Part shown: in pieces, positions 1-64,000 of the stretch
How positions within the stretch are numbered: the stretch's first letter is position 1
How the letters are laid out: every line of letters starts with the position of its first letter
Source of the DNA: an uncultured Gammaproteobacteria bacterium
GTDB taxonomy: Bacteria; Patescibacteriota; Microgenomatia; Levybacterales; JACOYD01
Length of the DNA stretch: 64,000 bases
Assembly: GCA_964445095.1 (NCBI GenBank)
Contig: CAYUJR010000002.1
Coordinates: forward strand, 5,176-69,175
Direction of reading: 5' to 3'
Notes under the pieces: generated by a model
Databases searched by the model: none
What the model saw: the letters and a program-made list of their open reading frames with translations, nothing else
Told to the model about the DNA's origin: nothing
Program-made: the position numbers and the translations under genes

Positions 1-681
1 GTGCGGGGGAATTTTAAGGATTTAGGGGAAATTGCACGTTCAAATGGTTTTGATAAGGTGAGCGGCATAATTTTTGATTTGGGAGTTTCCAGTCATCAAT
101 TAGAGACTGAAGAGAGAGGTTTTAGTTTTCAGAAGGATGCGCCGCTTGATATGAGAATGAATTCGTCAGCTGACGAACAAGCGGTTACAGCGGCAGACTT
201 AATTAATGGCTTAACTAGAAAGGAGTTATATGAGCTTTTTACTAAATTGGGTGAGGAGCAGTTTGCTGGGCCCATTTCTGACTCTATTATTAGGGCCCGT
301 CAAGTAAAACCCATTGCGACAACCGGTCAATTAGCAAAAGCGGTAGTAGATGTTTATAAAAAATATCATATGAAAAGAGGAAAAATTAATCCGGCAACAA
401 AAGTTTTTCAAGCTTTACGAATGGCTGTTAACGACGAGCTTAACAATTTAAGACAAGCCTTGCCGCAAGCCTTAGACCTGTTATTGCCCGGCGGCCGCTT
501 GGTGGTAATTAGCTTTCATTCCTTGGAGGATAGAATTGTTAAAAATTTTGCCAAAGAACAGCAGGCATTGGTCTTAGCGCGTATTTTAACAGAGAAACCA
601 GTTACGCCCGATTTTACGGAAATAGAAAGTAACCCCAGAGCTAGAAGTGCCAAGATGAGAGTGCTGGAAAAATTAGCATGA
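1..681 (+). CDS. rsmH: 16S rRNA (cytosine1402-N4)-methyltransferase RsmH/MraW, C-terminal part (5' end lies outside the window)
   Basis: Translation contains GIIFDLGVSSHQLE...ERGFSF...DAPLDMRM, the RsmH signature. First gene of the dcw cluster. Overlaps the next ORF by 4 nt (ATGA). Confidence 0.85.
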   Translation: MRGNFKDLGEIARSNGFDKVSGIIFDLGVSSHQLETEERGFSFQKDAPLDMRMNSSADEQAVTAADLINGLTRKELYELFTKLGEEQFAGPISDSIIRARQVKPIATTGQLAKAVVDVYKKYHMKRGKINPATKVFQALRMAVNDELNNLRQALPQALDLLLPGGRLVVISFHSLEDRIVKNFAKEQQALVLARILTEKPVTPDFTEIESNPRARSAKMRVLEKLA

Positions 682-962
682 ATAATCGTCATATTTTATT
701 ATTAAGCCTGGTTGTAATTTTAGTAATAGCTCTAACTGTGATGCAGGTAATTCTTTCCAATAAGCTGTCAACGGCAGGAAAAGAATTAGCCAAAATTCAA
801 AACGTGATTAATGAGCAGGAGTTAATTGGCGAGGAGTTGAGGATTAAAATAGCCAGCGCCAGCTCACTTACCGCCATTGCCCAAAATGCGGGAAAACTGG
901 GATTTGTCAAAGATAGCTCGCCGCTGGTGGTGGGCGGCAGCGAATTTGTGGCTCAACGATGA
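678..962 (+). CDS. ftsL: FtsL/DivIC-like small bitopic division protein
   Basis: 94 aa with an N-terminal TM helix then a coiled-coil. Sits between rsmH and ftsI as in canonical dcw clusters. 4-nt overlaps on both sides. Confidence 0.55.
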   Translation: MNNRHILLLSLVVILVIALTVMQVILSNKLSTAGKELAKIQNVINEQELIGEELRIKIASASSLTAIAQNAGKLGFVKDSSPLVVGGSEFVAQR

Positions 963-2647
963 TATGGCGAACACAAACCCTGTTTTTCTTTTTCTTATTT
1001 TTATTTTTTCTCGTAATTGCCAGACTCTTTTACTGGCAAATTATCCGAGGGAGTGAGCTTTTCCTGCAGGGTCTTTCCCAATACACCCAAACCACTGTTC
1101 ATTTACCCGAGCGGGGGAAGATCTATACTTCCGACAACTTTCCCTTGGTAGCTAATTCTCCCGGATATCTAGTTTTTGTTCAGGCAAGTCTGGTAAAAGA
1201 CCAGGACAGCAAAAAACAGCTCATCAATAAACTTTCTTATCAGCTTAGCCTAGAGGTGGCTTCTGTAGCTGCTACTTTAAATCAAGATTTGCCCTGGATT
1301 CCTATTAAGCAGCGAGTTGATAGATCAATAAAAGAGCAGATAGAAAGTTTAAAACTAACCGGAGTCGGATTTAACAGGCAGGATTTCCGCTTTTATCCGG
1401 AGGCTTCTCTGGCGGCTCATCTGACAGGGTTTACCGGTAAAGACGAGAGCGGGGCAGATAAGGGCTATTTTGGCCTGGAGGGATATTATGACAGAGAACT
1501 GCGCGGTAGAGTTGGCCGAGTCAAAGAGACCAAAGATGCTCAAGGAAAGCCGATTTTAATTGCCGAGCGGCTGGGAGAGAATAAAATTGACGGGCAAGAA
1601 CTAGTTTTACACCTTGATAGGAGAATTCAATTTATAGCAGAAAATGCCTTAAGAGAAGGCGTAGAGCGCTACGGGGCCAAGGGAGGAACAGTGGCGGTGA
1701 TGGATCCTCAAAGCGGAGGAATTATGGCCTCTGCCTCCTATCCCAATTATGAGCAGGAGAAATACTTTAATTATGGCGAGGAGCAGTTTCGCGATTCTCT
1801 AATTTCGGATACTTATGAGCCGGGTTCAACCTTTAAGGTTTTGACTATGGCGGCGGCGTTTAATGAGAATGCGGTGACGGTGGACACTAAATGCGACTCT
1901 TGTGGCGGTCCGGTGACTATTTTTGATTACACTATTAGAAATTGGAATGATAAGTATTTTCCAGATACTAATATGAGAGATGTGATTATTCATTCCGATA
2001 ATACCGGCATGGTCTTTGTCTCCAAAAAATTGGGACTGGATAAAATGTTTACTTATCTCGAGAAATTTGGTATTGGCAGTTCAACCGGCATTGATTTACA
2101 GGGTGAAGCAAGTAGTAAGCTGCGGCCAAAAGACCAGTGGTATCCGATTGATCTGGCGACAGCCGCTTTTGGTCAGGGAGTGGCGGTTACTCCGATTCAA
2201 ATGCTGACGGCGGTTTCGGCTCTGGCTAACGGCGGTCGCCTGATGGAGCCCCACGTGGTCGCCAAAATTAAAGATAGCGGCGGTAAGGAATTTAATATCA
2301 AGCCAAAAGTGGTGCGAGAAGTAATTTCTCCAAATACCGCTCAACTCATCACGGAGATGATGGTAAACGCGGTAGATAATGGTGAAGCTAAATTTGCCAA
2401 GCCTCGCGGTTATCGCATTGCCGGAAAAACCGGTACCGCCCAGATCCCGATAGCCGGACATTATGATCCCAACCGGACCGTGGCTTCTTTTGTCGGTTTT
2501 GCGCCGGCGGATGATCCTAAATTTGTGATGATTGTGATAATTCGTGAACCAACCGCTTCAGTTTTTGGTTCGGAAACCGCCGCCCCCATTTTCTTCAAAA
2601 TCACCCGAGAATTATTAAGTTACTACAACATCCCCCCGAAGGAGTAG
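959..2647 (+). CDS. ftsI: Peptidoglycan D,D-transpeptidase FtsI (class B PBP)
   Basis: N-terminal poly-Phe TM segment. SxxK (GSTFK), SDN (HSDNTG) and KTG(T) motifs are all present. Position follows ftsL. Confidence 0.9.
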   Translation: MIWRTQTLFFFFLFLFFLVIARLFYWQIIRGSELFLQGLSQYTQTTVHLPERGKIYTSDNFPLVANSPGYLVFVQASLVKDQDSKKQLINKLSYQLSLEVASVAATLNQDLPWIPIKQRVDRSIKEQIESLKLTGVGFNRQDFRFYPEASLAAHLTGFTGKDESGADKGYFGLEGYYDRELRGRVGRVKETKDAQGKPILIAERLGENKIDGQELVLHLDRRIQFIAENALREGVERYGAKGGTVAVMDPQSGGIMASASYPNYEQEKYFNYGEEQFRDSLISDTYEPGSTFKVLTMAAAFNENAVTVDTKCDSCGGPVTIFDYTIRNWNDKYFPDTNMRDVIIHSDNTGMVFVSKKLGLDKMFTYLEKFGIGSSTGIDLQGEASSKLRPKDQWYPIDLATAAFGQGVAVTPIQMLTAVSALANGGRLMEPHVVAKIKDSGGKEFNIKPKVVREVISPNTAQLITEMMVNAVDNGEAKFAKPRGYRIAGKTGTAQIPIAGHYDPNRTVASFVGFAPADDPKFVMIVIIREPTASVFGSETAAPIFFKITRELLSYYNIPPKE

Positions 2648-2649
2648 TT

Positions 2650-3240
2650 TTAGGGTGAGTAAAATAAAGACAATGCTCAATCCTACAGATTATTTAATCT
2701 ATTGAAGATGGATCAAATTTGGGAAAGTCTTCATTTAAATATGCAGAACGAGGATCCCTTTTGGAGAAACCAAAAGTCCTCCCTCTCTCTGGTTGTCGCC
2801 TGACCACAATCTCAACCTCTTCTCCTGCTCTTCTTGCTGCTTCTTCCAATTCTGCCACACCTGCTCTTAATGTTCTTTCTCCTGCTCCAGGGGTACGCTC
2901 ATAGAGAGTAGTAGGTTCTCCTATAAATTTAATTGAGCCATCTTCTCCCCTTTTTGTTCCTATGGGTCTTAATCCCACGACTGCGTTTAAGGCAATATTA
3001 TCGCCTGTGTGTCGCCGCCTGGTTTAGCTTCTTTTCTCATGTAGAAGAATTTAGCAAATAGTAATTCAAAAGTCAAGTGTATGTCTTGTGGCGTTGAGCT
3101 TCAAATGGCCTGTGATGAGTTCTATCGAACCATGCCATGGCTCTGAGTTTATCGAAGGGTTATAGCATTGAGCCTGCCGAAATGCTTGCCCTGAGTCCAT
3201 CGAATGGGGTAAAATATGGGAAGAAAATATGAGTTTATTT
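2650..3240. other. Anomalous GC-/CT-rich non-genic-looking segment between ftsI and lexA (degraded gene or structured RNA; not identifiable)
   Basis: Composition differs sharply from the flanking AT-rich DNA. Overlapping ORFs on both strands (2694-2978 minus; 2719-2904 plus). No SD or promoter context. The minus-strand ORF starts at GTG and is rich in AGA/GGA/GAA codons. Confidence 0.3.
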
Positions 3241-3246
3241 TTCCTC

Positions 3247-3276
3247 TTGACAGACTGACTATTTAGTCAGTATACT
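3247..3276 (+). promoter_or_regulatory. lexA promoter with embedded perfect palindromic operator (putative SOS box)
   Basis: TTGACA at 3247-3252, then 18 bp, then TATACT at 3271-3276. The ATG follows 9 nt later, so the mRNA is near-leaderless. The perfect inverted repeat ACTGACTA-TT-TAGTCAGT (3254-3271) fills the spacer. Confidence 0.6.
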
Positions 3277-3285
3277 GGATGGGTT

Positions 3286-3900
3286 ATGGATAAAATAACT
3301 GCCCGTCAGGCAGAAGTTTTGAAACTGATTTATAAATCGATTTCCGATTCCGGTTACCCCCCGACTTTGGCCGAACTGCGTGAGTCTTTGGATGTTTCTT
3401 CCAATCAGGCAGTTTTGGATATTCTAAAAATTTTAGAAGATAAAGGTTATATACAGAAAGAGGAAGGAACAGCAAGAACCATTAGAATTTTAGATAAAGG
3501 CATTAAAGAATTGGGTTTAAAGCAAGTTGCTCCTGTTGCAGGTATCAGCGCAGCCGGCCCATATATGCAAGCCTATGAAATTAATGAATGGAAAGTTATA
3601 GACGATGTACAAGTAACCCCAAAAGACCGTCTGGTAAGAATTTCCGGGGATTCCATGATTGAGGCAGGCATTAATGATGGAGACATTGTCATAGTTCGTG
3701 AATCTAAAGAATTTAAAAACAGGGATATAGTTTTAGCCAGAAATAATGATGAAACAACAGTTAAAAGGTTTGTGCATGATGACGGTAAGGTTTACTTAAA
3801 ACCGGAAAACCCAAAATATAGAAATATTCCCATATATCCGGAGACTAGATTATTGGGTAAAGTTGTAGGTATACTTGGGAAAAGTAAAATTAATGACTAA
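3286..3900 (+). CDS. lexA: LexA-type transcriptional repressor (S24 peptidase)
   Basis: Canonical LexA winged-HTH N-domain (TARQAEVLKLI...YPPTLAEL...GYI). Ala-Gly cleavage site (AAGP), GDSM serine and VKRF lysine are present. The palindromic operator lies in its own promoter. Confidence 0.9.
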   Translation: MDKITARQAEVLKLIYKSISDSGYPPTLAELRESLDVSSNQAVLDILKILEDKGYIQKEEGTARTIRILDKGIKELGLKQVAPVAGISAAGPYMQAYEINEWKVIDDVQVTPKDRLVRISGDSMIEAGINDGDIVIVRESKEFKNRDIVLARNNDETTVKRFVHDDGKVYLKPENPKYRNIPIYPETRLLGKVVGILGKSKIND

Positions 3901-4717
3901 TGTTATGATACCGCAAATTATAAACAGAACAGGATTAGACCATCAGCCTAACAGAAATAATGCTAAAAAGCTTTTATATCCGGAAGATTTTATAAATAAA
4001 ATTATGTGTGGGGATGCTATCGAAATAATGAAACAAATCCCTAATCAAAAAGTAGACCTAGTTGTTACTTCGCCTCCTTATAATCTCAAAAATTCTACCG
4101 GTAACGGAATGAAAGACGGACGAGGTGGTAAATGGGCAAATGCTGCACTACAAAATGGATACACACATCACGACGATTGTATGCCCCATGATAAATATGT
4201 TAAATGGCAAAAAGAATGTTTGAATGAAATGATGAGAATAATTCCAGAAGATGGCGCAATTTTTTATAATCATAAATGGCGTGTTCAGGATGGCTTATTA
4301 CAAGATCGCCAAGATATCGTGGCTGGATTTCCTGTCAGGCAAATTATTATTTGGAAGAGAAAAGGAGGTCTTAATTTCAATTCCGGTTACTTCTTGCCTA
4401 CTTATGAAGTTATTTACCTTATAGCTAAACCGAAGTTTAAATTAGCGCCAAAAGCAAATGCTTATGGTGATGTTTGGGAATTTACCCAAGAAATGAAAAA
4501 TGAGCATCCCGCTGCTTTCCCTGTCAAATTAATTGATCGTATCATTTCTTCAACCAATGCAAAAATAATTCTTGATCCTTTTATGGGTTCAGGTACAACA
4601 GCTATTTCTGCGATTAATTTTAATAGAAAATATATAGGTATTGATATTTCACCGGAGTATTGTAAGATGGCACAGGAGCGAATTGAGCGCCACAATGCGC
4701 AAATAAAACTCCTGTAA
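3893..4717 (+). CDS. Beta-class N4-cytosine/N6-adenine DNA methyltransferase of a type II R-M system
   Basis: Motif IV TSPPY (VVTSPPYNL) precedes motif I DPFMGSGTT, which is beta-group order. SPPY is typical of N4C MTases. The ORF is open from TTG 3875; the start is placed at ATG 3893 and overlaps the lexA stop. Confidence 0.8.
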   Translation: MTNVMIPQIINRTGLDHQPNRNNAKKLLYPEDFINKIMCGDAIEIMKQIPNQKVDLVVTSPPYNLKNSTGNGMKDGRGGKWANAALQNGYTHHDDCMPHDKYVKWQKECLNEMMRIIPEDGAIFYNHKWRVQDGLLQDRQDIVAGFPVRQIIIWKRKGGLNFNSGYFLPTYEVIYLIAKPKFKLAPKANAYGDVWEFTQEMKNEHPAAFPVKLIDRIISSTNAKIILDPFMGSGTTAISAINFNRKYIGIDISPEYCKMAQERIERHNAQIKLL

Positions 4718-4721
4718 AACT

Positions 4722-5519
4722 ATGGCAAGTAAACCGATTATTTATACAAAACAAACGCTAATTGATAAACTTAAAGAAATTGTGGTTATGGGTTGGATTC
4801 CAAACGCCCGGCGAGGTAATTCTGGGGGTATAGGAAATACATTAGAAGATTTACTTGGTATTAAAGAAAATAATTTACCAATTCCAAACGCCGCTGAATG
4901 GGAGTTAAAAACTCAACGTATTAATTCTTCTTCATTAACGACCCTTTTTCATTCAGAGCCCTCACCTCGAGCTATTCGTTTTGTTCCACAAGTTTTGTTG
5001 CCAAAATATGGATGGGCTCATCAGGAAGATGGCAAGAAATATGCCAAAGGTGAGATGAGTTTTCGGCAAACAATTCATGGTCAATCAAGAAGTGATCGTG
5101 GTTTTATGGTTATTATTGATCGTTCAGAGAAAAAGATTTTAATTTCCTTTGATTCAAAAAGTGTGGCCATAAAGCATAAAGACTGGCTCGAATCAGTGAA
5201 AAAACGTGTTGGATTAAAAGAACTTGACCCCCAACCATATTGGGGGTTTGATGATTTAGAACATAAAGCCGGAACAAAATTACTTAATACCTTCTATGTT
5301 CAAGCTGAAGTGAAAGTTGAACGTAAAAAAGAATATTATAAATATACAAAAATTATGATGCTCCAAAAATTCAGTTTTGAAGGATTTTTGAAAGCATTGG
5401 AAGAAGGAAAAATTCTTGTAGATTTTGATGCTCGTACAGGACATAATCATGGAACAAAGTTTAGGATGAGACAGGATTGTTTACCAATACTTTATGAAAA
5501 AGTAACGGTGATTATTTAA
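4722..5519 (+). CDS. Type II restriction endonuclease partner of the MTase (size and context fit MvaI/BcnI-like enzymes)
   Basis: Starts 5 nt after the MTase stop. At 265 aa it matches the size of monomeric MvaI/BcnI-family REases that pair with N4C MTases. No motif strictly recognised; the call rests on context. Confidence 0.5.
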   Translation: MASKPIIYTKQTLIDKLKEIVVMGWIPNARRGNSGGIGNTLEDLLGIKENNLPIPNAAEWELKTQRINSSSLTTLFHSEPSPRAIRFVPQVLLPKYGWAHQEDGKKYAKGEMSFRQTIHGQSRSDRGFMVIIDRSEKKILISFDSKSVAIKHKDWLESVKKRVGLKELDPQPYWGFDDLEHKAGTKLLNTFYVQAEVKVERKKEYYKYTKIMMLQKFSFEGFLKALEEGKILVDFDARTGHNHGTKFRMRQDCLPILYEKVTVII

Positions 5520-5567
5520 ACATTAATCAGAAAAAGAAATTTTGGAGAATTTAAGAAAGGTAAAGAT

Positions 5568-6230
5568 ATGAATTCAACAACAGAAAAACTCATAGAACGA
5601 GTTAGCCAACTTTTGTCTAAGGGGCAATCTGTCGCTGGGACACGATACAATGATAGTTCTGAACATGTTTTCGCTCCAGACGAAGTAAATAGTACCCCAT
5701 TTCATGCATGGAAGAATAACTCACAAAACTGCGTTTTAATGGTTTGTGGAGAAAACAGTCCTTATTATAAAAACTTTATTGAAGGAGTGAAAATAGCTCG
5801 CCCTAGCGATGTAGATCGTGGTATTGGCATACTCACAGCACTGAAAGAAGATTTGGAGTTAGGTTATTTAACCAAAGTTAGAGATTTGGTAAGCGCTGAA
5901 ATCTTTACAGATTTTATCGAAATGGCTCAGCACCTCTTGGATAATAACTATAAAGACCCTTCCGCTTCCCTGATAGGTGCTGTATTGGAAAATGGCTTGA
6001 GACAAATCGCACAGAAAAATACAGTTGAAGTCAAATCGGGCGATGACATAGGATCACTTAATACAAAGCTCGCAGACAAAGAAGTTTATAGTCGCTTGTT
6101 ACAGAAACAAATTCAGGCCTGGAAGGCAATAAGAGATAGTGCTGATCATGGTAAGTTTGAGGATTACAAAACAGAGGATGTTAAGGCTATGTTAGAAGGT
6201 GTGAAAAGATTTTTAACGGAGAATTTGTAG
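5568..6230 (+). CDS. HEPN-domain protein, Abi-like (DUF4145-like), RNase-type Rx4HG motif
   Basis: The C-terminal helical domain carries ...AWKAIRDSADHGKF..., i.e. R-x4-H-G. It sits immediately downstream of the R-M genes, as stand-alone HEPN/Abi genes often do. Confidence 0.55.
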   Translation: MNSTTEKLIERVSQLLSKGQSVAGTRYNDSSEHVFAPDEVNSTPFHAWKNNSQNCVLMVCGENSPYYKNFIEGVKIARPSDVDRGIGILTALKEDLELGYLTKVRDLVSAEIFTDFIEMAQHLLDNNYKDPSASLIGAVLENGLRQIAQKNTVEVKSGDDIGSLNTKLADKEVYSRLLQKQIQAWKAIRDSADHGKFEDYKTEDVKAMLEGVKRFLTENL

Positions 6231-6232
6231 AT

Positions 6233-6589
6233 ATGCAAAATCAGATACCAATAACAAATAAAATAAAAACCATCAAACTTGAGAAGATGCCAACTCTTAT
6301 TAAAGAGTTTATGGTTGATAGAACTCCTCGCAATAAAAACTTCGGCCAACTCTTAAAAATTTTCAATTCTTGCTACAAATCTTTTTCTCCTGATCCATCT
6401 AACGATTTGCGAATACTGAAGTACGTCGAGGATATGAAGAGTGGGGAATGGAATGATTTGATAATTATAACTTTTCAAAATGGACAGGCTATAGACGGTG
6501 TGCATAGAGGTATTGCATATCTAAAATGCGTAAAAGAAGGAAGTAAGGAGGATACTCTTCCGCAGATTTATTTAAGTAGAGTAAAATAA
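6233..6589 (+). CDS. Hypothetical 118-aa protein whose first 8 codons are duplicated at 6591
   Basis: The ORF starts 3 nt after the HEPN stop. The 24-nt segment holding its start (6231-6254) is repeated exactly at 6589-6612. Confidence 0.5.
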   Translation: MQNQIPITNKIKTIKLEKMPTLIKEFMVDRTPRNKNFGQLLKIFNSCYKSFSPDPSNDLRILKYVEDMKSGEWNDLIIITFQNGQAIDGVHRGIAYLKCVKEGSKEDTLPQIYLSRVK

Positions 6590-6590
6590 T

Positions 6591-6737
6591 ATGCAAAATC
6601 AGATACCAATAAATTGGCAGTTGAAAGCTGTAGAATTAGTAAGTAAATCGCACGAGGCAAGAAAGAAATCAAAAGAGCTTTTGGAAGAAGCGAAAAGAAA
6701 AGTTGAGGAAATGGTTGAAAAAGGAGGTGAGAATTAG
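6591..6737 (+). CDS. 48-aa coiled-coil small ORF (MQNQIPINWQ...EKGGEN) sharing its start with the preceding gene
   Basis: Not in the ORF track because it is under 60 aa. It has the same ribosome context and first 7 residues as 6233-6589. Its 3' end encodes the AAAGGAGGTGA SD of the next gene, and its stop overlaps that gene's GTG start. Confidence 0.4.
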   Translation: MQNQIPINWQLKAVELVSKSHEARKKSKELLEEAKRKVEEMVEKGGEN

Positions 6738-7108
6738 TGAAACTTGATGAATTTATAACGAATGTTTTAATGGATATTGACAATGGATTAGCAGTCGCAA
6801 AAGAAAAAGCTAATAGAAATTATTATGTGTCATCTACAGATAAAGGGGGAGTTAGTTTCGATATTGCCGTAACCACAACTTCTTCAAGTGGTTCAAAAGC
6901 CGAAGGAACAGCAAAAGTAGGCATAATCCAAGTTTTGGGTGCTGGTGTTAATGCCGGGTTAGAAAGTAAGGAAGAAAATAGTCATGTAAGCAGAATACGG
7001 TTTTTTGTTCATGTACCAAGTAGGACAAAAACTGAAATTGAAGAGGATTCTAGAGAAATAGCAGAGTTAAATAGAAGACAAAGAGAAGAATCTAGTTTTG
7101 GAACTTAG
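6737..7108 (+). CDS. Small cytoplasmic protein, trypco2-like (trypsin-co-occurring domain 2-like) pattern
   Basis: GTG start 7 nt after a strong SD. Pattern: an amphipathic helix, then VSFDIAVTTT...KAEGTAKVGIIQVLGAGVNAG...H.SRIRFFVHV, resembling trypco2 conflict-system domains. This is recalled from memory, not aligned. Confidence 0.35.
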   Translation: MKLDEFITNVLMDIDNGLAVAKEKANRNYYVSSTDKGGVSFDIAVTTTSSSGSKAEGTAKVGIIQVLGAGVNAGLESKEENSHVSRIRFFVHVPSRTKTEIEEDSREIAELNRRQREESSFGT

Positions 7109-7306
7109 CTGGATGACCTCCCTCTTTCATTTCTCCTTCGTCCTTTGGGACTATGGAAGGACACAGTAAAATTACGGAAGGGCAGGCACGCCGGTTTGCC
7201 CTGAGCGAGGCCAAAGGAAAGAAATTGCAATTGTGGAGGATAGTGTAGCACAGTAATTTTATGAAACAGATGAAAATTAAATTAGCAATTTTTGAAGGAA
7301 GTGAGT

Positions 7307-7325
7307 CGGTGACAAATTGTCACCG
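7307..7325. repeat. Perfect 19-nt palindrome CGGTGACAA-A-TTGTCACCG in the spacer after the defence-like operon
   Basis: Exact inverted repeat. No U-tract follows it, so it is more likely a protein-binding site than an intrinsic terminator. Confidence 0.6.
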
Positions 7326-7465
7326 TTTGAAAATGTTGGCTGTTTACGAGATAATTATTTACCAAGTAATATAATTAAAAAACTAAAATGAGCAATTATT
7401 ACAACATTTAAATTCCCGAGGTGTTTTTGGTTGCATTGCGGATATATTTCCATAAATAATACTAA

Positions 7466-7891
7466 ATGAATAAAGACAAAAGTTATACATGGAATGCCCC
7501 AGACAAAGAAGTTAGCCAGTTAAGCAGTAAAGAGATTGTAATAATATATATTCTTAAAAAGATTAGTCCCTATCTAACAACTCTAACAAGATTTTTCCCA
7601 TTCTCATTACTCTGGCAGGATCGAAGATTTCATTACAAACACAAAAAGATTGCTGACGCCGATGATCTTATTATTAAAATTGCCGGAGAAAAAGACTTTT
7701 GGTTTAAATTATTTTCTTACGATGAAGATGATCGTTTTTTAAACATTATCGGTAAATTTATACCTTTAAAAAAAGACTCTAGCAAAGATAAATTGTTCCA
7801 GTATTTTAGAAAGAAAATGGAGAATGAAGACTTTTATATAAATGACTTGGAGGATGGGAGAGTTAAAATTTCCTTAATGCAAAAGAAATAG
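7466..7891 (+). CDS. Hypothetical protein (AT-rich orphan)
   Basis: 141-aa ORF with no recognisable motif. Very AT-rich and isolated by a 357-bp spacer. Confidence 0.4.
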   Translation: MNKDKSYTWNAPDKEVSQLSSKEIVIIYILKKISPYLTTLTRFFPFSLLWQDRRFHYKHKKIADADDLIIKIAGEKDFWFKLFSYDEDDRFLNIIGKFIPLKKDSSKDKLFQYFRKKMENEDFYINDLEDGRVKISLMQKK

Positions 7892-8001
7892 ATATGAGAT
7901 TATAATCAAAACAAGCTGGTCCTTCGGTAGACTCAGGATAAAGGGATTTTGGAAATGTTTTAATTTTCGTTATACTTAAATAGTAGAGAGGAGGTGAGGA
8001 A

Positions 8002-8523
8002 ATGAATATTAAGAAATTGTTAATAGGTGGTGCGGCCGGGGCGATCATGTTTGCTGCGGTAGTCGCACCGGCTTTGGCAGCGGGTGGATTTGACCAGTTT
8101 GGCTATAACAGAACTGCCAGAAACTTTGTGGGTACCTGTTTAAGCTGGGGCATGGGTAAATATGGATGGACCCAGGCTCAAGCTCAAGCTTACTGCGGAG
8201 TTTACTCCAATGATAAACTGGTGATGAAATGGAATGCCGAGTGGGACCGGGGTAATGCCGAGGGTTGGGCAAACGGCCCGTATGATGCCTGGATTGATAA
8301 TGAGTGGAATGGCAGAAACAATGGGTCAGGGGAAATCTGGCATTATAAAATAGCCTGGGACAGGGGTTGCGCAGACTCCGGTACTCCTTCGGGAGCGGCT
8401 GTCAAAGGAGGGGCCTATTGTATTTGGGGGCCTTTTGCCATGCTGCAAAGCCAGGGGTCTGGTGCGGATAAAGTGCATTATTGGGATGTGCTGCTGGCGC
8501 CTGCCGGTTACGGAGCATATTAA
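8002..8523 (+). CDS. Secreted Trp/Gly-rich hypothetical protein (Sec signal peptide)
   Basis: Strong SD (GAGAGGAGGTGAGGAA) 6 nt before the ATG. Signal peptide with AxA site (APALAAGG). Higher GC than its neighbours. Three Cys. Confidence 0.6.
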   Translation: MNIKKLLIGGAAGAIMFAAVVAPALAAGGFDQFGYNRTARNFVGTCLSWGMGKYGWTQAQAQAYCGVYSNDKLVMKWNAEWDRGNAEGWANGPYDAWIDNEWNGRNNGSGEIWHYKIAWDRGCADSGTPSGAAVKGGAYCIWGPFAMLQSQGSGADKVHYWDVLLAPAGYGAY

Positions 8524-8572
8524 TATAAGGAGAAATGGAGTTTTGGGGCTTTCTGAGGTATAATAGAGCCTG

Positions 8573-9709
8573 ATGTGGCAGAGCCTCAAAAACATCTATC
8601 ACTTGGCCATGGCGGTGGTGGCTAATTTGTGGTTTGGTTTTCCCTCAAAAAAGCTGACGGTCATTGGCGTGACCGGCACTGACGGTAAGACGACTACTGT
8701 TAACCTCATTTACCATATCTTAAAAACCGCCGGAAAACAGGTTTCGATGATTTCTTCGGTGGGGGCGGTTATTAATAGCAAAAATTATGAGACAGGTTTT
8801 CATGTGACCACTCCCTCTTCCTGGAAACTGCAAAAGTTTATCAAGAAAGCAGAAGGTTATTTAGTTCTCGAAGTTACTTCGCACGCTCTTGACCAGTACC
8901 GTGTTTGGGGCATAGATTTTGCAATTGGGGTACTGACTAATGTTACCAATGAACATCTTGATTACCACAAAACCTGGGAACAATATGTGAAAGTCAAATC
9001 AAAGTTGTTAAAAAACGCCAAGATAGCAATTGTTAATAAAGATGACAACTCCTACGGAGTAATTTCCAATTTCCAATTTCCAATTTCCAATAAATTAATT
9101 ACTTATGGATTAAAAAACTTTTCTTTTAAGACAAAATTGATGGGGGAGTTTAATAAATATAATATTTTGGCGGCGGCGGCGGCGGCAAAGACTTTAGGAA
9201 TAAAAGATCAAGTGATAAAAAAAGCAATAGCCAGTTTCCAATTACCGATTGGCAGGATGGAAGTTGTTTATAACGGCGCGTTTATGGTTATTATTGACTT
9301 TGCTCATACTCCAAACGCCCTAGAGCAAGCTTTATCGACAGTGAAAAAAAATGTTAGTGGTCGGTTAATTCATATTTTTGGTAGTGCTGGAGAAAGAGAT
9401 TTTCAGAAACGGCCGGAAATGGGAAGAGTTTCTAGCAAATACGCAGACATTATTATTTTGACTGCGGAGGATCCACGTTCGGAATCGGTTGATAAGATTA
9501 TCGAAGAGATTGAATCAGGAATTAAAAAGTCAGGAGTTTTGAGGGTTCAAAACAGGCAGGAGGCGATTAATACTGCTATTAAAATGGCCAAAAAAGGAGA
9601 TGTGGTGTTACTTACCGGTAAAGGGCACGAACAGTCGATGAATTATGGTCGGGGGGAGGAGCCGTGGAGTGAACATGAAGCAGTTAAACAAGCACTTAAA
9701 AAAAGTTAA
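8573..9709 (+). CDS. murE: UDP-MurNAc-L-Ala-D-Glu:meso-DAP/L-Lys ligase MurE (short form)
   Basis: GVTGTDGKTTT P-loop and DFAHTPNALEQAL (MurE DNAAHTPDAL-like) motifs. TATAAT at 8559-8564 sits only 8 nt before ATG 8573; the true start could instead be M at 8609. Confidence 0.85.
   Translation: MWQSLKNIYHLAMAVVANLWFGFPSKKLTVIGVTGTDGKTTTVNLIYHILKTAGKQVSMISSVGAVINSKNYETGFHVTTPSSWKLQKFIKKAEGYLVLEVTSHALDQYRVWGIDFAIGVLTNVTNEHLDYHKTWEQYVKVKSKLLKNAKIAIVNKDDNSYGVISNFQFPISNKLITYGLKNFSFKTKLMGEFNKYNILAAAAAAKTLGIKDQVIKKAIASFQLPIGRMEVVYNGAFMVIIDFAHTPNALEQALSTVKKNVSGRLIHIFGSAGERDFQKRPEMGRVSSKYADIIILTAEDPRSESVDKIIEEIESGIKKSGVLRVQNRQEAINTAIKMAKKGDVVLLTGKGHEQSMNYGRGEEPWSEHEAVKQALKKS
9062..9089 (+). repeat. (ATTTCCA)x4 heptanucleotide array, in-frame in murE
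   Basis: Four perfect units. With flanking bases it forms a 30-nt insert encoding ISNFQFPISN. Confidence 0.9.
9169..9186 (+). repeat. (GGC)6 trinucleotide repeat in murE (poly-Ala)
   Basis: GGCGGCGGCGGCGGCGGC encoding AAAAAA. Confidence 0.9.
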
Positions 9710-11099
9710 ACGCATCCATTTTGTCGGGATTAAAGGCGTAGGGGTGGCGCCGTTGGCAATTTACGCCAAACAGGCCGGCGTTATTGTTAGTGGAAGTGAC
9801 ATTGAAGATGAGTTTATTACAGACTTGCCTTTGAAAGAAGCGGGCATATCCTGGACTGTGGGATTTGACTCCAAAGATTTACCTGACAAGTTGGACTTGG
9901 TAATTGCTACCGGTGCTCATGGTGGGATGACTAATTCGCAAGTGGCGGAAGCCAAAAAGCGGGGGATTGCCGTTTGGATGCAGGGCGAGGCAGTGGGTAA
10001 ATTTATGGAGGATTTTTTTGGTATTTCGGTCACCGGTTGCCATGGTAAAACTACCACCGCGGGCATGTTAGCCACGTTACTGGTTAAATCTGGTCTTGAT
10101 CCCTCATATATTGTCGGTTCGGGAACAATCCGGCCCCTCGGAGCGGCCGGACACAAAGGTAGGGGTAGATATTTTATTGCCGAAGCGGACGAGTACGCCA
10201 ATGAACCGACATTTGATAAAACTCCCAAATTTTTATATCAAGACCCCAAAATGATAATTCTCACCAACATTGATTTTGACCATCCGGATTTGTTTAACAG
10301 CATTGATCAAATTAGAGAAAGCATATTAAAATTCTTACAAAAACTGGGTAAAGACGGCGTGGCTATAGTTAATGGCGATGACAGTCAAATTCAAAAAATC
10401 CTTCCCCAGATTGGAGCTAAAGTAATTACTTTTGGCACTACGCCCAAAAATGATTTTTATCTAGCCCGCGTAGGTACCATTCCCGGTAAAACTACCCTTA
10501 ATATTATCAATAAAAATGTCAGTCTGGGTGAGTTCTTGCTTAGTCTGCCGGGAGTTCATAATGCCAAAAATGCCTTGGCGGTGGTGGTGGCGGCTTTGGA
10601 GCTGGGTATTTCTGTAGATAAAATAAAACAATATCTGCCGGTCTTTGCGGGAGCCAAAAGACGGTTTGAGTTAGTCGGTAAGTTAAAAAGCGGCGCCCAA
10701 GTTTACGATGATTACGCTCATCATCCCAAAGAAATTACCGAAACGCTTTTATCTGTCAAGCAATGGTTTCCCAAATCAAGAATAACTGTTATTTTTCAGC
10801 CTCACACTTATTCCAGAACCAAAGCCTTATTTATTGATTTTATCCACGCTTTTTCCCAAGCCGACCAGGTTATTTTTACCAATATTTATCCATCTTTGCG
10901 GGAAGAGCCGGATTTAACAGTTTCCTCTCAAAAACTGGCTGCCTCGACCGGTAAATTTCATCCCAGCGTTAAGTTTTTAGCCCAGCCTCGGGATGTGATA
11001 GAATATATAAACAATCAAGAATGGACGGAGAAAGATTTAATAATGACCATGGGAGCGGGAGACGTGTATAAGATTGCAGAAGCAATCTTGCGCGCATAG
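9675..11099 (+). CDS. murC: UDP-N-acetylmuramate--L-alanine ligase MurC
   Basis: IHFVGIKGVGVAPLA...SGSD N-terminus, GCHGKTTT and DDYAHHP motifs. The ORF is open from 9645; ATG 9675 is chosen and overlaps the murE 3' end. Confidence 0.9.
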   Translation: MKQLNKHLKKVKRIHFVGIKGVGVAPLAIYAKQAGVIVSGSDIEDEFITDLPLKEAGISWTVGFDSKDLPDKLDLVIATGAHGGMTNSQVAEAKKRGIAVWMQGEAVGKFMEDFFGISVTGCHGKTTTAGMLATLLVKSGLDPSYIVGSGTIRPLGAAGHKGRGRYFIAEADEYANEPTFDKTPKFLYQDPKMIILTNIDFDHPDLFNSIDQIRESILKFLQKLGKDGVAIVNGDDSQIQKILPQIGAKVITFGTTPKNDFYLARVGTIPGKTTLNIINKNVSLGEFLLSLPGVHNAKNALAVVVAALELGISVDKIKQYLPVFAGAKRRFELVGKLKSGAQVYDDYAHHPKEITETLLSVKQWFPKSRITVIFQPHTYSRTKALFIDFIHAFSQADQVIFTNIYPSLREEPDLTVSSQKLAASTGKFHPSVKFLAQPRDVIEYINNQEWTEKDLIMTMGAGDVYKIAEAILRA

Positions 11100-11132
11100 C
11101 GCTAAAAATTGCCGATGCAATTTTGTCAAATC

Positions 11133-11153
11133 CTAAATTCTAATTTCTAAATC
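11133..11153 (+). repeat. Three heptamer units CTAAATT-CTAATTT-CTAAATC abutting the murB ATG
   Basis: Occupies the expected SD position. Same ATTTCYA family as the murE array. Confidence 0.8.
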
Positions 11154-12146
11154 ATGAACATTATGGATAAAAAACTACAAGAATTGGAGAAAAATTTAGG
11201 GGCGGGTAGAGTTCGTGTCGGTGAGGTGATGAGCGCACATACTACCTTTAAAATTGGCGGGCCGGCCCAATTTTATTTTGAAGCAAATACCATTGACGAT
11301 TTGGTAAATGCAGTCAAAACAGCCAATAAATTAGATCTACCTTTTTTTGTTTTTGGCGGAGGTTCAAACATTATAGTTTCCGACAATGGCATTAAAGGTC
11401 TGGTGATTAAAAATAACTGCCGAAAATTCACCGTCTCTAAAATGAGCGGAAGCGTAAGGGGTAAAAAAGTGGGAGTTGATAAGGCATTGGTAGCGGCAGA
11501 AAGCGGAGCGCTAATGAATCAATTGGTGCGTTTTACCATCGACCAGGGTTTACAGGGTTTGGAATATCAATTGGGATTGCCGGGAACAGTAGGTGGGGCA
11601 ATATATATGAATTCCAATTTCCCCAAAAAGGGAGCCTACGCGGGAGACTCCCTATATCAGGCTAAGCTCATAACTCGAGAGGGAGAAATAAAAGAAGTTA
11701 GTAATTCTTATTTCCAGTTTGGTTACGATAAGAGCATCTTGCAAGAAACAGGGGAGATAGTTTTATCAGTAGTTTTTCGTTTTAAACCGGCCGATAAAAA
11801 AATATTGTGGGAAAAGGGAATGGAGGCCTTAAATTATCGCAGCCTAACTCAACCTAAGGGAGCATCAGCCGGTTGCACCTTCAGAAATATTTCCGTAGTT
11901 GATGCGGTTAGAATTCCCACCCCGCAGCAAATTACTTCCGCCGGATACTTAGTTGATAAGGCTGGGTTAAAAGGAAAACGAATAGGTGACGCCATGATTT
12001 CTCCGCTTCATGCCAACTTTATTCTGAATTTTGGTCGAGCTCATGCTCAAGATGTGACGTCGCTAGTTAAGCTCGCCAAAGACGAGGTTTATAAAAAATT
12101 CGGCGTAAATTTACAATTGGAGGTTAAAACCGTCGGTTTTAGTTAG
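11154..12146 (+). CDS. murB: UDP-N-acetylenolpyruvoylglucosamine reductase MurB
   Basis: HTTFKIGGPAQFYFEANTIDDL and GGGSNII FAD-binding motifs. Three heptamer units (CTAAATT CTAATTT CTAAATC) abut the ATG. Confidence 0.9.
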   Translation: MNIMDKKLQELEKNLGAGRVRVGEVMSAHTTFKIGGPAQFYFEANTIDDLVNAVKTANKLDLPFFVFGGGSNIIVSDNGIKGLVIKNNCRKFTVSKMSGSVRGKKVGVDKALVAAESGALMNQLVRFTIDQGLQGLEYQLGLPGTVGGAIYMNSNFPKKGAYAGDSLYQAKLITREGEIKEVSNSYFQFGYDKSILQETGEIVLSVVFRFKPADKKILWEKGMEALNYRSLTQPKGASAGCTFRNISVVDAVRIPTPQQITSAGYLVDKAGLKGKRIGDAMISPLHANFILNFGRAHAQDVTSLVKLAKDEVYKKFGVNLQLEVKTVGFS

Positions 12147-12157
12147 ATAAGCTCACT

Positions 12158-13480
12158 ATGAAAAAATACATTGTTAAGGGCGGAGTCCCATTAAGAGGTG
12201 AGGTGAGCGTTTCCGGAGCAAAAAACGTGGCGCTTAAGGCACTGGTGGCGGCCGCTCTAACCAGGGAGGAAGTAGAGATTGATAACGTTCCGCTGATTTC
12301 CGACTTGTTTATTATGATAGACATTATTCGTGAATTGGGAGGCGAGGTCAAGATTTTAGATCATCAGTTAAAAATTAGAGTAGGAGATATTAAAAAGCAT
12401 AAAATCTCGCTTGACAAAGCCAGCGAAATCAGAACTTCTTCAATGTTTCTCGCGCCACTACTGGCCAGAACCGGTCAGGCGATTATTCCCAATCCCGGCG
12501 GTTGCAGAATCGGCGCCCGGCCAATAGACAGGATAGTAGAAGGTTTGAAAAAACTGGGATGCGATATTATCTATGACAGTAATGATGGATACTTTCATGC
12601 CAAAACCAAAGGTTTGGTAGGCGCTCATCATAAATTTGATAAAAATACCCATACCGGAACGGAAACGATGATTTTGGCCGCAGTGCTGGCTCGTGGCCGG
12701 ACGGTGCTGGAGAATGCCGCTCAAGAGCCGGAAATAGATGAGCTGATAATTCTGCTTAACAACATGGGGGGAAAGGTTATTCGAAGCCGCTCTCGCACTA
12801 TTGTAATTGAAGGAGTAGAAAAACTTCATGGAACGAAATTTTCGATCGGCCCGGATAGAAACGAAGTAGTCACCTTTGCCCTGGCTGGATTGGCGACGGG
12901 TGGAGAGGCGACAGTAGTAGGTGCCGAAAAAAAATCAATCAAGGCTTTTTTAGATAAACTTTCCCAAGCTGGAGCAAATTGGCAGGAAGTTGAGAGAGGA
13001 ATACATTTCTCGGGTAAGAATCTGCGGTCTACAGAGGTGACGACTTCTTTTTTTCCGGGTTTTATGACTGATTGGCAGGGACCCTGGGCGGTGTTAATGA
13101 CCAAGGCTCAAGGCATATCAATAATTCACGAAACAGTCTACGAAAATAGATTCTCATATATTGGCGAGTTGTTAAGAATGGGGGCCAAAATTGAATTGTT
13201 TAACCCCAAAGTTAAAAACCCGCAAGAGCTCTATAATTTTAATTGGGCAGATGACAAAGATGAATACTTTCATGCTGCCAAAATTTACGGTCCCACCCCG
13301 CTGCATAATGCCGCTCTGTCAATCTCTGACTTACGGGCCGGAGCGACGTTGGTTTTAGCCGCTTTGGCGGCCTCGGGCGAAAGCGTTATTCATGGCATAG
13401 AGCATATTGACCGCGGATATGAAGATTTTGCGGGAAGATTAAAAAAACTTGGCGCCAATATCAAGAGGTTAGAGGATTAA
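12158..13480 (+). CDS. murA: UDP-N-acetylglucosamine 1-carboxyvinyltransferase MurA
   Basis: KGGVPLRGEVSVSGAKNVALKALVAAAL N-terminus typical of MurA/EPSP-fold enzymes. Length 440 aa. Confidence 0.9.
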   Translation: MKKYIVKGGVPLRGEVSVSGAKNVALKALVAAALTREEVEIDNVPLISDLFIMIDIIRELGGEVKILDHQLKIRVGDIKKHKISLDKASEIRTSSMFLAPLLARTGQAIIPNPGGCRIGARPIDRIVEGLKKLGCDIIYDSNDGYFHAKTKGLVGAHHKFDKNTHTGTETMILAAVLARGRTVLENAAQEPEIDELIILLNNMGGKVIRSRSRTIVIEGVEKLHGTKFSIGPDRNEVVTFALAGLATGGEATVVGAEKKSIKAFLDKLSQAGANWQEVERGIHFSGKNLRSTEVTTSFFPGFMTDWQGPWAVLMTKAQGISIIHETVYENRFSYIGELLRMGAKIELFNPKVKNPQELYNFNWADDKDEYFHAAKIYGPTPLHNAALSISDLRAGATLVLAALAASGESVIHGIEHIDRGYEDFAGRLKKLGANIKRLED

Positions 13481-13481
13481 T

Positions 13482-14708
13482 ATGCAGGCAATTTTACTAG
13501 CAGCTGGCAGTTCCAGTCGTTTTTATCCTTTTAACGGGACGCATAAATCAATGGTTTATCTTTTGGGCAAGCCGATACTAGCTCACGCAATTGATGGACT
13601 AAGAAGTATTGGCATAAAAGAGCTTATTATTGTAGTAAGAGATGATGGAATAGTTAAAGATTATTTTGGCGATGGTAAAAAATTTGGAGTAGAAATTAAT
13701 TATGTTGTCATAAATCAACCCTTGGGAATGGGTGATGCCCTACTTCAAGCTAAAAAACACCTTAAGGGTGATTTTATTTTTTTAGGGGGAAACCATGTTA
13801 ATAGTAACATTTTAGTTAGTAAATTATTGACTAACAGAAAAAATACTGATGCGGTAGTATTAATTAACCAAAGATTAAATACTTGGGAATATGGAGTTGT
13901 TAAGCTGGTAGGGCAGCAGGTTAAGGGAGTGGTGGAGAAGCCCAAGAAAGGTCAAGAACCGTCAAAATTTTGTTTAGTCAGTATCTATTTATTACCTATT
14001 AATTTTTTGGCGGTTTTAGAAAAAACTAAAGTGCATCAGTATAATTTTGAAGAGGCTTTGGATGAGTTTACCAAGATAGCAAAAGTCGCGGCAGTGGAGA
14101 TTAAAGAGGAGATAGCCACCTTAAAATACCCTTGGGATTTATTAAACGTTAAGAACATGCTGCTAAAAAAGATGAAAGACTATCGGGGAAAAAATGTCAA
14201 AATTGCCAAAAGCGCGGAAATTATTGGCGAAGTTTCTATTAGTGATGGTGTAGTAATTATGGAAGGAGTGCGTATTAAAGGTCCTGCTTATTTGGGAAAA
14301 AATGTGACAGTTGGTAATAATGCCTTGTTGCGTGGTGGAGTTGACGTGGAAGAGGGGTCGGTAGTTGGTTCTTATATGGAAGTTAAAAATAGTCTGGTAA
14401 TGAAAAATAGTACTACCCACTCCGGTTTTATTGGAGATTCAGTAGTTGGAGAAGCTTGCAAAATTGGCGCCCAATTTTGCACCGCTAATGTCAGAATTGA
14501 CAGAAAAACTATTCATGATAGTGGTCGTAAATTCTTAGGCGTAATTATGGGAAATAATGTTCATATCGGTATTAAATCATCCACCATGCCGGGAGTTATT
14601 ATTGGTAATAATGCTACCATTGGCCCCTCTACCACAGTTTTGCAAAACGTGTCTGATGATTCCCGTTACTACACCAAATTTGAAAAAATAGTGGAGGAGA
14701 AAAATTGA
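13482..14708 (+). CDS. GlmU-like bifunctional sugar-1-phosphate nucleotidyltransferase / left-handed beta-helix acyltransferase (archaeal-type)
   Basis: N-terminus LLAAGSSSRFYPF...K (NTP-transferase G-loop). C-terminal hexapeptide repeats. Lies between murA and glmS. Confidence 0.7.
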   Translation: MQAILLAAGSSSRFYPFNGTHKSMVYLLGKPILAHAIDGLRSIGIKELIIVVRDDGIVKDYFGDGKKFGVEINYVVINQPLGMGDALLQAKKHLKGDFIFLGGNHVNSNILVSKLLTNRKNTDAVVLINQRLNTWEYGVVKLVGQQVKGVVEKPKKGQEPSKFCLVSIYLLPINFLAVLEKTKVHQYNFEEALDEFTKIAKVAAVEIKEEIATLKYPWDLLNVKNMLLKKMKDYRGKNVKIAKSAEIIGEVSISDGVVIMEGVRIKGPAYLGKNVTVGNNALLRGGVDVEEGSVVGSYMEVKNSLVMKNSTTHSGFIGDSVVGEACKIGAQFCTANVRIDRKTIHDSGRKFLGVIMGNNVHIGIKSSTMPGVIIGNNATIGPSTTVLQNVSDDSRYYTKFEKIVEEKN

Positions 14709-15376
14709 AAAAGAAACTAATACTTTTTGATTTGGATAATACTCTTTTTAATTCTGCTTCTTTAAGAGAAGCGATTTTTCTTAAAGTAGGGCAAGTATTG
14801 GCCAGTGATAAAAGTGAGATTGGCATAATAAGCGCCGTTGCTTCACGGATTTATGACGAACTAATGCGGGAGTTTGGCATATTTGATCCAACGCTTTTTT
14901 TGGAAGAAGTATTCAACCAAACCGGTAAGGGTGATGCAAAAGAAAAAAGAGAAATAATTCGTTTTATTATGGATAGAAATACTATCAAGGGACATTTCCA
15001 TAAAGAGGTGATGAATATTTTACTGCAACTATCAAAAATCGGACATTTGGGGATTTATTCCCAGGGAGAGAAAAAATTGCAGCGCCGAAAAATATCTTTT
15101 ATCAAACACTTGTTGCAACCCAAAATAATTCATGTCACTCGAAGTAAAAAATCGCAAATGAGAAGAATTTTTCGAAAATACAATAACTATAAAATATTTT
15201 ATATTGACGATAGATTACCGATGTTACAGCTTGCCAAGGAGATAGGAACAGATGTGGTTGGCGTTTGGGTTAAACGCGGTGGATATGCTAAGATGCAGCA
15301 ACCAATCGCCGGTTTTAAACCTGATGCGCAATTTAGTGATATTAAAAAAATTGTGGAACTAGTTGCTAATTATTAA
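14705..15376 (+). CDS. HAD-superfamily hydrolase/phosphatase
   Basis: ILFDLDNTLF motif I (DxDxT). 4-nt overlap with the upstream gene. Confidence 0.7.
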   Translation: MKKKLILFDLDNTLFNSASLREAIFLKVGQVLASDKSEIGIISAVASRIYDELMREFGIFDPTLFLEEVFNQTGKGDAKEKREIIRFIMDRNTIKGHFHKEVMNILLQLSKIGHLGIYSQGEKKLQRRKISFIKHLLQPKIIHVTRSKKSQMRRIFRKYNNYKIFYIDDRLPMLQLAKEIGTDVVGVWVKRGGYAKMQQPIAGFKPDAQFSDIKKIVELVANY

Positions 15377-15386
15377 TTTCTAATTT
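15366..15386 (+). repeat. Three heptamer units CTAATTA-TTAATTT-CTAATTT abutting the glmS ATG
   Basis: Occupies the expected SD position. Confidence 0.8.
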
Positions 15387-17153
15387 ATGTGTGGAATATT
15401 CGGTTACGTAGGTAAAAAAAATGCCTCCGATGTTGTAATAGCCGGTTTAAAAAGACTGGAATACAGGGGTTATGATTCGTGGGGTATTGCCGTAGTAGCC
15501 GATGAAATAAAACTCAATAAAAAAGTGGGAGCGATCGGAGATATGCTTCCGTCATCCAACTTCCAACTTCCAGCCTCCAACATCGGTATTGGCCACACCC
15601 GCTGGGCTACTCATGGGGGAATCACCGAAACTAATGCTCACCCACATTTTTCCACTGATAAATCTTTTGCCCTAGCCCAAAATGGAATTGTGGAGAATTA
15701 TCAAGTATTAAAAGATGAACTTAAGGAAAGGGGTTACAAATTTTTTACAGAAACAGATACGGAGGTAATTGTCCGGTTAATAGAAGATAAATTGAAGCTA
15801 ATTAAAGACCTGCAGGAAGCTGTCAGAAAAGCTTTTTTGGAGCTTGAAGGTAGAAACACAATTATTATTTTGACTAAGGATGGTCAAATTATTTCTGCCA
15901 GAAATGGTTCTCCCTTGGTGGTTGGAGTTAATCAAAAAGAAGTATTTTTTTCATCCGATACTTTATCTTTTGCGCCATTCGTCAAAAAAGTAATAGTGAT
16001 AGATAATGGCCAGATGGTTTATTATAACGGTAAACTTAATGTAGTAGATATTAAGTCCGGCAAAAGTCTCCAATACCATCTTGAAAAGATCGATTTTAAA
16101 AACAGTAAGGTTGATAAAGAAGGCTACGACCATTTTATGTTAAAAGAAATTCATGAAAGTCCTTATGTGATTGGTCAAGTAATCAATCAAGCTCGTGGCT
16201 TAGACGCTCTTGGTAGAGCTATAAAGAAAGCTAAAACTGTCTACTGCGTCGCTATTGGCACAGCTGGTGGTGCTGCTTCCCAAATAGCCTTCTATTTAAG
16301 GGTTCATTCTGGGATTAAAGCCTTGAGTTTAACGGCAGCTAATGCTCTTGATTATTACCCTTTGTTTACCACAGACGATTTGATCATTAACCCCTCCCAA
16401 TCCGGAGAATCAGCTGATGTTTTGGAGGTTTTGGAAAAAGCTAAAGAAAAGGGAGTAAAAATCGCTTCTTATGTTAATATGCCGGGTTCAACTACGACCA
16501 GAATGTCAGATTTTAAGTTCATGTCTAATGCCGGACCGGAAATTTGCGTGATGTCCACAAAAGTTTATGCTTCTCAAATAGCCTGGGGGTATTTGCTGTC
16601 AAAAGTGGTAAGCAGAAAGCAGGAAGATGGACAGACAAACCTTAAGTCTTTATCTTTGGAGGTGGAAAAGTATTTAAATACCGAAAATAATCACGATTTG
16701 ATAAAAAACCTGGCAAAGGAGCTGGTTAAAAAACAGCACATTTTTCTTCTGGGTAAATACCAAAACTTAAATATAGCTCGCGAAGGTATGATTAAAATTA
16801 TCGAGGGTTCATACATTCATGCTCATGCTATGCCGGCAGGAGACTTAAAGCATTACGCCATTACTCTAATGGAAAAAGGGGTGCCAGTGATTGTAGTAGT
16901 TTCTGAAGATATAGCAAGAGATGATGTGATAAACGCCGTAAATGAGGTCAGAGCCAGAGGGGCTTGGGTAATAGGCATTGCGCCCAAATCACACCCGAGT
17001 TTTGATGTCCATCTACCAGTGCCTAATACAGGGGAAACATCAGCCATCATGAATATAATCCCTTTACAGCTTTTAGCTTATTATATGGCAGTAGAACTGG
17101 GTCACAATGTAGACAAACCCAGAAATATTGCTAAGAGTGTAACAGTCAAATGA
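15387..17153 (+). CDS. glmS: Glutamine--fructose-6-phosphate aminotransferase GlmS
   Basis: MCGIFGYVG Ntn-amidotransferase start with two SIS domains; 588 aa. Three heptamer units precede the ATG. An internal (TCCAACT)-type 4-unit array lies at 15555-15582. Confidence 0.92.
   Translation: MCGIFGYVGKKNASDVVIAGLKRLEYRGYDSWGIAVVADEIKLNKKVGAIGDMLPSSNFQLPASNIGIGHTRWATHGGITETNAHPHFSTDKSFALAQNGIVENYQVLKDELKERGYKFFTETDTEVIVRLIEDKLKLIKDLQEAVRKAFLELEGRNTIIILTKDGQIISARNGSPLVVGVNQKEVFFSSDTLSFAPFVKKVIVIDNGQMVYYNGKLNVVDIKSGKSLQYHLEKIDFKNSKVDKEGYDHFMLKEIHESPYVIGQVINQARGLDALGRAIKKAKTVYCVAIGTAGGAASQIAFYLRVHSGIKALSLTAANALDYYPLFTTDDLIINPSQSGESADVLEVLEKAKEKGVKIASYVNMPGSTTTRMSDFKFMSNAGPEICVMSTKVYASQIAWGYLLSKVVSRKQEDGQTNLKSLSLEVEKYLNTENNHDLIKNLAKELVKKQHIFLLGKYQNLNIAREGMIKIIEGSYIHAHAMPAGDLKHYAITLMEKGVPVIVVVSEDIARDDVINAVNEVRARGAWVIGIAPKSHPSFDVHLPVPNTGETSAIMNIIPLQLLAYYMAVELGHNVDKPRNIAKSVTVK
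15555..15582 (+). repeat. TCCAACT-TCCAACT-TCCAGCC-TCCAACA heptamer array, in-frame in glmS
   Basis: Encodes SSNFQLPASN, close to the murE insert peptide ISNFQFPISN. Confidence 0.9.
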
Positions 17154-17860
17154 AAAATATTCTTATTCTGCATGGTTGGGAATTGCGCGGCAGTGTTTAT
17201 AATCAGTTAAAAAAACTTCTGGAGAAAGAGGGTTTTACAGTTTTTGTTCCTGATTTGCCGGGGTTTGGTGAACGGCCATTGTCAAAACCGGTTTTAACTC
17301 TTGCCGATTATGTTAATTTCGTGAAAGATTTTATTAAAAAAAATATCAAACAAGATCTGGTTATTATTGGTCATTCTTTTGGGGCGCGGGTGGCGATTGT
17401 GCTAGCTTCACAAAACCCAGAAAATTTAAAAAAATTGGTATTAACCGGAGCGCCGGGAATTCGCCGACCCCTGCCTCTTCGTTCAAAAATTGCTTTTTTT
17501 CTGGCTAAAACTGCTAGTGGAATCTTTACTGTACCGCCATTCTCTTTTCTCCAAGGTTTTTTTCGAAAATTATTGTATAAATTTACCGGAGAATTTGATT
17601 ATTATAAAGCCGGAAACTTAAGAGAAACTTTTAAGAATATAATTGCTCACGAGCTGACAGATCATTTAGCAAAAATTAAAATACCAACATTACTGGTATG
17701 GGGAGAACAGGACTTGATTGTACCTGTTTCTGATGGTCAGGCAATGCGAGAGTTTATATCCAATGCCAAATTAATAGTTATTAGAACAGCCAATCATAAA
17801 TTGCCCTATCTTCAGCCGGATATTTTTGTCAAAACAATTTTACCCTTTCTCATAAAATGA
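17150..17860 (+). CDS. Alpha/beta-fold hydrolase
   Basis: GHSFGARVA (GxSxG nucleophile elbow). 236 aa. 4-nt overlaps with both neighbours. Confidence 0.7.
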   Translation: MKNILILHGWELRGSVYNQLKKLLEKEGFTVFVPDLPGFGERPLSKPVLTLADYVNFVKDFIKKNIKQDLVIIGHSFGARVAIVLASQNPENLKKLVLTGAPGIRRPLPLRSKIAFFLAKTASGIFTVPPFSFLQGFFRKLLYKFTGEFDYYKAGNLRETFKNIIAHELTDHLAKIKIPTLLVWGEQDLIVPVSDGQAMREFISNAKLIVIRTANHKLPYLQPDIFVKTILPFLIK

Positions 17861-19425
17861 TAGACAAAATTTTTTCAAACATTGTTATTATTGCTTTTAC
17901 AATTCGCACAATTCGCAGTGCTCTATTGCTGGTCGGGCTATGGCAAGTAAAAGAGTATCGTTTTGATAGATTGTGGATTCATTTGCGAGAAACACAAGTC
18001 GGCAGGGAATTTCTCTTTAGTAAAATATCAAACCTCAAATGGCTGCTCGTTATTCTTTATCCTCTAACTTATGCGATGCAATTTCCTGATTGGTTTTTTC
18101 CCTTGCTGGTGGTAGCTATTTATGGTTGGGAAATAATAACTACAAGGCAAATTAAACGTCCAGTTTTAACCGCTAAATCAGTCGTTTTAGTTGGGTTAAC
18201 TCTGTTTATGGCTTTTGTTTTTCTTAACCTACCGCTCTTTGAGATCTTTTTTTGGGTGTTGATACTGGATAAAAGCTTACCTTTGATAGTAGCTATAGTA
18301 GTCTTTTTGCTATCGTTTCCGACGGAAATCTGGCGAGATAGGATAATTCTGCAGGCAGAAGAATTACTGCGCCAGCGCAAAAAATTAACTGTTATTGGTG
18401 TTACCGGTAGTTTTGGCAAAAGTTCCACCAAGGAGTTTGTAGCTCAAGTTTTAAGTGAAAAATTTAAAGTCCTAAAAACTCCCGGTTCACAAAATACTCC
18501 AATTGGTATTGCCAAAACAATCATTAAAGGACTAAGAAAAGATACACAGGTTTTAGTAGTAGAAATAGGAGCTTATAAAATTGGAGAAATAGAAGAAGTT
18601 TGCCAAATTATCAAACCCTCGATAGGTATTTTAACAGGTATTAGCGCGCAGCACCTGTCTCTTTTTGGCAGTATAGATAATATTATTCAGGCTAAGTACG
18701 AACTGATAAAATCTTTACCAAAAAACGGCTTGGCAGTTTTTAACAGTAATAATTTATATTGTCGGGAGCTTTATCAAAAAACAAAAATTAATAAATTAAG
18801 ATATGGTTTTAGTCAGGAAAGTGATGTTAAAGTTAAAGACTGGAAAGTTAACCCGCAAGATTTGAGATTTACTTTTCAGATTGGCCGGACTCGGCAGTCG
18901 GTAAAAATTAATTTACTGGGACGCCATAACGTCGAAAATCTGCTGCCGGCGATTCTGGTGGCTCATCATTTAGGCATGACGCTAATACAAATAAAAAAAG
19001 CTCTGGAAAAAATTTCTTATCTGCCCCTGACCATGCAACCGATTAAGTTTATGAACGCCATGTTTATTGATGACACTTTTAATGCCAGCCCCGAAGGAGT
19101 CAATGCCGCCTTTGACTATCTAAAAGTTTTCAAAAAAAGAAGAAAAATTCTTATTCTTACTTCCCTGATTGAATTGGGAAAAGAAGCGGATAAAGTTCAT
19201 GAGAACTTAGGCCGAGAAGCCGGCAATATTTTTGATATCGTATATCTAACTAATAATAATTTTGCTCAAAGTTTTGCCGATGGCCTAAAAAGAGGAAAAA
19301 AAACAACTAATTTCCGAATTGCCAGAAGTAAAGAAATTAAGGAGATGCTTCTGGGAAATATAGAGAAGGGCGATGTAGTGCTTTTTGAAGGAAAAGAGGC
19401 GGGGACAGTTCTAAAATTACTATGA
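17857..19425 (+). CDS. murF: UDP-MurNAc-tripeptide--D-Ala-D-Ala ligase MurF with an unusual N-terminal polytopic membrane extension
   Basis: VIGVTGSFGKSSTKE P-loop and IDDTFNASPEGV (MurF IDDSYNANP) motifs. The first ~170 residues are hydrophobic with several predicted TM helices, replacing the usual short MurF N-domain. Confidence 0.8.
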   Translation: MIDKIFSNIVIIAFTIRTIRSALLLVGLWQVKEYRFDRLWIHLRETQVGREFLFSKISNLKWLLVILYPLTYAMQFPDWFFPLLVVAIYGWEIITTRQIKRPVLTAKSVVLVGLTLFMAFVFLNLPLFEIFFWVLILDKSLPLIVAIVVFLLSFPTEIWRDRIILQAEELLRQRKKLTVIGVTGSFGKSSTKEFVAQVLSEKFKVLKTPGSQNTPIGIAKTIIKGLRKDTQVLVVEIGAYKIGEIEEVCQIIKPSIGILTGISAQHLSLFGSIDNIIQAKYELIKSLPKNGLAVFNSNNLYCRELYQKTKINKLRYGFSQESDVKVKDWKVNPQDLRFTFQIGRTRQSVKINLLGRHNVENLLPAILVAHHLGMTLIQIKKALEKISYLPLTMQPIKFMNAMFIDDTFNASPEGVNAAFDYLKVFKKRRKILILTSLIELGKEADKVHENLGREAGNIFDIVYLTNNNFAQSFADGLKRGKKTTNFRIARSKEIKEMLLGNIEKGDVVLFEGKEAGTVLKLL

Positions 19426-20645
19426 TTGCTATTTCACTTTCTCCAAATACGCAAAAAAAGGATTATATGACAGCTCTTGCTCAGCTTTTCTCTCCCTGGT
19501 CTTATATCCATGGGCAATACGTCAAGAAAGTTGAGCAATGGTTTCAAAAATATTTTAATGCTCGTTTTGCCATTAGTTTTGACAGCGGCCGCTCGGCCCA
19601 ATACGCTATTCTCTCGGCGTTAGGGATAGGAAAAGGGGACGAGGTGTTAATTCAGGCTTTTACTTGCGTGGCAGTACCTAATTCTGTGTTGTGGACCGGA
19701 GCAAAACCCATTTTTGTTGATATAGAAAAAAATTCTTATAATATGTCGCTAGGGGATCTGGTAAAAAAGATTAACAAAAATAGTAAGGCCATAATTGTCC
19801 AGCATACTTTTGGTCAGGCGGCCAAAATTAGTGAAATTTGTCAAATTGCCAAAAAACACAAATTAGTATTAATCGAGGACTGCGCTCACGCGCTGGGCGC
19901 CAGCGTTAATAGTCAAAAACTAGGAACATTTGGAGAGGCGGCCTTTTTTAGTTTCGGACGCGATAAAGTGGTGTCTAGCGTTTTTGGAGGAATGGTTGTT
20001 ACCAGGGATAAGAGGATAGAGGAAAGGGTTAAGGAGTTTCAAAAAAATCTCGCGTATCCCTCAATTTTTTTGATAGTTCAGCAACTGCTTCATCCGATAT
20101 TTTTCTCCATGATTCTGCCAACTTATAATTTTTTTAATCTTGGTAAAGTTATTTTGAAAGTTAGTCAGGCGCTCCACTTATTAGGTAAACCAGTGATAGA
20201 AATGGAAAAGAAGGGACAGAGGCCCAGGTTTTATCCCCGAAAACTGCCTAATAGTTTGGCCAGACTAGCTCTAGTTCAGTTAGGGCGACTGGAAAGTTTT
20301 AATAAAAAAAGAAAGGTAATAGCCGCTGTATATGCCAAAGAGCTTAGTATCAAGATAAAAGACCAAGATATTCATGTCCGTTTTCCGCTTTTGGTTAATC
20401 GTCGAGACGAGTTATTAAAATCGGCCAAGAGTAGGGGAATTCTGCTGGGTGACTGGTATTCTCACGTGGTCGACCCCAAAGGTGTAGATTTGACAAAAAT
20501 CGGTTATGCTTTCGGTAGCTGTCCGATGGCAGAACAATCAGCAACCAAAATTGTTAATCTGCCAACCTATCCCAGGATGTCGGTTAATGATGCCCAAAAA
20601 GTTGTACGAATTGTCAAAAACTATGTTAATAATAAAAACAGTTGA
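19422..20645 (+). CDS. DegT/DnrJ/EryC1/StrS-family PLP-dependent sugar aminotransferase
   Basis: ...FDSGRSAQYAILSALGIGKGDEV...AFTCVAVPNSV... and a conserved SFGRDK lysine region. Confidence 0.8.
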   Translation: MIAISLSPNTQKKDYMTALAQLFSPWSYIHGQYVKKVEQWFQKYFNARFAISFDSGRSAQYAILSALGIGKGDEVLIQAFTCVAVPNSVLWTGAKPIFVDIEKNSYNMSLGDLVKKINKNSKAIIVQHTFGQAAKISEICQIAKKHKLVLIEDCAHALGASVNSQKLGTFGEAAFFSFGRDKVVSSVFGGMVVTRDKRIEERVKEFQKNLAYPSIFLIVQQLLHPIFFSMILPTYNFFNLGKVILKVSQALHLLGKPVIEMEKKGQRPRFYPRKLPNSLARLALVQLGRLESFNKKRKVIAAVYAKELSIKIKDQDIHVRFPLLVNRRDELLKSAKSRGILLGDWYSHVVDPKGVDLTKIGYAFGSCPMAEQSATKIVNLPTYPRMSVNDAQKVVRIVKNYVNNKNS

Positions 20646-21639
20646 TAATAAAGACAATTGGGAAAAATTTTTGCTTGCTCAACCCTATCAGCCTTTTTTC
20701 CAGAGTTGGAGTTGGGGAGAAATACAGGAAGGGTTAAGGAATCGTGTTTTGAGACTTGGTGTTTATGACCCTTCAACAAGTTCAGGGCTGGTGGGTATTT
20801 GTCAGATCGTCGAAGTTAGGGCTAAACGCGGTAATTACTTTCACCTGCGGCATGGTCCGCTATTGACAAATTTTAAGAAACAATTCCCCTTGTTAATAGC
20901 TGAAATTATTAAGATAGCCCGCGCCGCCAAGATGGACTTTATTCGGATGTCACCATTATTGACCGAAGACTTTGAGATTAAGTTTTTACAAAAACGGGGG
21001 CTTCGTAATTCTCCAATTCATAATATGGATGCGGAAAATGCTTGGGTTTTGGAACTTAACATTAGTGAAGAAGAATTATTAAAGCAGATGAGGAAGACCA
21101 CTCGTTACTTAATTAAAAAAGGGGAGCGGTCAGGTTTAGAGATTACCCCAGCCAAGTCAACGGATGATACTAAAACTTTTCTTAAACTTTATCAAAAGAC
21201 TGCTCAAAAACACGGCTTTGTCCCCCACGGGGGGATTGGGGAAGAAATTGAAGTGTTTAAAAAGGATGGGCAGGCAGAATTGTTTTTGGCGCGGTACAAA
21301 AAAAAGATAATTTCTGGGGCATTGGTGATATTTTATGGTAATTCGGCCATTTACCATCATGGGGCGACAGACCCAAAGTACGAATATCTCTCCCCTTCTT
21401 ATTTACTGCAATGGGAAGCGATCAAAGAAGCTAAAAAAAGAGGAAAGAAAATCTATAATTTTTGGGGAGTGGTTCCCCCATCAAAACCTCACCATCCCTG
21501 GCAGGGTTTGACTCTTTTTAAAACCGGCTTCGGCGGCCGTCGCGTCAACTTCATCCACGCCCAAGACCTGCCGTTAACGCCTTGGTATTGGAAAACATAT
21601 ATAATTGAGACTATAATGAGGATTAGGAAAGGATATTGA
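20623..21639 (+). CDS. FemAB-family peptidyltransferase (peptidoglycan cross-bridge formation, FemX-like)
   Basis: FemAB-like length and composition, e.g. YHHGATDPKYEYLSPSYLLQWEAIKEAKKRGKKIYNFWGV. The ORF is open from 20506; start placed at ATG 20623 to avoid a long overlap. Confidence 0.6.
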   Translation: MLIIKTVDNKDNWEKFLLAQPYQPFFQSWSWGEIQEGLRNRVLRLGVYDPSTSSGLVGICQIVEVRAKRGNYFHLRHGPLLTNFKKQFPLLIAEIIKIARAAKMDFIRMSPLLTEDFEIKFLQKRGLRNSPIHNMDAENAWVLELNISEEELLKQMRKTTRYLIKKGERSGLEITPAKSTDDTKTFLKLYQKTAQKHGFVPHGGIGEEIEVFKKDGQAELFLARYKKKIISGALVIFYGNSAIYHHGATDPKYEYLSPSYLLQWEAIKEAKKRGKKIYNFWGVVPPSKPHHPWQGLTLFKTGFGGRRVNFIHAQDLPLTPWYWKTYIIETIMRIRKGY

Positions 21640-22260
21640 GTGGAAGTTGCATCGGCTGTAGCAAGAGTTGCACGAAGAACTGTTGAGGGTCGTACTCACG
21701 CCCCAGATGTGATTAGTTGGATTGAGACAAATCCGGTCGAACTTCAAAATCTACTTGATAATTTTGATAAGGTTATTAATAGATTTAATAGTATAAATTT
21801 AGGAGAACCTCCAGTTAGTTTAATTAATGCCATAATAGTCAAAGGAGAGCTTAGTCAAGATCAATTACCAACTTTTAATACAATAATTTCACAATCTCAA
21901 TCAGCTTTCTCCAAAGGATTTCGTTCTTTTGTTAATACACTGAAAGATATGAATAAAATGATGGAAAGAGGCGAAACTACGCAAGCCGAACCGTTTCTTG
22001 CTTTCCATAAGACCGAAACAGATACTCCGGCTTTAGTTATAGGTGGCATTTTCCATACATATGAAGAAATGTTGATGCGTGATCCAAAATTTTCCGGGCG
22101 ATTCAAATGGGGACAATTAGTAGATGCACTTGTTGAAACACTAGCCGAAGATAAAACAAATCCTCTTTATGATGCGGTGGCAAATAAAAGTAGACTGGAT
22201 TGGATTGATGGATGGGAAGGATTTTCGGAGCAATTTCGTAAAGAAAATGGATTTAATTAA
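21640..22260 (+). CDS. Hypothetical protein
   Basis: 206-aa ORF with a GTG start after an AGGAAAGGA SD. No recognisable motif. Confidence 0.45.
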   Translation: MEVASAVARVARRTVEGRTHAPDVISWIETNPVELQNLLDNFDKVINRFNSINLGEPPVSLINAIIVKGELSQDQLPTFNTIISQSQSAFSKGFRSFVNTLKDMNKMMERGETTQAEPFLAFHKTETDTPALVIGGIFHTYEEMLMRDPKFSGRFKWGQLVDALVETLAEDKTNPLYDAVANKSRLDWIDGWEGFSEQFRKENGFN

Positions 22261-22267
22261 ATGAAAA

Positions 22268-22597
22268 ATGAGTAAATTTGTTAAAATTGTTGTTTATGTG
22301 CCAGAAAGTCATGCCGATATTATCAGACAAGCTATGGGAAATGCCGGAGCCGGAGTAATTGGCAATTATAGTCACTGCACTTTTTCTATTAAAGGCAAGG
22401 GGAATTATAAACCCCTAGAAGGAGCGAAACCATTTATTGGAGAAGTAGGAAAATTTGAAGAGGTGGAGGAAGAAAGAATAGAAACAGTTTGTCCTCAAAA
22501 AAAAGTTAAAGAGGTAATAGAAGCTATTAAAGAAGTCCATCCGTATGATGAAGTAGCCCTAGATATTTATTCGTTGCTAAGTAAAAAAGATTTATGA
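22268..22597 (+). CDS. Small PII/CutA-like protein related to the insert domain of Nif3 (YqfO)-family proteins
   Basis: 109 aa. The C-terminal EVHPYDEVALDIYSL resembles the HPYEEPAYD signature. Pattern recalled from memory. Confidence 0.35.
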   Translation: MSKFVKIVVYVPESHADIIRQAMGNAGAGVIGNYSHCTFSIKGKGNYKPLEGAKPFIGEVGKFEEVEEERIETVCPQKKVKEVIEAIKEVHPYDEVALDIYSLLSKKDL

Positions 22598-23106
22598 AGA
22601 CGATTTTGTATATGGCTATAACTGCTAATGGGTTTATTGCCAGAACTGATGGTAACACAGATTGGACGTCAGAGGAGACTTGGAATGAGAGCTATTTCAA
22701 GCTCTTAAAAAGAACTGGAAATTTAATTATTGGCCATAATACATATGACATTATGCCGCCAAAAGAATTTTTACCAGAAGTTTTGTATATAGTTCTTACC
22801 AAAGGTAAGCCTCTCAAGAAAAAAGTCCCTAATGTTATTTTTACGAATCAAACTGCAAAAGAAGTTCTAAAAATGCTTAGCGACAAGGGTTTTGAAGAGA
22901 TATGTATAGGAGGTGGCAGTATAATAAATTCCTCTTTCATCAAAGAAAATTTAATAGATGAGATAATTCTAGATGTTGAGCCAATTGTTTTTGGGAAAGG
23001 GATCCAGCTTTTTGCCCCGGAAGACTTTGAATATAAATTAAAACTGCTGTCAGTTAAAAACTTAAACAAAAACACAGTTCAATTACATTATAAGGTTTTG
23101 AAGTAA
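22594..23106 (+). CDS. Dihydrofolate-reductase-family protein (RibD C-terminal-domain-like)
   Basis: MKTILYMAITANGFIARTDGNTDW start and 170 aa length are typical of the RibD_C/DHFR-like family. Confidence 0.6.
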   Translation: MKTILYMAITANGFIARTDGNTDWTSEETWNESYFKLLKRTGNLIIGHNTYDIMPPKEFLPEVLYIVLTKGKPLKKKVPNVIFTNQTAKEVLKMLSDKGFEEICIGGGSIINSSFIKENLIDEIILDVEPIVFGKGIQLFAPEDFEYKLKLLSVKNLNKNTVQLHYKVLK

Positions 23107-23161
23107 GGCTCCAATAAACTTTGCTACTGCGGGATTAAATGTAGTATAATAACCCAATCTT

Positions 23162-24169
23162 ATGCAGTTGTTGGGTTTAATTATACTTTCTACCTTTATC
23201 ACCGGTCTACTGCTTGTTCCTTTTATTGACTTTCTCTATAAGATGAAGTTCCAGCGGCAAAAGCAGAAGACACGGGATGTTTTTAATAGACATACTCCCA
23301 TTTTTGATAAATTTCATGCCTGGAAAGCCGGTACGCCTTTTGGCGGAGGAGTATTAATTTTAGCAGTAGTGACAGTTTTGACTCTGTGGGCCTACGGCAT
23401 TTTTGAGATTAACATCAAAGGCTGGGAGCTATTTGTTCTGCTTTTTTCTTTTCTGTCCTTTGGGGCGTTGGGATTTTACGATGACCTAAAAAAAATGATT
23501 AATGGCAAAAAGTCAGATTTTTTTGGATTGCGTTTTCGTTATAAATTTTTCATCCAATGGGTGCTGGCCTTTATTATCGGCACTATTTTTTATACTCAAC
23601 TCGGCTACGACTTTTTCTTCATCCGTTTTTTAGGCGAATTTAATATTGGAATTTTATACATTCCTTTGGCGGCTTTTATTATTGTTTCTTTTACCAATGC
23701 CTTTAATATTACAGATGGTTTGGATGGCTTGGCCGGCGGACTTTTCCTCATTTGCATGATTGCTTTCCTGGTTATTTCAGCCGGTTTATTAAATCAGTGG
23801 CTGGGAATTTTTATTGCCATACTAATTGGTTCAGTCATCGCCTTTTTATACTTTAATATTTTTCCGGCCCGGCTGTGGTTGGGAGACGTTGGCTCAATGT
23901 CTCTGGGGGCAATGCTGGCGGTAGTTGGACTTTTAACGGGAAAAATTACCGCTTTGGCTATTATCGGCGGCGTTTTTGTAATAGAAGTAGCTTCTTCTCT
24001 TTTTCAGATTTTGGCAAAGAGATTTTTAGGTAAAAAAATTCTGCCTGTCACCCCCTTTCATCTCTTTTTACAAAACCAGGGATGGGAAGAGCCCAAAATT
24101 GTGATGCGACTATGGCTGCTGGGAGTTCTTTTTGCCGTAGTAGGGCTCTTTATCGCCGGTATTAAGTAA
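23162..24169 (+). CDS. mraY: Phospho-N-acetylmuramoyl-pentapeptide transferase MraY
   Basis: NAFNITDGLDGLAGG signature and polytopic membrane topology. Confidence 0.92.
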   Translation: MQLLGLIILSTFITGLLLVPFIDFLYKMKFQRQKQKTRDVFNRHTPIFDKFHAWKAGTPFGGGVLILAVVTVLTLWAYGIFEINIKGWELFVLLFSFLSFGALGFYDDLKKMINGKKSDFFGLRFRYKFFIQWVLAFIIGTIFYTQLGYDFFFIRFLGEFNIGILYIPLAAFIIVSFTNAFNITDGLDGLAGGLFLICMIAFLVISAGLLNQWLGIFIAILIGSVIAFLYFNIFPARLWLGDVGSMSLGAMLAVVGLLTGKITALAIIGGVFVIEVASSLFQILAKRFLGKKILPVTPFHLFLQNQGWEEPKIVMRLWLLGVLFAVVGLFIAGIK

Positions 24170-24177
24170 ATTTCTTC

Positions 24178-24942
24178 ATGAATAATTATCCAATCGGCAT
24201 TCTTGATTCTGGAGTTGGGGGTTTATCTATCTGGCGAGAATTAGTCCGTCAGTTGCCCCGCGAGAGCACCGTTTACCTGGCGGACCAGCAAAACTTCCCT
24301 TACCGCCAGAAAAAAGGCTACGAACTCTACCAAATTGTTTCCCAGAGAGTTAACTGGTTTTTAAAAAATAACATTAAGCTGTTGGTAATTGCTTGTAATA
24401 CTGCCACAGTGCATACCCTTGATAAGCTTCGTCAAAATTTTTCAATTCCCATGGTGGGAATAGTTCCCGTTGTCAAAAAAGCAGCCGAGTTAAGCCGAAA
24501 GAAAAAAATCATCGTTTTGGCAACTTCGGCTACAGTCAAAAGTAGATATTTAAAAAAACTCATTGAAAAATTTGCCAACAGCTGCCAGGTTTTTACCCAC
24601 GGGCTTGATGAGATAGTTGACCAAATTGAAGACCTACAAAAAGTGGTTATTACAGAAGAATTAGCCACTTTATTAAAAAAAGATGTTGATGTGGTGGCGC
24701 TGGGTTGTACCCACTACGGTTTTATTAAACCGCAATTGCAAAAACTTTTTGGTAAAGAAGTACTGATTCTCGAGCCTGCCGGAGCTGTCACCAGACAGGT
24801 CAAGCGAGTTTTAACCAACAATCAGACTCTGGCTGGAAAGACAAAACCGCGCTATACTTTTTATACCACGGGAGATGTGGAAAAGTTTAATAAGCAATTA
24901 GGGGTTTTACTAAAGAAAGAATACAGAGTAAACAAGTTATGA
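24178..24942 (+). CDS. murI: Glutamate racemase MurI
   Basis: IGILDSGVGGLSI and VIACNTATV motifs, including the catalytic Cys pair. Confidence 0.88.
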   Translation: MNNYPIGILDSGVGGLSIWRELVRQLPRESTVYLADQQNFPYRQKKGYELYQIVSQRVNWFLKNNIKLLVIACNTATVHTLDKLRQNFSIPMVGIVPVVKKAAELSRKKKIIVLATSATVKSRYLKKLIEKFANSCQVFTHGLDEIVDQIEDLQKVVITEELATLLKKDVDVVALGCTHYGFIKPQLQKLFGKEVLILEPAGAVTRQVKRVLTNNQTLAGKTKPRYTFYTTGDVEKFNKQLGVLLKKEYRVNKL

Positions 24943-26246
24943 AAAAGTTTAATATTAAAGAAAAAAAAGTTTTGGTCATGGGATTAGGTTTATTGGGCGG
25001 AGGGGTAGCAGCCGCCCGTTATTTTGCACGAAAAGGAGCTAGAGTAACCGTAACTGATTTACGATCTCGAAAGACTCTTCTACCTTCAATTAAAAAACTT
25101 TCAAGGTTACCAATACGATTTATACTAGGCGAACACAGAATAGAAGATTTTGCTAATACAGACTTAATCATTCGCAATCCCGATGTAATGCCCGACTCCC
25201 CATACTTAGAAGTTGCCAGAAAAAAGGGGATTCCCATAGAGATGGCGGAAAGTTTTTTTGCCAAGAACTGCCCGGGTAAAATAATCGGAGTCACGGGAAC
25301 GCGGGGTAAGTCAACTACCGCCACTCTCATTGCTAAAATCTTACAAGATGCGGGAAAAGATGTGGTATTGGCAGGCAACGTGGCAGGAATTGGCACTCTT
25401 ACCTATCTTGATAAAATTGACGTTCGGACAATTGCGGTTCTTGAGCTTTCTTCTTTTCAGTTAAACGCATTAGGTGAGGTTAAGATTAGCCCTGACATTG
25501 CGGTTATTACCAATATTTATCCTGAACATCTTAATCACTATGCTACTTTTGATAACTACGTTGCTGACAAAAAAAATATCTTCCGCTATCAGACCAAGAA
25601 AGACTATCTGGTGCTTAATAAAAACAGCAAGTTTTCTCAAGATTTTGCCAAAGAGGCTCCCTCTAAAGTAATATTTTTTGACTCCGACAATTTATCAAAA
25701 AACTTACCAACCAAATTATTAGGCGAGCACAATAGAGAAAATATAGCGGCGGCTTTAGCGGTGGGACAACTGTTGGGAGTAGAAATGGACTTAATGAGAA
25801 AAACCATCGCTAACTTTAGTCCACTGCCCTATCATCTAGAAAATGTGAGAACTATTAAGAAAATTAAATTTATCAATGACGGAGTCAGTACTTCGCCGGA
25901 GGCTACCATAGCCGCTCTTAATACGTTGAATGGTAATATTATCCTTATTTTGGGCGGTAATGATAAAAAATTAGATTTTAGAGAGCTGGGTTTACTAGTG
26001 TCACGAAAAGTAAAGGCCATTATTATAATGCGAGGAACAGCCGAGTCAAAGATTAAAAAAGCAATTCCCCAAAAGGGGTTGATAAAGGGAGAATTTGATA
26101 ATCTTAGAGAAACAGTCCGGTCAGCCTGGGCGCTTGCCAAGCCGGGAAGTATAATCCTTTTTTCTCCTGCAGCCACCTCTTTTAACTGGTTTAGTAATAC
26201 CTACCAACGAAGTAAGCTGTTCACTGAAATTGTGAAGAGTTTATAA
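24939..26246 (+). CDS. murD: UDP-MurNAc-L-Ala--D-Glu ligase MurD
   Basis: VLVMGLGLLGGG Rossmann start and GVTGTRGKSTT P-loop. Lies between murI and ftsW. Confidence 0.9.
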   Translation: MKKFNIKEKKVLVMGLGLLGGGVAAARYFARKGARVTVTDLRSRKTLLPSIKKLSRLPIRFILGEHRIEDFANTDLIIRNPDVMPDSPYLEVARKKGIPIEMAESFFAKNCPGKIIGVTGTRGKSTTATLIAKILQDAGKDVVLAGNVAGIGTLTYLDKIDVRTIAVLELSSFQLNALGEVKISPDIAVITNIYPEHLNHYATFDNYVADKKNIFRYQTKKDYLVLNKNSKFSQDFAKEAPSKVIFFDSDNLSKNLPTKLLGEHNRENIAAALAVGQLLGVEMDLMRKTIANFSPLPYHLENVRTIKKIKFINDGVSTSPEATIAALNTLNGNIILILGGNDKKLDFRELGLLVSRKVKAIIIMRGTAESKIKKAIPQKGLIKGEFDNLRETVRSAWALAKPGSIILFSPAATSFNWFSNTYQRSKLFTEIVKSL

Positions 26247-26251
26247 GTGTT

Positions 26252-27322
26252 ATGAGAAATATTGACTTATCTATTTTTTTGATTACAGTCGTACTGGTTC
26301 TTTTTGGAGTTTTGATGGTTTATGATGCTTCATCCGTTATCGCCTTTCGGGATTTTGGCGATAAATACCACTTTATCAAAGATCAAATTAGATGGGTAGC
26401 GGTAGGATTTATTTTTTTAGTTTTTTTTGCCAATTTGGATTACCATTTATTAATAAAATTGGCAATACCGCTCTTCATTTTAACCATAGTTTTTTTAGTG
26501 AGTGTTTTTATACCGGGCTTGGGGATAAAAGCCTCGGGAGCCAGCCGTTGGCTTGATTTTAAATTTTTCGTGCTGCAGCCGACAGAGTTTGCTAAATTAT
26601 CGCTGACAATTTATTTGGCAGCTTGGTTTGCCAATAAGGAAAAAGGCAGGTTTTGGGCTTTTCTATTATTGTTAATGGTGGTAGTGGGATTAGTCATTGC
26701 CCAGCCAGATATGGGGACTGGTATAATTTTAGCTAGTACTTCCATCGCTCTTTATTTTTTATCGGGAGCCAGTATTCTCCACTTTTTACTTATTTTGCCT
26801 ATTTTTGCCCTGACTGCTTTTGCCTTTATCAAAATTGCTCCGTATCGAATGGCTCGAGTACTGACCTTTTTTGACCCGCTGCGCGATCCGCAGGGCACCT
26901 CATATCATATTCAACAAATTTTAATTGCCCTGGGTTCAGGGGGTCTAGTTGGTCTGGGATTAGGACAGTCAAAGCAAAAATTTGAATATCTGCCGGAGGC
27001 CATGACTGACTCGATTTTTGCCATCATCGGTGAAGAAATAGGCTTTATAGGCACTCTATTTTTACTTCTGCTTTTTATCTTACTTTTTGCCAGATGTTTT
27101 AAGGTGGCGCGGGAGGCCCGAGATAATTTTGGCAGACTTTTAGCCGGAGGGATAGTCAGCTTTCTTGCTATTCAAACAGTTATTAATATTGGAGCGCAGG
27201 TGGCTCTTCTGCCGCTAACCGGCGTTCCCCTGCCATTTATATCCTACGGCGGCTCTTCTTTAATAATTTCTCTATCGGCAATTGGTATTATTCTAAATAT
27301 TTCCAAAGTAAAAGATAAATAA
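26252..27322 (+). CDS. ftsW: SEDS-family peptidoglycan glycosyltransferase FtsW
   Basis: 10-TM SEDS protein between murD and murG. Conserved C-terminal ...PLPFISYGGSS. Confidence 0.85.
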   Translation: MRNIDLSIFLITVVLVLFGVLMVYDASSVIAFRDFGDKYHFIKDQIRWVAVGFIFLVFFANLDYHLLIKLAIPLFILTIVFLVSVFIPGLGIKASGASRWLDFKFFVLQPTEFAKLSLTIYLAAWFANKEKGRFWAFLLLLMVVVGLVIAQPDMGTGIILASTSIALYFLSGASILHFLLILPIFALTAFAFIKIAPYRMARVLTFFDPLRDPQGTSYHIQQILIALGSGGLVGLGLGQSKQKFEYLPEAMTDSIFAIIGEEIGFIGTLFLLLLFILLFARCFKVAREARDNFGRLLAGGIVSFLAIQTVINIGAQVALLPLTGVPLPFISYGGSSLIISLSAIGIILNISKVKDK

Positions 27323-27324
27323 AG

Positions 27325-28374
27325 ATGAAGATTCTAATAACCGGTGGACATTTAGCGCCTTTACTGGCAGTATTGGAGGAGTTACCTAAAGAAGCTCAAG
27401 TGCTGTTGGTGGGTAGAAAACATGCTTTTGAGGGAGATAAAAGTCTTTCTTTAGAATTTCAAATAACTAGGAAGCTCAAAATTCCTTTTCAGGAAATTAC
27501 CACCGGCAGGCTGCAGCGGACATTCACCAAATATACAATTCAATCATTGCTCAAATTTCCCTGGGGTTTTTGGCAAGCCTGGGGAATAATTAAAAAATAT
27601 CAACCCGACGTCATTCTTTCTTTCGGCGGCTATATTTCTCTGCCGGTGGTATTAGCAGGAGCAATACTGCGAATACCAATCGTAGTGCATGAACAGACGC
27701 TTAGTGCGGGTTTGGCTAACAAAATCGCCTCACTTTGGGCCCATAAGATATGCATTTCCTGGGAGGAAAGCAAAAAATATTTTCCAACTGCAAAAACAGT
27801 TTTAATCGGTAATCCGGTTAGAAGTTTTAAAATTGACAAACTCCCCTTTAAAATTTCCGACGAGGCTCTACCCCTGCTCTATATTACCGGTGGAAGTACA
27901 GGCTCACACGCTTTAAATAACCTCGTTGCTAAAAACCTGGAGAAGCTGGTGACAAAATTTCGCATTATTCATCAAATTGGAGGCAGTTGGGATTTTAAAT
28001 CAAGAAAGAGATATTTATCTATAAAATTTATTAATCCATCGGATGTGGGGATAATTATTAGCAGAGCAGATTTGATAATTAGTCGAGCGGGGATTAATAC
28101 CATTAGCGAGTTGCTGTTCTTTAAAAAACCCGCTCTGCTGCTTCCCCTCAATAAAGAACAAATAGAAAATGCCTTATTTTTTAAAAAATTAGGACTGGGA
28201 GAAATTTTAGCGGGAGGAAATATTTCCAGTAAAGACTTTTATAATGCTATCATTCTAATGATGGAAAACTATAATAAATATAAAATAAATAAAAATGTGA
28301 CAGAACTAATCCGATCGGATGCCAGTAAAAATTTAGTTGCTATTATTTATGAAGTCTGTAAGCAGAAATATTAA
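27325..28374 (+). CDS. murG: Lipid II synthase MurG (UDP-GlcNAc:MurNAc-pentapeptide-undecaprenol GlcNAc transferase)
   Basis: MKILITGGH...GG start and a GT28 C-domain. Lies between ftsW and ftsA. Confidence 0.85.
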   Translation: MKILITGGHLAPLLAVLEELPKEAQVLLVGRKHAFEGDKSLSLEFQITRKLKIPFQEITTGRLQRTFTKYTIQSLLKFPWGFWQAWGIIKKYQPDVILSFGGYISLPVVLAGAILRIPIVVHEQTLSAGLANKIASLWAHKICISWEESKKYFPTAKTVLIGNPVRSFKIDKLPFKISDEALPLLYITGGSTGSHALNNLVAKNLEKLVTKFRIIHQIGGSWDFKSRKRYLSIKFINPSDVGIIISRADLIISRAGINTISELLFFKKPALLLPLNKEQIENALFFKKLGLGEILAGGNISSKDFYNAIILMMENYNKYKINKNVTELIRSDASKNLVAIIYEVCKQKY

Positions 28375-28756
28375 TGGTAAATCAAGAAGGCGCCTATTTA
28401 TAGCGATAGCTCTGGTAATTATTTTTTTGACGCTTACGGCTGTAGGTTTTTTAAAAAATTGGAGCTTACCGTCTTTTTCCAGCGAAACAGTCACGCCGCT
28501 ACCCGCAATTGATCCGATTAATCAATTAACCAATTTGCTGTCGGAAAAAAATATCCCGGTTAGCTTTCCCCTGATAGCCACCGGTTCCGGAATTTTAGCT
28601 CGACTGACAGATGGAGGCGAAGTTTATCTATCAATTAATAAAGATTTTACTTCCCAAGTTGAGACTTTACAGATAATGTTGGCTCGTTTTAAAATAGAAG
28701 GCAAACAAATGAAAAAAATAGATCTTCGCTGGGCACAGCCAATTGTGGTATACTAA
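28337..28756 (+). CDS. Short FtsQ/DivIB-like bitopic division protein
   Basis: Basic N-terminus and TM helix (RRRLFIAIALVIIFL), small extracytoplasmic domain ending IDLRWAQPIVVY. Lies between murG and ftsA. Confidence 0.45.
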   Translation: MLLFMKSVSRNINGKSRRRLFIAIALVIIFLTLTAVGFLKNWSLPSFSSETVTPLPAIDPINQLTNLLSEKNIPVSFPLIATGSGILARLTDGGEVYLSINKDFTSQVETLQIMLARFKIEGKQMKKIDLRWAQPIVVY

Positions 28757-28761
28757 AAAAG

Positions 28762-30078
28762 ATGACTAAACCTACGCAAATTGTGGTGGGGATAGACGTG
28801 GGCACAAGTAAGATTGTGACTATGGTAGCTGGTTTTACCTCTGATAATGCTCCTTGGGTCAATGTTCTAGGAGTTGCCAGCGCCCCTGCAGACGGCATAA
28901 AAAGCGGACAAATTGTCGATATCAATAGTGCGGTGACTGTTATTAATGCGTCTCTTGAGGCAGCCGAGAGAATGGCCGGACACTCTGCTTCTCATGCAGT
29001 AGTTTCTATCAGCGGCAAGCACATAGAAAGTCAAAATTCACGGGGGGTAGTGGCAGTGTCTAGCCCAGAGCGAGAAATTTCTCAAAATGATATTACCAGG
29101 GTTTTGGAAGCGGCCAAAGCCATCTCTCTTCCCACCGCCCGAGAGGTTATCCATGTTATTCCCAGAATGTTTATTGTTGATGGCCAGGAGGGTATTAAAG
29201 ACCCAATTGGCATGACTGGAGTGAGACTAGAAGTTGATACTCATATTGTCAGCGCCAACTCCACCGCTCTTAATAACTTGGTTAAAGCTATCGAAGAGGT
29301 TGGGGTGGACGTGGATGATGTTATTTTTAGCGGTTACGGCTCAAGTCTGGCAGTGTTATCTCCTACCGAAAAAGATTTGGGAGTGGTGCTAGTAGATATC
29401 GGAGCAGGTACTACCGATATCTGTATTTTTATCGAAGGATCACTTTCTTACTCAAGCGTGTTGCCAATTGGGGCCCGTCATATCAGCAATGACTTGGCTA
29501 TTGGGCTGCGAATATCTTTTGAGTCGGCAGAAAAGATAAAATTATTTTTAACTCCTAAAAAGTCAAAAACAGTTTTAACTCCAGAAGATCCGGCAGAAAA
29601 AGAAGAAAAAACTATCAAAGAAGGAGACGAAATTGATTTAGCAGCGCTTGGGATGGCAGAAGAGATTAGAAAAGTTTCCAAGAAAACTTTAATTGAGGGA
29701 ATTATTAAACCTAGACTCAACGAAATTTTTACCATGGTGGGACTGGAAATCAAAAAAAGCGGTTTTGGAGGTCAAACCCCATCCGGGGTGGTGTTAACCG
29801 GAGGCGGAGCGCTGACCGTAGGTGCGCCAGAGGCTGCCAAGAAGATGTTGTCTATGCCGGTGCGGGTAGCTGTCCCGCAAGAGATGAACGGTTTAATTGA
29901 TGAGATAGAACATCCCAGTTTTGCTACCGCCGTGGGGTTGGTCAAATATGCCGGTATGGAGATTGATGAGCAAGCCGGTCTGCCCTTTGGCCTAGCCATG
30001 CCCAAAATTCCCTTTAACTTTCCCATGAAAAAGAGCTTTGGCAAAGTGATCGATTTTCTAAAATCCTTCCTACCATAA
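28762..30078 (+). CDS. ftsA: Cell division protein FtsA
   Basis: IVVGIDVGTSKIVTMV actin-fold phosphate-1 motif. 438 aa. Directly upstream of ftsZ. Confidence 0.9.
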   Translation: MTKPTQIVVGIDVGTSKIVTMVAGFTSDNAPWVNVLGVASAPADGIKSGQIVDINSAVTVINASLEAAERMAGHSASHAVVSISGKHIESQNSRGVVAVSSPEREISQNDITRVLEAAKAISLPTAREVIHVIPRMFIVDGQEGIKDPIGMTGVRLEVDTHIVSANSTALNNLVKAIEEVGVDVDDVIFSGYGSSLAVLSPTEKDLGVVLVDIGAGTTDICIFIEGSLSYSSVLPIGARHISNDLAIGLRISFESAEKIKLFLTPKKSKTVLTPEDPAEKEEKTIKEGDEIDLAALGMAEEIRKVSKKTLIEGIIKPRLNEIFTMVGLEIKKSGFGGQTPSGVVLTGGGALTVGAPEAAKKMLSMPVRVAVPQEMNGLIDEIEHPSFATAVGLVKYAGMEIDEQAGLPFGLAMPKIPFNFPMKKSFGKVIDFLKSFLP

Positions 30079-30130
30079 AAATTTTTATGGGGTTGCAAAG
30101 ATAAAAAACTTGTGGTAGGATGCGGGCAAG

Positions 30131-31228
30131 ATGCTGATTCGTCCTCAAACTCCCAATTTTGCCAAAATCCGCGTCATCGGAATTGGCGGCGGCGGCAATA
30201 ATGCCGTTACCTCGATGATTACCGTTAATCAAATCCAAGGAATTGAGTTTGTGACAGTAAATACCGATGCCCAAGCTCTCCTTATGTCTCAAGCCGCTAC
30301 TAAAGTACAAATTGGGGAAAACTTGACTAAAGGATTAGGCAGTGGCGGGGATCCCGAAATTGGACAAAAAGCAGCCGAGGAATCTGGAGAAAAATTAAAA
30401 GACCTAATTGCCGGTTCAGACATGGTTTTCTTGACTGCGGGGTTTGGTGGCGGTACCGGAACGGGAGCTACTCCAGTAATTGCCAAAATCGCCAAAGATG
30501 GGGGAGCGCTGACGGTGGCGGTCATTACCAAACCCTTTACTTTTGAGGGGACCAGACGCATGGTGGCGGCAGAAGAAGGTATAGAGAATTTAAAAGATAA
30601 AGTTGATACGTTAATTGTCATACCTAATCAGAGAATTCTAGATGTGGTAGACAAAAAAGTTTCATTGATAGAGGCCTTCCGAGTGGCCGATTCGGTGCTT
30701 GGGCAAGGGGTGCAGGGAATTTCTGACCTTATTACCATGCCGGGATTGGTCAACGTGGATTTTGCCGATGTCAGAACTATTATGAAAGATGCCGGTTCGG
30801 CTCTAATGGGAATTGGTACCGGCGTGGGAGAAAATAGAGCTCAAACTGCCGCCCGGAGCGCCATCGCTTCTCCTTTGCTGGAAGTCTCAATAGAAGGAGC
30901 TCGGGGAGTGTTATTTAATATTATCGGCGGACCGGATCTGACCATGAATGAAGTTGATGAAGCGGCCCGAATTATTTCAGAGAGTGCCGATCCCGATGCC
31001 AATATTATTTTTGGGACTACCATTGATGACACCATGCACGATCAGATAAAAATTACAGTGATTGCCACCGGTTTTGATCAGGCTAGGCAGCGACTAAAAG
31101 ATTTGTCTAAGCCTCTTGAAGCAACCAGAGTCCCCCAACCGCCAACATCAGTCGCTGAAGAAGAGATTGTTAAAAAGGAAGAAGAAGACATTTTCGACAT
31201 CCCAGCCTTCTTAAGACAGAGGAATTAA
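30131..31228 (+). CDS. ftsZ: Cell division GTPase FtsZ
   Basis: [10 protein letters not shown] tubulin signature and NTDAQAL motif. C-terminal DIPAFLR peptide. Confidence 0.95.
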
Positions 31229-31256
31229 ATAGCCTGCTGATATAGTCTCTGTTATA

Positions 31257-31856
31257 ATGCCGCTTATGTATATTTACTTTGAAGATTGGAGTGCTTTTAA
31301 GTGGATGCTTGGGGGAAAGGGTGTACCTAGAAGATTTATTGCAGATAGATTTATTAAGGCTATTGCTTCGGAAACTCACCCGCAAGACTTGGGATATAGC
31401 GGTGTGGTTTTGGAGTATGATGCAAATCCATTTAGGGCTGATTCGACATATGTAATTGGACCATCTGATAGCACGTTTACTTATAATGGACAAGAACTGG
31501 AAGAACAAATAGCAGCTTTAAGTTTAACGTATAATGAGAAAAACAGATTTCGGGCACTACTGCGTTTTGGATTCGATCAAAGATTAAAGTATGTTGAACA
31601 GGCAGTAACCACTGTAATTGGAGGAAGGCGATTAAAAGACCATCCGGTAGATACAGTAGATGTTCATTTAGATAAACGAACAGGTAGTAGGTTGCCGCAT
31701 TTTGATTTTTTTACAGAAGGAACTTTGGATAGGCTTAATAGAATAATAGGTTTTAGAGATAGGGAAAATATTTTGTTTTCTCCCCGTGAAGGTAGATTTT
31801 TTAGACAAGGAACTCCTCGAGCGCGGTTAGAAGGAAATAACATAATAAGAAGATAG
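31257..31856 (+). CDS. Hypothetical protein
   Basis: 199-aa ORF after ftsZ. No recognisable motif. Confidence 0.4.
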   Translation: MPLMYIYFEDWSAFKWMLGGKGVPRRFIADRFIKAIASETHPQDLGYSGVVLEYDANPFRADSTYVIGPSDSTFTYNGQELEEQIAALSLTYNEKNRFRALLRFGFDQRLKYVEQAVTTVIGGRRLKDHPVDTVDVHLDKRTGSRLPHFDFFTEGTLDRLNRIIGFRDRENILFSPREGRFFRQGTPRARLEGNNIIRR

Positions 31857-31880
31857 ATTTTTTTCTTAGCAATGAATAAC

Positions 31881-31912
31881 AAGGTCGGACCTTATGTCAA
31901 GGTCCGACCTTA
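31881..31912. repeat. REP-like hairpin repeat, copy 1 (13-bp stem, 5-nt loop)
   Basis: AAGGTCGGACCTT-ATGTC-AAGGTCCGACCTT followed by A. Identical to the copy at 32635-32666. Confidence 0.8.
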
Positions 31913-31941
31913 ATAATCTAAACTTTAATAACATAACGTAC

Positions 31942-32619
31942 TCACAATTCATCTTCCAGAATTAATTCGCCAAGTAGCTCTGTTGATTCTTGACTATAGT
32001 CTTCAACAAAGCTCTGATAAGATAGAACATCTTTTAAGCCTTTTAGTTGGGCATTACGGAAATAGCCAAGAATTTCCTGCGGTTTAATCCAGCTTGCTTC
32101 TTTCTTACCTAAATAATAGTGGTAACTTGAAAAATCTATAAAATCGATTGATGGACTAGAGATATTAATTGGATTAAGGTGGATGTATCGTGAAAGGTGA
32201 AGAAGATAAGATTCGGTTTCAATAAGCGCGGCTTTATATTTATTTTGAAAAAGAGAACCCACGCGTTGATATTTCTTATTGAAGTACATAGCGTAGCTAG
32301 TTAATACACGCCTCGTGAGTTTTATAATCCCATCTATAGTATGCTGTTTTATTTGTAAATGAATATGATTTGGCATAAGAGAAAACGCAAGAAGGTCTAC
32401 CTCGGATGATAAGTTTAATCTAATGAATCTTCTAAGACGCATATGAAGATCTGCTTGTTGTTTGATTTCTTCAACAGGAGAAAGATACAGCTTTAAATAA
32501 TAGAGGAATGTTGCGCAATCTTGCTTATCTATGAAGATTTGCCGTTTTTCTACGCCACGATTATAGATGTGATAATATCCATTCTCAACATATGTCTTAA
32601 CAGTATTTTTAGCAGGCAT
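31942..32619 (-). CDS. IS200/IS605-family Y1 (HUH) transposase, RAYT-like
   Basis: HUH motif (MPNHIHLQIK) and C-terminal catalytic-Tyr helix RYIHLNPINI (Y1_Tnp yixxNP pattern). Flanked by identical hairpins. Confidence 0.8.
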   Translation of the reverse strand: MPAKNTVKTYVENGYYHIYNRGVEKRQIFIDKQDCATFLYYLKLYLSPVEEIKQQADLHMRLRRFIRLNLSSEVDLLAFSLMPNHIHLQIKQHTIDGIIKLTRRVLTSYAMYFNKKYQRVGSLFQNKYKAALIETESYLLHLSRYIHLNPINISSPSIDFIDFSSYHYYLGKKEASWIKPQEILGYFRNAQLKGLKDVLSYQSFVEDYSQESTELLGELILEDEL

Positions 32620-32634
32620 ATCTTTATATTAATT

Positions 32635-32666
32635 AAGGTCGGACCTTATGTCAAGGTCCGACCTTA
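32635..32666. repeat. REP-like hairpin repeat, copy 2
   Basis: Exact 32-nt copy of 31881-31912 in the same orientation. Sits 16 nt upstream of the transposase start codon. Confidence 0.8.
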
Positions 32667-32717
32667 TTTGTTTGGCGGCTTGCGGGTTAGTTCGGTTTCT
32701 ATTACAATATAGTTTGT

Positions 32718-35534
32718 ATGTTTAAACCGGTGACGCCGCAAGTTGATTTTCCCAAGCTGGAAGAAGAAATACTGCAGTATTGGAAGAAAAATAAGATTTT
32801 TGAGAAATCACTTGCCAAAGATACTCCCAAAGGTAACTGGACTTTTTTAGATGGGCCGCCGTTTATTACCGGCCTTCCTCATTACGGCAGTCTTCTTTCA
32901 AGTATCCCCAAAGATTTATTTCCTCGTTACAAAACCATGCAAGGTTATCGAGTTAGACGAGTTTGGGGATGGGATTGCCATGGATTACCGGCCGAAAATA
33001 AAGTAGAGCAGGAACTGGGAATAAAAAGAAAGAGAGATATTGAAGAAAAAATTGGTATTAAAAAGTTTATCGAGTCCTGCAAGCTTTATGTTAAAAATGT
33101 TTCTTCCGAATGGCAATGGTACGTTAATCATGTGGGGAGATGGGTGGATTTTGAGAATGCTTATAAAACCATGGACTTATCATACATGGAAACGGTGATG
33201 TGGGTATTTAAGCAGATGTACGACAAAGGATTTATCTACAAAGGTCTTCGAGTACTCCTCTATTGTCCACATTGTGCGACGCCAATTTCCAATTTTGAGG
33301 TAGCTATGGATGCCGATAACTTTAAGGACTTATCCGATCCGTCCACAATTTATAAATATCAGCTAGCTGGTAAGCCAAAAACATATTTACTGGCTTGGTC
33401 AACCACGCCGTGGAACAAAATTGTAACCCCGGCTCTGGCTGTAAATCCTAAACTTACATATGCAAAAGTAAAACTGGGACAGGAAAATTATATTCTAGCT
33501 AAAACCACCCTGAAAATTTTGGGAAATGAAAAATATCAAGTTGTGGAGGAGTTTGGGGGTGAAAAACTGGTTGGTCAAAAATTTGTCCCCCATTACGACT
33601 ATTACAAAATTGATAAAGGTAAAAAAGCTTTTATAGTAGTCGGCGGCGACTTTGTAACTGCGGAAGAAGGAACTGGTATCGTCACGCTAGCCGTCTACGG
33701 CGAGGAAGATTTGGCCGTCATGCAAAAGGAAAACATACATATAGAAGTCCATCTCAATGAAGAAGGAATCGTTAAAAGTGAAGTGCCGAAATTTGGCGGT
33801 CTATATTATCTTAAGGCCAATGAAGCTGTCAACGAAGATCTTAAAGAAAGAAGATTAATTTATCGGGAAGAAGATTATATTCATACAGTTCCCACCTGCT
33901 GGCGATGCGGTACTAGGCTTTATTATGCGCCGCAAAACGCTTGGTATGTTGCCGTGCAAAAATTAAAAGTCCAAATGGAGAAAACTAATGAGTTCATTAA
34001 TTGGTTTCCTGAGCACTTTAAGCACGGACGTTTCTTAAAAAGTTTACAATCTGCCCCTGACTGGAATATTTCCAGAAACCGTTATTTTGGTTCGCCTGTC
34101 CCTGTTTGGGAATGTATGTGTGGTGAGCGTTTTGTGCCGGGGTCTATCAAAGAATTGGAAGAAAGAGCTGATCAAAAGATTACAGATTTGCATAAACCAC
34201 AGATTGACGAAATTACGATTACCTGTAAGAACTGTAGTAAAAAAGTAAAACGAGTACCGGAGGTTTTGGATAGCTGGATAGAGGCAGGAAGCGCTTCATT
34301 CGCCGAGCGCCACTTTCCATTTGAGAAGAAAATAAGATTGTCAGAATTTTTTCCGCCTGATTTTATTGTAGAATATACAGGGCAAATTCGTGCCTGGTTT
34401 TATGTTTTACATGTGATTGCCGCGGCTCTTTTAGACTCACATGCCTTTAAAAATGTTATTGTAACGGGTGTTATTTTGGGAACAGACGGAAGAAAGATGA
34501 GTAAAAACTACGGTAACTATCCGGATCCTCGGGAAATGCTTGGGAAATATGGCGGAGATGCGCTGCGTTTATATCTGATGGGTAGCCCGGTTATGAAAGG
34601 CGAGGATATTCTTATTTCGGAGGAACAATACAGAAATCAAGTACGAGGATTACTTTTAATTCTTTGGAATGTATACAATTTCTTTGTAGTTAATGCCAAT
34701 GCTGATAAATGGATACCGCCTTCTAATAATCAAAAATTTAAACCTATTCATGTTCTTGATCAGTGGATTTTATCTCGCCTTCATGGAAACGTCAGTAATG
34801 TTACTAAGGCGCTTGAAAGATTTGATACGGTTGATGCAATAGGTCATGCGGGAATCCTTTTTATTCACGATTTGTCAAACTGGTATGTGAGAAGAATTCG
34901 CGACCGGGTTGGACCAAGCGCACCTAATAGTCAAGACAAAAAAGATGCTTATCAAACTCTGTGGCTTGTTCTTAGTGAATATTGCAAAGTGCTTGCGCCC
35001 ATAATTCCCTTCGTTACGGAAGAAATCTATAAAAATCTGACTGGAGAAGAGTCAGTTCATCTTGCAAGCTGGCCTGCACTTAATAAGTCTTTACGTGATG
35101 TTAAGCTTGAAAAAGATATGAACAACGGGATAAATTTGGCTTCGGTTATTCACTCATTTCGTAAGACGGCGACTCTTAAAGTGCGGATTCCGCTGCAAAC
35201 ACTTACCTACGAAGGTCCTCAGCAATTATCAGATGAGGCAAGAAAGGTTGTTGAGGATGAAGTTAATGTGTATAAACTTATCTATCAGGGTAAAAGTAAA
35301 GAATATACGGTTACCGGTGATACAAGCGAGAAGAACCAAGATCTAGTTGCCGGAGAGGCTAGAGAAATTATCAGGCAAATTCAGCAAGAAAGAAAAAAGT
35401 TGGGAACTCGACTTGATGAAAAGGTTGATGTGTTTTTGCCCGACTGGCCAGAAGATTTTACAGAAGTTATTAAAAGTCAGGCTTTGGTTAAAAACATTGC
35501 CAAGGGAAACGAGTTTTTTGTTAAGCGGTTATGA
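32718..35534 (+). CDS. ileS: Isoleucyl-tRNA synthetase, type 2 (eukaryote-like)
   Basis: PPFITGLPHYGS (HIGH-region variant of type-2 IleS), WDCHGLP, KMSKNYGN (KMSKS). 938 aa. Confidence 0.92.
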   Translation: MFKPVTPQVDFPKLEEEILQYWKKNKIFEKSLAKDTPKGNWTFLDGPPFITGLPHYGSLLSSIPKDLFPRYKTMQGYRVRRVWGWDCHGLPAENKVEQELGIKRKRDIEEKIGIKKFIESCKLYVKNVSSEWQWYVNHVGRWVDFENAYKTMDLSYMETVMWVFKQMYDKGFIYKGLRVLLYCPHCATPISNFEVAMDADNFKDLSDPSTIYKYQLAGKPKTYLLAWSTTPWNKIVTPALAVNPKLTYAKVKLGQENYILAKTTLKILGNEKYQVVEEFGGEKLVGQKFVPHYDYYKIDKGKKAFIVVGGDFVTAEEGTGIVTLAVYGEEDLAVMQKENIHIEVHLNEEGIVKSEVPKFGGLYYLKANEAVNEDLKERRLIYREEDYIHTVPTCWRCGTRLYYAPQNAWYVAVQKLKVQMEKTNEFINWFPEHFKHGRFLKSLQSAPDWNISRNRYFGSPVPVWECMCGERFVPGSIKELEERADQKITDLHKPQIDEITITCKNCSKKVKRVPEVLDSWIEAGSASFAERHFPFEKKIRLSEFFPPDFIVEYTGQIRAWFYVLHVIAAALLDSHAFKNVIVTGVILGTDGRKMSKNYGNYPDPREMLGKYGGDALRLYLMGSPVMKGEDILISEEQYRNQVRGLLLILWNVYNFFVVNANADKWIPPSNNQKFKPIHVLDQWILSRLHGNVSNVTKALERFDTVDAIGHAGILFIHDLSNWYVRRIRDRVGPSAPNSQDKKDAYQTLWLVLSEYCKVLAPIIPFVTEEIYKNLTGEESVHLASWPALNKSLRDVKLEKDMNNGINLASVIHSFRKTATLKVRIPLQTLTYEGPQQLSDEARKVVEDEVNVYKLIYQGKSKEYTVTGDTSEKNQDLVAGEAREIIRQIQQERKKLGTRLDEKVDVFLPDWPEDFTEVIKSQALVKNIAKGNEFFVKRL

Positions 35535-36601
35535 GTCGAGTTTTAAAGTTTGACCTATTAATTCCCATTTTTATTCTCATCTTTTTTAGTCTAACGACTC
35601 TAGTTTCGCTTGATTTTGCTCTTTTTAGAAACCAACTAATCTTTACTTTTCTTGGCTTAATAGTTTTTTTCACCCTTTCTTTGATAGATTATAGAGTCCT
35701 TAAAAAATTAGCAAGTCCTATATTAATTTTTTCTTTAATTGCTCTTTATCTAGTTTTACTGATAGGAATTGAAGCTAGGGGGGCTACGCGGTGGCTCGCG
35801 ATAGGAGGATTGCGTCTTCAATTATCAGAAATTCTTAAGCCCTTTTTGCTGGTTAGCTTTGCCTCTTTTTTAATTCGTCAAAAACTTTTCTTCATGGCGT
35901 TTTTAGCGACTCTAGTAGTTATCGGCCTAGTTGTTCTGCCGATATTTTTTCAACCTGACCTAGGGAACACTTTGGTTTATATTTTTACCGCAGTCATTAT
36001 CTTTATTTTTTATGGGGTGCCTATTATTTGGTTTATGGCGCCCACTCTTGTTTTAGCTATCGCTTCACCAATTTTATGGCAGATATTACGCGACTATCAA
36101 AGAGAGAGGATTATATCTTTTATCAATCCAACTCTTGACCCCCAAGGCATTTCTTATAATTTAATTCAATCTGTGATAGCGATAGGCGGAGGACAATTTT
36201 TTGGCAAAGGATTAGGGCACGGCACACAATCTTTGCTGAAATTTCTACCCGAACGTCATACGGATTTTATTTTTAGCACAATTGCTGAAAATTTTGGTTT
36301 TGTGGGTGCCGTTATTGTAATTGCGGCATTCGTTTTTCTATTGTTTAGAATATATGATGCTTTAAATAAAGTTGATGACCAGTTTGGTAAGCTGATTTGC
36401 GGGGGCGTTTTCTCCTTTTTATTAGTACATTTTATTATTAATATAGGAGGTAATTTGGGAGTTTTACCGATTACCGGTATAACACTGCCTCTGGTTTCTT
36501 ATGGCGGAAGCTCCCTCTTGTCCACATTTATACTACTGGGGCTGGTTAGCTCTATAGCTAATTTGACAGCAAGAAGCCCTCAAGTACTGGAAATTCGCTA
36601 G
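35531..36601 (+). CDS. rodA: SEDS-family protein RodA (second SEDS paralogue)
   Basis: Polytopic, ending PLVSYGGSS. 4-nt overlap with ileS. Confidence 0.75.
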   Translation: MSRVLKFDLLIPIFILIFFSLTTLVSLDFALFRNQLIFTFLGLIVFFTLSLIDYRVLKKLASPILIFSLIALYLVLLIGIEARGATRWLAIGGLRLQLSEILKPFLLVSFASFLIRQKLFFMAFLATLVVIGLVVLPIFFQPDLGNTLVYIFTAVIIFIFYGVPIIWFMAPTLVLAIASPILWQILRDYQRERIISFINPTLDPQGISYNLIQSVIAIGGGQFFGKGLGHGTQSLLKFLPERHTDFIFSTIAENFGFVGAVIVIAAFVFLLFRIYDALNKVDDQFGKLICGGVFSFLLVHFIINIGGNLGVLPITGITLPLVSYGGSSLLSTFILLGLVSSIANLTARSPQVLEIR

Positions 36602-36625
36602 TTTTTCTGCTACAATTCATAAAAT

Positions 36626-36940
36626 ATGGATTACGCAGTCATCAAAACCGGTGGAAAACAGTATAAAGTCAGTGAGGGAGAAACGATTGAAGTAGATAAG
36701 TTAGCTGCTAGTAAAGATGGCGTGGTAAATTTTGACCAGGTCTTATTGGTAGTAAGAGAAAACAAAATAGAGATCGGCACTCCGACTGTGGCTGATGTGA
36801 CTGTTAAGGCTAAAGTGCTGGAACAGAAAAAAGGAGAAAAAATAAGAGTAGCCAAATTTAAATCTAAAGTCCGTTATCGCCGCGTCATGGGCTTCCGGTC
36901 ACTACTAACAAAAGTTAAAATTGAAAAAATCGGAAAGTGA
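36626..36940 (+). CDS. rplU: 50S ribosomal protein L21
   Basis: MDYAVIKTGGKQYKVSEGETIEV start, canonical for L21. Confidence 0.95.
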   Translation: MDYAVIKTGGKQYKVSEGETIEVDKLAASKDGVVNFDQVLLVVRENKIEIGTPTVADVTVKAKVLEQKKGEKIRVAKFKSKVRYRRVMGFRSLLTKVKIEKIGK

Positions 36941-37003
36941 TATATTTTGATAGTCTTGACTTATGTGAAAAGTCCTACTAAAATATGCTAGTTTTCACAA
37001 AAG

Positions 37004-37024
37004 TTTCAAATTTTAAATTTCAAT
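37004..37024 (+). repeat. Three heptamer units TTTCAAA-TTTTAAA-TTTCAAT abutting the rpmA ATG
   Basis: Same placement as at murB and glmS. Confidence 0.75.
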
Positions 37025-37276
37025 ATGGCACATACAAAAGCACAAGCAGCCACCAAGGGCAATAGAGATTCAATCTCTAAAAGATTGGGCGTCAAACTTT
37101 TTGGCGGACAAAAGACTTTTCCTGGTAATATCATCATCAGACAACGGGGAAGCAAAGTTCATCCCGGAGAGGGCGTAAGGATGGGGCGGGATTTTACCAT
37201 TTTTGCCGTCAAGGAAGGGCAGATTAATTTTAAAACACATCGTGGACGTGCATTCGTGGAGGTCATAAATGGATAA
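37025..37276 (+). CDS. rpmA: 50S ribosomal protein L27
   Basis: [16 protein letters not shown]...GGQ start, canonical for L27. Three heptamer units (TTTCAAA TTTTAAA TTTCAAT) abut the ATG. Confidence 0.95.
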
Positions 37277-38081
37277 GCAGGAAGAAAGAATTTTTGAAAT
37301 AGATATAAATTTACTGGAAACAAATCCTCATCAGCCGCGGGGAATTATTATTCCGGAGTCTTTAACGGAATTAGTAGATTCTATTAGAGAACAGGGGATA
37401 CTTGAGCCATTGGTGGTAGCTAAGACCCCAGCCGGCTATCAAATAATTGCCGGTGAACGGCGATGGCGGGCGGCTAGAATTGTGGGGCTCAAAAACGTGC
37501 CGGTAGTTATTAAAGAGACTTCACCGCAAGGGATGCTTGAGATGTCCATCGTAGAGAATATTCAAAGAGAAGATTTAAACCCAATAGAAAGAGCGCAAGC
37601 TTACAGAAAATTGATTGACGATTTTGGTATTACGGTAGGAGAAATAGCCACTAAAATCGGTAAAAGTGTCCCTTACGTTTCTAATACTCTAAGACTTTTG
37701 GCACTTCCTGATGCCATTAAAGATTCTCTAGCGGCAAATGTGGTAGTTGAAGGACAAGTTAGACCGCTTCTGGCACTGGGAGATCAAAAATTAATGATAG
37801 AGGCCTTTAAAATGTTGCTGCGTCGGGGAGGAACTGTGCGTATGGCTGAAGAATTAGCCAGAAAATTAAAGGATCAAATTGTAAAAACTAAGCTTACTCC
37901 TGCCTTGGGACTTTTGGGGCAAGAGCTAGAGGTATTGGAAGAAGATTTACGAAAGAAGCTAGAAGCCGATGTGAGGGTTGATCAAACCAAAAATCGTGCC
38001 CGCTTTATAATTGTTTTCCGAGGAACACCCGAAGAAACTACACAAAAAGTTAAAAAGTTTTCTCAGCTCCTACAATCTTAA
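37269..38081 (+). CDS. parB: ParB/Spo0J-family partition protein (orphan; no parA adjacent)
   Basis: [10 protein letters not shown]...[13 protein letters not shown] ParB box and an HTH. Its start overlaps the rpmA stop. Confidence 0.85.
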
Positions 38082-38610
38082 AAGAACTCAAGGGCCAATA
38101 GACGATAAATGATCGGCCAATTATTTGCTCCCTTTTAACAAAACCCCATTCGCGAGAATCAGAACTATTGGTTCTGTTGTCTCCCAAGACAAAATATGAA
38201 CCTGCGGGAACTGTATATTCTACCCCCTCTTTAATAGTTGAACCAGAATATGTTTTGATATCTGCCGGAAGGTATTGTTCAATGAGCAGCTGGCCATTGA
38301 TAAAAACCCGGCCTTTTTCAATTTTTACTTGATCGGCGGATTTAGCAATAATTCGTTTAATGTAGTCACGTTCTAGATTATTGGGAGCTTTAAAAACAAT
38401 GACTTCCCCTACTTGAGGAGGACGAAGTCTATAGGAAATTTTGTCGGTTAAAATATATTCTTTATTATGGAAGTTGGGAAACATGGAGTCGCCTACTACC
38501 TGATGTGGTTGGGCAAAAAGCCAATAGATGAGAGCAAAAATTGCCGCGGCCGTAACGATGGTTTGCAGGCTGTCTGCTAAAAAAGAACCAATTCTACGGG
38601 TCAGCGGCAT
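38050..38610 (-). CDS. lepB: Signal peptidase I (S26)
   Basis: GDSMFPNF catalytic Ser box, K in ...YIKRIIA, and GDNRTNSSDSR box. Confidence 0.9.
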   Translation of the reverse strand: MPLTRRIGSFLADSLQTIVTAAAIFALIYWLFAQPHQVVGDSMFPNFHNKEYILTDKISYRLRPPQVGEVIVFKAPNNLERDYIKRIIAKSADQVKIEKGRVFINGQLLIEQYLPADIKTYSGSTIKEGVEYTVPAGSYFVLGDNRTNSSDSREWGFVKREQIIGRSFIVYWPLSSFKIVGAEKTF

Positions 38611-38617
38611 ATTAAAA

Positions 38618-39775
38618 TTATTGTTTCAGATTGACTGGTCGTGTGTCAAGGACAAAACCGCTACGAAGAATATCTGAACCATATTTTCTTTTTAGCATCA
38701 GAATAGTTTTTACTCGCGGTATTAAATTATTTTCTTTTTTGAGTTTTGATGTCCTGACGCCTAGCAGGCGAACTTTAGTTTTTTTATCCCAGGCTGTATT
38801 AAATAATTCTACTGCCTGATGATACAGTTCGCTAGGATTTTTGGGAAAATCAGAGATTGTTTTACTTTTTTGTTTATCGGTAAAGTTGGGATAGCGAAGT
38901 GATATCCCCACGCATCCGGCGGTTAAATTTTTATCCAGTAATTCATAAAATACTTCGTCACATAATTGAAAAAGAATAGAGTTGATATGGCTGGCGTTAT
39001 TAGTATTTTTTGCTAAGGTAGTTGAGCGGCCGATGCTTTTTATTTCTGCTCTTTCTCCAAACCAGATATTGTCAATTCCGCAAGCCGCCAGGTACAGATT
39101 ATATCCAAATTTACCCAAAAGATTTGTTAGTTTAATCTCATTCTTTACCAAATCGGCGATTATTTTAATGCCGTTATTCCCTAGAACTATTTGTGTTTTG
39201 GGACCAACTCCGGGTAAATACTCAACAGGTAGAGGATGGACAATTCTTTTAATATCTTCTTTGCCAATAGTAAATAATCCATTTGGTTTACCTAGGTTAC
39301 AGGCAATTTTAGCCAGTATTCTAGAAATAGATAACCCTATAGAAACCGGTAGACTGACCTGGTTTTGAACTTGGCGGCGTATTTTCTCACACAGTATTTT
39401 TGTATCGGGGTATAATTCTTGGCATCCAGTAAAGTCCAGGAAACCTTCGTCTAAGCCGGTTTGTTCAAGCTTAGGAGTAAACCTTTTTATAATTGTTAAA
39501 ACCATCGCCGAATGAGCTTGGTAGGCAGAAAAATTTCCCCCCACGTAAATCCCTTGTGGACATAAAATTCTCGCTTGGTAGACAGGCATTCCAGATTTAA
39601 CTCCGTAGCTTCGGGCTTCATAAGAAGCAGTTGAAACAACGCCGCGGTTAACATTTTGACCTTGAGGATCAACTCCACAGACAATAACTGGTTTACCGCG
39701 CAGTCTGGGGTTTAGTTTTTGTTCAACCGAAGCAAAAAAGGCATCTAAATCAAAATGAGCAATGGGCAGAAACAT
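38618..39775 (-). CDS. dinB: DNA polymerase IV (Y-family) DinB
   Basis: IAHFDLDAFFASVE catalytic start with SYEARSYGVKSGMP. 385 aa. Confidence 0.9.
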   Translation of the reverse strand: MFLPIAHFDLDAFFASVEQKLNPRLRGKPVIVCGVDPQGQNVNRGVVSTASYEARSYGVKSGMPVYQARILCPQGIYVGGNFSAYQAHSAMVLTIIKRFTPKLEQTGLDEGFLDFTGCQELYPDTKILCEKIRRQVQNQVSLPVSIGLSISRILAKIACNLGKPNGLFTIGKEDIKRIVHPLPVEYLPGVGPKTQIVLGNNGIKIIADLVKNEIKLTNLLGKFGYNLYLAACGIDNIWFGERAEIKSIGRSTTLAKNTNNASHINSILFQLCDEVFYELLDKNLTAGCVGISLRYPNFTDKQKSKTISDFPKNPSELYHQAVELFNTAWDKKTKVRLLGVRTSKLKKENNLIPRVKTILMLKRKYGSDILRSGFVLDTRPVNLKQ

Positions 39776-39864
39776 AGTAAGTTTATATTTCCATAAAAAA
39801 TCCGAAAAGTCAATCGGTAAATTGAGGTTACCTGGCTATTTATGTTAAAATACTAAAAAAAGAT

Positions 39865-39936
39865 GGACTCGTAGCTCAGCGGTAGAGCGCTGCATTCACA
39901 TTGCAGATGCCAGAGGTTCAAATCCTCTCGAGTCCA
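39865..39936 (+). tRNA. tRNA-Val (anticodon CAC)
   Basis: Acceptor stem GGACTCG/CGAGTCC with discriminator A. D-arm GCTC-AGCGGTA-GAGC. Anticodon stem-loop CTGCA-TTCACAT-TGCAG. T-arm AGAGG-TTCAAAT-CCTCT. 72 nt; CCA not encoded. Confidence 0.85.
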
Positions 39937-39946
39937 CCCGCGCTTT

Positions 39947-40936
39947 ATGAAGATTGTTTTTCTCTGCCGCTTTTCTGCTTATAGAGTTGGTGGTGTGGAA
40001 ACGCATGTAAAAAAAGTTGCCGCCGGGTTAGAAAATAAGGGCCATACAGTTAATATTATCAGTAACATCAAATATCCGAAGATAAAATTTTTAGGGTTAC
40101 TGGTCATTTGGTGGCAGTTATTAAAAACATTTAAAGTTATTAAAACGGCTGATGTCGTTCATGTTCATGACGTTTTTATCTGGTATCTGCCGCTTCGTTT
40201 TCTATTCCTCAAAAAGCCTGTTTTTATTACTTTCCATGGCTATGAGACCAAATTTCCTCCTTCAAGATGGTCAATATTAATTAGAAAAATTAGCGAGAAA
40301 TTATCTTGGGGAAATATTTGCGTTGGTGATTATATTAAAAAATGGTATGGGACAAAGCCGACTTACACCACCTATGGTGGCGTAAGAATACTACCAATAA
40401 ATACCAATACTACAAATACTACCAATAAAAATAATAAACTCAAAATTTTATTTATTGGAAGATTAGAGAAGGATACGGGAGTTAATATTTATTTACAAGT
40501 CTTAAAGATTCTTAAGAAGAAAAGAATTAGGTTTGAGTTTGAAGCCTGTGGAGATGGACAGTTGCGGAGTGAGGTAGAAAAAATTGGCCAAGTCCATGGT
40601 TTTGTCAAAGATATATCTTTCTATTTAGCGAGGTCGGACCTGGTTTTTAGCTCGTCTTATCTTTCTATTTTAGAAGCAATGGTGAATAAAAAGCTGGTCT
40701 TTGCAGTTTTTAATAATCCGCTTAAAGAAGATTATCTCAAAATGACTTCTTTTGCTCAATGGATAATTATTGAAAATTCGTCGATTAAGTTGGTCAAAAA
40801 AATGCAATACTACTTAAGTCATAAAATTACCCGAGAAAAATTAACAAACAGGGCTTATCAGTGGGTCAAAAGTCAAACATGGGAGGAGGTCGTAAAAGTT
40901 TATGAAAGTTTCCATAGTGGTTACGGTCTTAAATGA
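39947..40936 (+). CDS. GT-B glycosyltransferase, family 4/group 1
   Basis: GT4-type N-terminus (RVGGVETHV) and a C-terminal EX7E-like region. Contains an Asn/Thr-rich low-complexity insert from short tandem repeats at 40387-40435. Confidence 0.7.
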   Translation: MKIVFLCRFSAYRVGGVETHVKKVAAGLENKGHTVNIISNIKYPKIKFLGLLVIWWQLLKTFKVIKTADVVHVHDVFIWYLPLRFLFLKKPVFITFHGYETKFPPSRWSILIRKISEKLSWGNICVGDYIKKWYGTKPTYTTYGGVRILPINTNTTNTTNKNNKLKILFIGRLEKDTGVNIYLQVLKILKKKRIRFEFEACGDGQLRSEVEKIGQVHGFVKDISFYLARSDLVFSSSYLSILEAMVNKKLVFAVFNNPLKEDYLKMTSFAQWIIIENSSIKLVKKMQYYLSHKITREKLTNRAYQWVKSQTWEEVVKVYESFHSGYGLK

Positions 40937-41834
40937 AGAAGAGACAATAGGTGAGCTATTATCGTCAATACTTCAACAATCTGCGTTGCCAGATGAGGTG
41001 ATTGTTGTTGATGGAGGTTCAACTGACCTGACGGTCAGTAATATCAAATATCAAATATCAAATATCAAATATTTCAAAAGCAGATTAAGACCTTTTATTA
41101 AAAAAAGTAATAGGGCAATAGGTAGAAATTACGGGATTTCCAAGGCAAAAAATGAGATTGTCGCTCTCACCGACGCGGGATGCATTCTTGATAAAAATTG
41201 GTTAAAAAATATTACAACTCCATTCGAGAGTACAGAGGTCGATGTCGTTGCCGGATTTTATCAAGGATTACCGAAGAGTATTTTTGAAAAGTGTCTGGTG
41301 CCTTATGCTCTGGTTATGCCCGATAAGGTTAACCCCAAAACATTTCTGCCCGCTTCACGCTCGATGGCGCTGCGACGATCTATTTGGCAAAGGGCTGGTG
41401 GTTTTCCGGAAGAATTTTCAGATAATGAAGATTATGTATTTGCTCATAAATTAAAGAAAATGCATGCCAAAACTGTTTTTCAGAAAAAAGCGGTGGTTTT
41501 TTGGATGCCCAGAAAAAACTTGATAGAAGCTTTTATGATGTTTTTCAAGTTTGCTAAAGGGGATATGGAGGCCCAAATTGTCAGACCAAAGGTAGTATTA
41601 TTATTTCTGCGCTATATAATCGGACTGACTTTGGTTATACTGAGTATAGAAAGAATTTGGTTACCATCATATTTTTTAATACTAGTCACGGTTTATTTAT
41701 TTTGGGCAATTGGGAAAAATTATCGATATGTGGCTGACTGGCGAGCAATTTTTATCTTGCCACTTTTACAGCTAACAGCAGATACATCTGTTTTAACAGG
41801 AAGTATTTATGGGATATACAAAAGAGGCAATTAA
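40902..41834 (+). CDS. GT-A family 2 glycosyltransferase with C-terminal TM segments
   Basis: VSIVVTVLNEE...DEVIVVDGGSTD (GT2 DxD region). Contains an (ATATCAA)4 array at 41041-41075. Confidence 0.75.
   Translation: MKVSIVVTVLNEEETIGELLSSILQQSALPDEVIVVDGGSTDLTVSNIKYQISNIKYFKSRLRPFIKKSNRAIGRNYGISKAKNEIVALTDAGCILDKNWLKNITTPFESTEVDVVAGFYQGLPKSIFEKCLVPYALVMPDKVNPKTFLPASRSMALRRSIWQRAGGFPEEFSDNEDYVFAHKLKKMHAKTVFQKKAVVFWMPRKNLIEAFMMFFKFAKGDMEAQIVRPKVVLLFLRYIIGLTLVILSIERIWLPSYFLILVTVYLFWAIGKNYRYVADWRAIFILPLLQLTADTSVLTGSIYGIYKRGN
41041..41075 (+). repeat. (ATATCAA)x4 plus a degenerate fifth unit, in-frame in a GT2 gene
   Basis: Encodes SNIKYQISNIKYF. Confidence 0.9.
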
Positions 41835-43020
41835 GGGAATTTCCTGGGTGACTGCTTTTAGGGGAGTCTCCAGAGGAATAGCCTTTACGAGAACCATTAT
41901 TTTAGCCCGTCTTCTAACGCCGTCTCAATTTGGACTGGTCGGTATAGCTACCATTATTTTGGGATTAGTCGAGATGTTGACTGAAACAGGAATTAACATT
42001 TTCCTTGTCCAAGAGAAGAAAATCGACAAATTTTTGGATACAGCCTGGATAATATCTATTATTCGCGGTTTTATTATAGCCATTTTAATTGCCGCAACAG
42101 CTCCTTTAGTTGCTAAATTTTTCAATAGTACCGAGAGTTATCAGTTGCTGTTACTCATCAGTCTGGTTCCTATTATTAGAGGTTTTATTAATCCCGCTAT
42201 AGTTAGCTTTCAAAAAGAACTAGCTTTTGATAGGGAGTTTTGGTTTCGTTTATCTATATTTCTAGTTGATTCGCTGACCGCAATTATTCTAACCTTTATC
42301 ACGCGCTCCGCCACCAGTCTTATTTTCGGTTTTATAATAGGTGCTTTAGTAGAAGTCGCGTTATCATTTCTAGTAGTTTTACCAAAACCCGTATTCCGTT
42401 TTAACCTTTCTCATGCGGGAGAAATTTTTCATAAGGGTAAGTGGGTAACAGCTTTCTCGCTTACCAACTACGCCTTTCAAAATGGAGATAGTGCCGTAAT
42501 TGGTAGATTATTAGGCTCTTTTTCTCTTGGTCTTTATCAGGTCGGTTATAAATTAGCCAATATCCCAACGGAAGTGGTAGATAGCATCTCGCGGGTAACC
42601 TTTCCGGTCTATACCAAGATAGCCGGAGACAAAACTAGGCTAAAACGGGCGTTTTTTAGAACCATCGCCGGGGTGGCTATTCTGACTATTCCCTTCGGCA
42701 TTATTCTATTTTTATTTACCAGAGAGCTTGTTTTATTGTCGTTGGGAGAAAAATGGTTAGAAGTGGTGCCGACTCTTAAAATATTGGCTATTTTTGGAGT
42801 GGTGCGGGCAATTTACGCTTGCGCCTCACCTCTTTTTTTATCGGTCAAAAAACAAAAATATGTGACAGTAGTTACTTTGGTTAGTTTCGGGGGATTGATA
42901 ATTTCCATTATTCCTTTAATATCTCGCTTTGGCATTATCGGAGGAGCACTGTCAGCATTAACCGGCGTCACGCTCGCTTTACCCTTGACTATTTATTTTT
43001 GCTGGAGAATTCTTAAATGA
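41809..43020 (+). CDS. Wzx-like polysaccharide flippase (MOP superfamily)
   Basis: 12-TM protein with a Wzx-type N-terminus (RGVSRGIAFTRTIILARLL...FGLVGI). Confidence 0.7.
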   Translation: MGYTKEAIKGISWVTAFRGVSRGIAFTRTIILARLLTPSQFGLVGIATIILGLVEMLTETGINIFLVQEKKIDKFLDTAWIISIIRGFIIAILIAATAPLVAKFFNSTESYQLLLLISLVPIIRGFINPAIVSFQKELAFDREFWFRLSIFLVDSLTAIILTFITRSATSLIFGFIIGALVEVALSFLVVLPKPVFRFNLSHAGEIFHKGKWVTAFSLTNYAFQNGDSAVIGRLLGSFSLGLYQVGYKLANIPTEVVDSISRVTFPVYTKIAGDKTRLKRAFFRTIAGVAILTIPFGIILFLFTRELVLLSLGEKWLEVVPTLKILAIFGVVRAIYACASPLFLSVKKQKYVTVVTLVSFGGLIISIIPLISRFGIIGGALSALTGVTLALPLTIYFCWRILK

Positions 43021-43766
43021 TAAGCGCTGTTATTTTAACAAAAAACGAAGAAAAAAATATTGAAGTTTGCTTGAAGAGTCTGGATTTTTGCGATGAGATA
43101 ATCGTGATTGATGATAATTCTGCAGATAAGACGGTGGAGTTAGCAAAAAAATCAAAAGCAAAAGTATTTGCTAGGACGCTTAATAATGATTTTTCTCGTC
43201 AAAGAAATTTTGGATTAGAAAAAGCCCACGAGGAATGGGTATTATTTATTGACGCCGATGAAAGAGTATCTCCATCGCTTTGCGATGAAATAACCCAATT
43301 AACTAATAACCCAATAACCCAATGTAATGGATTCTATATCAAGAGACGAGATTTTATGTGGGAAAATGAGTTAAAGTATGGTGAGACTGGAGATATAAAA
43401 TTATTACGATTAGCCAGAAAGGAAGGGGGCAAATGGGAGGGGAGAGTTCATGAGAAATGGAAAGTTAAAGGTAAACTGGGTGAGCTGAAAAATCTCCTGC
43501 TTCATTATCCTCATCAAACAATTACGGAATTTTTGCGAGAGATAAATTTCTACACCGATATTCGAGCTCAAGAACTTTACGAAAAAGGGACCAGCGTATA
43601 CTGGTGGTCAATTATTCTTTATCCTAAGGTAAAGTTTTTCCGAAACTTTTTTGTCAAAAAAGGTTTTCTTGACGGACTGCCGGGGCTAATCCTGGCTCTA
43701 ATGATGAGTTTTCATTCATTTTTAGTTAGAGGCAAATTATGGTTAATGCAGCAAAAGAAAAACTAG
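43017..43766 (+). CDS. GT-A family 2 glycosyltransferase
   Basis: ISAVILTKNEE...IIVIDDNSADKT, with DAD in FIDADE. Contains short AATAACCC repeats at 43291-43322. Confidence 0.75.
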   Translation: MISAVILTKNEEKNIEVCLKSLDFCDEIIVIDDNSADKTVELAKKSKAKVFARTLNNDFSRQRNFGLEKAHEEWVLFIDADERVSPSLCDEITQLTNNPITQCNGFYIKRRDFMWENELKYGETGDIKLLRLARKEGGKWEGRVHEKWKVKGKLGELKNLLLHYPHQTITEFLREINFYTDIRAQELYEKGTSVYWWSIILYPKVKFFRNFFVKKGFLDGLPGLILALMMSFHSFLVRGKLWLMQQKKN

Positions 43767-44935
43767 TAATTATTCTTATTTTAACTTTGGCTTTAGGGCA
43801 GTTAGTTAGAATACCAATAGAATATCAAGGTCTGCAAAGTATTTATATTACTCCTTTTGATCTGATAGCCGTAATATTAGTGACGTTATGGATTATGAGT
43901 AAGCCAAATCTAGCGCAGGCAGAATTAGCTCAACCGATAGCGATTTTTGCCGGTCTGGCTTTGTTATCCCTAGTAGTTAACGCTAGGAATCTTTTATCAA
44001 ATGAGCTTATCGCCTCTTCTCTTTATTTTTTTCGTTGGTTAATGCTAACTTCTTTATATTTTATAGTAAAAGATTTTACTCTGCAATTTAAGAAAAGGTT
44101 GTTGGGGTGGCTAGTATTGAGCGGGATGTTAGTGGTTTTGGCGGGAATAATTCAATATTTTTTCTACCCTGATTTGCGAAATCTTTATTATGCCGGGTGG
44201 GATGAACATCTTTATCGTGTTTTTTCCACCTTTCTTGACCCTAATTTCGTCGGGGCATTTTTTGTGCTTAATTTTATTCTCATGTTAGTATTAGCTCTAC
44301 ACACCAGGAGTGTAGCCTGGAAATTTAGAATACTAGTTATTGGGGCAGTTTTAACTTTGGTGGCAATTTTACTAACACATAGCAGAAGTGCTTACGTGAT
44401 GTTTTTTGTTACCAATATAATGCTACTTTTACTTACTAAAAAAAAGATGCTTTTGATATTTATGGCGGTTTTTATTATTGGAATAATTCTTTTGCCAAAA
44501 AATTTACCCGGCGAGGGAGTTAATCTCGCTCGGACCGCCTCGGTTGCGGCTCGACAACAAAGCATGGAGCGGGCAGTAAAAATTTGGCAAGACCATCCGT
44601 TATTTGGCGTAGGATTTAATGCCTATCGATATGCACAAAAACAATACGGTTTTTTACCGGAGGATAATTGGCAGACGCTTCATTCCGCGGCAGGAACAGA
44701 TAATAGTTTTCTTTTTGTGGCTTCAACAACCGGAACAGTGGGTTTATTATCCTTTTTTTATTTATGGTACTGGGTAGTAAGACTTACCTGGCGGCAAAAA
44801 CAGAGGCAAATTTCCCAAGTTGTGCTGGTTTTGGTGGTGGGAATTTTAGTTAACAGTCTTTTTATAAATAGCCTTTTTTTTGAAAGTATACTGGCCTGGA
44901 TATGGATACTGGTGGGGATTAGGGAGAAAAATTGA
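43739..44935 (+). CDS. O-antigen ligase/polymerase-family membrane protein (Wzy_C/WaaL-like)
   Basis: Polytopic. Carries a THSRSAYV loop motif typical of the O-antigen ligase domain. Confidence 0.6.
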   Translation: MVNAAKEKLVIILILTLALGQLVRIPIEYQGLQSIYITPFDLIAVILVTLWIMSKPNLAQAELAQPIAIFAGLALLSLVVNARNLLSNELIASSLYFFRWLMLTSLYFIVKDFTLQFKKRLLGWLVLSGMLVVLAGIIQYFFYPDLRNLYYAGWDEHLYRVFSTFLDPNFVGAFFVLNFILMLVLALHTRSVAWKFRILVIGAVLTLVAILLTHSRSAYVMFFVTNIMLLLLTKKKMLLIFMAVFIIGIILLPKNLPGEGVNLARTASVAARQQSMERAVKIWQDHPLFGVGFNAYRYAQKQYGFLPEDNWQTLHSAAGTDNSFLFVASTTGTVGLLSFFYLWYWVVRLTWRQKQRQISQVVLVLVVGILVNSLFINSLFFESILAWIWILVGIREKN

Positions 44936-45629
44936 CTTTTCTTTCCAAAGACGTTTCGTTGCCGGCCGGGTCAAGAGATTTTATATTAATGATATTTTCC
45001 CCATTAGTCAGTTTAAAGAGATAAGAAAATTTACCCTCGCTATCGACAATTGCCCGAAAGTCATTAACAGTCACGGTTGAGTCGACATCGGTTTTTCCTC
45101 TCACTTCAACCGTATTTTCTCCGCCGGCAAAGGATTGATTTGATGTTGGGTTGGTAACCTCAAGCATGGGCCCAGTATCATCAAAAATGACGGTTTGTTC
45201 CGGCGAAAAATCACTGGTATTATCGTTGTCGCGCGTCCTGGCTTTAATTGAATTCTGTCCGCTGTTAAGCTTAAGACTGGCAATTTCAAATTTACCAACG
45301 TGGTCTGATTTAATTGTATTGACAAGACTATTGCCCACAAAAACTTCTATTTCTTTATCTGTAATTGCTAAACCACTAATTTTGATGGTAGCGGAATTAG
45401 TAGCTATGGGGAGCGGGTCAAGCTGTGGCGGCTGGATAAATGATGGTTTATCAGATTGAGTTTGAATGTTTGACTGTCCAATTTGGGCAAGCAGCGGTAT
45501 ACCAAGTTTAAAAATGGCAATGATAATCAGAATAGTTCCGGCTACAGTCAATATAAAATTTCTTTTACTTTGCTTTTCTACTTTCCGTAGGATTCGCGAG
45601 CGATTGCGCCTCATATTAGCTACTCCCAT
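44919..45629 (-). CDS. Membrane-anchored protein with Ig-like beta-sandwich repeats
   Basis: Signal-anchor (FILTVAGTILIIIAIF) followed by Thr/Asn/Val-rich repeats typical of Big-like domains. Confidence 0.5.
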   Translation of the reverse strand: MGVANMRRNRSRILRKVEKQSKRNFILTVAGTILIIIAIFKLGIPLLAQIGQSNIQTQSDKPSFIQPPQLDPLPIATNSATIKISGLAITDKEIEVFVGNSLVNTIKSDHVGKFEIASLKLNSGQNSIKARTRDNDNTSDFSPEQTVIFDDTGPMLEVTNPTSNQSFAGGENTVEVRGKTDVDSTVTVNDFRAIVDSEGKFSYLFKLTNGENIINIKSLDPAGNETSLERKVNFSP

Positions 45630-47146
45630 TCCATGGTGGCTGGTGGTTTAGTAGTTATATCATACACTACCCGAGAAATTCCCTCAACCTCGCTGGTTAA
45701 GCGTGAGGTAATTTTTTGCAGCAGCTGGTAGGGAACTTTACCCCAGTCTGCCGTCATGCGATCTTTAGAAGTAACTAGGCGGAGTGCTACTACCTCGCCT
45801 AAAAAGCGGCCATCCCCCTTAACGGAAGTACTGTTAACTCCCGTAAGAACGGGAAAAGAATGAAGAAGTTTTTTATACCAACCGGCTTTTTTAACTTCCT
45901 CGACTACAATTTGGTCTGCTTGTTGAGCTAGTAAAAGACGAATAGGCGTAACCTCTCCCATAATGCGAATGGCAAAGCCGGGACCTGGATGTGGTTGTTG
46001 GTTTATTATTTCTGGAGGAATTGCCAATTTTTTGGCCAGCTGTCGGACTTGGTCGGTATACAAAAAGCGGATTGGTTCTAGTAATTTAAGTTTAAGATTT
46101 TTTGGTAGACCCCCTACATTATGATGAGACTTAATATTGACAGCATTTTTTGTTCCTTTACTTTCGATCACATCAGAGTAAATGGTTCCCTGGACTAAAA
46201 AGTCAACGTTTTTGTATCTTTTAATCACCTGCTGAAATAAATCGATGTAAAGCTTGCCAATGCGTTTTCGCTTTTCTTCCGGATCAGCTACTCCTTTCAG
46301 CGTTTTTAAAAAGACATCCTCTTTTTTAAGAATAATAGGTATGAGGTCAAGCTTACTTTGAAAAAAATCTTTTACTCTTTCGGTTGTACCTGTTCGCATT
46401 AGCCCACTGTCGACGTAGACTGGCAGGAGTCGCTTGCCAATAGCTCGAGCCACCAAGGTAGCGGCCACTGTCGAATCCAGTCCGCCTGACACTGCCGCCA
46501 GAGCCCGAGAGCTACCGACGTCTTTTTTAATTTTGTTGATAATACTCTGGAGATCGATAGAGTATTTAGTAGTGGTAACTTGACAAACGTGTTCTAAAAA
46601 ATTTTTTAAAATAAGCAGGCCGTGTTCCGTATGCTCAACTTCGGGATGGAATTGCACTCCATAAATTCGCCGTTGTTCGTTGGCCATGACCGTACCCTGG
46701 ATGCGGTCCGACTGACCAATAAAGCTAAAGCCGGGCGGGGGCAGAACTACCTCATCACCATGGCTCATCCAGATACGGGAGTGAGGGGAAATAGAATCTA
46801 GCAGAGGAGAAGAGAGATTAATTTTTAAGGTGGCTGGTCCATCTTCCCGCACTTTTCCCCGCCTAACTTTTCCTCTCAATAGATGAGCGATTAGTTGCTG
46901 GCCATAGCAAATTCCCAGAATGGGAATACCCAGGGTAAAAATTTTCCTCTCAAGGGTAGGTGCGCCTTTTTCATAGACCGAAGCAGGACCGCCGGATAAA
47001 ATAATTCCCTGGGGTTTTATTTTCTTGATTTGAGTTAAGGCTTGTTCCGGTTCAATAATAGAGACAGTTGCGCCTAGCTCTTTAATTCGGCGGGCGATTA
47101 AGTGGCAGGTTTGGGAACCAAAATCAACAACAACTATCATAGACAA
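45620..47146 (-). CDS. guaA: GMP synthase (glutamine-hydrolysing) GuaA
   Basis: Class I GATase N-domain (ICYGQQL Cys). SGGLDSTV PP-loop. 508 aa. Confidence 0.92.
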   Translation of the reverse strand: MSMIVVVDFGSQTCHLIARRIKELGATVSIIEPEQALTQIKKIKPQGIILSGGPASVYEKGAPTLERKIFTLGIPILGICYGQQLIAHLLRGKVRRGKVREDGPATLKINLSSPLLDSISPHSRIWMSHGDEVVLPPPGFSFIGQSDRIQGTVMANEQRRIYGVQFHPEVEHTEHGLLILKNFLEHVCQVTTTKYSIDLQSIINKIKKDVGSSRALAAVSGGLDSTVAATLVARAIGKRLLPVYVDSGLMRTGTTERVKDFFQSKLDLIPIILKKEDVFLKTLKGVADPEEKRKRIGKLYIDLFQQVIKRYKNVDFLVQGTIYSDVIESKGTKNAVNIKSHHNVGGLPKNLKLKLLEPIRFLYTDQVRQLAKKLAIPPEIINQQPHPGPGFAIRIMGEVTPIRLLLAQQADQIVVEEVKKAGWYKKLLHSFPVLTGVNSTSVKGDGRFLGEVVALRLVTSKDRMTADWGKVPYQLLQKITSRLTSEVEGISRVVYDITTKPPATMEWE

Positions 47147-48777
47147 TTTCGCAAGAATTCAATAAAAATTGGGTGAGGCGACAGCGGTCTGCTTTTATAT
47201 TCGGGATGTCCTTGAGTACCAAGATAAAAGGGGTGGTTGGGGATTTCGATAATTTCTGCCAAGTTTTCTACCACCGAGCGAGCAGAAATAATCAGGCCAT
47301 TTTTTTCAAAAAGAGAGGTAAACTTATCATTAAATTCATAGCGATGTCGGTGTCTCTCGCTGGTTAAGCCGGTCTTCTTGTTTAAGAACGCATCGTTCTT
47401 ATTATAAATATCCCAAGTTAGCGTCCCCCTTTTAACTACTGCCTGCCAGGCGCCCAGCCTCATGGTACCGCCATAAGCGCGATGTTCCATAAACTTTTTT
47501 TGGGCCGGCATCAGATGAATAACAGGATGAGAAGTTTTTGGATCGTTTTCCGTAGTGTTGGCATCCTCGAGGTTTAATACATCGCGAGCAAAAGAGATAA
47601 CTGCCAACTGCATGCCGTAGCAAAGACCTAAATAGGGGATTTTTTTATCACGGGCAAAGCCGGCGGCCTTAATCATTCCTTCCGCTCCTCGCTCTCCCCA
47701 GCCAATCGGTACAATTATGCCATCAACTTTTCCTAAAGACTCTTCTGGTTTAAACACTTTTTCTGCATCCACCCAGTGGGTTTTTAAATTGATGTTGTGA
47801 TATAGGGCGCCGTGAGACAGAGCGTCAAAAAGAGCGGCGTAAGAATCGCGTAACTGATAATTGCCAGTGCCAAAATATTTGCCGACAATGGCAATCTCGA
47901 CTGTTTTATTTTTTGGGCTGTTAATTTTTTCGACTAATTTTACCCAACTGGTTAAAGCCGGTTTTTTAAAAGGCAGGCCCAGTTTCCGGCAAATTTTGCT
48001 GTCTAAATTCTGCTCTCGCAGTTGTAGCGGAATTTTATAAACAGAGGAAACATCGGGGCTCGAAATAATATCATCTTCATGCATATTACAAAATAAGGCA
48101 AAGCGCTGCCTTCGGCGTAAATCTAAATACCGGTCAGAACGAGCGATGATAAAATCCGGTTGAATTCCCATAGAATTGAGCGTCTTGACAGACAGTTGGG
48201 TAGGTTTGGTTTTGGGCTCGCCCAGATGCGGCGGCGTCGGCACATAACTGACATGAACATGAATGACATCTCGGGGGTTTTTTAAGGTTAAAATTCTGGC
48301 AGCCTCATAGTATAAGGCATTTTGATATTCTCCCACGGTTCCGCCGAGTTCAATAATGACGATTTGCATACCTTTACCAGCCCGATTAATTCTTCTCTTA
48401 ATCTCGTCGGTAACATAGGGAATGGCCTCCACATCCTCCCCTTGATATTCAAAGGCCCGTTCTTTATCAATCACCGTTTTATAAATTTGACCCATGGTAA
48501 CAAAATTATTTTCTCCCATATTTTCATTAAGAAATTTTTCATAACTGCCAATATCCATGTCTGTTTCCGTACCGTCCTCGCATAGAAATGGGTCGCCATG
48601 TTCAATGGGGTTGATAGTACCGGCATCTAAATTTAGATAATTTTCAAACTTTACGGGGGCGATTTTAAATCCGGCACTTTTTAAAAGAAGTGCGATAGAG
48701 GCGGTGGTGATTCCCTTACCAATACCAGAGATTACTCCACCGGAAACAAAAATGTACTTAAGGTTTTCGCGCGGCAT
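47137..48777 (-). CDS. pyrG: CTP synthase PyrG
   Basis: KYIFVSGGVISGIGKGITTAS start and a C-terminal GATase with GLCYGMQ. Confidence 0.95.
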   Translation of the reverse strand: MPRENLKYIFVSGGVISGIGKGITTASIALLLKSAGFKIAPVKFENYLNLDAGTINPIEHGDPFLCEDGTETDMDIGSYEKFLNENMGENNFVTMGQIYKTVIDKERAFEYQGEDVEAIPYVTDEIKRRINRAGKGMQIVIIELGGTVGEYQNALYYEAARILTLKNPRDVIHVHVSYVPTPPHLGEPKTKPTQLSVKTLNSMGIQPDFIIARSDRYLDLRRRQRFALFCNMHEDDIISSPDVSSVYKIPLQLREQNLDSKICRKLGLPFKKPALTSWVKLVEKINSPKNKTVEIAIVGKYFGTGNYQLRDSYAALFDALSHGALYHNINLKTHWVDAEKVFKPEESLGKVDGIIVPIGWGERGAEGMIKAAGFARDKKIPYLGLCYGMQLAVISFARDVLNLEDANTTENDPKTSHPVIHLMPAQKKFMEHRAYGGTMRLGAWQAVVKRGTLTWDIYNKNDAFLNKKTGLTSERHRHRYEFNDKFTSLFEKNGLIISARSVVENLAEIIEIPNHPFYLGTQGHPEYKSRPLSPHPIFIEFLRNCL

Positions 48778-48847
48778 GATTTATCATAACAAAAACAACA
48801 AAAATAGTCAAGAGAAAAAAACCAAGGGATCAGAGGTGTTTAGACAT

Positions 48848-49537
48848 TTATTTACTTAAAATTTCAGAATGCATTACTCTAAAGGCCTGTGAGCTTCCGT
48901 CTTTAACAAATATTTCGGGTATCACTCCTAAGGGGGAAAGAGAAAGACTCTGCTTATGATAATCTACTTTAGTAGGTATACCATGGAGCGGAACACTAAA
49001 AGACCCACCAGCTTCTGATTCTAAAGCTGCCGTTACCCCTCCATTAGTAGCTGGTACGTTTATATATGGTTTGCCATCAATTAAAATATTTTCTAGATTT
49101 CTCTTGTCGTTCAAATACACTGCCGTAAAATTGCCGTCCAAACCTGATCGATAAATCAACCACGCTTGCCCTTTTTGATGATCAATTGCTTCCCAGGGGT
49201 TATTAACGATCTCTACTAAAGTACCACTGCCGCCTTTGTATCCCACAGCGGGACCAGTTTGAATATCATCTGAATATGCTGGGGAAGCAAACCATCTTAA
49301 TCTTGTAGCTCCTTTATTAATTGTCACAACTCCTCTAACTATTTCTAATGGTTGTCCAGGTTTTATCCTTTCTCTCATTAGTTCTTGAAATCTAATTGCT
49401 TCTGGGGGTAATTGTTCTTCCTGACGATATGCAAGACATGATGTCACTAGCAACGGAGAAACTACAACTAAACTACCTCCTAGTGAGAGTTTTTGTAAAA
49501 ATTTTCTTCGTGTGCTTCCGCGTTCCAACACCTGCAT
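48848..49537 (-). CDS. Hypothetical exported protein with twin-arginine signal peptide
   Basis: STRRKFLQKLSLGG matches the S/T-R-R-x-F-L-K Tat consensus. Confidence 0.55.
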   Translation of the reverse strand: MQVLERGSTRRKFLQKLSLGGSLVVVSPLLVTSCLAYRQEEQLPPEAIRFQELMRERIKPGQPLEIVRGVVTINKGATRLRWFASPAYSDDIQTGPAVGYKGGSGTLVEIVNNPWEAIDHQKGQAWLIYRSGLDGNFTAVYLNDKRNLENILIDGKPYINVPATNGGVTAALESEAGGSFSVPLHGIPTKVDYHKQSLSLSPLGVIPEIFVKDGSSQAFRVMHSEILSK

Positions 49538-49595
49538 AAGTAGAAGTATTATATCACACTATATCACATCTTGTCAAATAAAATGGTTATTGGCC

Positions 49596-50780
49596 TCATT
49601 TTAACTCAAAAGGTACTCTCACCATAGAATGAGGATTATCCCATATTCCTCGAGAGTAGACCAAAACTCCAGTTCTATCCGTAATTTGATCTGTAGGTTT
49701 ATTTAAAGACCAAAGGCTCGGATTACTGGCCCATAACTGACCTCTTTTATGAGGATATTGCCCTTGAGGAAATTTTAAGATAAGCTTAGCCTCGTCCCAG
49801 GTTAAACCATCGTTTGAAGTAGTTACGCAAAATCCAACATGCGTTTCAAAAACAGCCAGGTATTTACCTAAATAGGTATTATAGCTTACACTAGGGAGTG
49901 CGGCATACCCACTCTCCGCTATATCGGCTGGTATAGGAATAACTGGTGATACAGTAGTGGGGGAAACTTCAACTCCTTTTTGAAAACCATTTTTTGTATA
50001 ATGTTCGAAGGCTCCAACATTATCCCCTTTTACCTCTGTTCTAGAAAGGTGAATTTGATATTCTCGCCCTTCATGAGAAGGCCAATAAATATAATAAACA
50101 TAGACAAATCGCTTATCCCCTTCCTCTTTAATAATCGCACAAGGTTGACCTACTCCAGTAACATTTTTTCCAGGTTGTAATGCATCAGCTGCTTTTAAAG
50201 CAACTCCTTTATCCAACCAATTTTTTCCTCCATCAACTGATTCTAAAATACCAATAGTACTCGTGAAGTTACGATAATCTAAAGAACCATCTCTATTTGC
50301 CCATTGTTCATTGTGGGTTATCCCAAAAAGATGATTAGGATTTTCCTTGTTTAACTGAAGGATGCTTGTAATTGCAGTATATCCATTTCTATATTCCCCC
50401 CCCCTATCAGGGCCAACCACAGGTATGGCTTGTCCTTGCTGGTTACGTTCTCTTGGTATAAATAGACTTCCTTTATCTTCTAGCATGGCGAACGAAGCTG
50501 CATTTCCAGAAACATAATATTCCCGCCTTCCATCGGGAAAAGTTATATAAGGAATATGGCCGTCGGGAGTCCAGTTGATACCATATTTTGACAGCTGAAT
50601 TGGTTCCTCTTTACCAAGCATCATCAAATCATTTTCCGGAGTTTCAAATCCTCCTCTGGTTGACCGTTCATTAACAAGCAGTGCGCCTCGTCCTAGAGCA
50701 ACAGCTCCCAATCCAATCGCTCCCCATTTAATTGCAGTTCGTCGAGTTATTTGAAGTCGTTTAGGTGTATCTTCTGCCAT
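49596..50780 (-). CDS. Tat-signal exported protein, beta-propeller/glycosidase-like (function unknown)
   Basis: ITRRTAIKWGAIGLGAVALG Tat-type leader. Rich in W/Y/G, as in propeller folds. Confidence 0.45.
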   Translation of the reverse strand: MAEDTPKRLQITRRTAIKWGAIGLGAVALGRGALLVNERSTRGGFETPENDLMMLGKEEPIQLSKYGINWTPDGHIPYITFPDGRREYYVSGNAASFAMLEDKGSLFIPRERNQQGQAIPVVGPDRGGEYRNGYTAITSILQLNKENPNHLFGITHNEQWANRDGSLDYRNFTSTIGILESVDGGKNWLDKGVALKAADALQPGKNVTGVGQPCAIIKEEGDKRFVYVYYIYWPSHEGREYQIHLSRTEVKGDNVGAFEHYTKNGFQKGVEVSPTTVSPVIPIPADIAESGYAALPSVSYNTYLGKYLAVFETHVGFCVTTSNDGLTWDEAKLILKFPQGQYPHKRGQLWASNPSLWSLNKPTDQITDRTGVLVYSRGIWDNPHSMVRVPFELK

Positions 50781-53700
50781 ATTTTATTAAATACATTATA
50801 GCCGATATTATGAGCAATAGAAAGCCTAGATACTCGAGGTATTGGGGAAGATAAAGAATGACGAGGCTGGAAGCTGGAGGCTGGAAGCTGGAATTATTCA
50901 GCACCCATCCATTAGCCCAGTTGTTAACTAGGACGTGGTTTTTAATTTCTCTACCAAACACCATTGGTAGTATTTGACATTTGACATTTGACATTTGACA
51001 TTGATACGCTTTCCATCCTGTGTCATAAGACTGGGAAAGAACAAGGACGGGATTATTAATTGTTAAATTGTTAAATTGCTCAATTGTTATGGAATAAAGA
51101 CTGGGGTTGGGGTGATTGACCTCGAGCTCGGTTAATCTGACAGGAAACTGGTTAGTGCTTGATTTTTTCAAAACCAGACCGGTTAGGAATTTATAGGGGA
51201 TGGGGTTGACAGTAATTTTACCCAGTTCATTAGTGGATTTTTCTTTACCGATTGAGACATTGTCAAAATGGAGGACGTATCCTACCCCGTCTTTTTCCAT
51301 GGGAGGCTGGATAAAATAGCTAGACGCTAAATGCTTGCTGCTAGACGCTGGTAAATAAGTTTCAATGTCGGCACGTCTCGAGTTGGGGTTTTCCAGCCAA
51401 AAAAGAATAGGGCGACCAGAGATGTTTTTAGTTTCCGCTGTAATAAGGTAGGCCATGTCATGCGTCAAATTGGGTAGATTAAAAGCGGTACAGTTACTGT
51501 TATTTATTAACGTCAATCGCAAGAAGCCGCGGACAACATTGTCGCAATTGACAGTAGTCGGTTCAATCTCGGCACTGAAGTAGCCGCCGGCTTTGGGAAC
51601 TTTGACCTCGATATTTTTGCCGTCAAAAAAGACATCAAGCGGCACGGTTTTTGTTTGAGACAAGTCATTGGGGTCAACCCAGGTTAAGATTTGACTACTT
51701 GGTGGTGGCACTTCTAAAACATAGTTGTCGCTACCGGCAGGTAGAGTTTTACTAAAGGCAAAATAATCGCCCCTGTCTTCTACCGTAAATTCTAAATCTT
51801 GTTGGCTCCTGCCCGTAAATAAACTCCTAAATGGATAGTAAAAACTGGAAGCTGGAGATTGGATGCTAGAAGCTAGATAATAACCATTATCATTAAAGGC
51901 GCGGTCGTAATTATTCCATTTGTAAATGGGGCCGGTAGTAGCGAGATTTTCTGCCAAAAAGACAAAGTTGTTAACCGGCGCTTCAAGATTTACTCGATAA
52001 ACTTTAATTTTGCCTGCTTGCGCAGGCGAGCCGAATTGTTGGGTTAGGGTGACTTTATTTGAATTTTTAAGCGTCTCTTCCAATTCATCCAGATAAAGCG
52101 CCTTGGAAGAGGGAGGATTAATAATATTTTCATCAACCAGCAGCCACCTGATTTGATATTTTTCAAGGACATTTTCAAGTAACGCAGGATTTTTAGAATA
52201 AACAGCATAAGAAGCTTCCCAATAATAATTCTCATTATATGGAGACCACCGGTCAAATTCCCGATCGAGCAACGGTTGTTTTAAACCAAACCACAAAAAT
52301 CCTGCACCTTCATACTGCCAATCATAGTAAGCCCAGCCCCAAAAAGTATGGACGGGAAATTCGGCAATTCTGCCTGTTGTTTCCTGCTTGTTTAACCAGT
52401 TAAACATAGCAAAATACTCCTTTGGTATTTGTACTTTCATGCTATGACTGATTAAGTTTCCTTTAAATGCTGGCCACATATAATAAACAAGGGCAATTAA
52501 TATAGTTAAAGCTTGTAGTAAATAAAGTATTCGTTCTTTTTTTACCCTTTTAATTAATAGTCCAGTTAGCCAATTCAAGGCAACTGCAAAATAAACGGTG
52601 TAAGCAAAGAGTAGTAAAATAGAAAATTTAGTAAAGGGAAAGCGGAGAGCCTCTCTAAAAAAGGGGACCTCATTTTGTAAAAAGGCAAAAATTTCTCTAA
52701 AAAGCGGCAGATCATTAGCAATAAATAAAAACGAGACAATAAAAACAGGTAAAATTGCTAAACCATACTTTTCTTGTCTGCGAAATACTATAGCTATTCC
52801 TCTTAAAACTAAAGTAAAAATACCGTAAGCAATAAAATTTGCAATCGGGCTATTTAGATGTGGAGTCCACTCATCAAATAAACTAATAGATTCTTGTTTT
52901 TTGTCATCATATTCTCCCCAGTCAAATAAAAAGTTTTTCAAAATTGCCGTGTCTTTGATGGTGCCAAATTGTCTGCCAGTTAAAAAAGCTTTTTCCGAGA
53001 ATTGAGTATGAATTTTTGAGTCGACTACATCCTTGCCGTGACTTGCAACAAAATAAATATTAGGCAATAACCAGAAGCTATTTAATACGAGAGTGGTCAG
53101 TAGAATTAACAAAGCTCGCCGAATAGTCTCCTTGAAAGAGAAAAAGGCTAAAGTACTAATATATAATAGTAAACCCAAAAAATAGGCATAAAAAAGCGTG
53201 GCGGTGTGGGCCATAGAGGTTGACAGAATAGTTATTAATGAGAAAAATATCAGATTTCTGCTTGTTCCATTCTCTAAATATTTACTGGTAAAAAGAAATA
53301 GCCAGGGAAGGGTGGCAAAGTGGGTGGCAAACATCTCCAGCGGTACATAATAATGTTGAAGGGTAGCTAGATTTAAAAGATATAGCAGAGCTCCACTAAA
53401 AGCGGCTGTTTGGCCAGCTATGCGGGGCAAGTTTTTTAAAATAACCCGTTCTAGAAAAAAGTAAGTCCCCAGCGTGCCAGCAATTAGAGTCAAGAAAAAA
53501 TAGCCGTAGCGCAAAAATGAGTCGGGAAGAATAAGCGAAGATAAATAATAAATAAACATTCGGGGAAGCTCCGAAGCATGGGCTTGCGAAGCAACAGCCC
53601 CCAGTCCTTGATGTTCTTGCCAAACACCAAAGAAAATTCGTTTAAAATAAAGTCCAAAGTCAAACTCCGGATGTAGCGTATCCCAACCGGAAAGATAAGT

Positions 53701-53793
53701 GCCAGGCGAATAATTTACCCAACAAATAATAACAGTAAGAATAAATAATGCTAAAGGAAAAATATTTCTTTTAAATATTGGAGATATTCGCAT
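50761..53793 (-). CDS. Large (1010 aa) polytopic membrane protein with huge extracytoplasmic domain; GT-C-like (YfhO/AftD-like) candidate
   Basis: About 12 N-terminal TM helices, then roughly 550 aa soluble, then a C-terminal TM. Carries three heptamer-array inserts (50866-50893, 50973-51000, 51846-51877). Confidence 0.5.
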   Translation of the reverse strand: MRISPIFKRNIFPLALFILTVIICWVNYSPGTYLSGWDTLHPEFDFGLYFKRIFFGVWQEHQGLGAVASQAHASELPRMFIYYLSSLILPDSFLRYGYFFLTLIAGTLGTYFFLERVILKNLPRIAGQTAAFSGALLYLLNLATLQHYYVPLEMFATHFATLPWLFLFTSKYLENGTSRNLIFFSLITILSTSMAHTATLFYAYFLGLLLYISTLAFFSFKETIRRALLILLTTLVLNSFWLLPNIYFVASHGKDVVDSKIHTQFSEKAFLTGRQFGTIKDTAILKNFLFDWGEYDDKKQESISLFDEWTPHLNSPIANFIAYGIFTLVLRGIAIVFRRQEKYGLAILPVFIVSFLFIANDLPLFREIFAFLQNEVPFFREALRFPFTKFSILLLFAYTVYFAVALNWLTGLLIKRVKKERILYLLQALTILIALVYYMWPAFKGNLISHSMKVQIPKEYFAMFNWLNKQETTGRIAEFPVHTFWGWAYYDWQYEGAGFLWFGLKQPLLDREFDRWSPYNENYYWEASYAVYSKNPALLENVLEKYQIRWLLVDENIINPPSSKALYLDELEETLKNSNKVTLTQQFGSPAQAGKIKVYRVNLEAPVNNFVFLAENLATTGPIYKWNNYDRAFNDNGYYLASSIQSPASSFYYPFRSLFTGRSQQDLEFTVEDRGDYFAFSKTLPAGSDNYVLEVPPPSSQILTWVDPNDLSQTKTVPLDVFFDGKNIEVKVPKAGGYFSAEIEPTTVNCDNVVRGFLRLTLINNSNCTAFNLPNLTHDMAYLITAETKNISGRPILFWLENPNSRRADIETYLPASSSKHLASSYFIQPPMEKDGVGYVLHFDNVSIGKEKSTNELGKITVNPIPYKFLTGLVLKKSSTNQFPVRLTELEVNHPNPSLYSITIEQFNNLTINNPVLVLSQSYDTGWKAYQCQMSNVKCQILPMVFGREIKNHVLVNNWANGWVLNNSSFQPPASSLVILYLPQYLEYLGFLLLIISAIMYLIKYGRRYT
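50866..50893. repeat. (GCTGGAR)x4 heptamer array inside the 1010-aa membrane-protein gene
   Basis: The minus-strand reading TTCCAGC TTCCAGC CTCCAGC TTCCAGC encodes SSFQPPASSL. Same family as the glmS array. Confidence 0.9.
50973..51000. repeat. (TTTGACA)x4 heptamer array inside the same gene
   Basis: The minus-strand reading (TGTCAAA)4 encodes QCQMSNVKCQ. It is one transition away from the GT2 ATATCAA unit. Confidence 0.9.
51846..51877. repeat. Degenerate heptamer array (CTGGAAG CTGGAGA TTGGATG CTAGAAG) inside the same gene
   Basis: The minus strand encodes ...SSIQSPASSF... Confidence 0.6.
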
Positions 53794-53801
53794 ATTGTAA
53801 G

Positions 53802-54716
53802 TTAAGTTTTTATTGCACTGGGTGTACTAGGTATTATTGGATTTTGGAATGGAGTTGTTAAAATTTTAGTGTATATAAAGTAATAAAGATTATTAACAGT
53901 CTGCGGTGGGAAAAATTCCGATAACGCTTCAGCGAAAAAATTATAACCGTGAAGTGCGTATTTTATTATATCAAAAACAAATCGACTATCACGATATCTT
54001 TCTAAGTCTGAAGGCGTCAGGTTATCGCCGCTTCTTCCTCTGCTAGGACGACCTAAAGTTGACGACATATCTGAGTAGAACTTACATTTTTCTTGTACTT
54101 CAGGCTCCAGTCTATCACAACCGCCGCTTTCTAGAGCTCGTTTATTAAAAATACTGTATTTTTCTTCAATCCTTTGATATAACTCGCCCTCCGGATTTCT
54201 TAACTCTGAAAGTTTTTTACCTAATATTCTCTCAACGTTTAGTACCCATGGCGTCCAACCTGCAGGGCTAAGACCATCAGGATGATTTCTTGGTATCCAG
54301 AGATCCACCAACTTTTCAAGAAATGTTTCATGAAATCGAAATTGTGGATAGTTTTCAGGTAAAAATTGGTCTGGGAATATTTGTATAGCATACTCGTGTG
54401 GAGATAAATATTCACCTCTATTTTCCCTAATTATTTTTAAACGCAAACCCTTAGATTCGTTTCTGTAAAAGTGACGGGGAATTCTGTCTAAAGATGATTC
54501 CAATAGATCGAGCTCCTGTTTATGCCAGTAGCCTGCACGAACATCTGCAGAAAAATTAATATCAAATCTTATTGCAATCTCACGTTCTAGTTGTTGCACT
54601 GTTTGAAGCTCTGTAGGTTCTCTAAAGACATGAAAATTCTCTACGGCTTTTCCTACAGCTAAACCTGCCAAACTTGCTGATGCTCCAATAATTAACTCTC
54701 TTCGTGTGAATGGCAT
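53802..54716 (-). CDS. Hypothetical exported protein with Tat-type signal
   Basis: FTRRELIIGASASLAGLAVG leader. Confidence 0.5.
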   Translation of the reverse strand: MPFTRRELIIGASASLAGLAVGKAVENFHVFREPTELQTVQQLEREIAIRFDINFSADVRAGYWHKQELDLLESSLDRIPRHFYRNESKGLRLKIIRENRGEYLSPHEYAIQIFPDQFLPENYPQFRFHETFLEKLVDLWIPRNHPDGLSPAGWTPWVLNVERILGKKLSELRNPEGELYQRIEEKYSIFNKRALESGGCDRLEPEVQEKCKFYSDMSSTLGRPSRGRSGDNLTPSDLERYRDSRFVFDIIKYALHGYNFFAEALSEFFPPQTVNNLYYFIYTKILTTPFQNPIIPSTPSAIKT

Positions 54717-54733
54717 AGACGAAGTATAGCATA

Positions 54734-56308
54734 CTATAAGTCTTTTATCAAGGTGATTTCATAGATGGATAAATTATCTCCATCAGGTAAGGAGTATTGT
54801 TTAATTAGCTTTACTTTCTCAGGGTAAGAATGAATTAAATATTCTTTTAATTGTTTTAGGATAGATAAATGACGTAGCACACCTTCTGGGCCAAAGCTTT
54901 CATTTGGAATCAAAACGTAATCAAAATAAGCTAAATATGCCTTCATTTTTGATGTTTCAGTAAACGGGTTTAAATTGTAAGGAGCCCTAAATTTTATGGA
55001 AGTATTTCTCTGTTTTCTCTGATGTAGTTCTAAATTCATTGCATTAAGCTCACTTTTATCGACTAAAACTAAAACTTTTATGAGCTCATTCGAATTTATT
55101 GAGCTTAAGTCAGCAATAATTTGCTTGTGGGGCCAGACCGTTGTTTCATGTTTCGGGGCCAAATATTGACTGGTGTTTTTACCCAAGTTAATATAGTCAA
55201 TCCAACCGACTATAGGAAGCTTAACTGCTCTTTGATAGTCAACTATTTTGGGATTGAAAGGAAAGCCAAAAGACAGACTAAAGAAATATAGAAAAAAATA
55301 TAGGCCAACGAATAGACTTATCAAAATACCCCAAAATTTTATAGCATTAATTATTTTTAATAACAGAAAGCCAATAGCCATTGAGGCAAAAGGTAATATA
55401 GGTAAAATATAGCGCGGGTCCTTATTGGGAATAAAGGTAAAAATGAGATAAATAGAGAATATAACTACGGTAATTAAAATACCCTTTTCTCTTTTGGTAT
55501 AAATAAGCACCGGAATAGCTACCAAAAGTAGGATTATTCCTAGCCAGGTTAAATGAAAGTTAACTAAAATCGACAAATAATAAGTAAAATTTGGTATACT
55601 TAATAGCGCCTGAGGATCAACTGCTTCAGCTGTAAAACTGACTTTTGCCCGGTTTAATATATTAGTAAAATTAATAAGATACCAGGGTAAACTGATTAAG
55701 GCAACTGTGCCTAACGATATGAACAAGTTTTTTAGATGAATTTTTTTAAGCGAAATTATAATAGGAATTAATAAATAAACTATTGCTACCCATTTTGTTA
55801 GCAGAGCAAAGCTTAAGAAAATTGTTGCTAATAATGAAGTTCTTAGATTCGCAAATTTTTTTGATTTTTCCAGGAAATATAAACTACCTAAAATCAAGGC
55901 TATCAGCGGTATTTCTAGTAAAAAATTCCGGGACTGGCTATAGACAACAGGTAAAAAAGAGAAAAAAAGAGCTGAAAATATGGCTATTTTCCCATCATTA
56001 AAAACTTCTTTGGTGTAAAGATATAAGAAACTTATTGCCATAAGGAAAAACCCAGTTACCACTAAAGGCCCAATTAATAGCAGTGGTCCAGTAAAAATCA
56101 TTATTAATGCAACTATAAGATGTGCTAATGGTGGATAATAATCCGAAATCTGGAAAAAATTAACTTGACCTTGACCTTTAAAGAAATCTACGAGGTCAAA
56201 AGAGATTAGAGTATGGCCTGCTTGATCCCAAGCTAAAGGTGATTTATCAAGTAAGATCCAAATTAAATTAGCCAGAAAATGAAAAGCAAGAAGTAGAAAC
56301 AACGGCAT
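54734..56308 (-). CDS. GT-C fold glycosyltransferase (ArnT/PMT family-39/83-like)
   Basis: Polytopic, with an N-terminal loop ...DKSPLAWDQAGH... resembling the GT-C catalytic loop. 524 aa. Confidence 0.55.
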   Translation of the reverse strand: MPLFLLLAFHFLANLIWILLDKSPLAWDQAGHTLISFDLVDFFKGQGQVNFFQISDYYPPLAHLIVALIMIFTGPLLLIGPLVVTGFFLMAISFLYLYTKEVFNDGKIAIFSALFFSFLPVVYSQSRNFLLEIPLIALILGSLYFLEKSKKFANLRTSLLATIFLSFALLTKWVAIVYLLIPIIISLKKIHLKNLFISLGTVALISLPWYLINFTNILNRAKVSFTAEAVDPQALLSIPNFTYYLSILVNFHLTWLGIILLLVAIPVLIYTKREKGILITVVIFSIYLIFTFIPNKDPRYILPILPFASMAIGFLLLKIINAIKFWGILISLFVGLYFFLYFFSLSFGFPFNPKIVDYQRAVKLPIVGWIDYINLGKNTSQYLAPKHETTVWPHKQIIADLSSINSNELIKVLVLVDKSELNAMNLELHQRKQRNTSIKFRAPYNLNPFTETSKMKAYLAYFDYVLIPNESFGPEGVLRHLSILKQLKEYLIHSYPEKVKLIKQYSLPDGDNLSIYEITLIKDL

Positions 56309-56424
56309 ACAAAAAATATATCATACTATAAGTCTTTCGTCAAGAAGCGATAGGGGAGTTATGCAAACAACCCCGTTTAAAATTTAAAACGGGGTTGCTG
56401 TACTACGATATTTTGGGCAGCGGG

Positions 56425-57420
56425 TTAATAATTCTTAAACTTGGCAGTCCAGCCTTTACCAGCATTTGCAATAGCTTCTTGCAAATTGGCTCCCCGGCCC
56501 GCACTATGTTCCCACACGCCAAAAGCTCTGGTATTTAGATCCAGATAGACAATTGTTACTCTACTGCAACCTTCAAGTCCGCAATTTGAGTCGCTTCTAT
56601 GTGAAGTTGCTACCATTTGCTTAGCTTGACCTTCAGACCAGAAAGCACTATTTTCTGCCTCACTACCTCCCGGATGTCTCATACCTAAGGTGGCCGCAGG
56701 TTGGTAGTCGGTTAACCTTACTATGGTATTTCTTGGGCTATCTTGCTTGCCATCTGGGTAAAGACCTCTAACAACAATTAAGTAGTTTCGACCCTTTTCT
56801 GCTGGTGCTTCGACTTTCATATCAGTACCAGCGATTTCAAAACTTAATTGAGGAGCGCTAAACACCGCCCATCCGCCTTCTGAAGCCAGATATGATGCTG
56901 GTGGGTCAGTAACAAATGAGTGTTGGCTATCTGGACTAAATGGTCTAATATGACCTTTGCTATCCCACATAGTTTGCCACCCATTAGGATTATCTCCCCA
57001 GGGATTATTCTTGCTTTTAGATTCAAAATCTGGTCCCACCCATAAAAAGCCAGGTTCTGCGGCAAAAGCTTCCATGCCCTGACCAAGGCTAGATTTAAAA
57101 CTACCCCGGGCCAGTTCTACGTTACTGGCGCTGTCAGGAATACCAACTGTTTTTACCCCACCCCTATCAACCATCTGAACAGGGTCTTTTTGGTCCGGTG
57201 ATGGAGCAGCCCCAGCTCTATCCGGGAGTGGTGCTCTGCCTCCGCCAGATTGAGTTCTGCTTCTATTTTCTCCAGCTGCGTCTGTCTTTGAAGCTCCTGA
57301 TAATAACCATGCTACACCAGCACCACCACCAAGAGCGCCTAATCCACCAGCTGCTACCAATCCAAGCAGTCTCCTTCTTGATGGCTGAGGTACTTGTCCT
57401 AGTTGTCTTTCTTGTGCCAT
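56425..57420 (-). CDS. Hypothetical exported protein with Tat-type signal
   Basis: SRRRLLGLVAAGGLGALGG leader. Its 5'UTR (GGGGGTGAAAGAT) is the same 13-mer as in the next gene. Confidence 0.55.
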   Translation of the reverse strand: MAQERQLGQVPQPSRRRLLGLVAAGGLGALGGGAGVAWLLSGASKTDAAGENRSRTQSGGGRAPLPDRAGAAPSPDQKDPVQMVDRGGVKTVGIPDSASNVELARGSFKSSLGQGMEAFAAEPGFLWVGPDFESKSKNNPWGDNPNGWQTMWDSKGHIRPFSPDSQHSFVTDPPASYLASEGGWAVFSAPQLSFEIAGTDMKVEAPAEKGRNYLIVVRGLYPDGKQDSPRNTIVRLTDYQPAATLGMRHPGGSEAENSAFWSEGQAKQMVATSHRSDSNCGLEGCSRVTIVYLDLNTRAFGVWEHSAGRGANLQEAIANAGKGWTAKFKNY

Positions 57421-57455
57421 TTATCTTTCACCCCCTTTTCCGTTATCAATCCTTA

Positions 57456-58034
57456 TTACGGATAAACGACTCTAGTTTCTCGAATTTTTCCAGTTTGACC
57501 ATCAATAACAACAACGTCAACCGGACCGGTCAGTCCACCACCGTCCCGACCATTTTTATTCGCGGGATCTCTTAGAGAACTAACCCTTTCATCTATAAGT
57601 TCTTGTAACTGGTTTCCATCTAACCGCGTACTGCCATTTGGTTTCGGAGTAACTCCTACCCAATTATATTTTGCTCTTACAACTGGATTAACCTCTGCTC
57701 CTCCATTTGATAAACCAACAGGACCTTCGGCCAATATTAGACTAGCGCGATCCTGACTAGCCCCTTTCCCTACGAACTCTACTCCACGACCGGCAGAGTC
57801 TGTAAAAGTAAAATCCCCAGTAGTAACAGCCACGACATTGCCATCAGCTGTGCTAAGTCCTAATGGTACCTTGTCACCGGGATTTCCTTCTGGAATACCT
57901 ACTGCAGAATAACCCCACTTAATCCACGAACCATCTGCCCGTGCTTCCCTTGACCCTAATCCGACAGCTGCTAATCCTGCGCCTGTTGCTATTGCTGCTC
58001 CTGCCTTTAACGCTTCACGTCTACTAAAACCCAT
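57456..58034 (-). CDS. Hypothetical exported protein with Tat-type signal
   Basis: FSRREALKAGAAIATGAGLAAVG leader. Same GGGGGTGAAAGAT RBS context as 56425-57420. Confidence 0.55.
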   Translation of the reverse strand: MGFSRREALKAGAAIATGAGLAAVGLGSREARADGSWIKWGYSAVGIPEGNPGDKVPLGLSTADGNVVAVTTGDFTFTDSAGRGVEFVGKGASQDRASLILAEGPVGLSNGGAEVNPVVRAKYNWVGVTPKPNGSTRLDGNQLQELIDERVSSLRDPANKNGRDGGGLTGPVDVVVIDGQTGKIRETRVVYP

Positions 58035-58049
58035 AATCTTTCACCCCCT

Positions 58050-58676
58050 TCATCTTTTCTTTACTCTTACTAAATAAACACCACTTGTCAAAGCGAGAAG
58101 AGAGAGAACGGTAAATAATATAGTATGTTCTGGGCCGGTGGGCGGAAGAACCGGAGCGCCTTTTTGGGGAAGAACTTTGCGCTCCAGACAAACTTGGGCG
58201 GTGTCGCGGTCTTTATCCTCGCCGCTTACCGCTTCTGCCACATTGACTACGCATACTACGCTTTTGTCTTTAGGAAATTTATCAGCTCCGGCCACTTTGA
58301 CTTTTATCTCCTGCTCTTTTTCTTCGCCCACTTTCAAGTCTTTAATTTGAAATTGGGGATTACCGTCAGTTTTTAAGAGGTCCGGCAGAATATCTAAAAC
58401 ATTGATGGCGTCAAAAGTGTTGTCTCCCACATTTTTAACTTTAATTTTAAAAGTAACTTGTTCGCCAGGGGAGAATTTGTGGTCGTTAAGACCCAGGTTA
58501 TCCACAAACTTTTTATTGCGGGGATCAAAAACTTCTTTATTAACCTGCAGTTTACCGGTTCTAATGCAAACTTCTTTTCCTCCATATTGAGTTTCGCAAC
58601 GAACAGCCGCCAGCGATGGTTTTACCAGAAAAAAACCCGCCAACATAATTATTAATAATATAGAAAAGGTCTTCAT
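58050..58676 (-). CDS. LPXTG-anchored cell-wall surface protein (sortase substrate)
   Basis: Sec signal peptide. C-terminal LPPTG, then a hydrophobic stretch and a KKR tail. Upstream promoter: TTGACA (plus-strand 58737-58742, reverse complement), 17 bp, then TATAAA (58714-58719). Confidence 0.8.
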   Translation of the reverse strand: MKTFSILLIIMLAGFFLVKPSLAAVRCETQYGGKEVCIRTGKLQVNKEVFDPRNKKFVDNLGLNDHKFSPGEQVTFKIKVKNVGDNTFDAINVLDILPDLLKTDGNPQFQIKDLKVGEEKEQEIKVKVAGADKFPKDKSVVCVVNVAEAVSGEDKDRDTAQVCLERKVLPQKGAPVLPPTGPEHTILFTVLSLLALTSGVYLVRVKKR

Positions 58677-58761
58677 AAAAACAAAAACCTACCATTTAGG
58701 CAGATTAAGAACTTTTATAGCAATAATTTATTAGTTTGTCAAGTAAGAGCTTTGTAAGAGT

Positions 58762-59557
58762 TTAGTCTGTCAATACGGGCTCCGCGACAATTATTAATCT
58801 CTTCCAAGTAGTGCCGGGCGGCCAGCAGGTTTGTAAAATCAGGCGCTGGCTGCCGTTACTGCTTTTTGTTAACCAAGAAGTGTCATTGGCTGCGGTAACA
58901 TGTTTTTGCGAAACTTTATATTTGTAGGCTTTGTTTAGAAAAAAAACATAAATTTCATCATTTGGCTCTAGCTCCCGTAGCAGATAAAAAATAGCATTAT
59001 ATTGGGAAACGTTCCAGGCCACATCGGTTGAATGAGCAAACAGATAAGTTGCGCCATCTATGCCGGGAAAGCGGGAGCCGGCCGCGTGAGCCACTCCTCT
59101 CATTAATGCCTCCTTCATGGCCTCCGGATTACTGGGGTCAACGTTAGAAATAACTGGGGCTCGAGCATTAATTTTAGGAATATACAAAGAAAAGTTAGTA
59201 TTTTGGATGTTAAATTGAGTAGCTAATTTTTGCGTTTCATAAAAATCTTGATTAATGGCCGCCTCATATTCATTTTGAGCTAGTAAAAAGGAGAAACCGC
59301 TAAAACTTTGTTGTTGGGGAGCGACCTTGGTTATTTGACCGCTTCTATAATTTAATTCGGCAGACACCACCGGCCAAAAAGTGATTAAAATTCCGGCCAG
59401 AGCCGCCACTATCAATCCATGGCCAAACAGCCGGACAATCCGCCAGGTCAGACGGCGGATAGTTTCCCTTTTCTCCTCAAAAATCACCCCGCTGGTTTTT
59501 AGCATAAAGGTAAATTCAATTATAGCACGTTGAAGCCACAATTGTTTAACTTGCATT
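58762..59557 (-). CDS. Sortase (C60 cysteine transpeptidase)
   Basis: N-terminal TM anchor, His in YLFAHST, catalytic LILQTC (TLxTC-type). Adjacent to the LPPTG protein gene. The ORF is open to 59823; start placed at ATG 59557. Confidence 0.6.
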
Positions 59558-59590
59558 TTACTTAAACCTATAGTATACTTATTTACAAAT

Positions 59591-61438
59591 ATGAATGAAC
59601 GTTCTACCGCAGTTGAGCAGTTTAGATTGTCAAGAAGAAGTCTTTTGGGTTTAGGAGCAGCGTCAGCATTAGGTGGGATAGCTGCTGGACCAATTACAAG
59701 AGTATTACAATACGGAGATAGTATTCGATTTATGTTGGATAGAAGGTCGTGGAACACAGAAGAAAATTCATACTTTCCGCCAGTTCCAGACAATATATTA
59801 TCTAGAGAAGCATCTGACCGCATTCTTGATGCATTAAATCTCGTAGCAGAAAATCAGTATTCTCATACAATTACACCAGAAGCATTTCAGGTAATTATTC
59901 AACGCCCCGCCAGAATTGCTAGTTTATACTTCCACCCTAACGAAAATAAAACCCTGCAAGAAACAGATAGGGATTTTGCTGATCATTGTGTACGATTTTT
60001 TACTGCTATGAAGAGCCAGGCTGATTTTATGGAAACGGATTTTATCGCCACCTTGCTAATGTACCAAGTTTCAGGTGACGCCAATTCAACCCAACGAGCA
60101 TTTAATAAAGATATCATGGAAGAACGAGTACGTGTTGCATTAAATATAGCAAGGAAGGAACTTGGACCTATCGCATCAGATGCGCTGATCAATATTTTGA
60201 GAGAAACAGAATTATTAGATTTTGCAGTACCATATTATGCAATGCCTCGGTTGGAGGGAGTTGTAACTATGGGCATTCATGATATAGAGACGGTTATAAC
60301 AGCACGTTCCCTAAGAGATTTTGAACAAACGTTGCCAGATAAATGGATACAAGTAGCTCATTATCTAAAAACTCGTGCTCCAAAATTTTTTTCACAATAT
60401 GGTAGTTACGCTGAAATGTATGACCAGTTTGAGGCAGAATCGGAACAGCTTAAACAAGACTTAATGAGCTTACCTCAATTTGGTGAATATCTTAGTAGAT
60501 TATATACACCTGAAGTTATGCGAAGAATTCTCACGACGGATGATCAGGTAGATGCCTATCAATTACAAAGAACCACACTTTTTTGGGCGAATGTTTCAGA
60601 GATTAATGTCAAGAATGGGTTTGCGATGCAAGCGCCTGGTAGAAAAAGAACTGAACAGCAAGCGCTTGAGCGCACCCTTCAACAATATGTGCAAGCAGGA
60701 TCACCAATCCCTTTTTTCTTAGACCAAATTTTAAACCCCAAAATACTACAAATGATTTCGGCCGATGCTAATCGTGGTAATACGACAGCCCAGGAGCTCC
60801 TTGCTAGGTGTAAAAAGTTTGAAGCTGATGGCGAGCGACTAATTGTTGCAGATCGAGCAATAATTGCGGCACTTGCCGAAGAACAGACTGAACAAGATAT
60901 GCAATTCCAACTTGTTACAGGGCAAGCATATGTACGGATGTTACTCCATGATGCATACACATTTACTCATAGAAAATCCCCTAAAGATGGGAAAATTAGG
61001 TATGATAATTCTGACGAGCTTGCTTATGATGCGTTTATGGCAAATGGGAACCGTGAAAATTCACCAACATATCAGCTTGCAGGAACGCGGCCTCTGCATC
61101 GTGCGACATTACCCTTTAGAACACCCGATATAGAATTTGATACAATGCAAGACTTTATTGAACAAGTTTATAGGCAGGTTGAAACGCTAGATCCACAAAT
61201 GGACTTTAAGAAATTTTCTAATTATTTATTTCTACTACTTATTGAGCGTTTTCTAGAACCATTTATAGGAATAAAAAATTACTATCCATCTATAGACCAG
61301 GAAAGCGCAAGAAGGGCATCAGTATTTCTTCATAAAGCAGAGGCATTCGGTGTAGATAGAAAAATAATCACGCCACCACATTGCAACTGGATGCGTGCTA
61401 TTGAAGCAACTACGGGGTACATTAACACTATGCAGTAA
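59591..61438 (+). CDS. Large hypothetical exported protein with Tat-type signal
   Basis: LSRRSLLGLGAASALGGIAAG leader. 615 aa. TATACT sits 11 nt before the ATG. Confidence 0.55.
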   Translation: MNERSTAVEQFRLSRRSLLGLGAASALGGIAAGPITRVLQYGDSIRFMLDRRSWNTEENSYFPPVPDNILSREASDRILDALNLVAENQYSHTITPEAFQVIIQRPARIASLYFHPNENKTLQETDRDFADHCVRFFTAMKSQADFMETDFIATLLMYQVSGDANSTQRAFNKDIMEERVRVALNIARKELGPIASDALINILRETELLDFAVPYYAMPRLEGVVTMGIHDIETVITARSLRDFEQTLPDKWIQVAHYLKTRAPKFFSQYGSYAEMYDQFEAESEQLKQDLMSLPQFGEYLSRLYTPEVMRRILTTDDQVDAYQLQRTTLFWANVSEINVKNGFAMQAPGRKRTEQQALERTLQQYVQAGSPIPFFLDQILNPKILQMISADANRGNTTAQELLARCKKFEADGERLIVADRAIIAALAEEQTEQDMQFQLVTGQAYVRMLLHDAYTFTHRKSPKDGKIRYDNSDELAYDAFMANGNRENSPTYQLAGTRPLHRATLPFRTPDIEFDTMQDFIEQVYRQVETLDPQMDFKKFSNYLFLLLIERFLEPFIGIKNYYPSIDQESARRASVFLHKAEAFGVDRKIITPPHCNWMRAIEATTGYINTMQ

Positions 61439-61489
61439 TACACAAAAATCACCCCACTGCCGGTTAACATAAAAACAGTGCTGATTATA

Positions 61490-62674
61490 CTATATTTTAA
61501 GGGGTAACTCCAGAATAAATGTAGAACCTTTCTGTAATTTGCTATAAATCTTAACTCTTCCCTTATGAGCTTTAATAATTTGAGAAGAAATATATAAACC
61601 TACCCCTAAACCGTTTGAGTGTTTGTTTGAATAATCAGTTCGTTTGAAAAGATCAAAAATAAGCTCTTGATCTTTTGGGGAAATTCCAATTCCCTGGTCT
61701 TTTATAGCAAGTCTGGCTATATTCTTATCATTTGATATTTGAATACTAATAGGTTTACCTTCTCCATATGCAATAGCATTTGATAAAAGATTAGTTATTG
61801 CTTGCTCGAGTCTTGCTTTATCAAATTTTCCCGAAACAGCAGAATTTGCTTCAAATTTTATTTTATATTTCTCCTTTTTTAAAATTTCCGAAAAATTTTC
61901 TAACACTTTTTTTGTAATCTGGACCAGATCAGTTTCTTCCGGTTTCAATTTCATCCTACCTGTTGTTATAAGGGAAATATCTAACAAATCATTAATCATT
62001 GCGGTTAGATTCTTTATCTGTTTTTCAGAAATTTTTATTACTTTCATAAGCTGGGGAACAGAAAAATTGGCAAAGGAAACATTTTGAATAGTATTCAACA
62101 AATTGTGTAGCTTAAGAAGCATTATAGTGAGAGGAGTTCTTAACTCATGAGACACAACAGAGAGAAACTCATCCCTTGCCTTAATTTCGCTTTGAGCTTT
62201 TGTATATGCGTCATGAAGTTGCACGAGTGAAAGTGCATAACTTTTTTCTTGCCTTTTTAGCCTGTTTATAATATTTGTTCGTCGAATACTATCTATAAGT
62301 AAACTCGCTACTACAGCACCGATGATAAAGAAGACAATTTCTAGAGATAAACCTATTCCAAATTTGAAAAAAGCCACCACAGAGATGATTATAGTTGCTA
62401 AAAGAGCAGGGCTTAAACCGCCAATACCGCCGCAAAGTAACACAAGAATAAGATAGAAAATAAAAATCGGCGTCTTATCGGGATAGAGTTTTACTAAAGG
62501 GGTTACAAAATAAGCAACCACGGAAACGGTAATAGAAAATCCGTATGTAATAAAAATATTTAACCATCTATGCGATATATACTTTTTTGAATACGTATAT
62601 AATTTTGTATATGATTTTTTTTGAGCATTTAGACTATTTTCCATATAGAAAAGCTTTCTAAAATATCTACCCAT
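61490..62674 (-). CDS. Sensor histidine kinase (DUF4118/KdpD-like membrane sensor + HisKA + HATPase_c)
   Basis: H-box VSHELRTPLT. N, G1 and G2 boxes (NAIAYG, KDQGIGI, GLGVGLYI). Four N-terminal TM helices. Confidence 0.85.
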   Translation of the reverse strand: MGRYFRKLFYMENSLNAQKKSYTKLYTYSKKYISHRWLNIFITYGFSITVSVVAYFVTPLVKLYPDKTPIFIFYLILVLLCGGIGGLSPALLATIIISVVAFFKFGIGLSLEIVFFIIGAVVASLLIDSIRRTNIINRLKRQEKSYALSLVQLHDAYTKAQSEIKARDEFLSVVSHELRTPLTIMLLKLHNLLNTIQNVSFANFSVPQLMKVIKISEKQIKNLTAMINDLLDISLITTGRMKLKPEETDLVQITKKVLENFSEILKKEKYKIKFEANSAVSGKFDKARLEQAITNLLSNAIAYGEGKPISIQISNDKNIARLAIKDQGIGISPKDQELIFDLFKRTDYSNKHSNGLGVGLYISSQIIKAHKGRVKIYSKLQKGSTFILELPLKI

Positions 62675-62746
62675 GGAATATACCAGCTTTTTTTATTTAA
62701 TTCAAGAAAATCTACTAGTTAGCTAATGTGGTATAATCCAGGTAAA

Positions 62747-63673
62747 ATGAAAAAAACAATCCTTATCGTAGAGGATGATGCGGATTTAAGGGTTTTTTTA
62801 CGTAAAATTCTAGCGGCAAATAACTTCAGAGTGTTAGAAGCTGCTGATGGAGCAGAAGCTTTAGAAAAAGTAGAAAACGAATTGCCTGAATTGGTAATAT
62901 TAGATTTTGGGTTACCCCTTGTCCCCGGAGAAACTGTTTGTGTCAAAATTAAAGAAAATCATCCTGAAATAATTGTAATTGCAGTTACTGAAAAAAAACT
63001 AAGCTCTGATGTCGTCCGTGGTTTACAAATTGGAGCAGATGATTATATCAGCAAGCCTTTTGTGGCCGAAGAATTGATTGCCAGAATTGATGCAAGACTA
63101 AAAAGCGTAAAAAGTGAGGACGCTCCTGTCAAAACAAAATCACAGGATCTAAAATCAAATGAACCTAGATTGGTATTTAGGGAAAGTGTTGTTTTAATTG
63201 CCATAAGACTTATTATGGTTGAACTGCTTTTTGGGCTGACAATAGTTTTATCAACCTCACTTTTTTCTTTCCTAGGAACTCTTTTACAAACATCTAATAC
63301 TTTTGCCTTGAATTCAATTATTCTAGTTACAATATTTATTTCTAATATAGTATTTGTGGTTTTTATTATACTGAAGTGGGGATCCGAATTTATTGAATTG
63401 ACTCAAGATAGCCTGATTAAACATAAGGGGATCCTTAACAAAACAGAAGAGAAATATGCCTGTAACTTTGTAGAAACAATTACCATTGAGCAATCTATGC
63501 TTGGAATTATGTTCAATTATGGAACAATAGAGTTATATGACCCGGCTCTAAAAGAGCGGATTTATCTTGTAAATATAGCGAGTCCAAAAAAATACAGAGA
63601 GATTATAGAAAAAAGAGTTTCCAAAGGTCGGGATCGGCCAATACCATTTGTTGCTCAGCAAGAGGGGGGATAA
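62747..63673 (+). CDS. Response-regulator receiver fused to a membrane-anchored bPH-like (YdbS/YdbT-type) domain; no DNA-binding output
   Basis: REC domain: ILIVEDD, phosphoacceptor D in LVILDF, and K in ISKPF. Then two TM helices and a roughly 100-aa domain with bPH_2-like features. Extended -10 TGgTATAAT at 62729-62737; ATG 62747 preferred over 62726. Confidence 0.7.
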   Translation: MKKTILIVEDDADLRVFLRKILAANNFRVLEAADGAEALEKVENELPELVILDFGLPLVPGETVCVKIKENHPEIIVIAVTEKKLSSDVVRGLQIGADDYISKPFVAEELIARIDARLKSVKSEDAPVKTKSQDLKSNEPRLVFRESVVLIAIRLIMVELLFGLTIVLSTSLFSFLGTLLQTSNTFALNSIILVTIFISNIVFVVFIILKWGSEFIELTQDSLIKHKGILNKTEEKYACNFVETITIEQSMLGIMFNYGTIELYDPALKERIYLVNIASPKKYREIIEKRVSKGRDRPIPFVAQQEGG

Positions 63674-64000
63674 TATGTTTGAAGTAAAAGAGGTTCAAGC
63701 AAAATCTATTCTGACAGAGACACATCTGAAAGACGCTGACTTTGACTATAGCGTCAATCCTTACATTGGTTGTCGTTTCGGCTGTATTTACTGCTATGCC
63801 AGTTTTATGGGAAGGTTTGTGGGAAAAAAAGTAAAGGATTGGGGAGAATATGTTTATGCCAAAGTCAACGCCCCAGAGTTACTCGAGAAGGAAATTAAGA
63901 AATTAAAGAACAAAGGTAAAGGTAAGACAATTTGGTTTAGTTCAGTCACCGATCCATATCAAGGACTAGAGATGAAATATCAATTAACCAGAAAATGCTT
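63674..64000 (+). CDS. Radical-SAM protein, SPL/DNA-photolyase-like family (3' truncated by window edge)
   Basis: CRFGCIYC is a CxxxCxxC cluster in the context typical of the spore-photoproduct-lyase family. The ORF runs off the window end. Confidence 0.7.

Follow-up and report, generated by a model that had tools for sequence, protein, structure and literature searches.

Four co-directional ORFs on the + strand, between positions 5568 and 7108 of the window (the whole 64-kb stretch of DNA analyzed here), lie behind an R-M gene pair, and the question that they raise is whether they work as one system or were brought together as independent parts. The original prediction suggested that all four form a single functional unit. 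All four ORFs were confirmed, and the comparative evidence favors a different reading, to which we give a probability of roughly 0.6: the region from 3247 to 7108 is a lexA-headed, co-directional mosaic defense operon of separately mobile parts, and 5568 to 7108 is its downstream half. Its insertion site in a dcw cluster lies between ftsI and a Mur-ligase-like gene, and the host genome is probably that of a member of the Patescibacteria.

The four ORFs are preceded by lexA and then by a MvaI/BcnI-type R-M pair. The lexA-like gene (3286 to 3900, + strand) encodes a LexA DNA-binding domain (PF01726, 1e-17) and an S24 peptidase domain (PF00717, 1.2e-25), and alignment with the LexA-like proteins of loci L017 and L023 shows that it retains the Ala-Gly site as well as the Ser/Lys residues. 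It is followed by a type II DNA methyltransferase of the N4/N6 class (3875 to 4717, + strand; PF01555 N6_N4_Mtase, 2.8e-41; PADLOC MTase_II, 1.1e-123) and a restriction endonuclease of the MvaI/BcnI family (4722 to 5519, + strand; PF15515 MvaI_BcnI, 5.3e-67; PADLOC REase_II, 1.3e-83). The HEPN gene does, as predicted, lie directly 3' of this pair, which would provide first-line restriction. The array has a single strong promoter (TTGACA-18-TATACT; 3247 to 3276, + strand), which matches at 11 of 12 positions and is the best match in 2600 to 8700. Within its spacer lies an operator-like palindrome, CTGAC-N6-GTCAG (3255 to 3270), which heads the gene array and is a candidate LexA operator through which LexA may exert control. 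No terminator-like site occurs on the + strand across 3286 to 7108. Two related contigs, L017 and L022, have the lexA head and promoter of the window in front of other R-M types; the promoter and palindrome layout upstream of lexA matches in L022 and takes a variant form in L017. A second copy of the palindrome at 41023 falls inside a gene with the sequence appearance of a glycosyltransferase gene and is probably due to chance, and the 10-mer TTGCCCTGAG, common to both flanks of the island, was considered no more than a chance match. An Rfam scan of 2400 to 8800 gave 0 matches, and a tRNA scan found none near the island.

The tight coupling that had been described for the ORFs was borne out by a 1-nt gap between the ORF2 stop and the ORF3 ATG and by a 1-nt overlap between the ORF3 stop and the GTG start of ORF4 (TAGTG), whereas 2 nt, not the 3 nt claimed, separate the ORF1 stop from the ORF2 ATG. 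Such coupling, together with the single promoter, suits a co-regulated unit as well as it suits a mosaic. The strings singled out in the prediction (VSFDIAVTTT, KVGIIQVLGAGVNAG, and RIRFFVHV) are present in the translated ORFs, and the view that this combination is not a named system also held: ORFs 1, 2, and 4 match no model in PADLOC-DB v2.0.0, and ORF3 has two weak matches to the Type I specificity subunit (Specificity_I, C-terminal, E 0.009). ORFs 1 to 4 had no match in NCBIfam, and PHROGs gave no significant match.

The 220-aa product of ORF1 (5568 to 6230, + strand), here termed HEPN-220, has a C-terminal HEPN domain at about residues 115 to 217 with the predicted R-x4-H motif (IRDSADHGKF, with R189-DSAD-H194). 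All 37 family members have R189, and at least 90% of them have H194. The Pfam check proposed in the prediction succeeded for the family, in which 25 of 37 members match the HEPN model PF05168 (E ≤ 0.01; best, 3.1e-7) and some homologues bear a precomputed match, but the window protein itself (E 9e-4, 19.8 bits) scores under the Pfam cut-off of 22 bits, which counts against the mosaic reading. The N-terminal ~110 aa contain no known domain, with no ATPase domain detected, and a PDB sequence-profile search using the family found no significant match. HEPN-220 has homologues in at least 192 sequence clusters and is under purifying selection (pN 0.08 to 0.09 versus pS 0.54 to 0.65 in comparisons with homologues). 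Five contexts were readable, and the neighbor differs at each locus examined but is always of R-M or defense type. In L008 to L013, HEPN-220 follows a MerR-like HTH gene and precedes a type III Mod/Res pair; in L014, an MmeI-like enzyme is encoded upstream and a 309-aa protein without an assigned family downstream; in L016, an AAA protein gene and an S8 peptidase gene precede HEPN-220 and DUF6119 follows it. Distant full-length homologues on small plasmids, annotated as HEPN or DUF4145, adjoin RelE or CcdAB TA genes, and viral contigs contained 0 relatives. HEPN-220 may be a latent RNase that would serve as a backup, abortive-infection-type effector when restriction fails. As no conserved antitoxin gene accompanies it, its N-terminal domain could act as sensor or inhibitor.

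The idea that the four genes are one conserved functional unit was not supported, given the unrelated neighbors that HEPN-220 and the ORF4 family have elsewhere. Because cluster counts are unequal (192 for HEPN-220, 10 for the ORF2 family, and 43 for the ORF4 family), the small genes are not obligate partners of HEPN-220. A narrower version survives, in that HEPN-220 adjoins the ORF2-type gene in a second contig.

ORF2 (6233 to 6589, + strand) encodes a 118-aa protein with the motif DGVHRGIAYLKC that is probably a minimal ParB/sulfiredoxin-fold mini-protein, and it has no Pfam ParBc match; members of the ParB/Srx superfamily combine this fold with a Gly-rich/His-Arg phosphate-binding motif. 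MQNQI is the native N terminus in its closest homologues, and the gene is under purifying selection. The genes that follow HEPN-220 in L008 and L014 have their first five codons in common, and these codons bear no convincing likeness to the MQNQI core. The 118-aa family is located in R-M operons, with 0 relatives in viral contigs, and five of its contexts were readable. It is found with LexA, EcoRII-C, Dcm, and Vsr in L022 and with a split type III Mod, DUF3800, and Res in L020, an operon that also contains a weak HEPN-like gene (RNAVAH motif; PF18736, E 0.008). In L053, it adjoins DUF4145 (a HEPN family), and in L052, it directly follows HEPN-220 with the spacing seen in the window (start 3 nt past the stop). 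HEPN-type genes thus lie near the family in three of the five contexts, with one weak case in addition. In two contigs, that of the window and L052, HEPN-220 is the gene immediately upstream. The protein might be a nucleotide-binding or nuclease accessory to the R-M/HEPN pair.

These adjacencies make tentatively possible an arrangement in which HEPN-220 and the 118-aa protein cooperate as a two-gene add-on, serving whichever R-M system lies upstream and carrying ORFs 3 and 4 as passengers; the roles could be those of an RNase and an NTP-dependent sensor, nuclease, or antidote. The recurrence of the HEPN-220 junction in L052, the DUF4145 neighbor in L053, the weak HEPN-like gene in the L020 operon, and purifying selection on both genes alike are consistent with such cooperation, for which the HEPN-ParB fusions and operons described previously (PMC3710099) provide a precedent. 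The block formed by HEPN-220, the 118-aa gene, and the start of an hsdS remnant is seen again in L052, which may exceed accident and weighs against a mosaic. However, with 192 clusters of HEPN-220 against 10 of the 118-aa family, few HEPN-220 proteins can be partnered in this way; no partner of this type accompanies HEPN-220 in L008 to L016, L022 bears the 118-aa gene without a detectable HEPN gene, and the argument draws on five readable contexts of the 118-aa family. The mosaic reading is itself based on five contexts of HEPN-220 and five of the 118-aa family.

The junctions between the parts have features of their own. The duplicated start noted in the original prediction is an exact 24-nt direct repeat, found twice in the window against 0.00 matches expected (100 shuffles). 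The 118-aa gene starts within the first copy (6231 to 6254, + strand); the second (6589 to 6612, + strand) gives the ORF3 ATG and forms the left edge of an hsdS-derived segment. The 15-nt core of the repeat, TATGCAAAATCAGAT, is also present at cassette boundaries in L022, L052, and L020; over seven boundaries in four loci, it is unchanged in five and carries one substitution in each of the other two, and synonymous sites neighboring it differ by 49 to 69%.

The 48-aa coiled-coil ORF that had been predicted (ORF3; 6591 to 6737, + strand) is real, but by homology it is the 3' end of a Type I-like hsdS gene, a fragment rather than a subunit. Residues ~10 to 48 (nucleotides 6618 to 6734) correspond to the HsdS C-terminal helix and show 77% identity (tblastn E 1e-11) to residues 422 to 460 of the HsdS of L017, which is intact at 460 aa. 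A full HsdS subunit has two target-recognition domains with conserved helices between them; in ORF3, the final ~39 residues of HsdS alone are present, with no target-recognition domain left. Intact hsdS, hsdM, and hsdR are absent from the 64-kb window, and no inverted repeats or recombinase that would enable hsdS shuffling were seen. DNA alignment with L017 extends from about 6618 to the ORF4 stop and no further. In L017, the closest informative relative, genes for LexA, a 657-aa N6 methyltransferase, three small genes, and the intact hsdS are followed by a 121-aa Pepco-like gene, and no HEPN gene precedes it; the 221-aa and 118-aa genes of L017 match ORF1 and ORF2 in length, but the proteins are unrelated. 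An ancestral lexA-methyltransferase-hsdS-Pepco-like locus of this kind may have had its front part replaced, with ORF3 remaining from hsdS.

The hsdS remnant is nonetheless under purifying selection as a peptide, which a plain leftover, as the mosaic reading has it, does not predict. Between the window and L022, it shows 13 synonymous and 11 nonsynonymous differences (20.7 and 87.3 sites, respectively; binomial P = 1.4e-4), a constraint equal to that of the flanking real genes, and its frame is open to the native hsdS stop in both. ORF3, or a ~37-aa peptide inside it, could therefore be a functional micro-protein derived from the HsdS helix, perhaps a coiled-coil adaptor or decoy in the assembly of a Type I methyltransferase, and TATGCAAAATCAGAT, retained at seven boundaries despite the divergence beside it, could be a functional cassette boundary or translation element. 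We consider this possible, if doubtful. The duplicated-ATG frame is disrupted by a frameshift in L022 and by TAG at codon 4 in L052, the contig of which ends within the remnant, so that weak non-ATG starts with no clear ribosome-binding site would have to be used. In addition, the segment is only 36 codons long, and independent recent truncations of hsdS at a recombination hot spot would give an equal selection signal. The partial gene after the remnant in L022 was compared with the PD-(D/E)XK gene preceding the Pepco-like gene of L001 and is unrelated to it.

ORF4 (6737 to 7108, + strand; 123 aa) has the GTG start that was predicted. This start is supported by the 38 aligned homologues, every one of which has its initial Met at the equivalent position; nearly all open with MKLDEF or a sequence very like it. 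In the public gene call (P0001, 112 aa), the start is placed further downstream. Its predicted likeness to trypco2 was supported through its relatives. The window protein has no Pfam match, and none to PF19631 at E ≤ 10, but PF19631 is weakly matched by 13 of 39 close family members (best, 0.0031). A profile search retrieved 2,884 cluster representatives; 14 of 52 distant matches hit PF19631 (up to 8.3e-7) and no other family, and hhalign joined the close and distant sets with a probability of 99.9%. ORF4 thus appears to be a divergent Trypco2/Pepco-like protein, related at the profile level. Its predicted structure comprises a helix (residues 3 to 25), strands (30 to 48 and 82 to 92), a low-confidence stretch (49 to 81), and a helical charged tail (98 to 121). 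The sole conserved Ile of the family, I87, lies in the last strand, with none in the tail, and a Foldseek search of the model against PDB returned noise only.

Purifying selection acts on ORF4, the neighbors of which are the hsdS remnant and noncoding DNA. The Trypco family name derives from adjacency to a serine or cysteine protease gene. No trypsin-like gene occurs in the 64-kb window, and one of ~29 contexts of the ORF4 family, L001, has an adjacent same-strand trypsin-domain gene, with the family member directly upstream of it; in L024, a convergent DegP-like gene is nearby. Family members have integrases, recombinases, R-M genes, SMODS, or nothing as neighbors. Viral contigs held two distant relatives and no others, plasmids held 0, and GTDB genomes held two and no more. 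By analogy with SsPepco, ORF4 may be an orphan precursor of a beta-barrel pore, and its activating protease, if any, would be encoded away from it.

It is unlikely that the lexA head and the Pepco-like tail form a conserved frame in which a LexA/RecA DNA-damage signal replaces the trypsin/caspase partner as the pore trigger, the R-M, HEPN, and ParB/Srx cassettes are interchangeable at junctions such as TATGCAAAATCAGAT, and the HsdS helix survives as a selected micro-protein. Slightly less probable again is the arrangement first proposed, a toxin/immunity or abortive-infection module made up of a HEPN toxin and three small modulators beside the R-M pair. The ORFs are indeed co-directional and tightly coupled in one operon-like array, and the order HEPN-220, 118-aa gene, beginning of the hsdS remnant is repeated in L052, but HEPN-220 occurs without ORFs 2 to 4 in L008 to L016 and on plasmids, the ORF4 family occurs without HEPN-220 in ~28 other contexts, the start of the hsdS fragment is broken in L022 and L052, and counts of 192, 10, and 43 clusters cannot be reconciled with obligate partnership. 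LexA is a self-cleaving repressor, and we know of no established trans substrate of LexA beyond its own family. It is very improbable that the true functional pair consists of the LexA-like S24 protein and the Pepco-like protein (a DNA-damage-gated or S24-processed pore effector), with R-M/HEPN cassettes inserted between their genes. A LexA-like gene heads the operon in the window and L017; in L023, a MAG of the Gammaproteobacteria, it precedes the Pepco-like gene by 18 nt, and in L038 it lies ~0.8 kb downstream of that gene, amounting to 4 of ~29 contexts in about three independent lineages. However, ~25 contexts lack an S24 gene, plain transcriptional control explains the linkage, and the association may reflect common residence in Type I R-M islands.

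A mosaic of known parts would still extend what is recognized around R-M systems. If the reading is true, the Pepco/Trypco2 pore-toxin class reaches the reduced-genome Patescibacteria, and a large branch of it is mostly without a linked protease, which raises the question of orphan activation. R-M accessory genes gain two candidates: a solo HEPN family that is widespread and has no name, and a minimal ParB/Srx protein. The three related loci have lexA and operator in common and differ in their R-M cargo, which is Type II in one, EcoRII-type in another, and Type I-like in the third. They are a natural experiment that allows study of the exchange of defense cassettes and of whether these bacteria place restriction under SOS control.

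Each part resembles a known system and departs from it. R-M linkage is known for at least 16 HEPN clades (Anantharaman et al. 2013, PMC3710099), and HEPN-220 follows the PrrC/EcoprrI paradigm in placing an R-x4-H protein inside or right after varied R-M operons and in the proposed logic, by which a latent RNase would back up restriction as the next line of defense. Unlike the anticodon nucleases PrrC and RloC, which have an N-terminal ABC-type ATPase domain fused to HEPN and are embedded in Type I/III R-M operons, HEPN-220 has no such domain, and its R-M partners are type II, type III, MmeI-like, or absent; as they vary in this way, masking by one specific R-M subunit is unlikely. The family shares with HEPN-MNT type II toxin-antitoxin pairs its best Pfam match, the PF05168 model, but no gene for a minimal nucleotidyltransferase (MNT) antitoxin flanks HEPN-220 in the window, L008 to L016, L052, or the plasmid loci. 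HEPN-ParB operons and fusions of the MAE_28990, RiboL-PSP-HEPN, and Saro_3948 types likewise set HEPN beside a ParB-superfamily gene and a DNA methylase, whereas the ParB/Srx-like protein here is a minimal 118-aa domain and the HEPN protein is of a different family.

Like truncated or silent hsdS fragments of Type I R-M systems, ORF3 keeps the conserved HsdS C-terminal helix and adjoins the gene that comes after hsdS in L017; unlike them, it is devoid of a target-recognition domain and has no intact hsdS in the 64-kb window. Pepco proteins (Trypco1/Trypco2) are protease-activated beta-barrel pore toxins (Kaur et al. 2020, PMC7159879; Evans et al. 2025, bioRxiv 10.1101/2025.11.14.688446). They have an amphipathic helix at the N terminus, strands from which an oligomeric barrel is built, and a charged C-terminal tail that can be cleaved off at a site marked by a conserved Ile. 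ORF4 resembles them in its size (~120 aa), N-terminal helix, strand-rich core, and charged C-terminal tail and in the profile-level relationship of its family to PF19631. It differs in that a protease is not adjacent to it or in ~27 of 29 family contexts, that its tail is predicted to be helical and without a conserved Ile where the Pepco tail is Pro-rich and disordered, and that its host is Patescibacteria-like rather than a member of the Actinobacteria or Cyanobacteria. On present evidence, the locus represents no new class of system but rather known themes newly combined, with unexplained features at their junctions.

The four ORFs lie on the plus strand in close succession: ORF1, encoding HEPN-220 (220 aa; 5568-6230), ORF2 (118 aa; 6233-6589), ORF3 (48 aa; 6591-6737), and ORF4 (123 aa, GTG start; 6737-7108). 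All four, together with the R-x4-H motif of ORF1 (IRDSADHGKF), the R-M pair 5' of the HEPN gene and the duplicated start, are present as originally predicted. The claimed tight coupling holds for the 1-nt gap between ORF2 and ORF3 and the 1-base overlap of the ORF3 stop with the ORF4 start, but the first gap is 2 nt rather than 3 nt. The best-supported reading, with a probability of roughly 0.6, is that the 5568-7108 region belongs to a mosaic defence operon and is not a four-gene system. Besides the R-M pair, such an operon would combine a solo HEPN effector of an R-M-associated family, a ParB/sulfiredoxin (Srx)-like accessory, an orphan Pepco-like pro-toxin and a fragment of hsdS (Type I specificity subunit), the last left behind when the leading part of an ancestral Type I-like locus was replaced.

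Immediately 5' of ORF1 are genes for a PF01555 methyltransferase and an MvaI/BcnI-family endonuclease, with a lexA-like gene ahead of both. Translations indicate dcw-cluster genes on both flanks (RsmH-, FtsL-, and FtsI-like upstream; Mur-ligase-like and MurB-like downstream). The 2650-8570 stretch therefore splits this cluster, with the FtsI-like gene (959-2647) on one side and the Mur-ligase-like gene (8573-9709) on the other. This island also contains a 94-aa reverse-strand ORF (2694-2978), a 141-aa ORF (7466-7891; 30% GC DNA) and a gene for a 173-aa signal-peptide protein (8002-8523; 52% GC DNA), the last two without a match in family searches.

ORF1 is predicted to be a HEPN protein, and its family, large and unnamed, is associated with R-M systems. 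Its match to Pfam HEPN PF05168 (E 9e-4, 19.8 bits) falls just under the 22-bit cut-off; of the 37 family members aligned, 25 reach E <= 0.01 with this model, the best at 3.1e-7. R189 is invariant, H194 is conserved in at least 90% of the alignment, and constraint is strong (pN 0.08-0.09 versus pS 0.54-0.65). Clustering at 90% identity divides the family into at least 192 clusters, almost all with proteins of 214-224 aa. Named homologues are from Woesebacteria, Beckwithbacteria, Amesbacteria and "Patescibacteria group," and the host itself is probably patescibacterial. Neighbours vary by locus. In comparison contigs L008-L013, HEPN-220 follows a MerR-like HTH gene and precedes a type III Mod/Res pair; in L014 an MmeI-like enzyme lies upstream and a 309-aa gene without assigned family downstream; and in L016 an AAA protein and an S8 peptidase lie upstream, with DUF6119 downstream. 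Distant full-length relatives (31-34% identity), annotated as HEPN or DUF4145, occur on small Acinetobacter, Serratia and Hymenobacter plasmids with RelE or CcdAB genes nearby and no conserved partner gene beside them. An adjoining MNT (minimal nucleotidyltransferase) antitoxin gene is absent from L008-L016 and the plasmid loci. HEPN-220 fits the theme of R-M-linked HEPN domains, which have been proposed as a second line of defence (PMC3710099).

ORF2 probably adopts a minimal ParB/Srx fold. Its homologues form just 10 clusters, in which D88, G89, H91, R92 and G93 (DG-x-HRG) do not vary. AlphaFold2 models the protein with confidence (pLDDT 91.7), the best Foldseek match, sulfiredoxin, is not significant (E 0.13), and a Pfam search gave no ParBc match. 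R-M or HEPN-type genes adjoin the family in every readable context. The homologue follows genes for LexA, EcoRII-C, Dcm, Vsr and a 275-aa TPR-like protein in L022; it lies between a split type III Mod and genes for a 113-aa membrane protein, DUF3800 and Res in L020; it starts 3 nt past the HEPN-220 stop in L052; and it precedes a DUF4145 (HEPN-type) gene in L053. HEPN-type genes are thus near the family in three of five contexts, with one further weak case, a 158-aa gene of L020 that contains the motif RNAVAH and weakly matches HEPN pEK499_p136. HEPN-ParB operons and fusions are already known (PMC3710099), and a two-gene partnership of HEPN-220 and ORF2 is plausible, if tentative.

ORF3 represents the 3' end of an hsdS gene. 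In L017, the contig with the closest informative ORF4 relative, that relative is preceded by an intact 460-aa HsdS (PF01420) ending in IAELVKKSHESRKKSKELLEQAKKEVEEMIEKGGEN; ORF3 ends in AVELVSKSHEARKKSKELLEEAKRKVEEMVEKGGEN and shares 77% identity with this HsdS over 39 residues (tblastn, E 1e-11). PADLOC likewise weakly matches ORF3 to a Type I specificity subunit C-terminus, and the DNA alignment with L017 begins at ~6618 and breaks off at the ORF4 stop. The 64-kb window has no further Type I component. The ORF described as coiled-coil in the original prediction is of HsdS origin. The 357-nt non-coding stretch 3' of ORF4 (7109-7465), with a GC-rich patch at ~7170-7215, has no Rfam or tRNA match and no homology to the L017 flank.

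The 36-codon remnant (6627-6734) differs from its L022 counterpart (4153-4260) by 13 synonymous and 11 non-synonymous changes over 20.7 and 87.3 sites, respectively (binomial P of 1.4e-4 against neutrality). An intact 48-aa ORF with an ATG start is present in the window alone: in L022 the remnant is out of frame with the duplicated ATG, and in L052 codon 4 is TAG. Either the remnant yields a functional peptide, translated from non-canonical starts, or intact hsdS genes have been cut short recently and independently at one common site. A functional HsdS-tail micro-protein is plausible, if tentative.

The duplicated start recurs at junctions in other loci. It consists of an exact 24-nt repeat common to ORF2 and ORF3 (6231-6254 and 6589-6612; chance expectation, none), and the closest ORF2 homologues natively begin with MQNQI. 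L022 and L052 repeat the order of ORF2 homologue, stop, TATGCAAAAT(C/T)AGAT, and hsdS remnant; in L020, the unrelated gene 3' of the homologue likewise starts ATGCAAAATCAAAT. The 15-nt core, TATGCAAAATCAGAT, is retained at seven boundaries in four loci (window 6232-6246 and 6590-6604; L022 3775-3789 and 4130-4144; L052 699-713 and 1056-1070; L020 5523-5537), unchanged at five and with one substitution at each of two, although adjacent genes diverge by 49-69% at synonymous sites. It flanks the 118-aa gene cassette at both ends (only the 3' end in L020) and begins unrelated genes: the ParB/Srx-like gene, the hsdS remnant and a membrane protein gene. Separately, genes downstream of HEPN-220 in L008 and L014 begin 3 nt past the HEPN stop and share the start ATG(A/G)CTAAAAA(C/T)GAT (5666-5680 in both; M-[T/A]-K-N-D), yet are unrelated (a 555-aa Mod methyltransferase versus the 309-aa gene). 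A stretch of ~12 nt upstream of the HEPN start, AAATAAAAAT, is common to L008, L014 and L052.

ORF4 is a candidate divergent Trypco2/Pepco-like protein without a protease. The public gene call (P0001, 112 aa) begins 11 codons further in; all 38 aligned homologues start at a Met that corresponds to the GTG at 6737, almost always with MKLDEF or a near variant of it. Pfam gives no match for the window protein, and the predicted trypco2-like identity finds support at the profile level. Trypco2 (PF19631; named in PMC7159879) is the most frequent weak match among 39 close homologues (13; best E 0.0031) and the only family matched by 52 distant relatives (14; up to 8.3e-7), drawn from a profile search returning 2,884 cluster representatives of ~95-125 aa; hhalign joins the close and distant sets at 99.9% probability. 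The monomer is modelled with a helix at its N-terminus (3-25), strands at 30-48 and 82-92, a middle part of low confidence and a charged helix at the C-terminus. This layout resembles Pepco, whose 117 residues include a basal amphipathic helix. Pepco assembles into 9-10-mer beta barrels and turns into a pore toxin once an adjacent protease cuts off its charged tail (bioRxiv 10.1101/2025.11.14.688446). The defining neighbourhood is missing: among ~29 non-redundant ORF4-family contexts, only L001 has an adjacent trypsin-domain gene. A DegP-like gene is convergent with the relative in L024; other neighbours are tyrosine or serine recombinases, MmeI-, Eco57I- or Type I-like R-M genes, SMODS, YfbU or MazG-like genes, a T4SS coupling protein, or nothing of note. 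Across the family, the tail lacks a conserved isoleucine. The L001 array (3296-10475), on what looks like a conjugative element, encodes HATPase_c_3 (638 aa), PD-(D/E)XK (260 aa), Pepco-like (121 aa) and trypsin-domain (435 aa) proteins, a 253-aa protein without assigned family, and an AAA_15 ATPase (649 aa).

The top promoter-like site of 2600-8700, TTGACA-18-TATACT (3247-3276), has a perfect palindrome (CTGAC-N6-GTCAG) within its spacer, and no plus-strand terminator-like site lies between it and 7108. Promoter and palindrome are identical in L022 (~130-170); the L017 variant (~1423-1452) reads TTGACA, then CTGACCATATGGTCAG. This layout upstream of lexA is conserved in the three contigs, an R-M gene begins at or inside the lexA end in each, and the R-M type differs (MvaI/BcnI in the window, EcoRII/Dcm/Vsr in L022, N6-methyltransferase plus separate HsdS in L017). 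The array around the four ORFs reads as a lexA-headed operon whose cargo is exchangeable, and the three loci as alleles of one lexA-linked defence hot-spot. The palindromic promoter preceding different R-M genes suggests that R-M operons may be under LexA control in these bacteria; in that case LexA would bind upstream of them and DNA damage would induce them. Independently of these loci, in L023, from a gammaproteobacterial MAG, a LexA-like gene (only 34% identical to the window's at the protein level) lies 18 nt upstream of a Pepco-like gene alongside a Type I R-M system. That island (1242-11660) runs from a 610-aa gene, GmrSD-like by eye, through the LexA- and Pepco-like genes to convergent hsdR-, hsdS- and hsdM-like genes, of which the last two resemble the L017 HsdS and methyltransferase. 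In L038, a LexA-like gene is ~0.8 kb from the Pepco-like gene.

The four-gene toxin/immunity unit of the original prediction, compact as the arrangement is, is improbable, with ORF3 an hsdS remnant and HEPN-220 neighbours changing between loci. Set against known systems, the mosaic operon recombines known kinds of parts, and its junction features are worth a wider census.

Follow-up and report, generated by a model that had tools for sequence, protein, structure and literature searches.

The exact 24-nt direct repeat described here, found in a 64,000-nt stretch of DNA analysed as a whole (the window), probably represents the 5' end of hsdS, a type I specificity gene, doubled when the body of a small foreign gene, ORF118, was joined in frame behind hsdS codon 7. 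The start of the new gene appears to be an insertion scar reused for translation, and the feature as a whole reads as a rearrangement scar and pseudogene relic in a defence island, a kind of feature that is already known. Its value would lie in being a clean and datable case of defence-island remodelling, in which an incoming gene hijacked the start of the resident hsdS, and the resident gene kept a duplicate start and then decayed to a stub of 48 codons.

The 24-mer ATATGCAAAATCAGATACCAATAA occurs on the forward strand at 6231-6254 and 6589-6612, without a mismatch between the copies and at an offset of 358 nt, with 334 nt lying between them. Each copy consists of AT followed by the ATG and the first seven codons (MQNQIPI) of an ORF. 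Copy 1 begins directly behind the stop of a HEPN-like gene, so that its ATG lies 2 nt past that stop, and opens ORF118 (6233-6589, 118 aa); copy 2 opens ORF48 (6591-6737, 48 aa) after the ORF118 stop as TAA-T-ATG. An initial annotation had described this duplicated translation start and held it to be beyond chance, and on both points we agree: no match was obtained in 100 dinucleotide-preserving shuffles, none is expected by chance, and the 64-kb window contains no third copy at up to 3 mismatches. Apart from this pair, the window has just one dispersed exact direct repeat of 18 nt or longer, a REP-like 32-mer pair 25 kb off. A separate Logan assembly contig (L001, run SRR4343435) is 100% identical to positions 4814-7834, and hence the layout is not an artefact of MAG assembly or binning. 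The exact ORF48 and ORF118 proteins were found on one other assembled contig only, in the same arrangement. Viral contigs scanned with a 16-mer gave at least 120 single, unrelated chance matches, none of which can be extended or adjoins homologs of ORF118, ORF48 or the HEPN-like gene.

The repeat is located in a low-GC (30-38%) string of tightly spaced genes on the forward strand, inserted between rsmH-ftsL-ftsI (1-2647) and the Mur ligases (8573-11099). The string starts with a LexA-like repressor (3286-3900; LexA_DNA_bind and Peptidase_S24), followed by an N4/N6 DNA methyltransferase (3875-4717) and a MvaI/BcnI-family endonuclease (4722-5519), the HEPN-like gene of 220 aa (5568-6230), ORF118, ORF48, and finally ORF123 (6737-7108), which has no family match. 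ORF123 begins at a GTG that overlaps the stop of ORF48 (TAGTG), and a GGAGGTG in the 3' end of ORF48 lies 6 nt upstream of this GTG. Since the strongest promoter-like site of the string is found at 3247-3276 (11/12) and no terminator-like site was found on the forward strand within 3286-7108, the genes from 3286 to 7108 are consistent with a single operon. The low-GC island as a whole spans 3250-8000 within the division and cell-wall cluster between ftsI and the Mur ligases, and comprises the LexA-like repressor, the MvaI/BcnI R-M genes, the HEPN-like gene, ORF118, the hsdS stub, ORF123 and ORF141. It is followed at 8002-8523 by a high-GC (~51%) gene for a 173-aa protein with a hydrophobic, by eye signal-like N-terminus.

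The 220-aa gene upstream of the repeat belongs to the HEPN superfamily by way of its homologs. R189 and H194, which form an Rx4H motif within the Rx4-6H signature, do not vary among 20 homologs with identities as low as 35%, and 14 of these 20 match the HEPN Pfam family PF05168 at E<=0.01 (best 2.6e-5); the window's own protein scores 19.8 bits against a cut-off of 22. A metagenome scan with this protein returned 32 loci, none of which encodes ORF118. In these relatives the gene regularly accompanies R-M operons of types I, III and IIG as a passenger. It is located upstream of type III mod and res in L064, L068 and L069, upstream of res and a methyltransferase in L080, between hsdM and hsdS and followed by GmrSD in L083, and after a type IIG enzyme in L073. 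This resembles the HEPN-domain genes embedded in R-M operons, a setting that the superfamily analysis of Anantharaman et al. from 2013 is said to describe. Across the scan loci the junction to the next gene reads TAA-AT-ATG almost throughout, and the HEPN-gene stop with its AT-ATG forms a slot where differing downstream genes are joined; the window has TAG-AT-ATG at this place. Unlike HEPN-MNT toxin-antitoxin pairs (PMC4621449), the 220-aa gene has no MNT partner, and its 3' junction is reused by unrelated downstream genes.

The origin of the repeated start is indicated by L079, a locus in which the 220-aa gene (78% aa identity to the window's) is followed by TAA-AT-ATGCAAAATCAGATTTTAAATAACTGGCAAAAAATAAAATTAGGTGATG and ORF118 is absent. 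The next gene, read only in its N-terminal part up to the contig end, opens with ATGCAAAATCAGAT...AACTGGCAA (translated MQNQILNNWQKIKLGDV... / MQNQILNNWQKIKLGDVTEYINRGV...), and its homologs, which have PF01420, bear the name restriction endonuclease subunit S. Given this layout and the S-subunit homologs, we take ATGCAAAATCAGAT to be the native start of an hsdS behind the HEPN-like gene, at the same syntenic site as the window's junction; the repeated sequence would be the native 5' end of a type I specificity gene. Among the homologs of the L079 HsdS fragment, which are HsdS target-recognition domains (TRDs) mostly from contig fragments, none has an MQNQI start. The two copies in the window differ in what follows. 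Copy 2, an hsdS start of the original type, remains homologous to the L079 hsdS beyond the repeat, through AAT TGG CAG (NWQ); in copy 1, the captured start, this homology ends at 24 nt and ORF118 sequence follows. The general guess of the initial annotation that the start is tied to a specificity locus thus held, the start belonging to hsdS.

HsdS proteins have conserved N-terminal, central and C-terminal regions that flank the TRDs (Loenen et al. review, PMC3874165), and ORF48 carries parts of both ends. Its search gave 37 matches of HsdS type, two of them named S subunit, whose common part, ...IPILPxxxQQKIAxLVxKSHEARKKSKELLEEAKRKVEEMIEKG, is the near-invariant C-terminal end of HsdS; KSHEARKKSKELLEEAKRKVEE is nearly invariant in 32 aligned matches, some of them named S subunit. 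Only residues 14-48 align to HsdS C-termini, in a region that begins LKAVELVSKSHEARKK... and contains the conserved C-terminal helix KSHEARKKSKELLEEAKRKVEEM / ELVSKSHEARKKSKELLEEAKRKVEEMVEKG, and a weak PADLOC match covers the final 45 positions of a type I specificity model. ORF48 has no TRD and no PF01420 match, and Methylase_S matches are absent from ORF48 and the rest of the window. Based on the NWQ homology, the C-helix matches and the weak PADLOC match, ORF48 appears to be a decayed hsdS remnant in which about ten N-terminal codons (MQNQIPINWQ) are fused to the C-terminal helix, the TRD having been deleted. It thereby resembles other decayed or orphan hsdS fragments, such as the similar short C-terminal fragments on long contigs (e.g., P0060 in L099). 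Unlike in those, the N-terminal codons are present twice, and an unrelated gene has taken over one copy as its own start. This reading accounts for two puzzling small ORFs, and it should warn annotators that "hypothetical proteins" of the ORF48 kind may be hsdS relics.

Between the window and the relative L002, the C-helix segment has changed synonymously in 10 codons and non-synonymously in 3 (dN/dS 0.034), and therefore the frame was under selection for most of the divergence. Late and possibly independent TRD deletions, or a peptide that is still translated, would fit this value. In L002 (4131-4260) the MQNQ start and the stub are in different frames, and the C-helix frame KIVELVRKSHEARKK... 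is open just past an A6 run; the peptide might perhaps still be made there by an alternative start or slippage. A programmed frameshift on this A-run was considered and dropped: the −1 frame stops after four more codons, a +1 shift would work but is purely speculative, and L005 has a stop codon. The 55-kb contig L099 contains at 2200-6300 a fragmented type I system (HSDR_N_2, 95 aa; N6_Mtase, 56 aa; Methylase_S, 266 aa), whose Methylase_S ORF overlaps the 51-aa C-helix ORF P0060, and represents another decayed R-M locus with the same HsdS C-helix.

ORF118 is a gene of a different kind. Its product shows the ParB/sulfiredoxin (Srx) fold, with D88, G89, H91, R92 and G93 invariant in the family (motif DG[VI]HRG), and has no match at E<=1 in Pfam, NCBIfam or PADLOC and no meaningful match in PHROG. 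The dN/dS of 0.14-0.23 argues for a real, selected gene. The family is rare: a search of 5.8 billion proteins yielded 10 homologs, 1.84 billion representatives contained 40 clusters at E<=1e-3, and about 50 further copies occur in Solirubrobacterales MAGs and one in Saccharimonadales; scanning viral contigs with the ORF118 profile gave no relatives. In its fold and R-M neighbourhoods it resembles the ParB/sulfiredoxin-type defence domains (DUF262/GmrSD N-domain, BrxU, SspE, DndB-like), and it has a DGxHRG motif; it differs from them in being a stand-alone domain of 110-120 aa without a Pfam, NCBIfam or PADLOC match. The surroundings of the homologs are often defence-related. Homologs are located next to EcoRII-C/Dcm/Vsr in L002 and to a split mod, DUF3800 and res in L003. 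One adjoins a DUF4145 protein (L006, 1375-2094) and another a SIR2_2-like protein (L100, 932-1933), neighbours that support an association of the family with defence-accessory functions, for which this mini-protein family and the HEPN-like R-M passenger gene are candidates. The Solirubrobacterales MAGs (L010-L063) have one homolog each, at 30-42% identity, in high-GC chromosomal contexts without obvious R-M neighbours; a quick ORF listing gave no recognisable conserved neighbourhood at these loci, and the members there may have a housekeeping role. Homology within the family begins at about codon 9, behind the seven codons that ORF118 shares with hsdS. Members outside the clade of the window, L002 and L005 start with MKKISSHKF, MKVLNAND or MEKEINSEQ and lack MQNQ, so it was this clade that acquired the hsdS start and not the reverse. 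The first seven codons of ORF118 would accordingly be borrowed from hsdS.

The same double start is found in two relatives. L002, a Saccharibacteria MAG, has an ORF118 homolog of 74% aa identity; it becomes homologous to the window only from the ATG region onward, and the upstream gene differs. L005 has a homolog of 65% identity with the same 220-aa gene upstream. In both, [AG]TATGCAAAATCAGAT heads the ORF118 homolog and recurs immediately past its stop. Decay of the downstream remnant has gone further than in the window: the junction is 14 nt shorter than the window's and breaks the frame, and the downstream copy of L005 additionally has a TAG in codon 4. Since the arrangement is shared at dS values of 0.8-1.8 among the three, the double start is old and inherited. 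In L003, the ORF118 homolog has a start of its own, MKKISSHKF, and behind it GT-ATGCAAAATCAAAT opens a different protein of 113 aa; this locus thus has the downstream copy only. The initial annotation had proposed a gene-sized cassette inserted at a conserved start, which agrees in part with the ORF118 body between the start copies, the empty state in L079 and the downstream-copy-only state in L003.

The two copies in the relatives share about 16 nt, compared with 24 of 24 in the window. An A at +15 and a T at +20 occur in both window copies and in no other copy; such shared derived bases call for gene conversion or a more recent re-duplication and hint at some remaining activity of the repeat. 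The identity of the copies is most simply read as the outcome of either process, albeit on suggestive evidence; selection at the nucleotide level on the initiation region is an alternative, given the near-constancy of codons 2-4 across 8 copies. A recent allele exchange at the repeat was rejected, there being no sharp break of identity at the repeat between the window and L005.

We propose the following history. The ancestral layout would have been a HEPN-like gene, its stop, AT and hsdS starting with MQNQI, as in L079. One illegitimate crossover would have joined hsdS codon 7/8 to the 5' end of ORF118, and one homologous crossover within the shared hsdS start would have completed the exchange, giving HEPN - MQNQIPI::ORF118 - MQNQI-hsdS. 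Because the second crossover would be homologous within the shared start, hsdS kept an intact start, and under this model the duplication corresponds exactly to the hsdS 5' end. Both parental layouts exist: the recipient type, HEPN - hsdS(MQNQI) with an ATG-CAA-AAT-CAG-AT... start, in L079, and the donor type, ORF118 with its native start followed by an MQNQI gene, in L003. After the insertion hsdS would still have been intact, its TRD being lost later to leave the stub of 48 codons, and translation of ORF118 would have become coupled to the HEPN gene stop. The repeat would not be part of an active switch and would allow at most a rare deletion of ORF118. The order of insertion and excision is read from about six loci, and L079 could be a post-excision state.

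Other explanations of the repeat are much less probable than this capture of the hsdS start. The one that fares best among them, though still improbable, regards the sequence as a functional nucleic-acid element: ATATGCAAAATCAGAT would be kept at both starts as a binding or cleavage site, for the HEPN RNase or the ParB-like ORF118, or as an optimised initiation region that co-regulates both ORFs. Codons 2-4 (CAA AAT CAG) are indeed nearly free of synonymous change across 8 copies from 5 loci, at a dS of 0.8 to >1.8 elsewhere, and the position of both copies 1-2 nt after a stop codon suggests translational coupling; the sample is small, however, and the copies are not independent. Against an element speak the L005 downstream copy with its TAG and the broken frame of the downstream ORF in L002 and L005, which make the second copy appear dispensable, as well as the quite different downstream starts used by 29 of the 32 HEPN-gene relatives. 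RNA structure around the copies is not significant (z -1.39 and +0.04 against shuffles), and neither a tRNA nor an Rfam family was matched in 1-14000, so a structured RNA or riboswitch was rejected. A complementarity of 8-14 nt between the start region and 6513-6526 falls into conserved GIAYLK codons without a significant fold and was taken as chance.

Doubtful to a slightly higher degree is an active direct-repeat switch of tvr type, in which ORF118 would be deleted and re-inserted recurrently, as an ON/OFF or cassette exchange with a heterogeneous population; a deletion product would have lost 358 bp and carry the junction 6230|6613, GAATTTGTAGATATGCAAAATCAGATACCAATAAATTGGCAG. The empty arrangement of L079 and the derived bases common to both window copies, which imply exchange between them, would suit such a switch, and a length of 24 nt, near the minimum for homologous recombination, also counts for it. 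In addition, the repeat lies in the conserved 5' end of hsdS, and direct repeats in hsdS guide excision at tvr (PMC6265443). On the other side, the ORFs between 2650 and 8570 (LexA-like, MTase, REase, HEPN-like, ORF118, ORF48, ORF123, ORF141 and ORF173) gave no recombinase match, and the ORF listing and family searches made no recombinase gene evident there. According to tblastn with HsdM, HsdS, Mod and Res queries, the 64-kb window contains no hsdM, hsdR or second hsdS, the sole match being the C-helix remnant at 6585-6734. TRD cassettes are absent, and by Pfam the neighbours of the repeat are the type II MvaI/BcnI pair rather than type I genes. The arrangement is fixed in three genomes across dS 0.8-1.8, the one other contig with the exact ORF48 and ORF118 proteins does not deviate from it, the copies in the relatives have drifted to 16 shared nt, and at none of the loci is another gene found in place of ORF118 between the repeats.

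The same observations give no support to the suggestion of the initial annotation that N-terminally identical modules are being swapped. The comparison with relatives proposed there returned one of its two outcomes, a variant lacking the insert (L079), and at no locus the other, a different cassette between the repeats; ORF48, moreover, has no TRD. The annotation would have called the repeat a fixed relic if related genomes and reads all showed the identical arrangement, and to judge from these loci the repeat seems closer to that state.

The closest analogies in mechanism are the phase-variable hsdS loci. In the pneumococcal tvr locus (SpnIV), hsdS is shuffled by recombinase-mediated excision and reintegration guided by direct repeats, and toxin-antitoxin and recombinase genes are embedded (PMC6265443). 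The window is similar in that direct repeats of hsdS origin enclose sequence other than hsd genes and in that an R-M locus includes a toxin-like gene (HEPN); it differs in lacking a tvrR-like recombinase, hsdM/hsdR and alternative TRD sequences, in having a 24-nt repeat at the very 5' end, and in the stability of the arrangement over a long divergence. Inverting hsdS loci (SpnIII/ivr, epigenetic invertons) have inverted repeats, several TRD-bearing hsdS copies and usually an invertase (PMC4948785, PMC7672463, PMC7394358). Here, too, the repeats lie inside hsdS conserved regions at a specificity locus, yet they are direct, and there is a single remnant without a TRD. What characterises ivr and tvr loci, namely functional hsdM and hsdR with an expressed, TRD-bearing hsdS, at least two TRD cassettes and an adjacent recombinase, is absent from the window.

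Breakpoints close to gene starts were also seen elsewhere, with similar start capture behind the same HEPN-like gene. Up to and including the first 15 nt (ATGGCTAAAAATGAT, MAKND) of the gene that follows the HEPN gene, L073 and L075 share about 96% identity, and they are unrelated thereafter; beyond this breakpoint (L073, 5660-5674; L075, about 1243-1257) L073 encodes a 309-aa protein without a family and L075 a mod methyltransferase. In L084 (from 1457) an unrelated hydrophobic protein is headed by a fused hsdS N-terminus, MKNAWSTKKLD, and in L082 (from 1391) hsdS is truncated after 12 codons. The onset of homology between L002 and the window belongs to the same pattern. Start-proximal breakpoints may recur because survivors keep a working initiation or coupling signal or, as an unlikely alternative, because recombination is biased to these sites. 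A wider reading, which we regard as a long shot, makes the 3' junction of the HEPN gene (stop-AT-ATG and the first 5-12 codons) a recurrent plug-in slot of Patescibacteria-type defence islands. Unrelated promoterless genes would repeatedly be joined there and inherit the start and initiation region, through a recombination that favours starts and is possibly still active via the 24-mer; the genes cited for it are ORF118, the 309-aa gene of L073, the membrane protein of L084 and the mod/res/hsdS operons. If start-proximal breakpoints reflect mechanism and not just selection, they would bear on the exchange of promoterless genes in small, streamlined genomes.

Least probable is a target-site duplication, with ORF118 as the cargo of a small transposable or integron-like cassette on whose insertion 24 nt were duplicated: a direct repeat does flank a single-gene segment, and ORF118 homologs do occur in varied contexts (EcoRII/Dcm/Vsr, type III-like R-M, SIR2-like, DUF4145), but usual target duplications are far shorter than 24 nt, the left repeat is coding sequence fused in frame, ORF118 homologs in L003, L009, L098 and L100 lack flanking repeats, and the 334 nt between the copies hold only ORF118, with neither TIRs nor an attC-like hairpin inside 6255-6588 and no transposase or integrase. 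Likewise, no notable inverted repeat or significant fold was found near 6495-6630 and no integrase nearby, and a transposon or integron cassette was rejected; the sole transposase-like gene to appear was a RAYT-like ORF at a distance of 25 kb from the repeat.

This ORF accompanies the second dispersed repeat of the window. The 32-nt sequence AAGGTCGGACCTTATGTCAAGGTCCGACCTTA occurs at 31881-31912 and 32635-32666, each copy having two hairpin-like palindromes, and the pair flanks an ORF of 225 aa on the reverse strand (31942-32619) whose motifs YHIYNRG ... MPNHIHLQI resemble by eye those of REP-associated tyrosine transposases (RAYT/IS200-like). Finally, the heptamer AATTTCC is repeated four times in tandem at 9058-9099, within a Mur-ligase-like ORF (8573-9709) in which it encodes ...NFQFPISN..., and a second exact repeat with an offset of 7 is located near 50970-50995; both tracts are possibly prone to slippage.

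Follow-up and report, generated by a model that had tools for sequence, protein, structure and literature searches.

Rickettsia palindromic elements (RPEs) are mobile, palindromic and roughly 100-150 bp in size, and their full-length sequence is conserved; they are located in frame within unrelated genes of working proteins, to which they add peptide segments in tolerant regions. Heptamer arrays of Nostoc are a target for the insertion of small dispersed repeats; this is background and forms no part of the evidence given here. Heptanucleotides are the most abundant class of long simple repeats in most prokaryotic genomes surveyed (Mrazek, Guo & Shah 2007, as cited in PMC4679880 and PMC4692102), a dominance known since 2007. 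The survey predates CPR genomes; according to the same citing papers, in-gene repeats mostly had units of a multiple of three, and slippage favoured by a polymerase contact of ~7 nt was proposed as origin. For the GGGNATC and GGGGA(C/T)T heptamers of Xanthomonas and Nostoc, which are mostly non-coding, a preference for four units was reported in 2015 (Rehm et al. 2015, PMC4692102). They are G-rich and under-represented on coding strands, and the repeats are explained by G-quadruplex formation (PMC4692102). Lineage-wide arrays are also formed by the cyanobacterial STRR heptamers (Calothrix PCC 7601, as cited in PMC4692102). TAACTGA direct repeats of Beggiatoaceae, Cyanobacteria and Bacteroidetes are present in 2-6 copies, many of them just before a start codon and some within ORFs; their one dominant unit provides stop codons in all frames and they are, therefore, mainly intergenic (PMC4679880). 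Finally, (AAGACTC)n in neuO of E. coli K1 comprises 3-53 units and shows frequent switching, with an OFF state in 65.6% of genomes (PMC13001214). A literature search for heptamer repeats in CPR or Patescibacteria found no reports.

Heptamer arrays in the window

The window, i.e., the whole stretch of 64,000 nt which was analysed, comes from an uncultured bacterium of the Microgenomates (CPR) and was compared to these systems. All heptamer arrays listed in a preliminary description of this DNA were found in the sequence, either perfect, imperfect or degenerate. A perfect 31-nt tract, (AATTTCC)x4 + AAT, is located at 9061..9091 (+) in the gene of a MurE-like ligase (ORF 8573-9709) and encodes the peptide ISNFQFPISN. 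The GT2 glycosyltransferase gene (ORF 40902-41834) contains a perfect 33-nt tract, (AATATCA)x4 + AATAT, at 41040..41072 (+), with the peptide SNIKYQISNIKY. Three arrays are found in the gene of a 1010-aa membrane protein (ORF 50761-53793): a perfect 31-nt tract at 50972..51002 (-), in sense (AATGTCA)x4 + AAT (peptide CQMSNVKCQ), an imperfect four-unit array at 50863..50896 (-), in sense TAATTCC AGCTTCC AGCCTCC AGCTTCC AG (peptide NSSFQPPASS), and a degenerate array of ~5 units of the TTCCAGC type at 51846..51877 (-; peptide LASSIQSPASSF). The array of glmS (ORF 15387-17153) at 15551..15580 (+), which encodes SSNFQLPASN and had been counted among the perfect ones, turned out to be a decayed four-unit array (GTCATCC AACTTCC AACTTCC AGCCTCC AA). 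The gene-borne heptamer arrays of the window, i.e., those in the genes of the Mur ligase, GlmS, GT2 and the membrane protein, are all on the sense strand of unbroken ORFs. They are located at codons 163, 55, 46, 641, 931 and 967 and are not concentrated at 5' ends.

The tract anatomy is (AA-N5)x4 + AA, 30 nt, and all window arrays are in matching phase; the units are related between loci, as had been noted earlier. Of 80 metagenomic (ATTTCCA)x4 tracts, none was 28 or 29 nt long, and 28 of the 29 tracts of exactly 30 nt were exactly (AATTTCC)x4AA. Four units and two flanking bases had been thought to always give 30 nt. A periodic tract of ~30 nt is indeed present, but its length ranges from 30 to 33 nt (four units plus 2-5 nt). 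A shared AGTA flank before three arrays on the + strand was rejected as a signal, as it is on opposite sides relative to sense and is not kept in GT2 orthologues.

Array members absent from the preliminary description are three decayed intergenic arrays at start codons (see below) and two four-unit arrays with a period of 8 nt. The first of the latter (43289..43323, +; AATAACCC AATTAACT AATAACCC AATAACCC AAT) has four units plus 3 nt and is located inside ORF 43017-43766. The second (51058..51089, -; sense AACAATTG AGCAATTT AACAATTT AACAATTA) is located in the membrane protein gene. Both share the four-unit architecture with the heptamers, and a period of 8 is likewise indivisible by 3.

Perfect arrays of ≥ 3 units were found three times at period 7 in the window, none at periods 4-6 and 8-12, and none in 30 dinucleotide shuffles of the window. 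At ≥ 85% identity, four arrays were observed compared to none in 30 dinucleotide shuffles. A chance origin is excluded, with perfect arrays confined to period 7 and absent from the shuffles; the numbers far exceed chance. The excess of period 7 was repeated in 1.27 Mb of Microgenomates loci, which contain 46 arrays at period 7, 10, 6, 4 and 2 arrays at periods 6, 8, 9 and 5, respectively, and none at periods 10-12. Counts for period 4 were high but at chance level.

The arrays are a coding-region variant of the heptanucleotide simple repeats already known from other bacteria. The perfect tracts of 31-33 nt consist of head-to-tail 7-nt units, arrays exceed both the expectation from composition and the numbers at other periods, and copy differences comprise whole units (one vs. 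four in MurE, +7 aa at two GlmS sites). Head-to-tail units and a period 7 above its neighbouring periods are shared with the long heptanucleotide repeats surveyed by Mrazek as far as these are described in the citing papers, but arrays of the window type are mostly inside genes, essential ones included, and are quantised at one or four units. Compared to Xanthomonas and Nostoc, GGAAATT (the complement of AATTTCC) matches GGGAATC in 5/7 positions. However, the present arrays are AT-rich, mostly coding and mostly without G-tracts (AATATCA, AATGTCA), and cannot form a G-quadruplex: four tracts of at least three G per strand are not found, since the complements of AATTTCC, AATATCA and AATGTCA contain at most GG or a single G. 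The TAACTGA and STRR repeats resemble the arrays which precede murB, glmS and the ORF at 37025 between genes, but, in difference to TAACTGA, the present arrays have many stop-free units and are mainly in coding DNA.

Copy number and orthologous sites

Histograms of perfect-run length show only a hump at ~24-36 nt and are blurred by point mutations; a census of perfect copies per unit gives a cleaner test. In 1.30 Mb, the 9-nt string of one unit plus 2 nt is present in 23 to 111 copies per unit type. Multi-unit arrays, after subtraction of the contribution of longer arrays, number 0-4 (two units), 0-1 (three units) and 0-2 (four units) per type, and tracts of five units plus 2 nt were not found in this census. 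Perfect copy numbers are, thus, bimodal, being either 1 or 4. Arrays of ≥ 6 units were absent from the first Microgenomates set (1.27 Mb). Non-coding arrays in Microgenomates loci also have 4-5 units. Arrays are frequently clustered, with differing heptamers together.

For MurE, the site in the relative L080 reads GGA GTG ATT TCC AAT AAA with a single ATTTCCAAT, and the window has the same sequence with (ATTTCCA)x4AT between colinear flanks. The length difference is exactly 21 nt, i.e., 7 codons or three units, and one unit is left at the empty site. In GlmS, two sites differ among relatives: site A has +7 aa in L024 and L020 compared to L016, L018 and others, and site B has +7 aa in L016 and L021 compared to L018. 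No seed unit is recognisable at sites A and B in the array-free relatives at the present divergence; hence, MurE provides the sole clean empty site. The arrays had been taken for inserts of ten codons, but the difference is seven codons (21 nt) wherever an array-free orthologue exists, namely for MurE and for GlmS sites A and B in the relatives.

The arrays of the window in GlmS and GT2 had also been regarded as insertions. The glmS array, however, aligns residue for residue with MLAQAAEEHPLHGG of E. coli GlmS, and the GT2 array segment has about equal length in array-free GT2 orthologues, so no net insertion is present in either. The GT2 orthologue P0148 is exactly 7 aa shorter. It was rejected as a further empty site, as the DNA sequence left it ambiguous whether the 21-nt deletion falls within the array. 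The units differ between orthologues. In close relatives, the glmS array is variant or decayed, e.g., (A[AT]CTACC)x4 in L002, and the glmS loop arrays are of the TTCCAAC, CTACCAW or AACTCTT type, depending on the clade. At the GT2 site, (AATATCA)x4 is found in the window, L083 and L086, and (ATTTCCA)x4 in L085. The array at 50863-50896 lies in a hypervariable loop of the membrane protein, where the orthologue P0242 carries a different heptamer peptide (NYQLSTINYQL); the loop of the array at 51846-51877 reads TYNLQPTTYNL in P0242. The closest relatives of the window's MurE, GT2 and membrane proteins have 64-73% identity, and no close strain was found. Presence or absence of arrays between close orthologues follows no pattern in gene function. 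The comparison agrees with the earlier claim that the arrays are in frame and in unrelated genes, and they are lineage-specific.

In the AF2 model, the MurE array forms a coil between H160-164 and E174-178. The GT2 array coincides with a predicted helix of the GT-A fold (H44-54/H56-61, pLDDT 84-93). Variable surface loops, as in MurE and the membrane protein, tolerate the 7-residue repeats which the arrays encode, and the model suggests that they can also replace an amphipathic helix in GT2.

Short repeats in frame within unrelated working genes are a likeness to RPEs, and the arrays had been compared to in-frame RPE insertions. This comparison was abandoned: the arrays have neither self-complementarity nor a fold (minimum free energy 0 to -3.2 kcal/mol, z-scores -0.76 to +0.63 compared to shuffles), and no naive empty site was found among the orthologues. 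At the one clean empty site, in MurE, the missing part is 21 nt compared to a tract of 30-31 nt, and a unit is kept.

The recurring peptides ISNFQFP, ISNIKYQ, TTNYQLP and WKLEIGN are products of DNA repeats, not homologous protein motifs, and can lead searches for homologues and alignments of CPR proteins astray. Through the arrays, very small streamlined genomes repeatedly replace loop sequences of essential enzymes (MurE, GlmS, GT-A glycosyltransferase), and in one case a structural helix, with peptides of a 7-residue period. The CPR genomes amount to a clean experiment of nature, with dozens of arrays per Mb, filled and empty orthologous sites exactly three units apart and a fixed anatomy.

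Origin of the four-unit tracts

The arrays were probably made in place by slippage, as heptanucleotide simple-sequence repeats, and were not inserted as elements. Expansion would start from a resident 9-nt proto-repeat AA-N5-AA, in which a 7-nt unit is followed directly by a second copy of its opening dinucleotide (usually AA). During replication or repair synthesis, the 3' end would realign on this seed and the unit would be copied again. In a mostly coding genome, a period indivisible by 3 would allow only changes by three units (21 nt, 7 codons), whether gained or lost, to survive, and the visible states would be one unit or (unit)x4 + AA, 30 nt. Four units in both 8-nt arrays of the window fit this prediction of a frame filter. 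Collapse to one unit and subsequent re-expansion would keep the four copies at a locus identical, with the unit drifting between lineages (concerted evolution). A heptamer array in a gene is translated in all three frames, such that only units without a cyclic TAA, TAG or TGA survive; this constraint, an AT-rich genome and microhomology of the A-runs would together produce the pattern of A-run, T-run and C seen in AATTTCC, AATATCA, AATGTCA and AACTTCC. Convergence best accounts for the similarity of units between loci, since reading in all frames forbids stop codons, and it would also account for the recurrence of peptides (ISNFQFP, ISNIKYQ, MSNVKCQ). The parts of this model which are directly observed are the anatomy, the 21-nt differences, the census of one versus four, the concerted variants and the lack of frame breaks. 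The tract anatomy points to slippage as the enzymatic cause, and the three units were presumably gained in one step.

Several points weigh against slippage. A microhomology of 2 nt is a very weak slippage substrate. Intermediates of two and three units are frameshift nulls in essential genes, thus, three units are needed at once or in quick succession. Dozens of AATTTCC 30-mers share identical boundaries although their contexts are unrelated, which resembles a defined product more than random seeds. Non-coding arrays in these loci also have 4-5 units, and the four-unit preference in Xanthomonas and Nostoc (PMC4692102) concerns mostly non-coding repeats, on which a frame filter cannot act. Further, slippage gives no reason for period 7 over periods 5 and 8.

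A very small mobile or enzymatically written cassette of 30 nt, (AA-N5)x4AA, which would be produced by reiterative copying of a 9-nt template and written into DNA at many sites, appears unlikely as an alternative. The putative writer, e.g., a polymerase, primase or reverse transcriptase, would realign on the terminal AA in the manner of a telomerase, and synthesis with such template realignment would result in the structure AA(TTTCCAA)n. The reading frame would be kept, since 30 is a multiple of 3 and the cassette is open in all frames. Among 80 metagenome matches analysed, the same block (AATTTCC)x4AA with the same left boundary was found in at least 60, on contigs of 28-64% GC, where it is used in each of the three sense frames as well as antisense. 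The preference for four units in non-coding arrays here and in Xanthomonas and Nostoc (PMC4692102), as well as the frequent clustering with different heptamers, also speak for a cassette. Against it, orthologues differ by +21 nt and not by +30 nt in three independent cases, and the cleanest empty site keeps exactly one unit. In addition, all four copies changed together between loci and orthologues, which needs local re-synthesis and not a fixed template. It is similarly doubtful that the four-unit tract is the product of a specific reiterative-synthesis activity (a polymerase, primase or reverse-transcriptase step), in which a set number of copies is made from a 9-nt AA-N5-AA template, and not a by-product of the frame filter. 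Such an activity would underlie the four-unit preference in Xanthomonas, Nostoc and CPR bacteria alike, and would be a general generator of new segments with a 7-residue period, including heptad-like helices, even in essential enzymes.

Arrays at start codons and switching

The three intergenic arrays of the window abut start codons. A decayed array at 11124..11153 (+; GTCAAAT CCTAAAT TCTAATT TCTAAAT C) directly precedes the murB start codon (ATG at 11154), and the decayed heptamer array TTGCTAA TTATTAA TTTCTAA TTT at 15359..15386 (+) precedes that of glmS (15387). At 37003..37024 (+), three units (GTTTCAA ATTTTAA ATTTCAA T) abut the ATG (37025) of a small ORF whose first residues, MAHTKAQAA, resemble ribosomal protein L27. 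Including the relatives L009, L065, L044, L062 and L080, intergenic arrays are 0-3 nt from start codons. Position is conserved at the murF/murB junction, where L080 has (GTYAAAA)x4 GTT directly before the murB ATG, i.e., at the same gene junction as the window array at 11124-11153. A four-fold heptamer kept by selection as a binding platform (e.g., for a cold-shock or S1-type protein, one heptamer per domain), as an unstructured translation-enhancing leader or as a peptide motif would agree with these positions, with the likeness to the TAACTGA repeats at start codons of Beggiatoaceae (PMC4679880), and with the arrays being G-poor and unstructured as RNA. Nevertheless, such a function is improbable: unit sequences vary greatly from locus to locus and from lineage to lineage, coding arrays occur in every frame and also antisense, arrays are gained and lost between close orthologues regardless of gene function, and intergenic spacers are so short that any array there falls near a start or stop.

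Phase variation had been suggested for the surface glycosyltransferase and membrane protein genes, in that gain or loss of one unit would shift the frame and switch the gene on or off. Like neuO, which shows that coding heptanucleotide repeats can switch in this way (PMC13001214), the arrays are heptamer repeats inside ORFs, with a unit that is not a multiple of 3, one copy-number class modulo 3 giving the full-length protein and translation as a 7-residue repeat, and two of the host genes, those of GT2 and of the 1010-aa membrane protein, are related to the envelope. It is, however, very improbable that they are contingency loci, as they comprise four units (30-33 nt in the window, fewer than six units in 1.27 Mb) and not the 3-53 of neuO, are always in frame, show no clustering toward 5' ends and nearly no two- or three-unit states (1.30 Mb census), and are present in the essential cytoplasmic MurE and GlmS, where an OFF state would be lethal, and not in dispensable or surface genes only. 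In 2.08 Mb, none of 185 arrays in or at genes broke a reading frame. Of 272 arrays in this set, 182 are located in continuous ORFs, and three candidates for interruption were ordinary gene junctions.

Heptamer arrays in the window and in related loci

All arrays listed in the preliminary description were found in the window sequence. Three are perfect period-7 tracts: AATTTCC at 9061-9091 (31 nt) on the sense strand of a 378-aa Mur ligase ORF of the MurE type, AATATCA at 41040-41072 (33 nt) on the sense strand of a GT2 glycosyltransferase ORF, and AATGTCA (sense) at 50972-51002 (31 nt) in the ORF of a 1010-aa membrane protein, for which no Pfam match was obtained. Imperfect tracts are located at 50863-50896 in the latter ORF and at 15551-15580 in glmS, and a degenerate tract at 51846-51877 again in the membrane protein ORF. 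The host ORFs of all six are uninterrupted, with the units on the sense strand. Periods 4-12 were scanned, and perfect arrays of at least three units occurred in the window for period 7 only; arrays of ≥ 85% identity were observed four times, compared with none in 30 dinucleotide-preserving shuffles.

The nearest relatives of the window genes are found in MAGs of Candidatus Daviesbacteria and Levybacteria (Microgenomates, CPR), with identities of at most 77% for GlmS and 73% for MurE. Across 79 related loci totalling 1.18 Mb, period 7 gave 13 perfect arrays of at least three units, period 8 two and period 6 one, with none at period 5 or periods 9-12. Mismatch-tolerant arrays in 1.27 Mb numbered 46 for period 7 and 10, 6, 4 and 2 for periods 6, 8, 9 and 5, respectively, with none at periods 10-12. 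Thus, the heptamer excess is lineage-wide and not a quirk of the window.

The CPR arrays belong to the class of heptanucleotide simple repeats, which, according to the survey of Mrazek 2007 as cited in PMC4679880, rank first in abundance among long simple repeats in most prokaryotic genomes surveyed; a 7-nt polymerase contact was proposed there, and repeats inside genes mostly had multiple-of-three units. In contrast to known heptanucleotide repeats, the CPR arrays are mostly coding, stop-free, come as one or four units and also lie in essential genes. Literature searches for such arrays in CPR bacteria gave no report.

The membrane protein gene (50761-53793) hosts four separate arrays, three heptamer and one octamer. 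Its product is multi-pass; PF10131 (PTPS_related) or PF11847 is found in a few homologues, and one homologue bears the name '6-pyruvoyl-tetrahydropterin synthase-related'. Gene orientation changes from + to - at about 44.9 kb, and the sense orientation of the arrays tracks it on either side. The rise of the cumulative GC skew ends at ~44-48 kb and the skew stays near its maximum until ~56 kb; the convergent gene arrangement at about 44900-50000 may indicate a replication terminus.

Tract anatomy, copy number and differences at orthologous sites

The window arrays share one phase, in which the unit begins with AA (or AG) and four units are followed by the opening two bases of another. The perfect arrays read (AATTTCC)x4AAT, (AATATCA)x4AATAT and (AATGTCA)x4AAT, the glmS array GTCATCC AACTTCC AACTTCC AGCCTCC AA, and the imperfect array of the membrane protein gene TAATTCC AGCTTCC AGCCTCC AGCTTCC AG. 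When metagenome contigs were scanned for (ATTTCCA)x4, at least 120 matched, and 80 of these were analysed. Among these 80, no tract of 28 or 29 nt was present and 29 tracts were exactly 30 nt long, 28 of them being exactly (AATTTCC)x4AA; tracts > 30 nt mostly kept the same left boundary and grew rightward only. The 30-nt length of four units plus two bases, pointed out earlier, is therefore a real regularity, based on this shared anatomy and the metagenome tracts. Much longer heptamer arrays were seen on some metagenomic contigs, several with 55-64% GC, namely ATTTCCA over 80 nt and TCGTCAT over 84 and 73 nt; arrays beyond the four-unit class therefore exist, apparently in non-coding DNA. Other metagenomic contigs carry several different heptamer arrays clustered side by side; the regions with long or clustered arrays are L140 11266-11321, L119 836-991, L152 and L177 8422-8493.

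Perfect copies of eight unit types were counted in 1.30 Mb unselected for any unit. The 9-nt string of one unit plus 2 nt occurred 23 to 111 times per unit type. After subtraction of the contribution of longer arrays, 0-4 two-unit, 0-1 three-unit and 0-2 four-unit arrays were left, and no tract of five units plus 2 nt was present in this census. The array copy number is bimodal. Since a change of one or two units is a frameshift in a genome that is ~85% or more coding, the visible states are one unit and 1 + 3 units. Two 8-nt arrays inside window ORFs, (AATAACCC)x4+AAT at 43289-43323 (+) and (AACAATTT)x4 at 51058-51089 (-), also have four units, as a frame filter predicts for periods not divisible by three; they are consistent with the same '1 + 3 units' rule.

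The arrays had been described as 10-codon inserts, but filled and empty sites (orthologous positions with and without an array) differ by seven codons (21 nt). In MurE, the orthologue P0003 reads GVIS-NKFITYG and the window GVISNFQFPISNKLITYG; the DNA of the related locus L080, GGA GTG ATT TCC AAT AAA, is identical to the window except for (ATTTCCA)x4. The two differ cleanly by 21 nt (three units, seven codons), and the empty site keeps one unit. GlmS of relatives has exactly 7 additional aa at either of two positions, site A (L024, L020) or site B (L016, L021). The window glmS array loop aligns residue for residue with E. coli GlmS (MLAQAAEEHPLHGG), and the same loop is encoded by different heptamer-periodic DNA in several clades. 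For GT2, the array segment is about equal in length in array-free orthologues; one orthologue is exactly 7 aa shorter, although the DNA alignment cannot put the deletion within the array. The three heptamer arrays of the membrane protein lie in hypervariable loops, where the closest orthologue has other heptamer-derived peptides. Orthologous sites also carry differing units with all four copies altered together (e.g., AATATCA versus ATTTCCA in GT2, and the glmS loop variants), a pattern that favours recurrent collapse to a single unit with re-expansion afterwards. The observation is confirmed, and its interpretation was partly right: the arrays are in frame, related and lineage-specific, whereas the insert size and the proposed likeness to mobile palindromic elements were wrong.

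Origin of the arrays

The arrays probably arise by reiterative slippage or realignment in place at AA-N5-AA seeds (a unit plus a repeat of its first two bases). The reading frame would filter the products, and arrays would cycle through collapse and re-expansion. Several points are awkward for slippage and leave room for a defined 30-nt product written by a dedicated activity. A microhomology of 2 nt offers slippage a poor substrate, and the three extra units have to appear in one go. The AATTTCC 30-mer has the same boundaries in many contexts, arrays in non-coding DNA of these loci likewise have four to five units, and slippage does not account for the preference for period 7 over 5 and 8. 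A four-unit preference is likewise reported for the GGGNATC repeats of Xanthomonas and Nostoc, where it was attributed to G-quadruplexes (PMC4692102). A dedicated activity is nevertheless unlikely: filled and empty sites differ by 21 nt, the empty site keeps a unit, and the unit variants are concerted.

A selected cis-acting role, suggested by arrays abutting start codons, is considered less likely still. Intergenic arrays end 0-3 nt from start codons, where a Shine-Dalgarno sequence is expected, both in the window (11124-11153, murB; 15359-15386, glmS; 37003-37024, small ORF beginning MAHTKAQAA at 37025) and in relatives (L080 12533-12563; L009 5774-5806; L065 7206-7243; L044 4083-4113; L062 1396-1431). 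They resemble the TAACTGA repeats that precede start codons in Beggiatoaceae (PMC4679880). At the murF/murB junction, the array position is common to the window and L080, and the units differ.

Phase variation, as proposed initially for the surface GT and membrane genes, is probably wrong and the least credible explanation: among 272 arrays in 2.08 Mb (182 in continuous ORFs, 87 in non-coding DNA or at the end of a gene or contig) no true frame-switch array was found, the three candidates being rejected as ordinary gene junctions, the tracts are just four units long, and some lie within murE and glmS. In neuO, the classic coding heptanucleotide switch, the unit number by contrast ranges from 3 to 53, and the OFF state is found in 65.6% of genomes (PMC13001214). 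Contingency switching may nevertheless operate at the GT2 and membrane protein genes, though with low probability.

Unit sequences and encoded peptides

A heptamer array is translated in all three frames, hence its seven cyclic codons must lack TAA, TAG and TGA, a rule which follows directly from the sequence. With an A-run start in an AT-rich genome, no T before the A-run and no TG before A, the pattern A-run, T-run, C (or CG) results. The units seen (AATTTCC, AATTTCA, AATATCA, AAATTCG, AACTACC and others) match it. Due to this constraint, the recurring peptides are convergent and not homologous motifs. In the 80 metagenome contigs, the AATTTCC block is read in three sense frames (ISNFQFPIS, FPISNFQFP, NFQFPISNFQ) and in antisense (WKLEIGN).

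In AlphaFold2 models, the array residues of the MurE-like ligase (mean pLDDT 85.8) form a coil flanked by helix 160-164 and strand 174-178, and residues 46-57 of GT2 (mean pLDDT 93.9) lie within helices 44-54 and 56-61, after the DGGSTD motif. Heptad positions a and d are hydrophobic in ISNIKYQ and MSNVKCQ; because translation of a 7-nt repeat yields a peptide with a period of 7 residues, the peptide may replace an amphipathic helix.

The MurE-type ligase gene (8573-9709) shares 65 nt with the next Mur ligase ORF (9645-11099). The alignment of its product begins at residue 89 of Thermotoga MurE (4bub), and the N-terminal domain is missing here and in all close orthologues (364-455 aa). In this ligase gene, a trinucleotide run at 9169-9186, (GGC)x6, encodes AAAAAA, where orthologues have AAxAAC. 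GC-rich in-frame mini-insertions of 21 and 30 nt (CGCCTCGCGGCGAAGCGGGCA; CCCGGCCTCGCTCCGCGAAGCGGGGCGGGC), encoding SPRGEAG and PGLAPRSGAG, were seen inside heptamer arrays of the MurE loop (L057 4045-4137) and glmS site A (L028, around 10100-10210). They appear to be a second family of very short in-frame repeats, which may target heptamer arrays; MurE orthologues have comparable peptides ('SGQ', 'RQAQGKL') in other loops.

Follow-up and report, generated by a model that had tools for sequence, protein, structure and literature searches.

The gene at positions 17857..19425 (forward strand) of the 64,000-nucleotide stretch of DNA analysed here (hereafter the window) probably encodes a Patescibacteria-type MurF that sits at the inner face of the membrane, with its canonical N-terminal domain swapped for a five-helix membrane domain (we put the probability of this reading at roughly 0.6). 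In the textbook account of peptidoglycan synthesis, MurA to MurF are soluble cytoplasmic enzymes and MraY carries out the first membrane step. The gene product, referred to here as TM-MurF, is described below through its reading frame, its two parts, its homologues and its genomic neighbours, followed by the competing explanations for its unusual N-terminus.

Results

The TM-MurF gene is complete in the window, with an ATG start and 522 codons followed by a stop, and the exact 522-aa product is also recorded from an NCBI contig of 92,728 bp. An earlier, sequence-only reading had proposed that a single open reading frame (ORF) joins a polytopic membrane domain to a MurF-type ligase. Our reading of ORF 17857-19425 bears this out, together with the 4-nt overlap (ATGA) that it had described with the upstream gene ending at 17860 and the two motifs that it had quoted (the P-loop VIGVTGSFGKSSTKE at residues 179-193 and IDDTFNASPEGV at residues 404-415); an internal methionine that it had placed at 18207 in fact occupies 18208-18210 (M118). 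Scans for promoters, terminators, Rfam families and tRNAs near the gene returned nothing relevant, and an antisense ORF at 18120-18431 was without support.

The N-terminal integral membrane domain covers residues 1-155 (17857..18321, forward strand) and is laid out as TM1 (residues ~5-28), two amphipathic segments (36-45 and 47-54), TM2 (56-73), TM3 (80-95), TM4 (106-123) and TM5 (130-~153). An AF2 model based on a 62-sequence alignment (mean pLDDT 94, pTM 0.88) places helices at residues 2-31, 36-45, 47-54, 56-73, 80-95, 106-123 and 130-172, that is, five of membrane length and two short amphipathic ones, in agreement with the previous count of about five hydrophobic helices. Averaged over the family, hydropathy of the five transmembrane segments ranges from 1.6 to 2.4. 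Lysine and arginine are concentrated in three loops (6.1 per sequence in residues 29-57, 4.4 in 96-107 and 6.7 in 154-178, versus 0.3-0.5 in each of the other three), a distribution that obeys the positive-inside rule and indicates a topology with the N-terminus outside, the C-terminus inside and the ligase in the cytoplasm.

Two of these basic loops carry conserved motifs. The first cytoplasmic loop contains WQVKEYRFDR (residues 29-38; 17941..17970, forward strand), for which the family consensus is WQ[LVT]KEYR[FL]DR, then xxxH. In a set of 62 close homologues gathered without reference to the motif, W29, Q30, Y34, R38 and H42 are invariant; the 100% conservation of the motif in the 80 loci described below is circular, because the motif served as the search pattern for those loci. 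The second cytoplasmic loop, between TM3 and TM4, contains KRPVLTAK (residues 100-107; 18154..18177, forward strand), and because this motif lay outside the search pattern, its conservation (P102 in 100%, T105 in 96% and K107 in 86% of 72 sequences) is independent evidence. A basic linker helix (residues ~156-176; 18322..18384, forward strand) then extends TM5 into the first strand of the ligase core; DSSP assigns residues 130-172 to one continuous helix, and A167 within the linker is 99% conserved. Residues 1-175 had no significant match among Pfam-A 2025 families and none to solved folds. In a phmmer search of 1.84 billion representatives, and in a profile search, the membrane domain was found only before Mur_ligase_M, once two marginal matches (P0415, and P0416 with PF03706), which cover 12-17% of the query, had been disregarded.

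The remainder of the protein carries the hallmarks of the Mur ligase superfamily, namely a P-loop of the GxxGK[ST] type (GVTGSFGKSS, residues 181-190; 18397-18426, forward strand) within the central ATP-binding region (residues 182-369; 18400..18963, forward strand; PF08245, E = 7.9e-43, 147 bits), the metal-binding Glu and His, and a Mur_ligase_C domain (residues 396-513; 19042..19395, forward strand; PF02875, E = 1.5e-11, 45.7 bits). Within this core, G184, S185, K188, E236, H266 and E282 are invariant, G187 is conserved at 96% and K280 at 90% or more. Several lines of evidence assign the core to MurF. Against A. baumannii MurF, IDDTFNASP aligns to IDDTYNANP and AKYE (K280) to AKSE, such that both the MurF-type C-terminal motif (DDxYNANP) and the conserved Lys after the His loop are present; the top ten Foldseek matches and the top seven PDB sequence matches are all MurF structures; and the subfamily models score 264 bits for murF (TIGR01143), compared with 99 for MurE, 92 for MurC and 88 for MurD.

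The match to TIGR01143 covers positions 67-405 only (339 of 418), and alignments to solved MurF structures, about 370 columns long, begin at query residue ~170; nothing in the protein aligns to TIGR01143 positions 1-66 or to residues 1-~90 of 1gg4, where domain 1 of canonical MurF lies. The score of 264 bits falls below the curated TIGR01143 cut-off of 288.6, a shortfall that probably represents the share of the N-terminal domain, given that positions 1-66 are unmatched. The place of the canonical N-terminal domain of MurF is taken by the membrane domain. Hence, of the earlier proposal, the fusion of a MurF to a membrane domain stands, but the notion of a complete MurF with an added anchor does not, as MurF matches start only at residue ~170. 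Judged by its conserved residues, the part that is retained (the central and C-terminal domains) is MurF-like and predicted to be catalytically intact.

The TM-MurF ORF is matched over 96-100% of its length by more than 120 homologues (40-63% identity), and 163 cluster representatives match its N-terminal domain. A motif scan of species-representative genomes recovered versions of ~520-590 aa at 80 loci, which belong to a wide range of Patescibacteria lineages and to four high-GC Anaerolineae metagenome-assembled genomes (MAGs); where loci bear a Saccharibacteria label, that label is unreliable. Contamination with CPR sequence was considered as the origin of the Anaerolineae matches and rejected because their loci have a GC content of 55-64%, against a median of 38%. 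Rather than being peculiar to this genome, the membrane-domain form recurs across the sampled lineages: it is the standard form in the many Patescibacteria lineages sampled and is present in some Anaerolineae too. A search of the literature for a MurF with a membrane domain found no published description, although such an absence is no proof that none exists.

TM-MurF lies within a cassette of four genes. The upstream member, an alpha/beta-hydrolase gene (17150..17860, forward strand; Pfam Abhydrolase_1 and Abhydrolase_6), directly precedes TM-MurF in 60 of 75 loci, 20 of which share the -4 nt overlap. Downstream, a gene for a DegT/DnrJ/EryC1-family PLP enzyme (19422..20645, forward strand; PF01041, 234 bits) overlaps the TM-MurF stop by 4 nt and comes directly after TM-MurF in 55 of 66 loci. 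Fusions of cassette members also occur: in an Anaerolineae locus (L028), TM-MurF is fused in frame to the DegT-like enzyme in a 1073-aa ORF, and a JGI protein (P0013) is a fusion of the hydrolase and the membrane-domain ligase. The fourth member is a FemAB-family gene (20506..21639, forward strand; Pfam FemAB, 117.6 bits), the true start of which is probably an internal Met near 20623; a FemAB-like gene comes after the DegT-like gene in most loci.

The gene for the next pathway enzyme, mraY (23162..24169, forward strand; Pfam Glycos_transf_4), lies 3.7 kb downstream, and thus TM-MurF is not next to mraY in the window, as the sequence-only reading had it, but inside the hydrolase / ligase / DegT-like / FemAB-like cassette. 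Elsewhere mraY does follow TM-MurF directly (in 7 of 66 loci), as it follows murF in classical dcw clusters. The cluster in the window runs murE-murC-murB-murA ... mraY-murI-murD-ftsW-murG-ftsA-ftsZ, and the window holds no second MurF-type ligase, its other Mur ligases being MurC, MurD and MurE only. By copy number (the sole MurF-like ORF of the mur cluster, both in the window and in each of the 80 loci) and by position (directly before mraY in the seven loci), the gene occupies the place of murF. A search for a Ddl-like ORF gave no match in the window or the 80 loci; this search was weak, because its query was an approximate sequence and because ddl is often located elsewhere. MurE of the window and of most related genomes is also without domain 1; MurC and MurD match their models from position 1 and keep their N-terminal regions.

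We compared TM-MurF with known systems that share parts of its design. Canonical MurF (E. coli 1GG4, A. baumannii 4QF5 and T. maritima 3ZL8) is ~24-28% identical over roughly 370 columns and has in common with it the P-loop, the Mg-binding Glu and His, the Lys (K280), DDxxNAxP and the place of murF in dcw-type clusters, but its soluble N-terminal domain of roughly 80-110 residues is absent from TM-MurF, which has the 155-residue five-helix domain and linker instead. The MurE-MurF (NF008896; PDB 8F5D), MurF-alanine racemase (NF008897) and MurC-Ddl (NF011171) proteins likewise are covalent unions of a Mur ligase with another enzyme of the pathway, an arrangement that presumably serves to localise intermediates or pass them on, and all three models match the TM-MurF ligase core; however, both partners in these fusions are soluble and the N-terminal domain is retained, whereas in TM-MurF a membrane domain without a known fold replaces it. 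The PgsB/CapB poly-gamma-glutamate synthase offers a Mur-ligase-like ATP-dependent amide ligase that is without a UDP-binding domain and is tethered in a membrane complex, PgsB having a single N-terminal anchor and polymerising glutamate. TM-MurF differs from it in having a core that is clearly MurF-type, and no PgsB model is among the 25 listed of the 27 NCBIfam families that match TM-MurF. Finally, MurT is a soluble enzyme that pairs with GatD and, according to published work, carries a Cys-rich insert along with a C-terminal domain of the DUF1727 type. Its likeness to TM-MurF lies in being a member of the Mur-ligase superfamily without a structured uridine-binding N-terminal domain, and in its case the substrate is membrane-bound (PMC6085368); MurT structures (7q8e and 6gs2) are also among the TM-MurF fold matches. 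TM-MurF nevertheless scores only 33.5 bits against NF045635 and 26.9 bits against NF052464 (cut-offs 800), and no GatD or glutamine amidotransferase gene adjoins it or is found in the cassette.

Discussion

The N-terminal domain of canonical Mur ligases binds the uridine of UDP-linked substrates (PMC6085368), and as this domain is absent from TM-MurF, use of a UDP-linked substrate is not to be assumed. In the reading that we favour, the rigid helix that runs from TM5 into the ligase core would keep the enzyme at the cytoplasmic face of the membrane at all times. There, we infer, it would extend the MurNAc-tripeptide precursor by the terminal dipeptide (D-Ala-D-Ala or its equivalent), such that the product would arise where MraY uses it and might be channelled to that enzyme. 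Localisation of MraY-substrate synthesis at the membrane is a plausible hypothesis. The invariant basic loops (WQxKEYRxDRxxxH and (K/R)RPxxTxK) may stand in for the lost domain 1, either by binding the diphosphate-sugar handle or by docking to a membrane partner such as MraY. In addition, the tight linkage to the hydrolase, DegT-like and FemAB-like genes, together with the L028 fusion, could reflect a role beyond that of a plain MurF.

Other explanations were weighed against this reading, one of which concerns the gene model itself. If the hydrophobic part were an untranslated leader or a separate small membrane protein, MurF would start at M74 or M118, and a near-identical GenBank protein (P0001, MBI1919256.1) is indeed annotated as 449 aa with a start at M74; that annotation derives from a 3,445-bp contig, however, whereas the full-length product is recorded from the far longer NCBI contig. 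A frameshift, a stop or a separate small membrane gene, which the sequence-only reading had named as grounds for abandoning the fusion, was looked for in the ORF and none is present. Moreover, the most conserved motif of the domain, with its five invariant residues, falls within residues 1-73, homologues start within a few residues of the TM-MurF start, and short database matches to the membrane domain proved to be contig-end fragments or frameshifted calls, not stand-alone genes. A start at M74 or M118 would also yield a protein with 2-3 orphan transmembrane helices. Because the extension, when checked for conservation as had been proposed, is kept in hundreds of homologues, an internal translation start is very unlikely, and with residues 1-73 conserved and stops absent we rejected the split-gene account as scarcely credible. 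A second alternative accepts the architecture and concerns the substrate: TM-MurF might act after MraY, adding the dipeptide to undecaprenyl-diphosphate-linked MurNAc-tripeptide (lipid I or lipid II tripeptide), with the membrane domain and basic loops binding the polyprenyl-diphosphate. Consistent with this are the exact exchange of domain 1 for a membrane domain at the same position, the siting of the invariant Arg, Lys and His in membrane-proximal cytoplasmic loops, the loss of domain 1 from MurE while MurC and MurD keep their N-terminal regions, and a cassette partner, FemAB, from a family that often acts on lipid II. The superfamily also holds a precedent in MurT, which is without the structured uridine-binding N-terminal domain and takes lipid II and lipid I, but no UDP-linked precursors, as its substrates (PMC6085368). 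Against it, the short MurE has no membrane domain, and therefore loss of domain 1 alone does not imply a lipid substrate; MraY would be required to accept a truncated nucleotide precursor; and the ligase core is otherwise that of an ordinary MurF. On balance, we consider a lipid-linked substrate unlikely, and slightly less likely the broader proposition that, throughout Patescibacteria and some Anaerolineae, MurF and perhaps the domain-1-less MurE would no longer recognise the UDP handle and would complete the peptide on undecaprenyl-diphosphate-linked MurNAc, with the five-helix domain binding the lipid carrier.

Less likely again is that TM-MurF is a paralogue with another job, that is, a ligase in a four-enzyme module that builds or modifies another membrane-associated peptide-sugar structure, or that adds something other than D-Ala-D-Ala, with canonical MurF activity located elsewhere. 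The cassette would be the main argument for such a module, being strongly conserved on both sides of the ligase gene, persisting where no other dcw genes are nearby, and having three of its genes overlapping by 4 nt in the window and its members fused in L028 (in frame) and in P0013; the TIGR01143 score under the cut-off points the same way. However, the seven loci in which the gene directly precedes mraY are without the cassette partners and retain the membrane domain, TM-MurF is the sole MurF-like gene in otherwise complete mur clusters, its score per matched position is like that of true MurF, and the MurF-type C-terminal motif is kept.

The recurrence of the TM-MurF design across many Patescibacteria (CPR) lineages means that a step assigned by textbooks to the cytoplasm apparently takes place at the membrane, and an integral-membrane MurF without the domain that grips the nucleotide handle appears to be in use throughout a superphylum. 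At the least, this would be a hard-wired version of the membrane-associated Mur enzyme complexes that have been proposed, built on a new membrane domain with invariant charged motifs, and a clade-specific trait of an essential enzyme in bacteria that are difficult both to grow and to target. At the most, these bacteria would carry out the late cytoplasmic steps in another order or on other substrates; if the substrate were lipid-linked, MraY would act before MurF and the textbook order would be changed for a major part of bacterial diversity. In addition, the architecture and cassette common to Patescibacteria and Anaerolineae may serve as a character in the debate over how CPR and Chloroflexota are related.

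Results

TM-MurF, a membrane N-terminal domain joined to a MurF-type ligase core, is encoded by one open reading frame (ORF; 17857-19425, + strand, ATG start, 522 aa). It overlaps both neighbours by 4 nt: upstream, at its start, an alpha/beta-hydrolase gene (17150-17860), and downstream, at its stop, a DegT-family gene (19422-20645). The single ORF and the upstream overlap described in a sequence-only reading of this DNA were thus borne out, and both Mur-ligase motifs quoted there occur in the protein; an internal methionine placed at 18207 lies at 18208. Alignment with MurF homologues, proposed there as a check, found the N-terminal extension conserved: in more than 120 close homologues, most of them 520-555 aa long and 40-63% identical, alignments span 96-100% of the ORF. 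With the N-terminal 175 residues as query, a search of 1.84 billion cluster representatives returned 163, almost all matched at the N-terminal end of proteins 490-570 aa long; the short matches were contig-end fragments. An identical 522-aa product is recorded for a 92.7-kb NCBI contig, and the 449-aa version in GenBank derives from a near-identical organism, on a contig of 3.4 kb. Among 62 homologues, not picked by motif, W29, Q30, Y34, R38, H42, G49, P102, T105 and P155 are invariant. On these grounds (an extension conserved in full-length homologues, with invariant residues from W29 on), an internal MurF start was rejected.

The ligase core (Pfam Mur_ligase_M, residues 182-369; Mur_ligase_C, 396-513) was matched best by far by the NCBIfam MurF model TIGR01143 (264 bits, versus 99 for MurE, 92 for MurC, 88 for MurD and 34 for MurT, of which family it is not a member). 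This score lies just under the curated cut-off of 288.6 bits because only profile positions 67-405 of 418 were matched. The top sequence and fold matches were solved MurF structures, with alignments all beginning at residue ~170-176, corresponding to residue 93 in E. coli MurF (1gg4), 115 in A. baumannii and 81 in T. maritima. Since profile and structure alignments start only at ~170, the canonical N-terminal domain is, by homology, absent rather than diverged, with the membrane domain exactly in its place; a membrane domain and MurF do share one ORF, as had been read, but the membrane domain replaces the N-terminal domain rather than being added to MurF. The catalytic set is conserved (P-loop with K188, E236, H266, K280 and a MurF-type IDDTFNASP). 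TM-MurF thus shares the ligase core of canonical MurF but lacks its N-terminal domain and scores below the curated cut-off, and MurF is the known family that it probably most resembles in its working.

Residues 1-170 had no match in Pfam. A very confident AlphaFold2 model (62 homologues; mean pLDDT 94, pTM 0.88) placed helices at 2-31, 36-45, 47-54, 56-73, 80-95, 106-123 and 130-172, the last of which connects without a break to the ligase core's first strand. Kyte-Doolittle means of 1.6-2.4 over 72 homologues mark the five long helices as hydrophobic, in agreement with the roughly five originally noticed, and lysine plus arginine averaged 6.1, 4.4 and 6.7 per sequence in segments 29-57, 96-107 and 154-178, versus 0.3-0.5 in the remaining three segments. 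This distribution and the hydrophobic helices predict five transmembrane (TM) helices, an outside N-terminus and a cytoplasmic ligase. Two basic, membrane-proximal cytoplasmic loops are strongly conserved, which points to a specific function and not merely to passive anchoring.

To assess distribution, the motif WQ[LVT]KEYR[FL]D was scanned over one genome per GTDB species, yielding 86 confirmed relatives, 80 of which were fetched as loci; nearly all loci not cut by a contig end encode a 510-590 aa ORF of the same layout. Conservation of the first-loop motif WQxKEYRxDR in this set is circular, as the scan itself used that motif; the second one (KRPVLTAK, residues 100-107, between TM3 and TM4) lies outside the pattern and is conserved (P102 100%, T105 96%, K107 86%). 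Median identity to TM-MurF was 27% for the N-terminal domain versus 40% for the core, indicating a faster-evolving N-terminal domain. By record titles, several of which (for example, 'uncultured Gammaproteobacteria') are evidently unreliable placeholders, the form occurs in Microgenomates (Levyibacteriota, Microgenomates, Woese-, Gottesman- and Blackburnbacteria), many Parcubacteria (Specht-, Staskawicz-, Magasanik-, Kerfeld- and Pacebacteria), Peregrinibacteria, Dojkabacteria and four Anaerolineae/Anaerolineales MAGs (L028, L029, L044 and L064). It is clade-wide, not a one-off organisation. Misbinned Patescibacteria DNA was ruled out for the Anaerolineae loci by their GC content (55-64%, versus a median of 38% over all loci). 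In L028 (JBHIDP010000269.1, 10-3231), TM domain, ligase and DegT-like enzyme form one in-frame 1073-aa ORF. A 738-aa JGI metagenomic protein (P0013) carries hydrolase and TM-MurF as one ORF, with the hydrolase C-terminus and TM1 both truncated where they meet; either a real fusion or an artefact of frameshift or assembly could account for it.

The window holds a Patescibacteria-style cell-wall and division cluster: PBP2, murE, murC, murB, murA, an archaeal-type glmU-like gene, a HAD gene and glmS; then the hydrolase, TM-murF, DegT-like and FemAB-like genes and three small ORFs; then mraY, murI, murD, ftsW, murG, ftsA and ftsZ, with ileS and rodA farther downstream. No MurF-like gene other than TM-MurF occurs in this cluster, and mraY (23162-24169) lies 3.7 kb downstream of it, not beside it as had been thought. 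Together, these comparisons establish TM-MurF, predicted to be integral to the membrane, as a MurF-type ligase with an intact catalytic set that occupies the murF position of the cluster and is conserved across the superphylum.

The hydrolase gene was directly upstream in 60 of 75 loci and the DegT-like gene directly downstream in 55 of 66, usually followed by FemAB (80 loci). This conserved, translationally coupled four-gene cassette (17150-21639, +; alpha/beta hydrolase, TM-MurF, DegT-like PLP enzyme, FemAB-like transferase) occurs in most Patescibacteria loci, also away from other dcw genes. The classical murF-mraY order was found in 7 of 66 loci, all lacking the cassette partners.

The window's MurE (8573-9709, +; 378 aa) also lacks the canonical N-terminal domain: its P-loop is at residue ~33, it has no PF01225 match, and MurE profiles align from about position 95. 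This short form is the rule in its 120 best homologues (Levybacteria, Microgenomates; 364-488 aa) and was present in 6 of 7 Patescibacteria loci examined. MurC and MurD match their own models from position 1. With an approximate E. coli DdlB query, neither the 64-kb window nor the related dcw-region loci (~1.1 Mb) yielded a Ddl-like ORF.

Elsewhere in the window, the GlmU-like gene (13482-14708, +) fits TIGR03992, an archaeal-type bifunctional sugar-1-phosphate nucleotidylyltransferase/acetyltransferase model (282 bits, just under the 292-bit cut-off); the fit to bacterial GlmU is much poorer (94 bits). At 3286-5519 (+), a LexA-like repressor gene precedes genes for an N6/N4 DNA methylase and an MvaI/BcnI-family restriction endonuclease, a restriction-modification pair with the PBP2 gene on one side and the mur cluster on the other. 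Just upstream of murE, a 173-aa W-, G- and N-rich protein with a signal-peptide-like N-terminus (8002-8523, +) had no match in Pfam or NCBIfam. The small ORFs between the FemAB-like gene and mraY (21640-23106, +) encode 206 aa without a family match, 109 aa with a weak, below-cut-off P-II-like match and a 170-aa RibD_C/DHFR-like protein. A minus-strand ORF series (49596-57420) adjoins a PMT_2-like glycosyltransferase gene (54734-56308) and a sortase gene (58762-59823); it includes a 1010-aa ORF (50761-53793), and among the ORFs scanned against Pfam, 49596-50780, 53802-54716 and 56425-57420 had no match.

Discussion

In our full-text literature search, no account of a transmembrane MurF came up for Patescibacteria/CPR or any other group; CPR was explicitly excluded from a paper on dcw-cluster evolution, and databases name these proteins simply MurF or 'Mur ligase family protein'. 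We infer, with a probability of roughly 0.6, that TM-MurF carries out the MurF reaction at the inner membrane face, where, in place of the lost domain 1 (the soluble domain that binds the uridine/UDP handle in ordinary Mur ligases), its conserved basic loops would recognise the handle or dock a partner, and its product would be handed locally to MraY. The main rival, that the substrate handle has changed to a lipid carrier, has a superfamily precedent in MurT, which acts on lipid II/lipid I without a structured uridine-binding N-domain (PMC6085368), and MurE has lost domain 1 in parallel; that MurE carries no membrane domain, however, and we consider such a change unlikely. A pathway that completes the stem peptide while it is attached to a lipid-linked intermediate appears rather unlikely.

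The cassette suggests another rival, in which TM-MurF serves the hydrolase, DegT and FemAB partners in a different reaction and a canonical MurF is encoded elsewhere, but the MurF-type core and the seven cassette-free loci with TM-MurF adjoining mraY make this quite improbable. As to origin, the architecture common to Chloroflexota and Patescibacteria could reflect either common ancestry or gene transfer.
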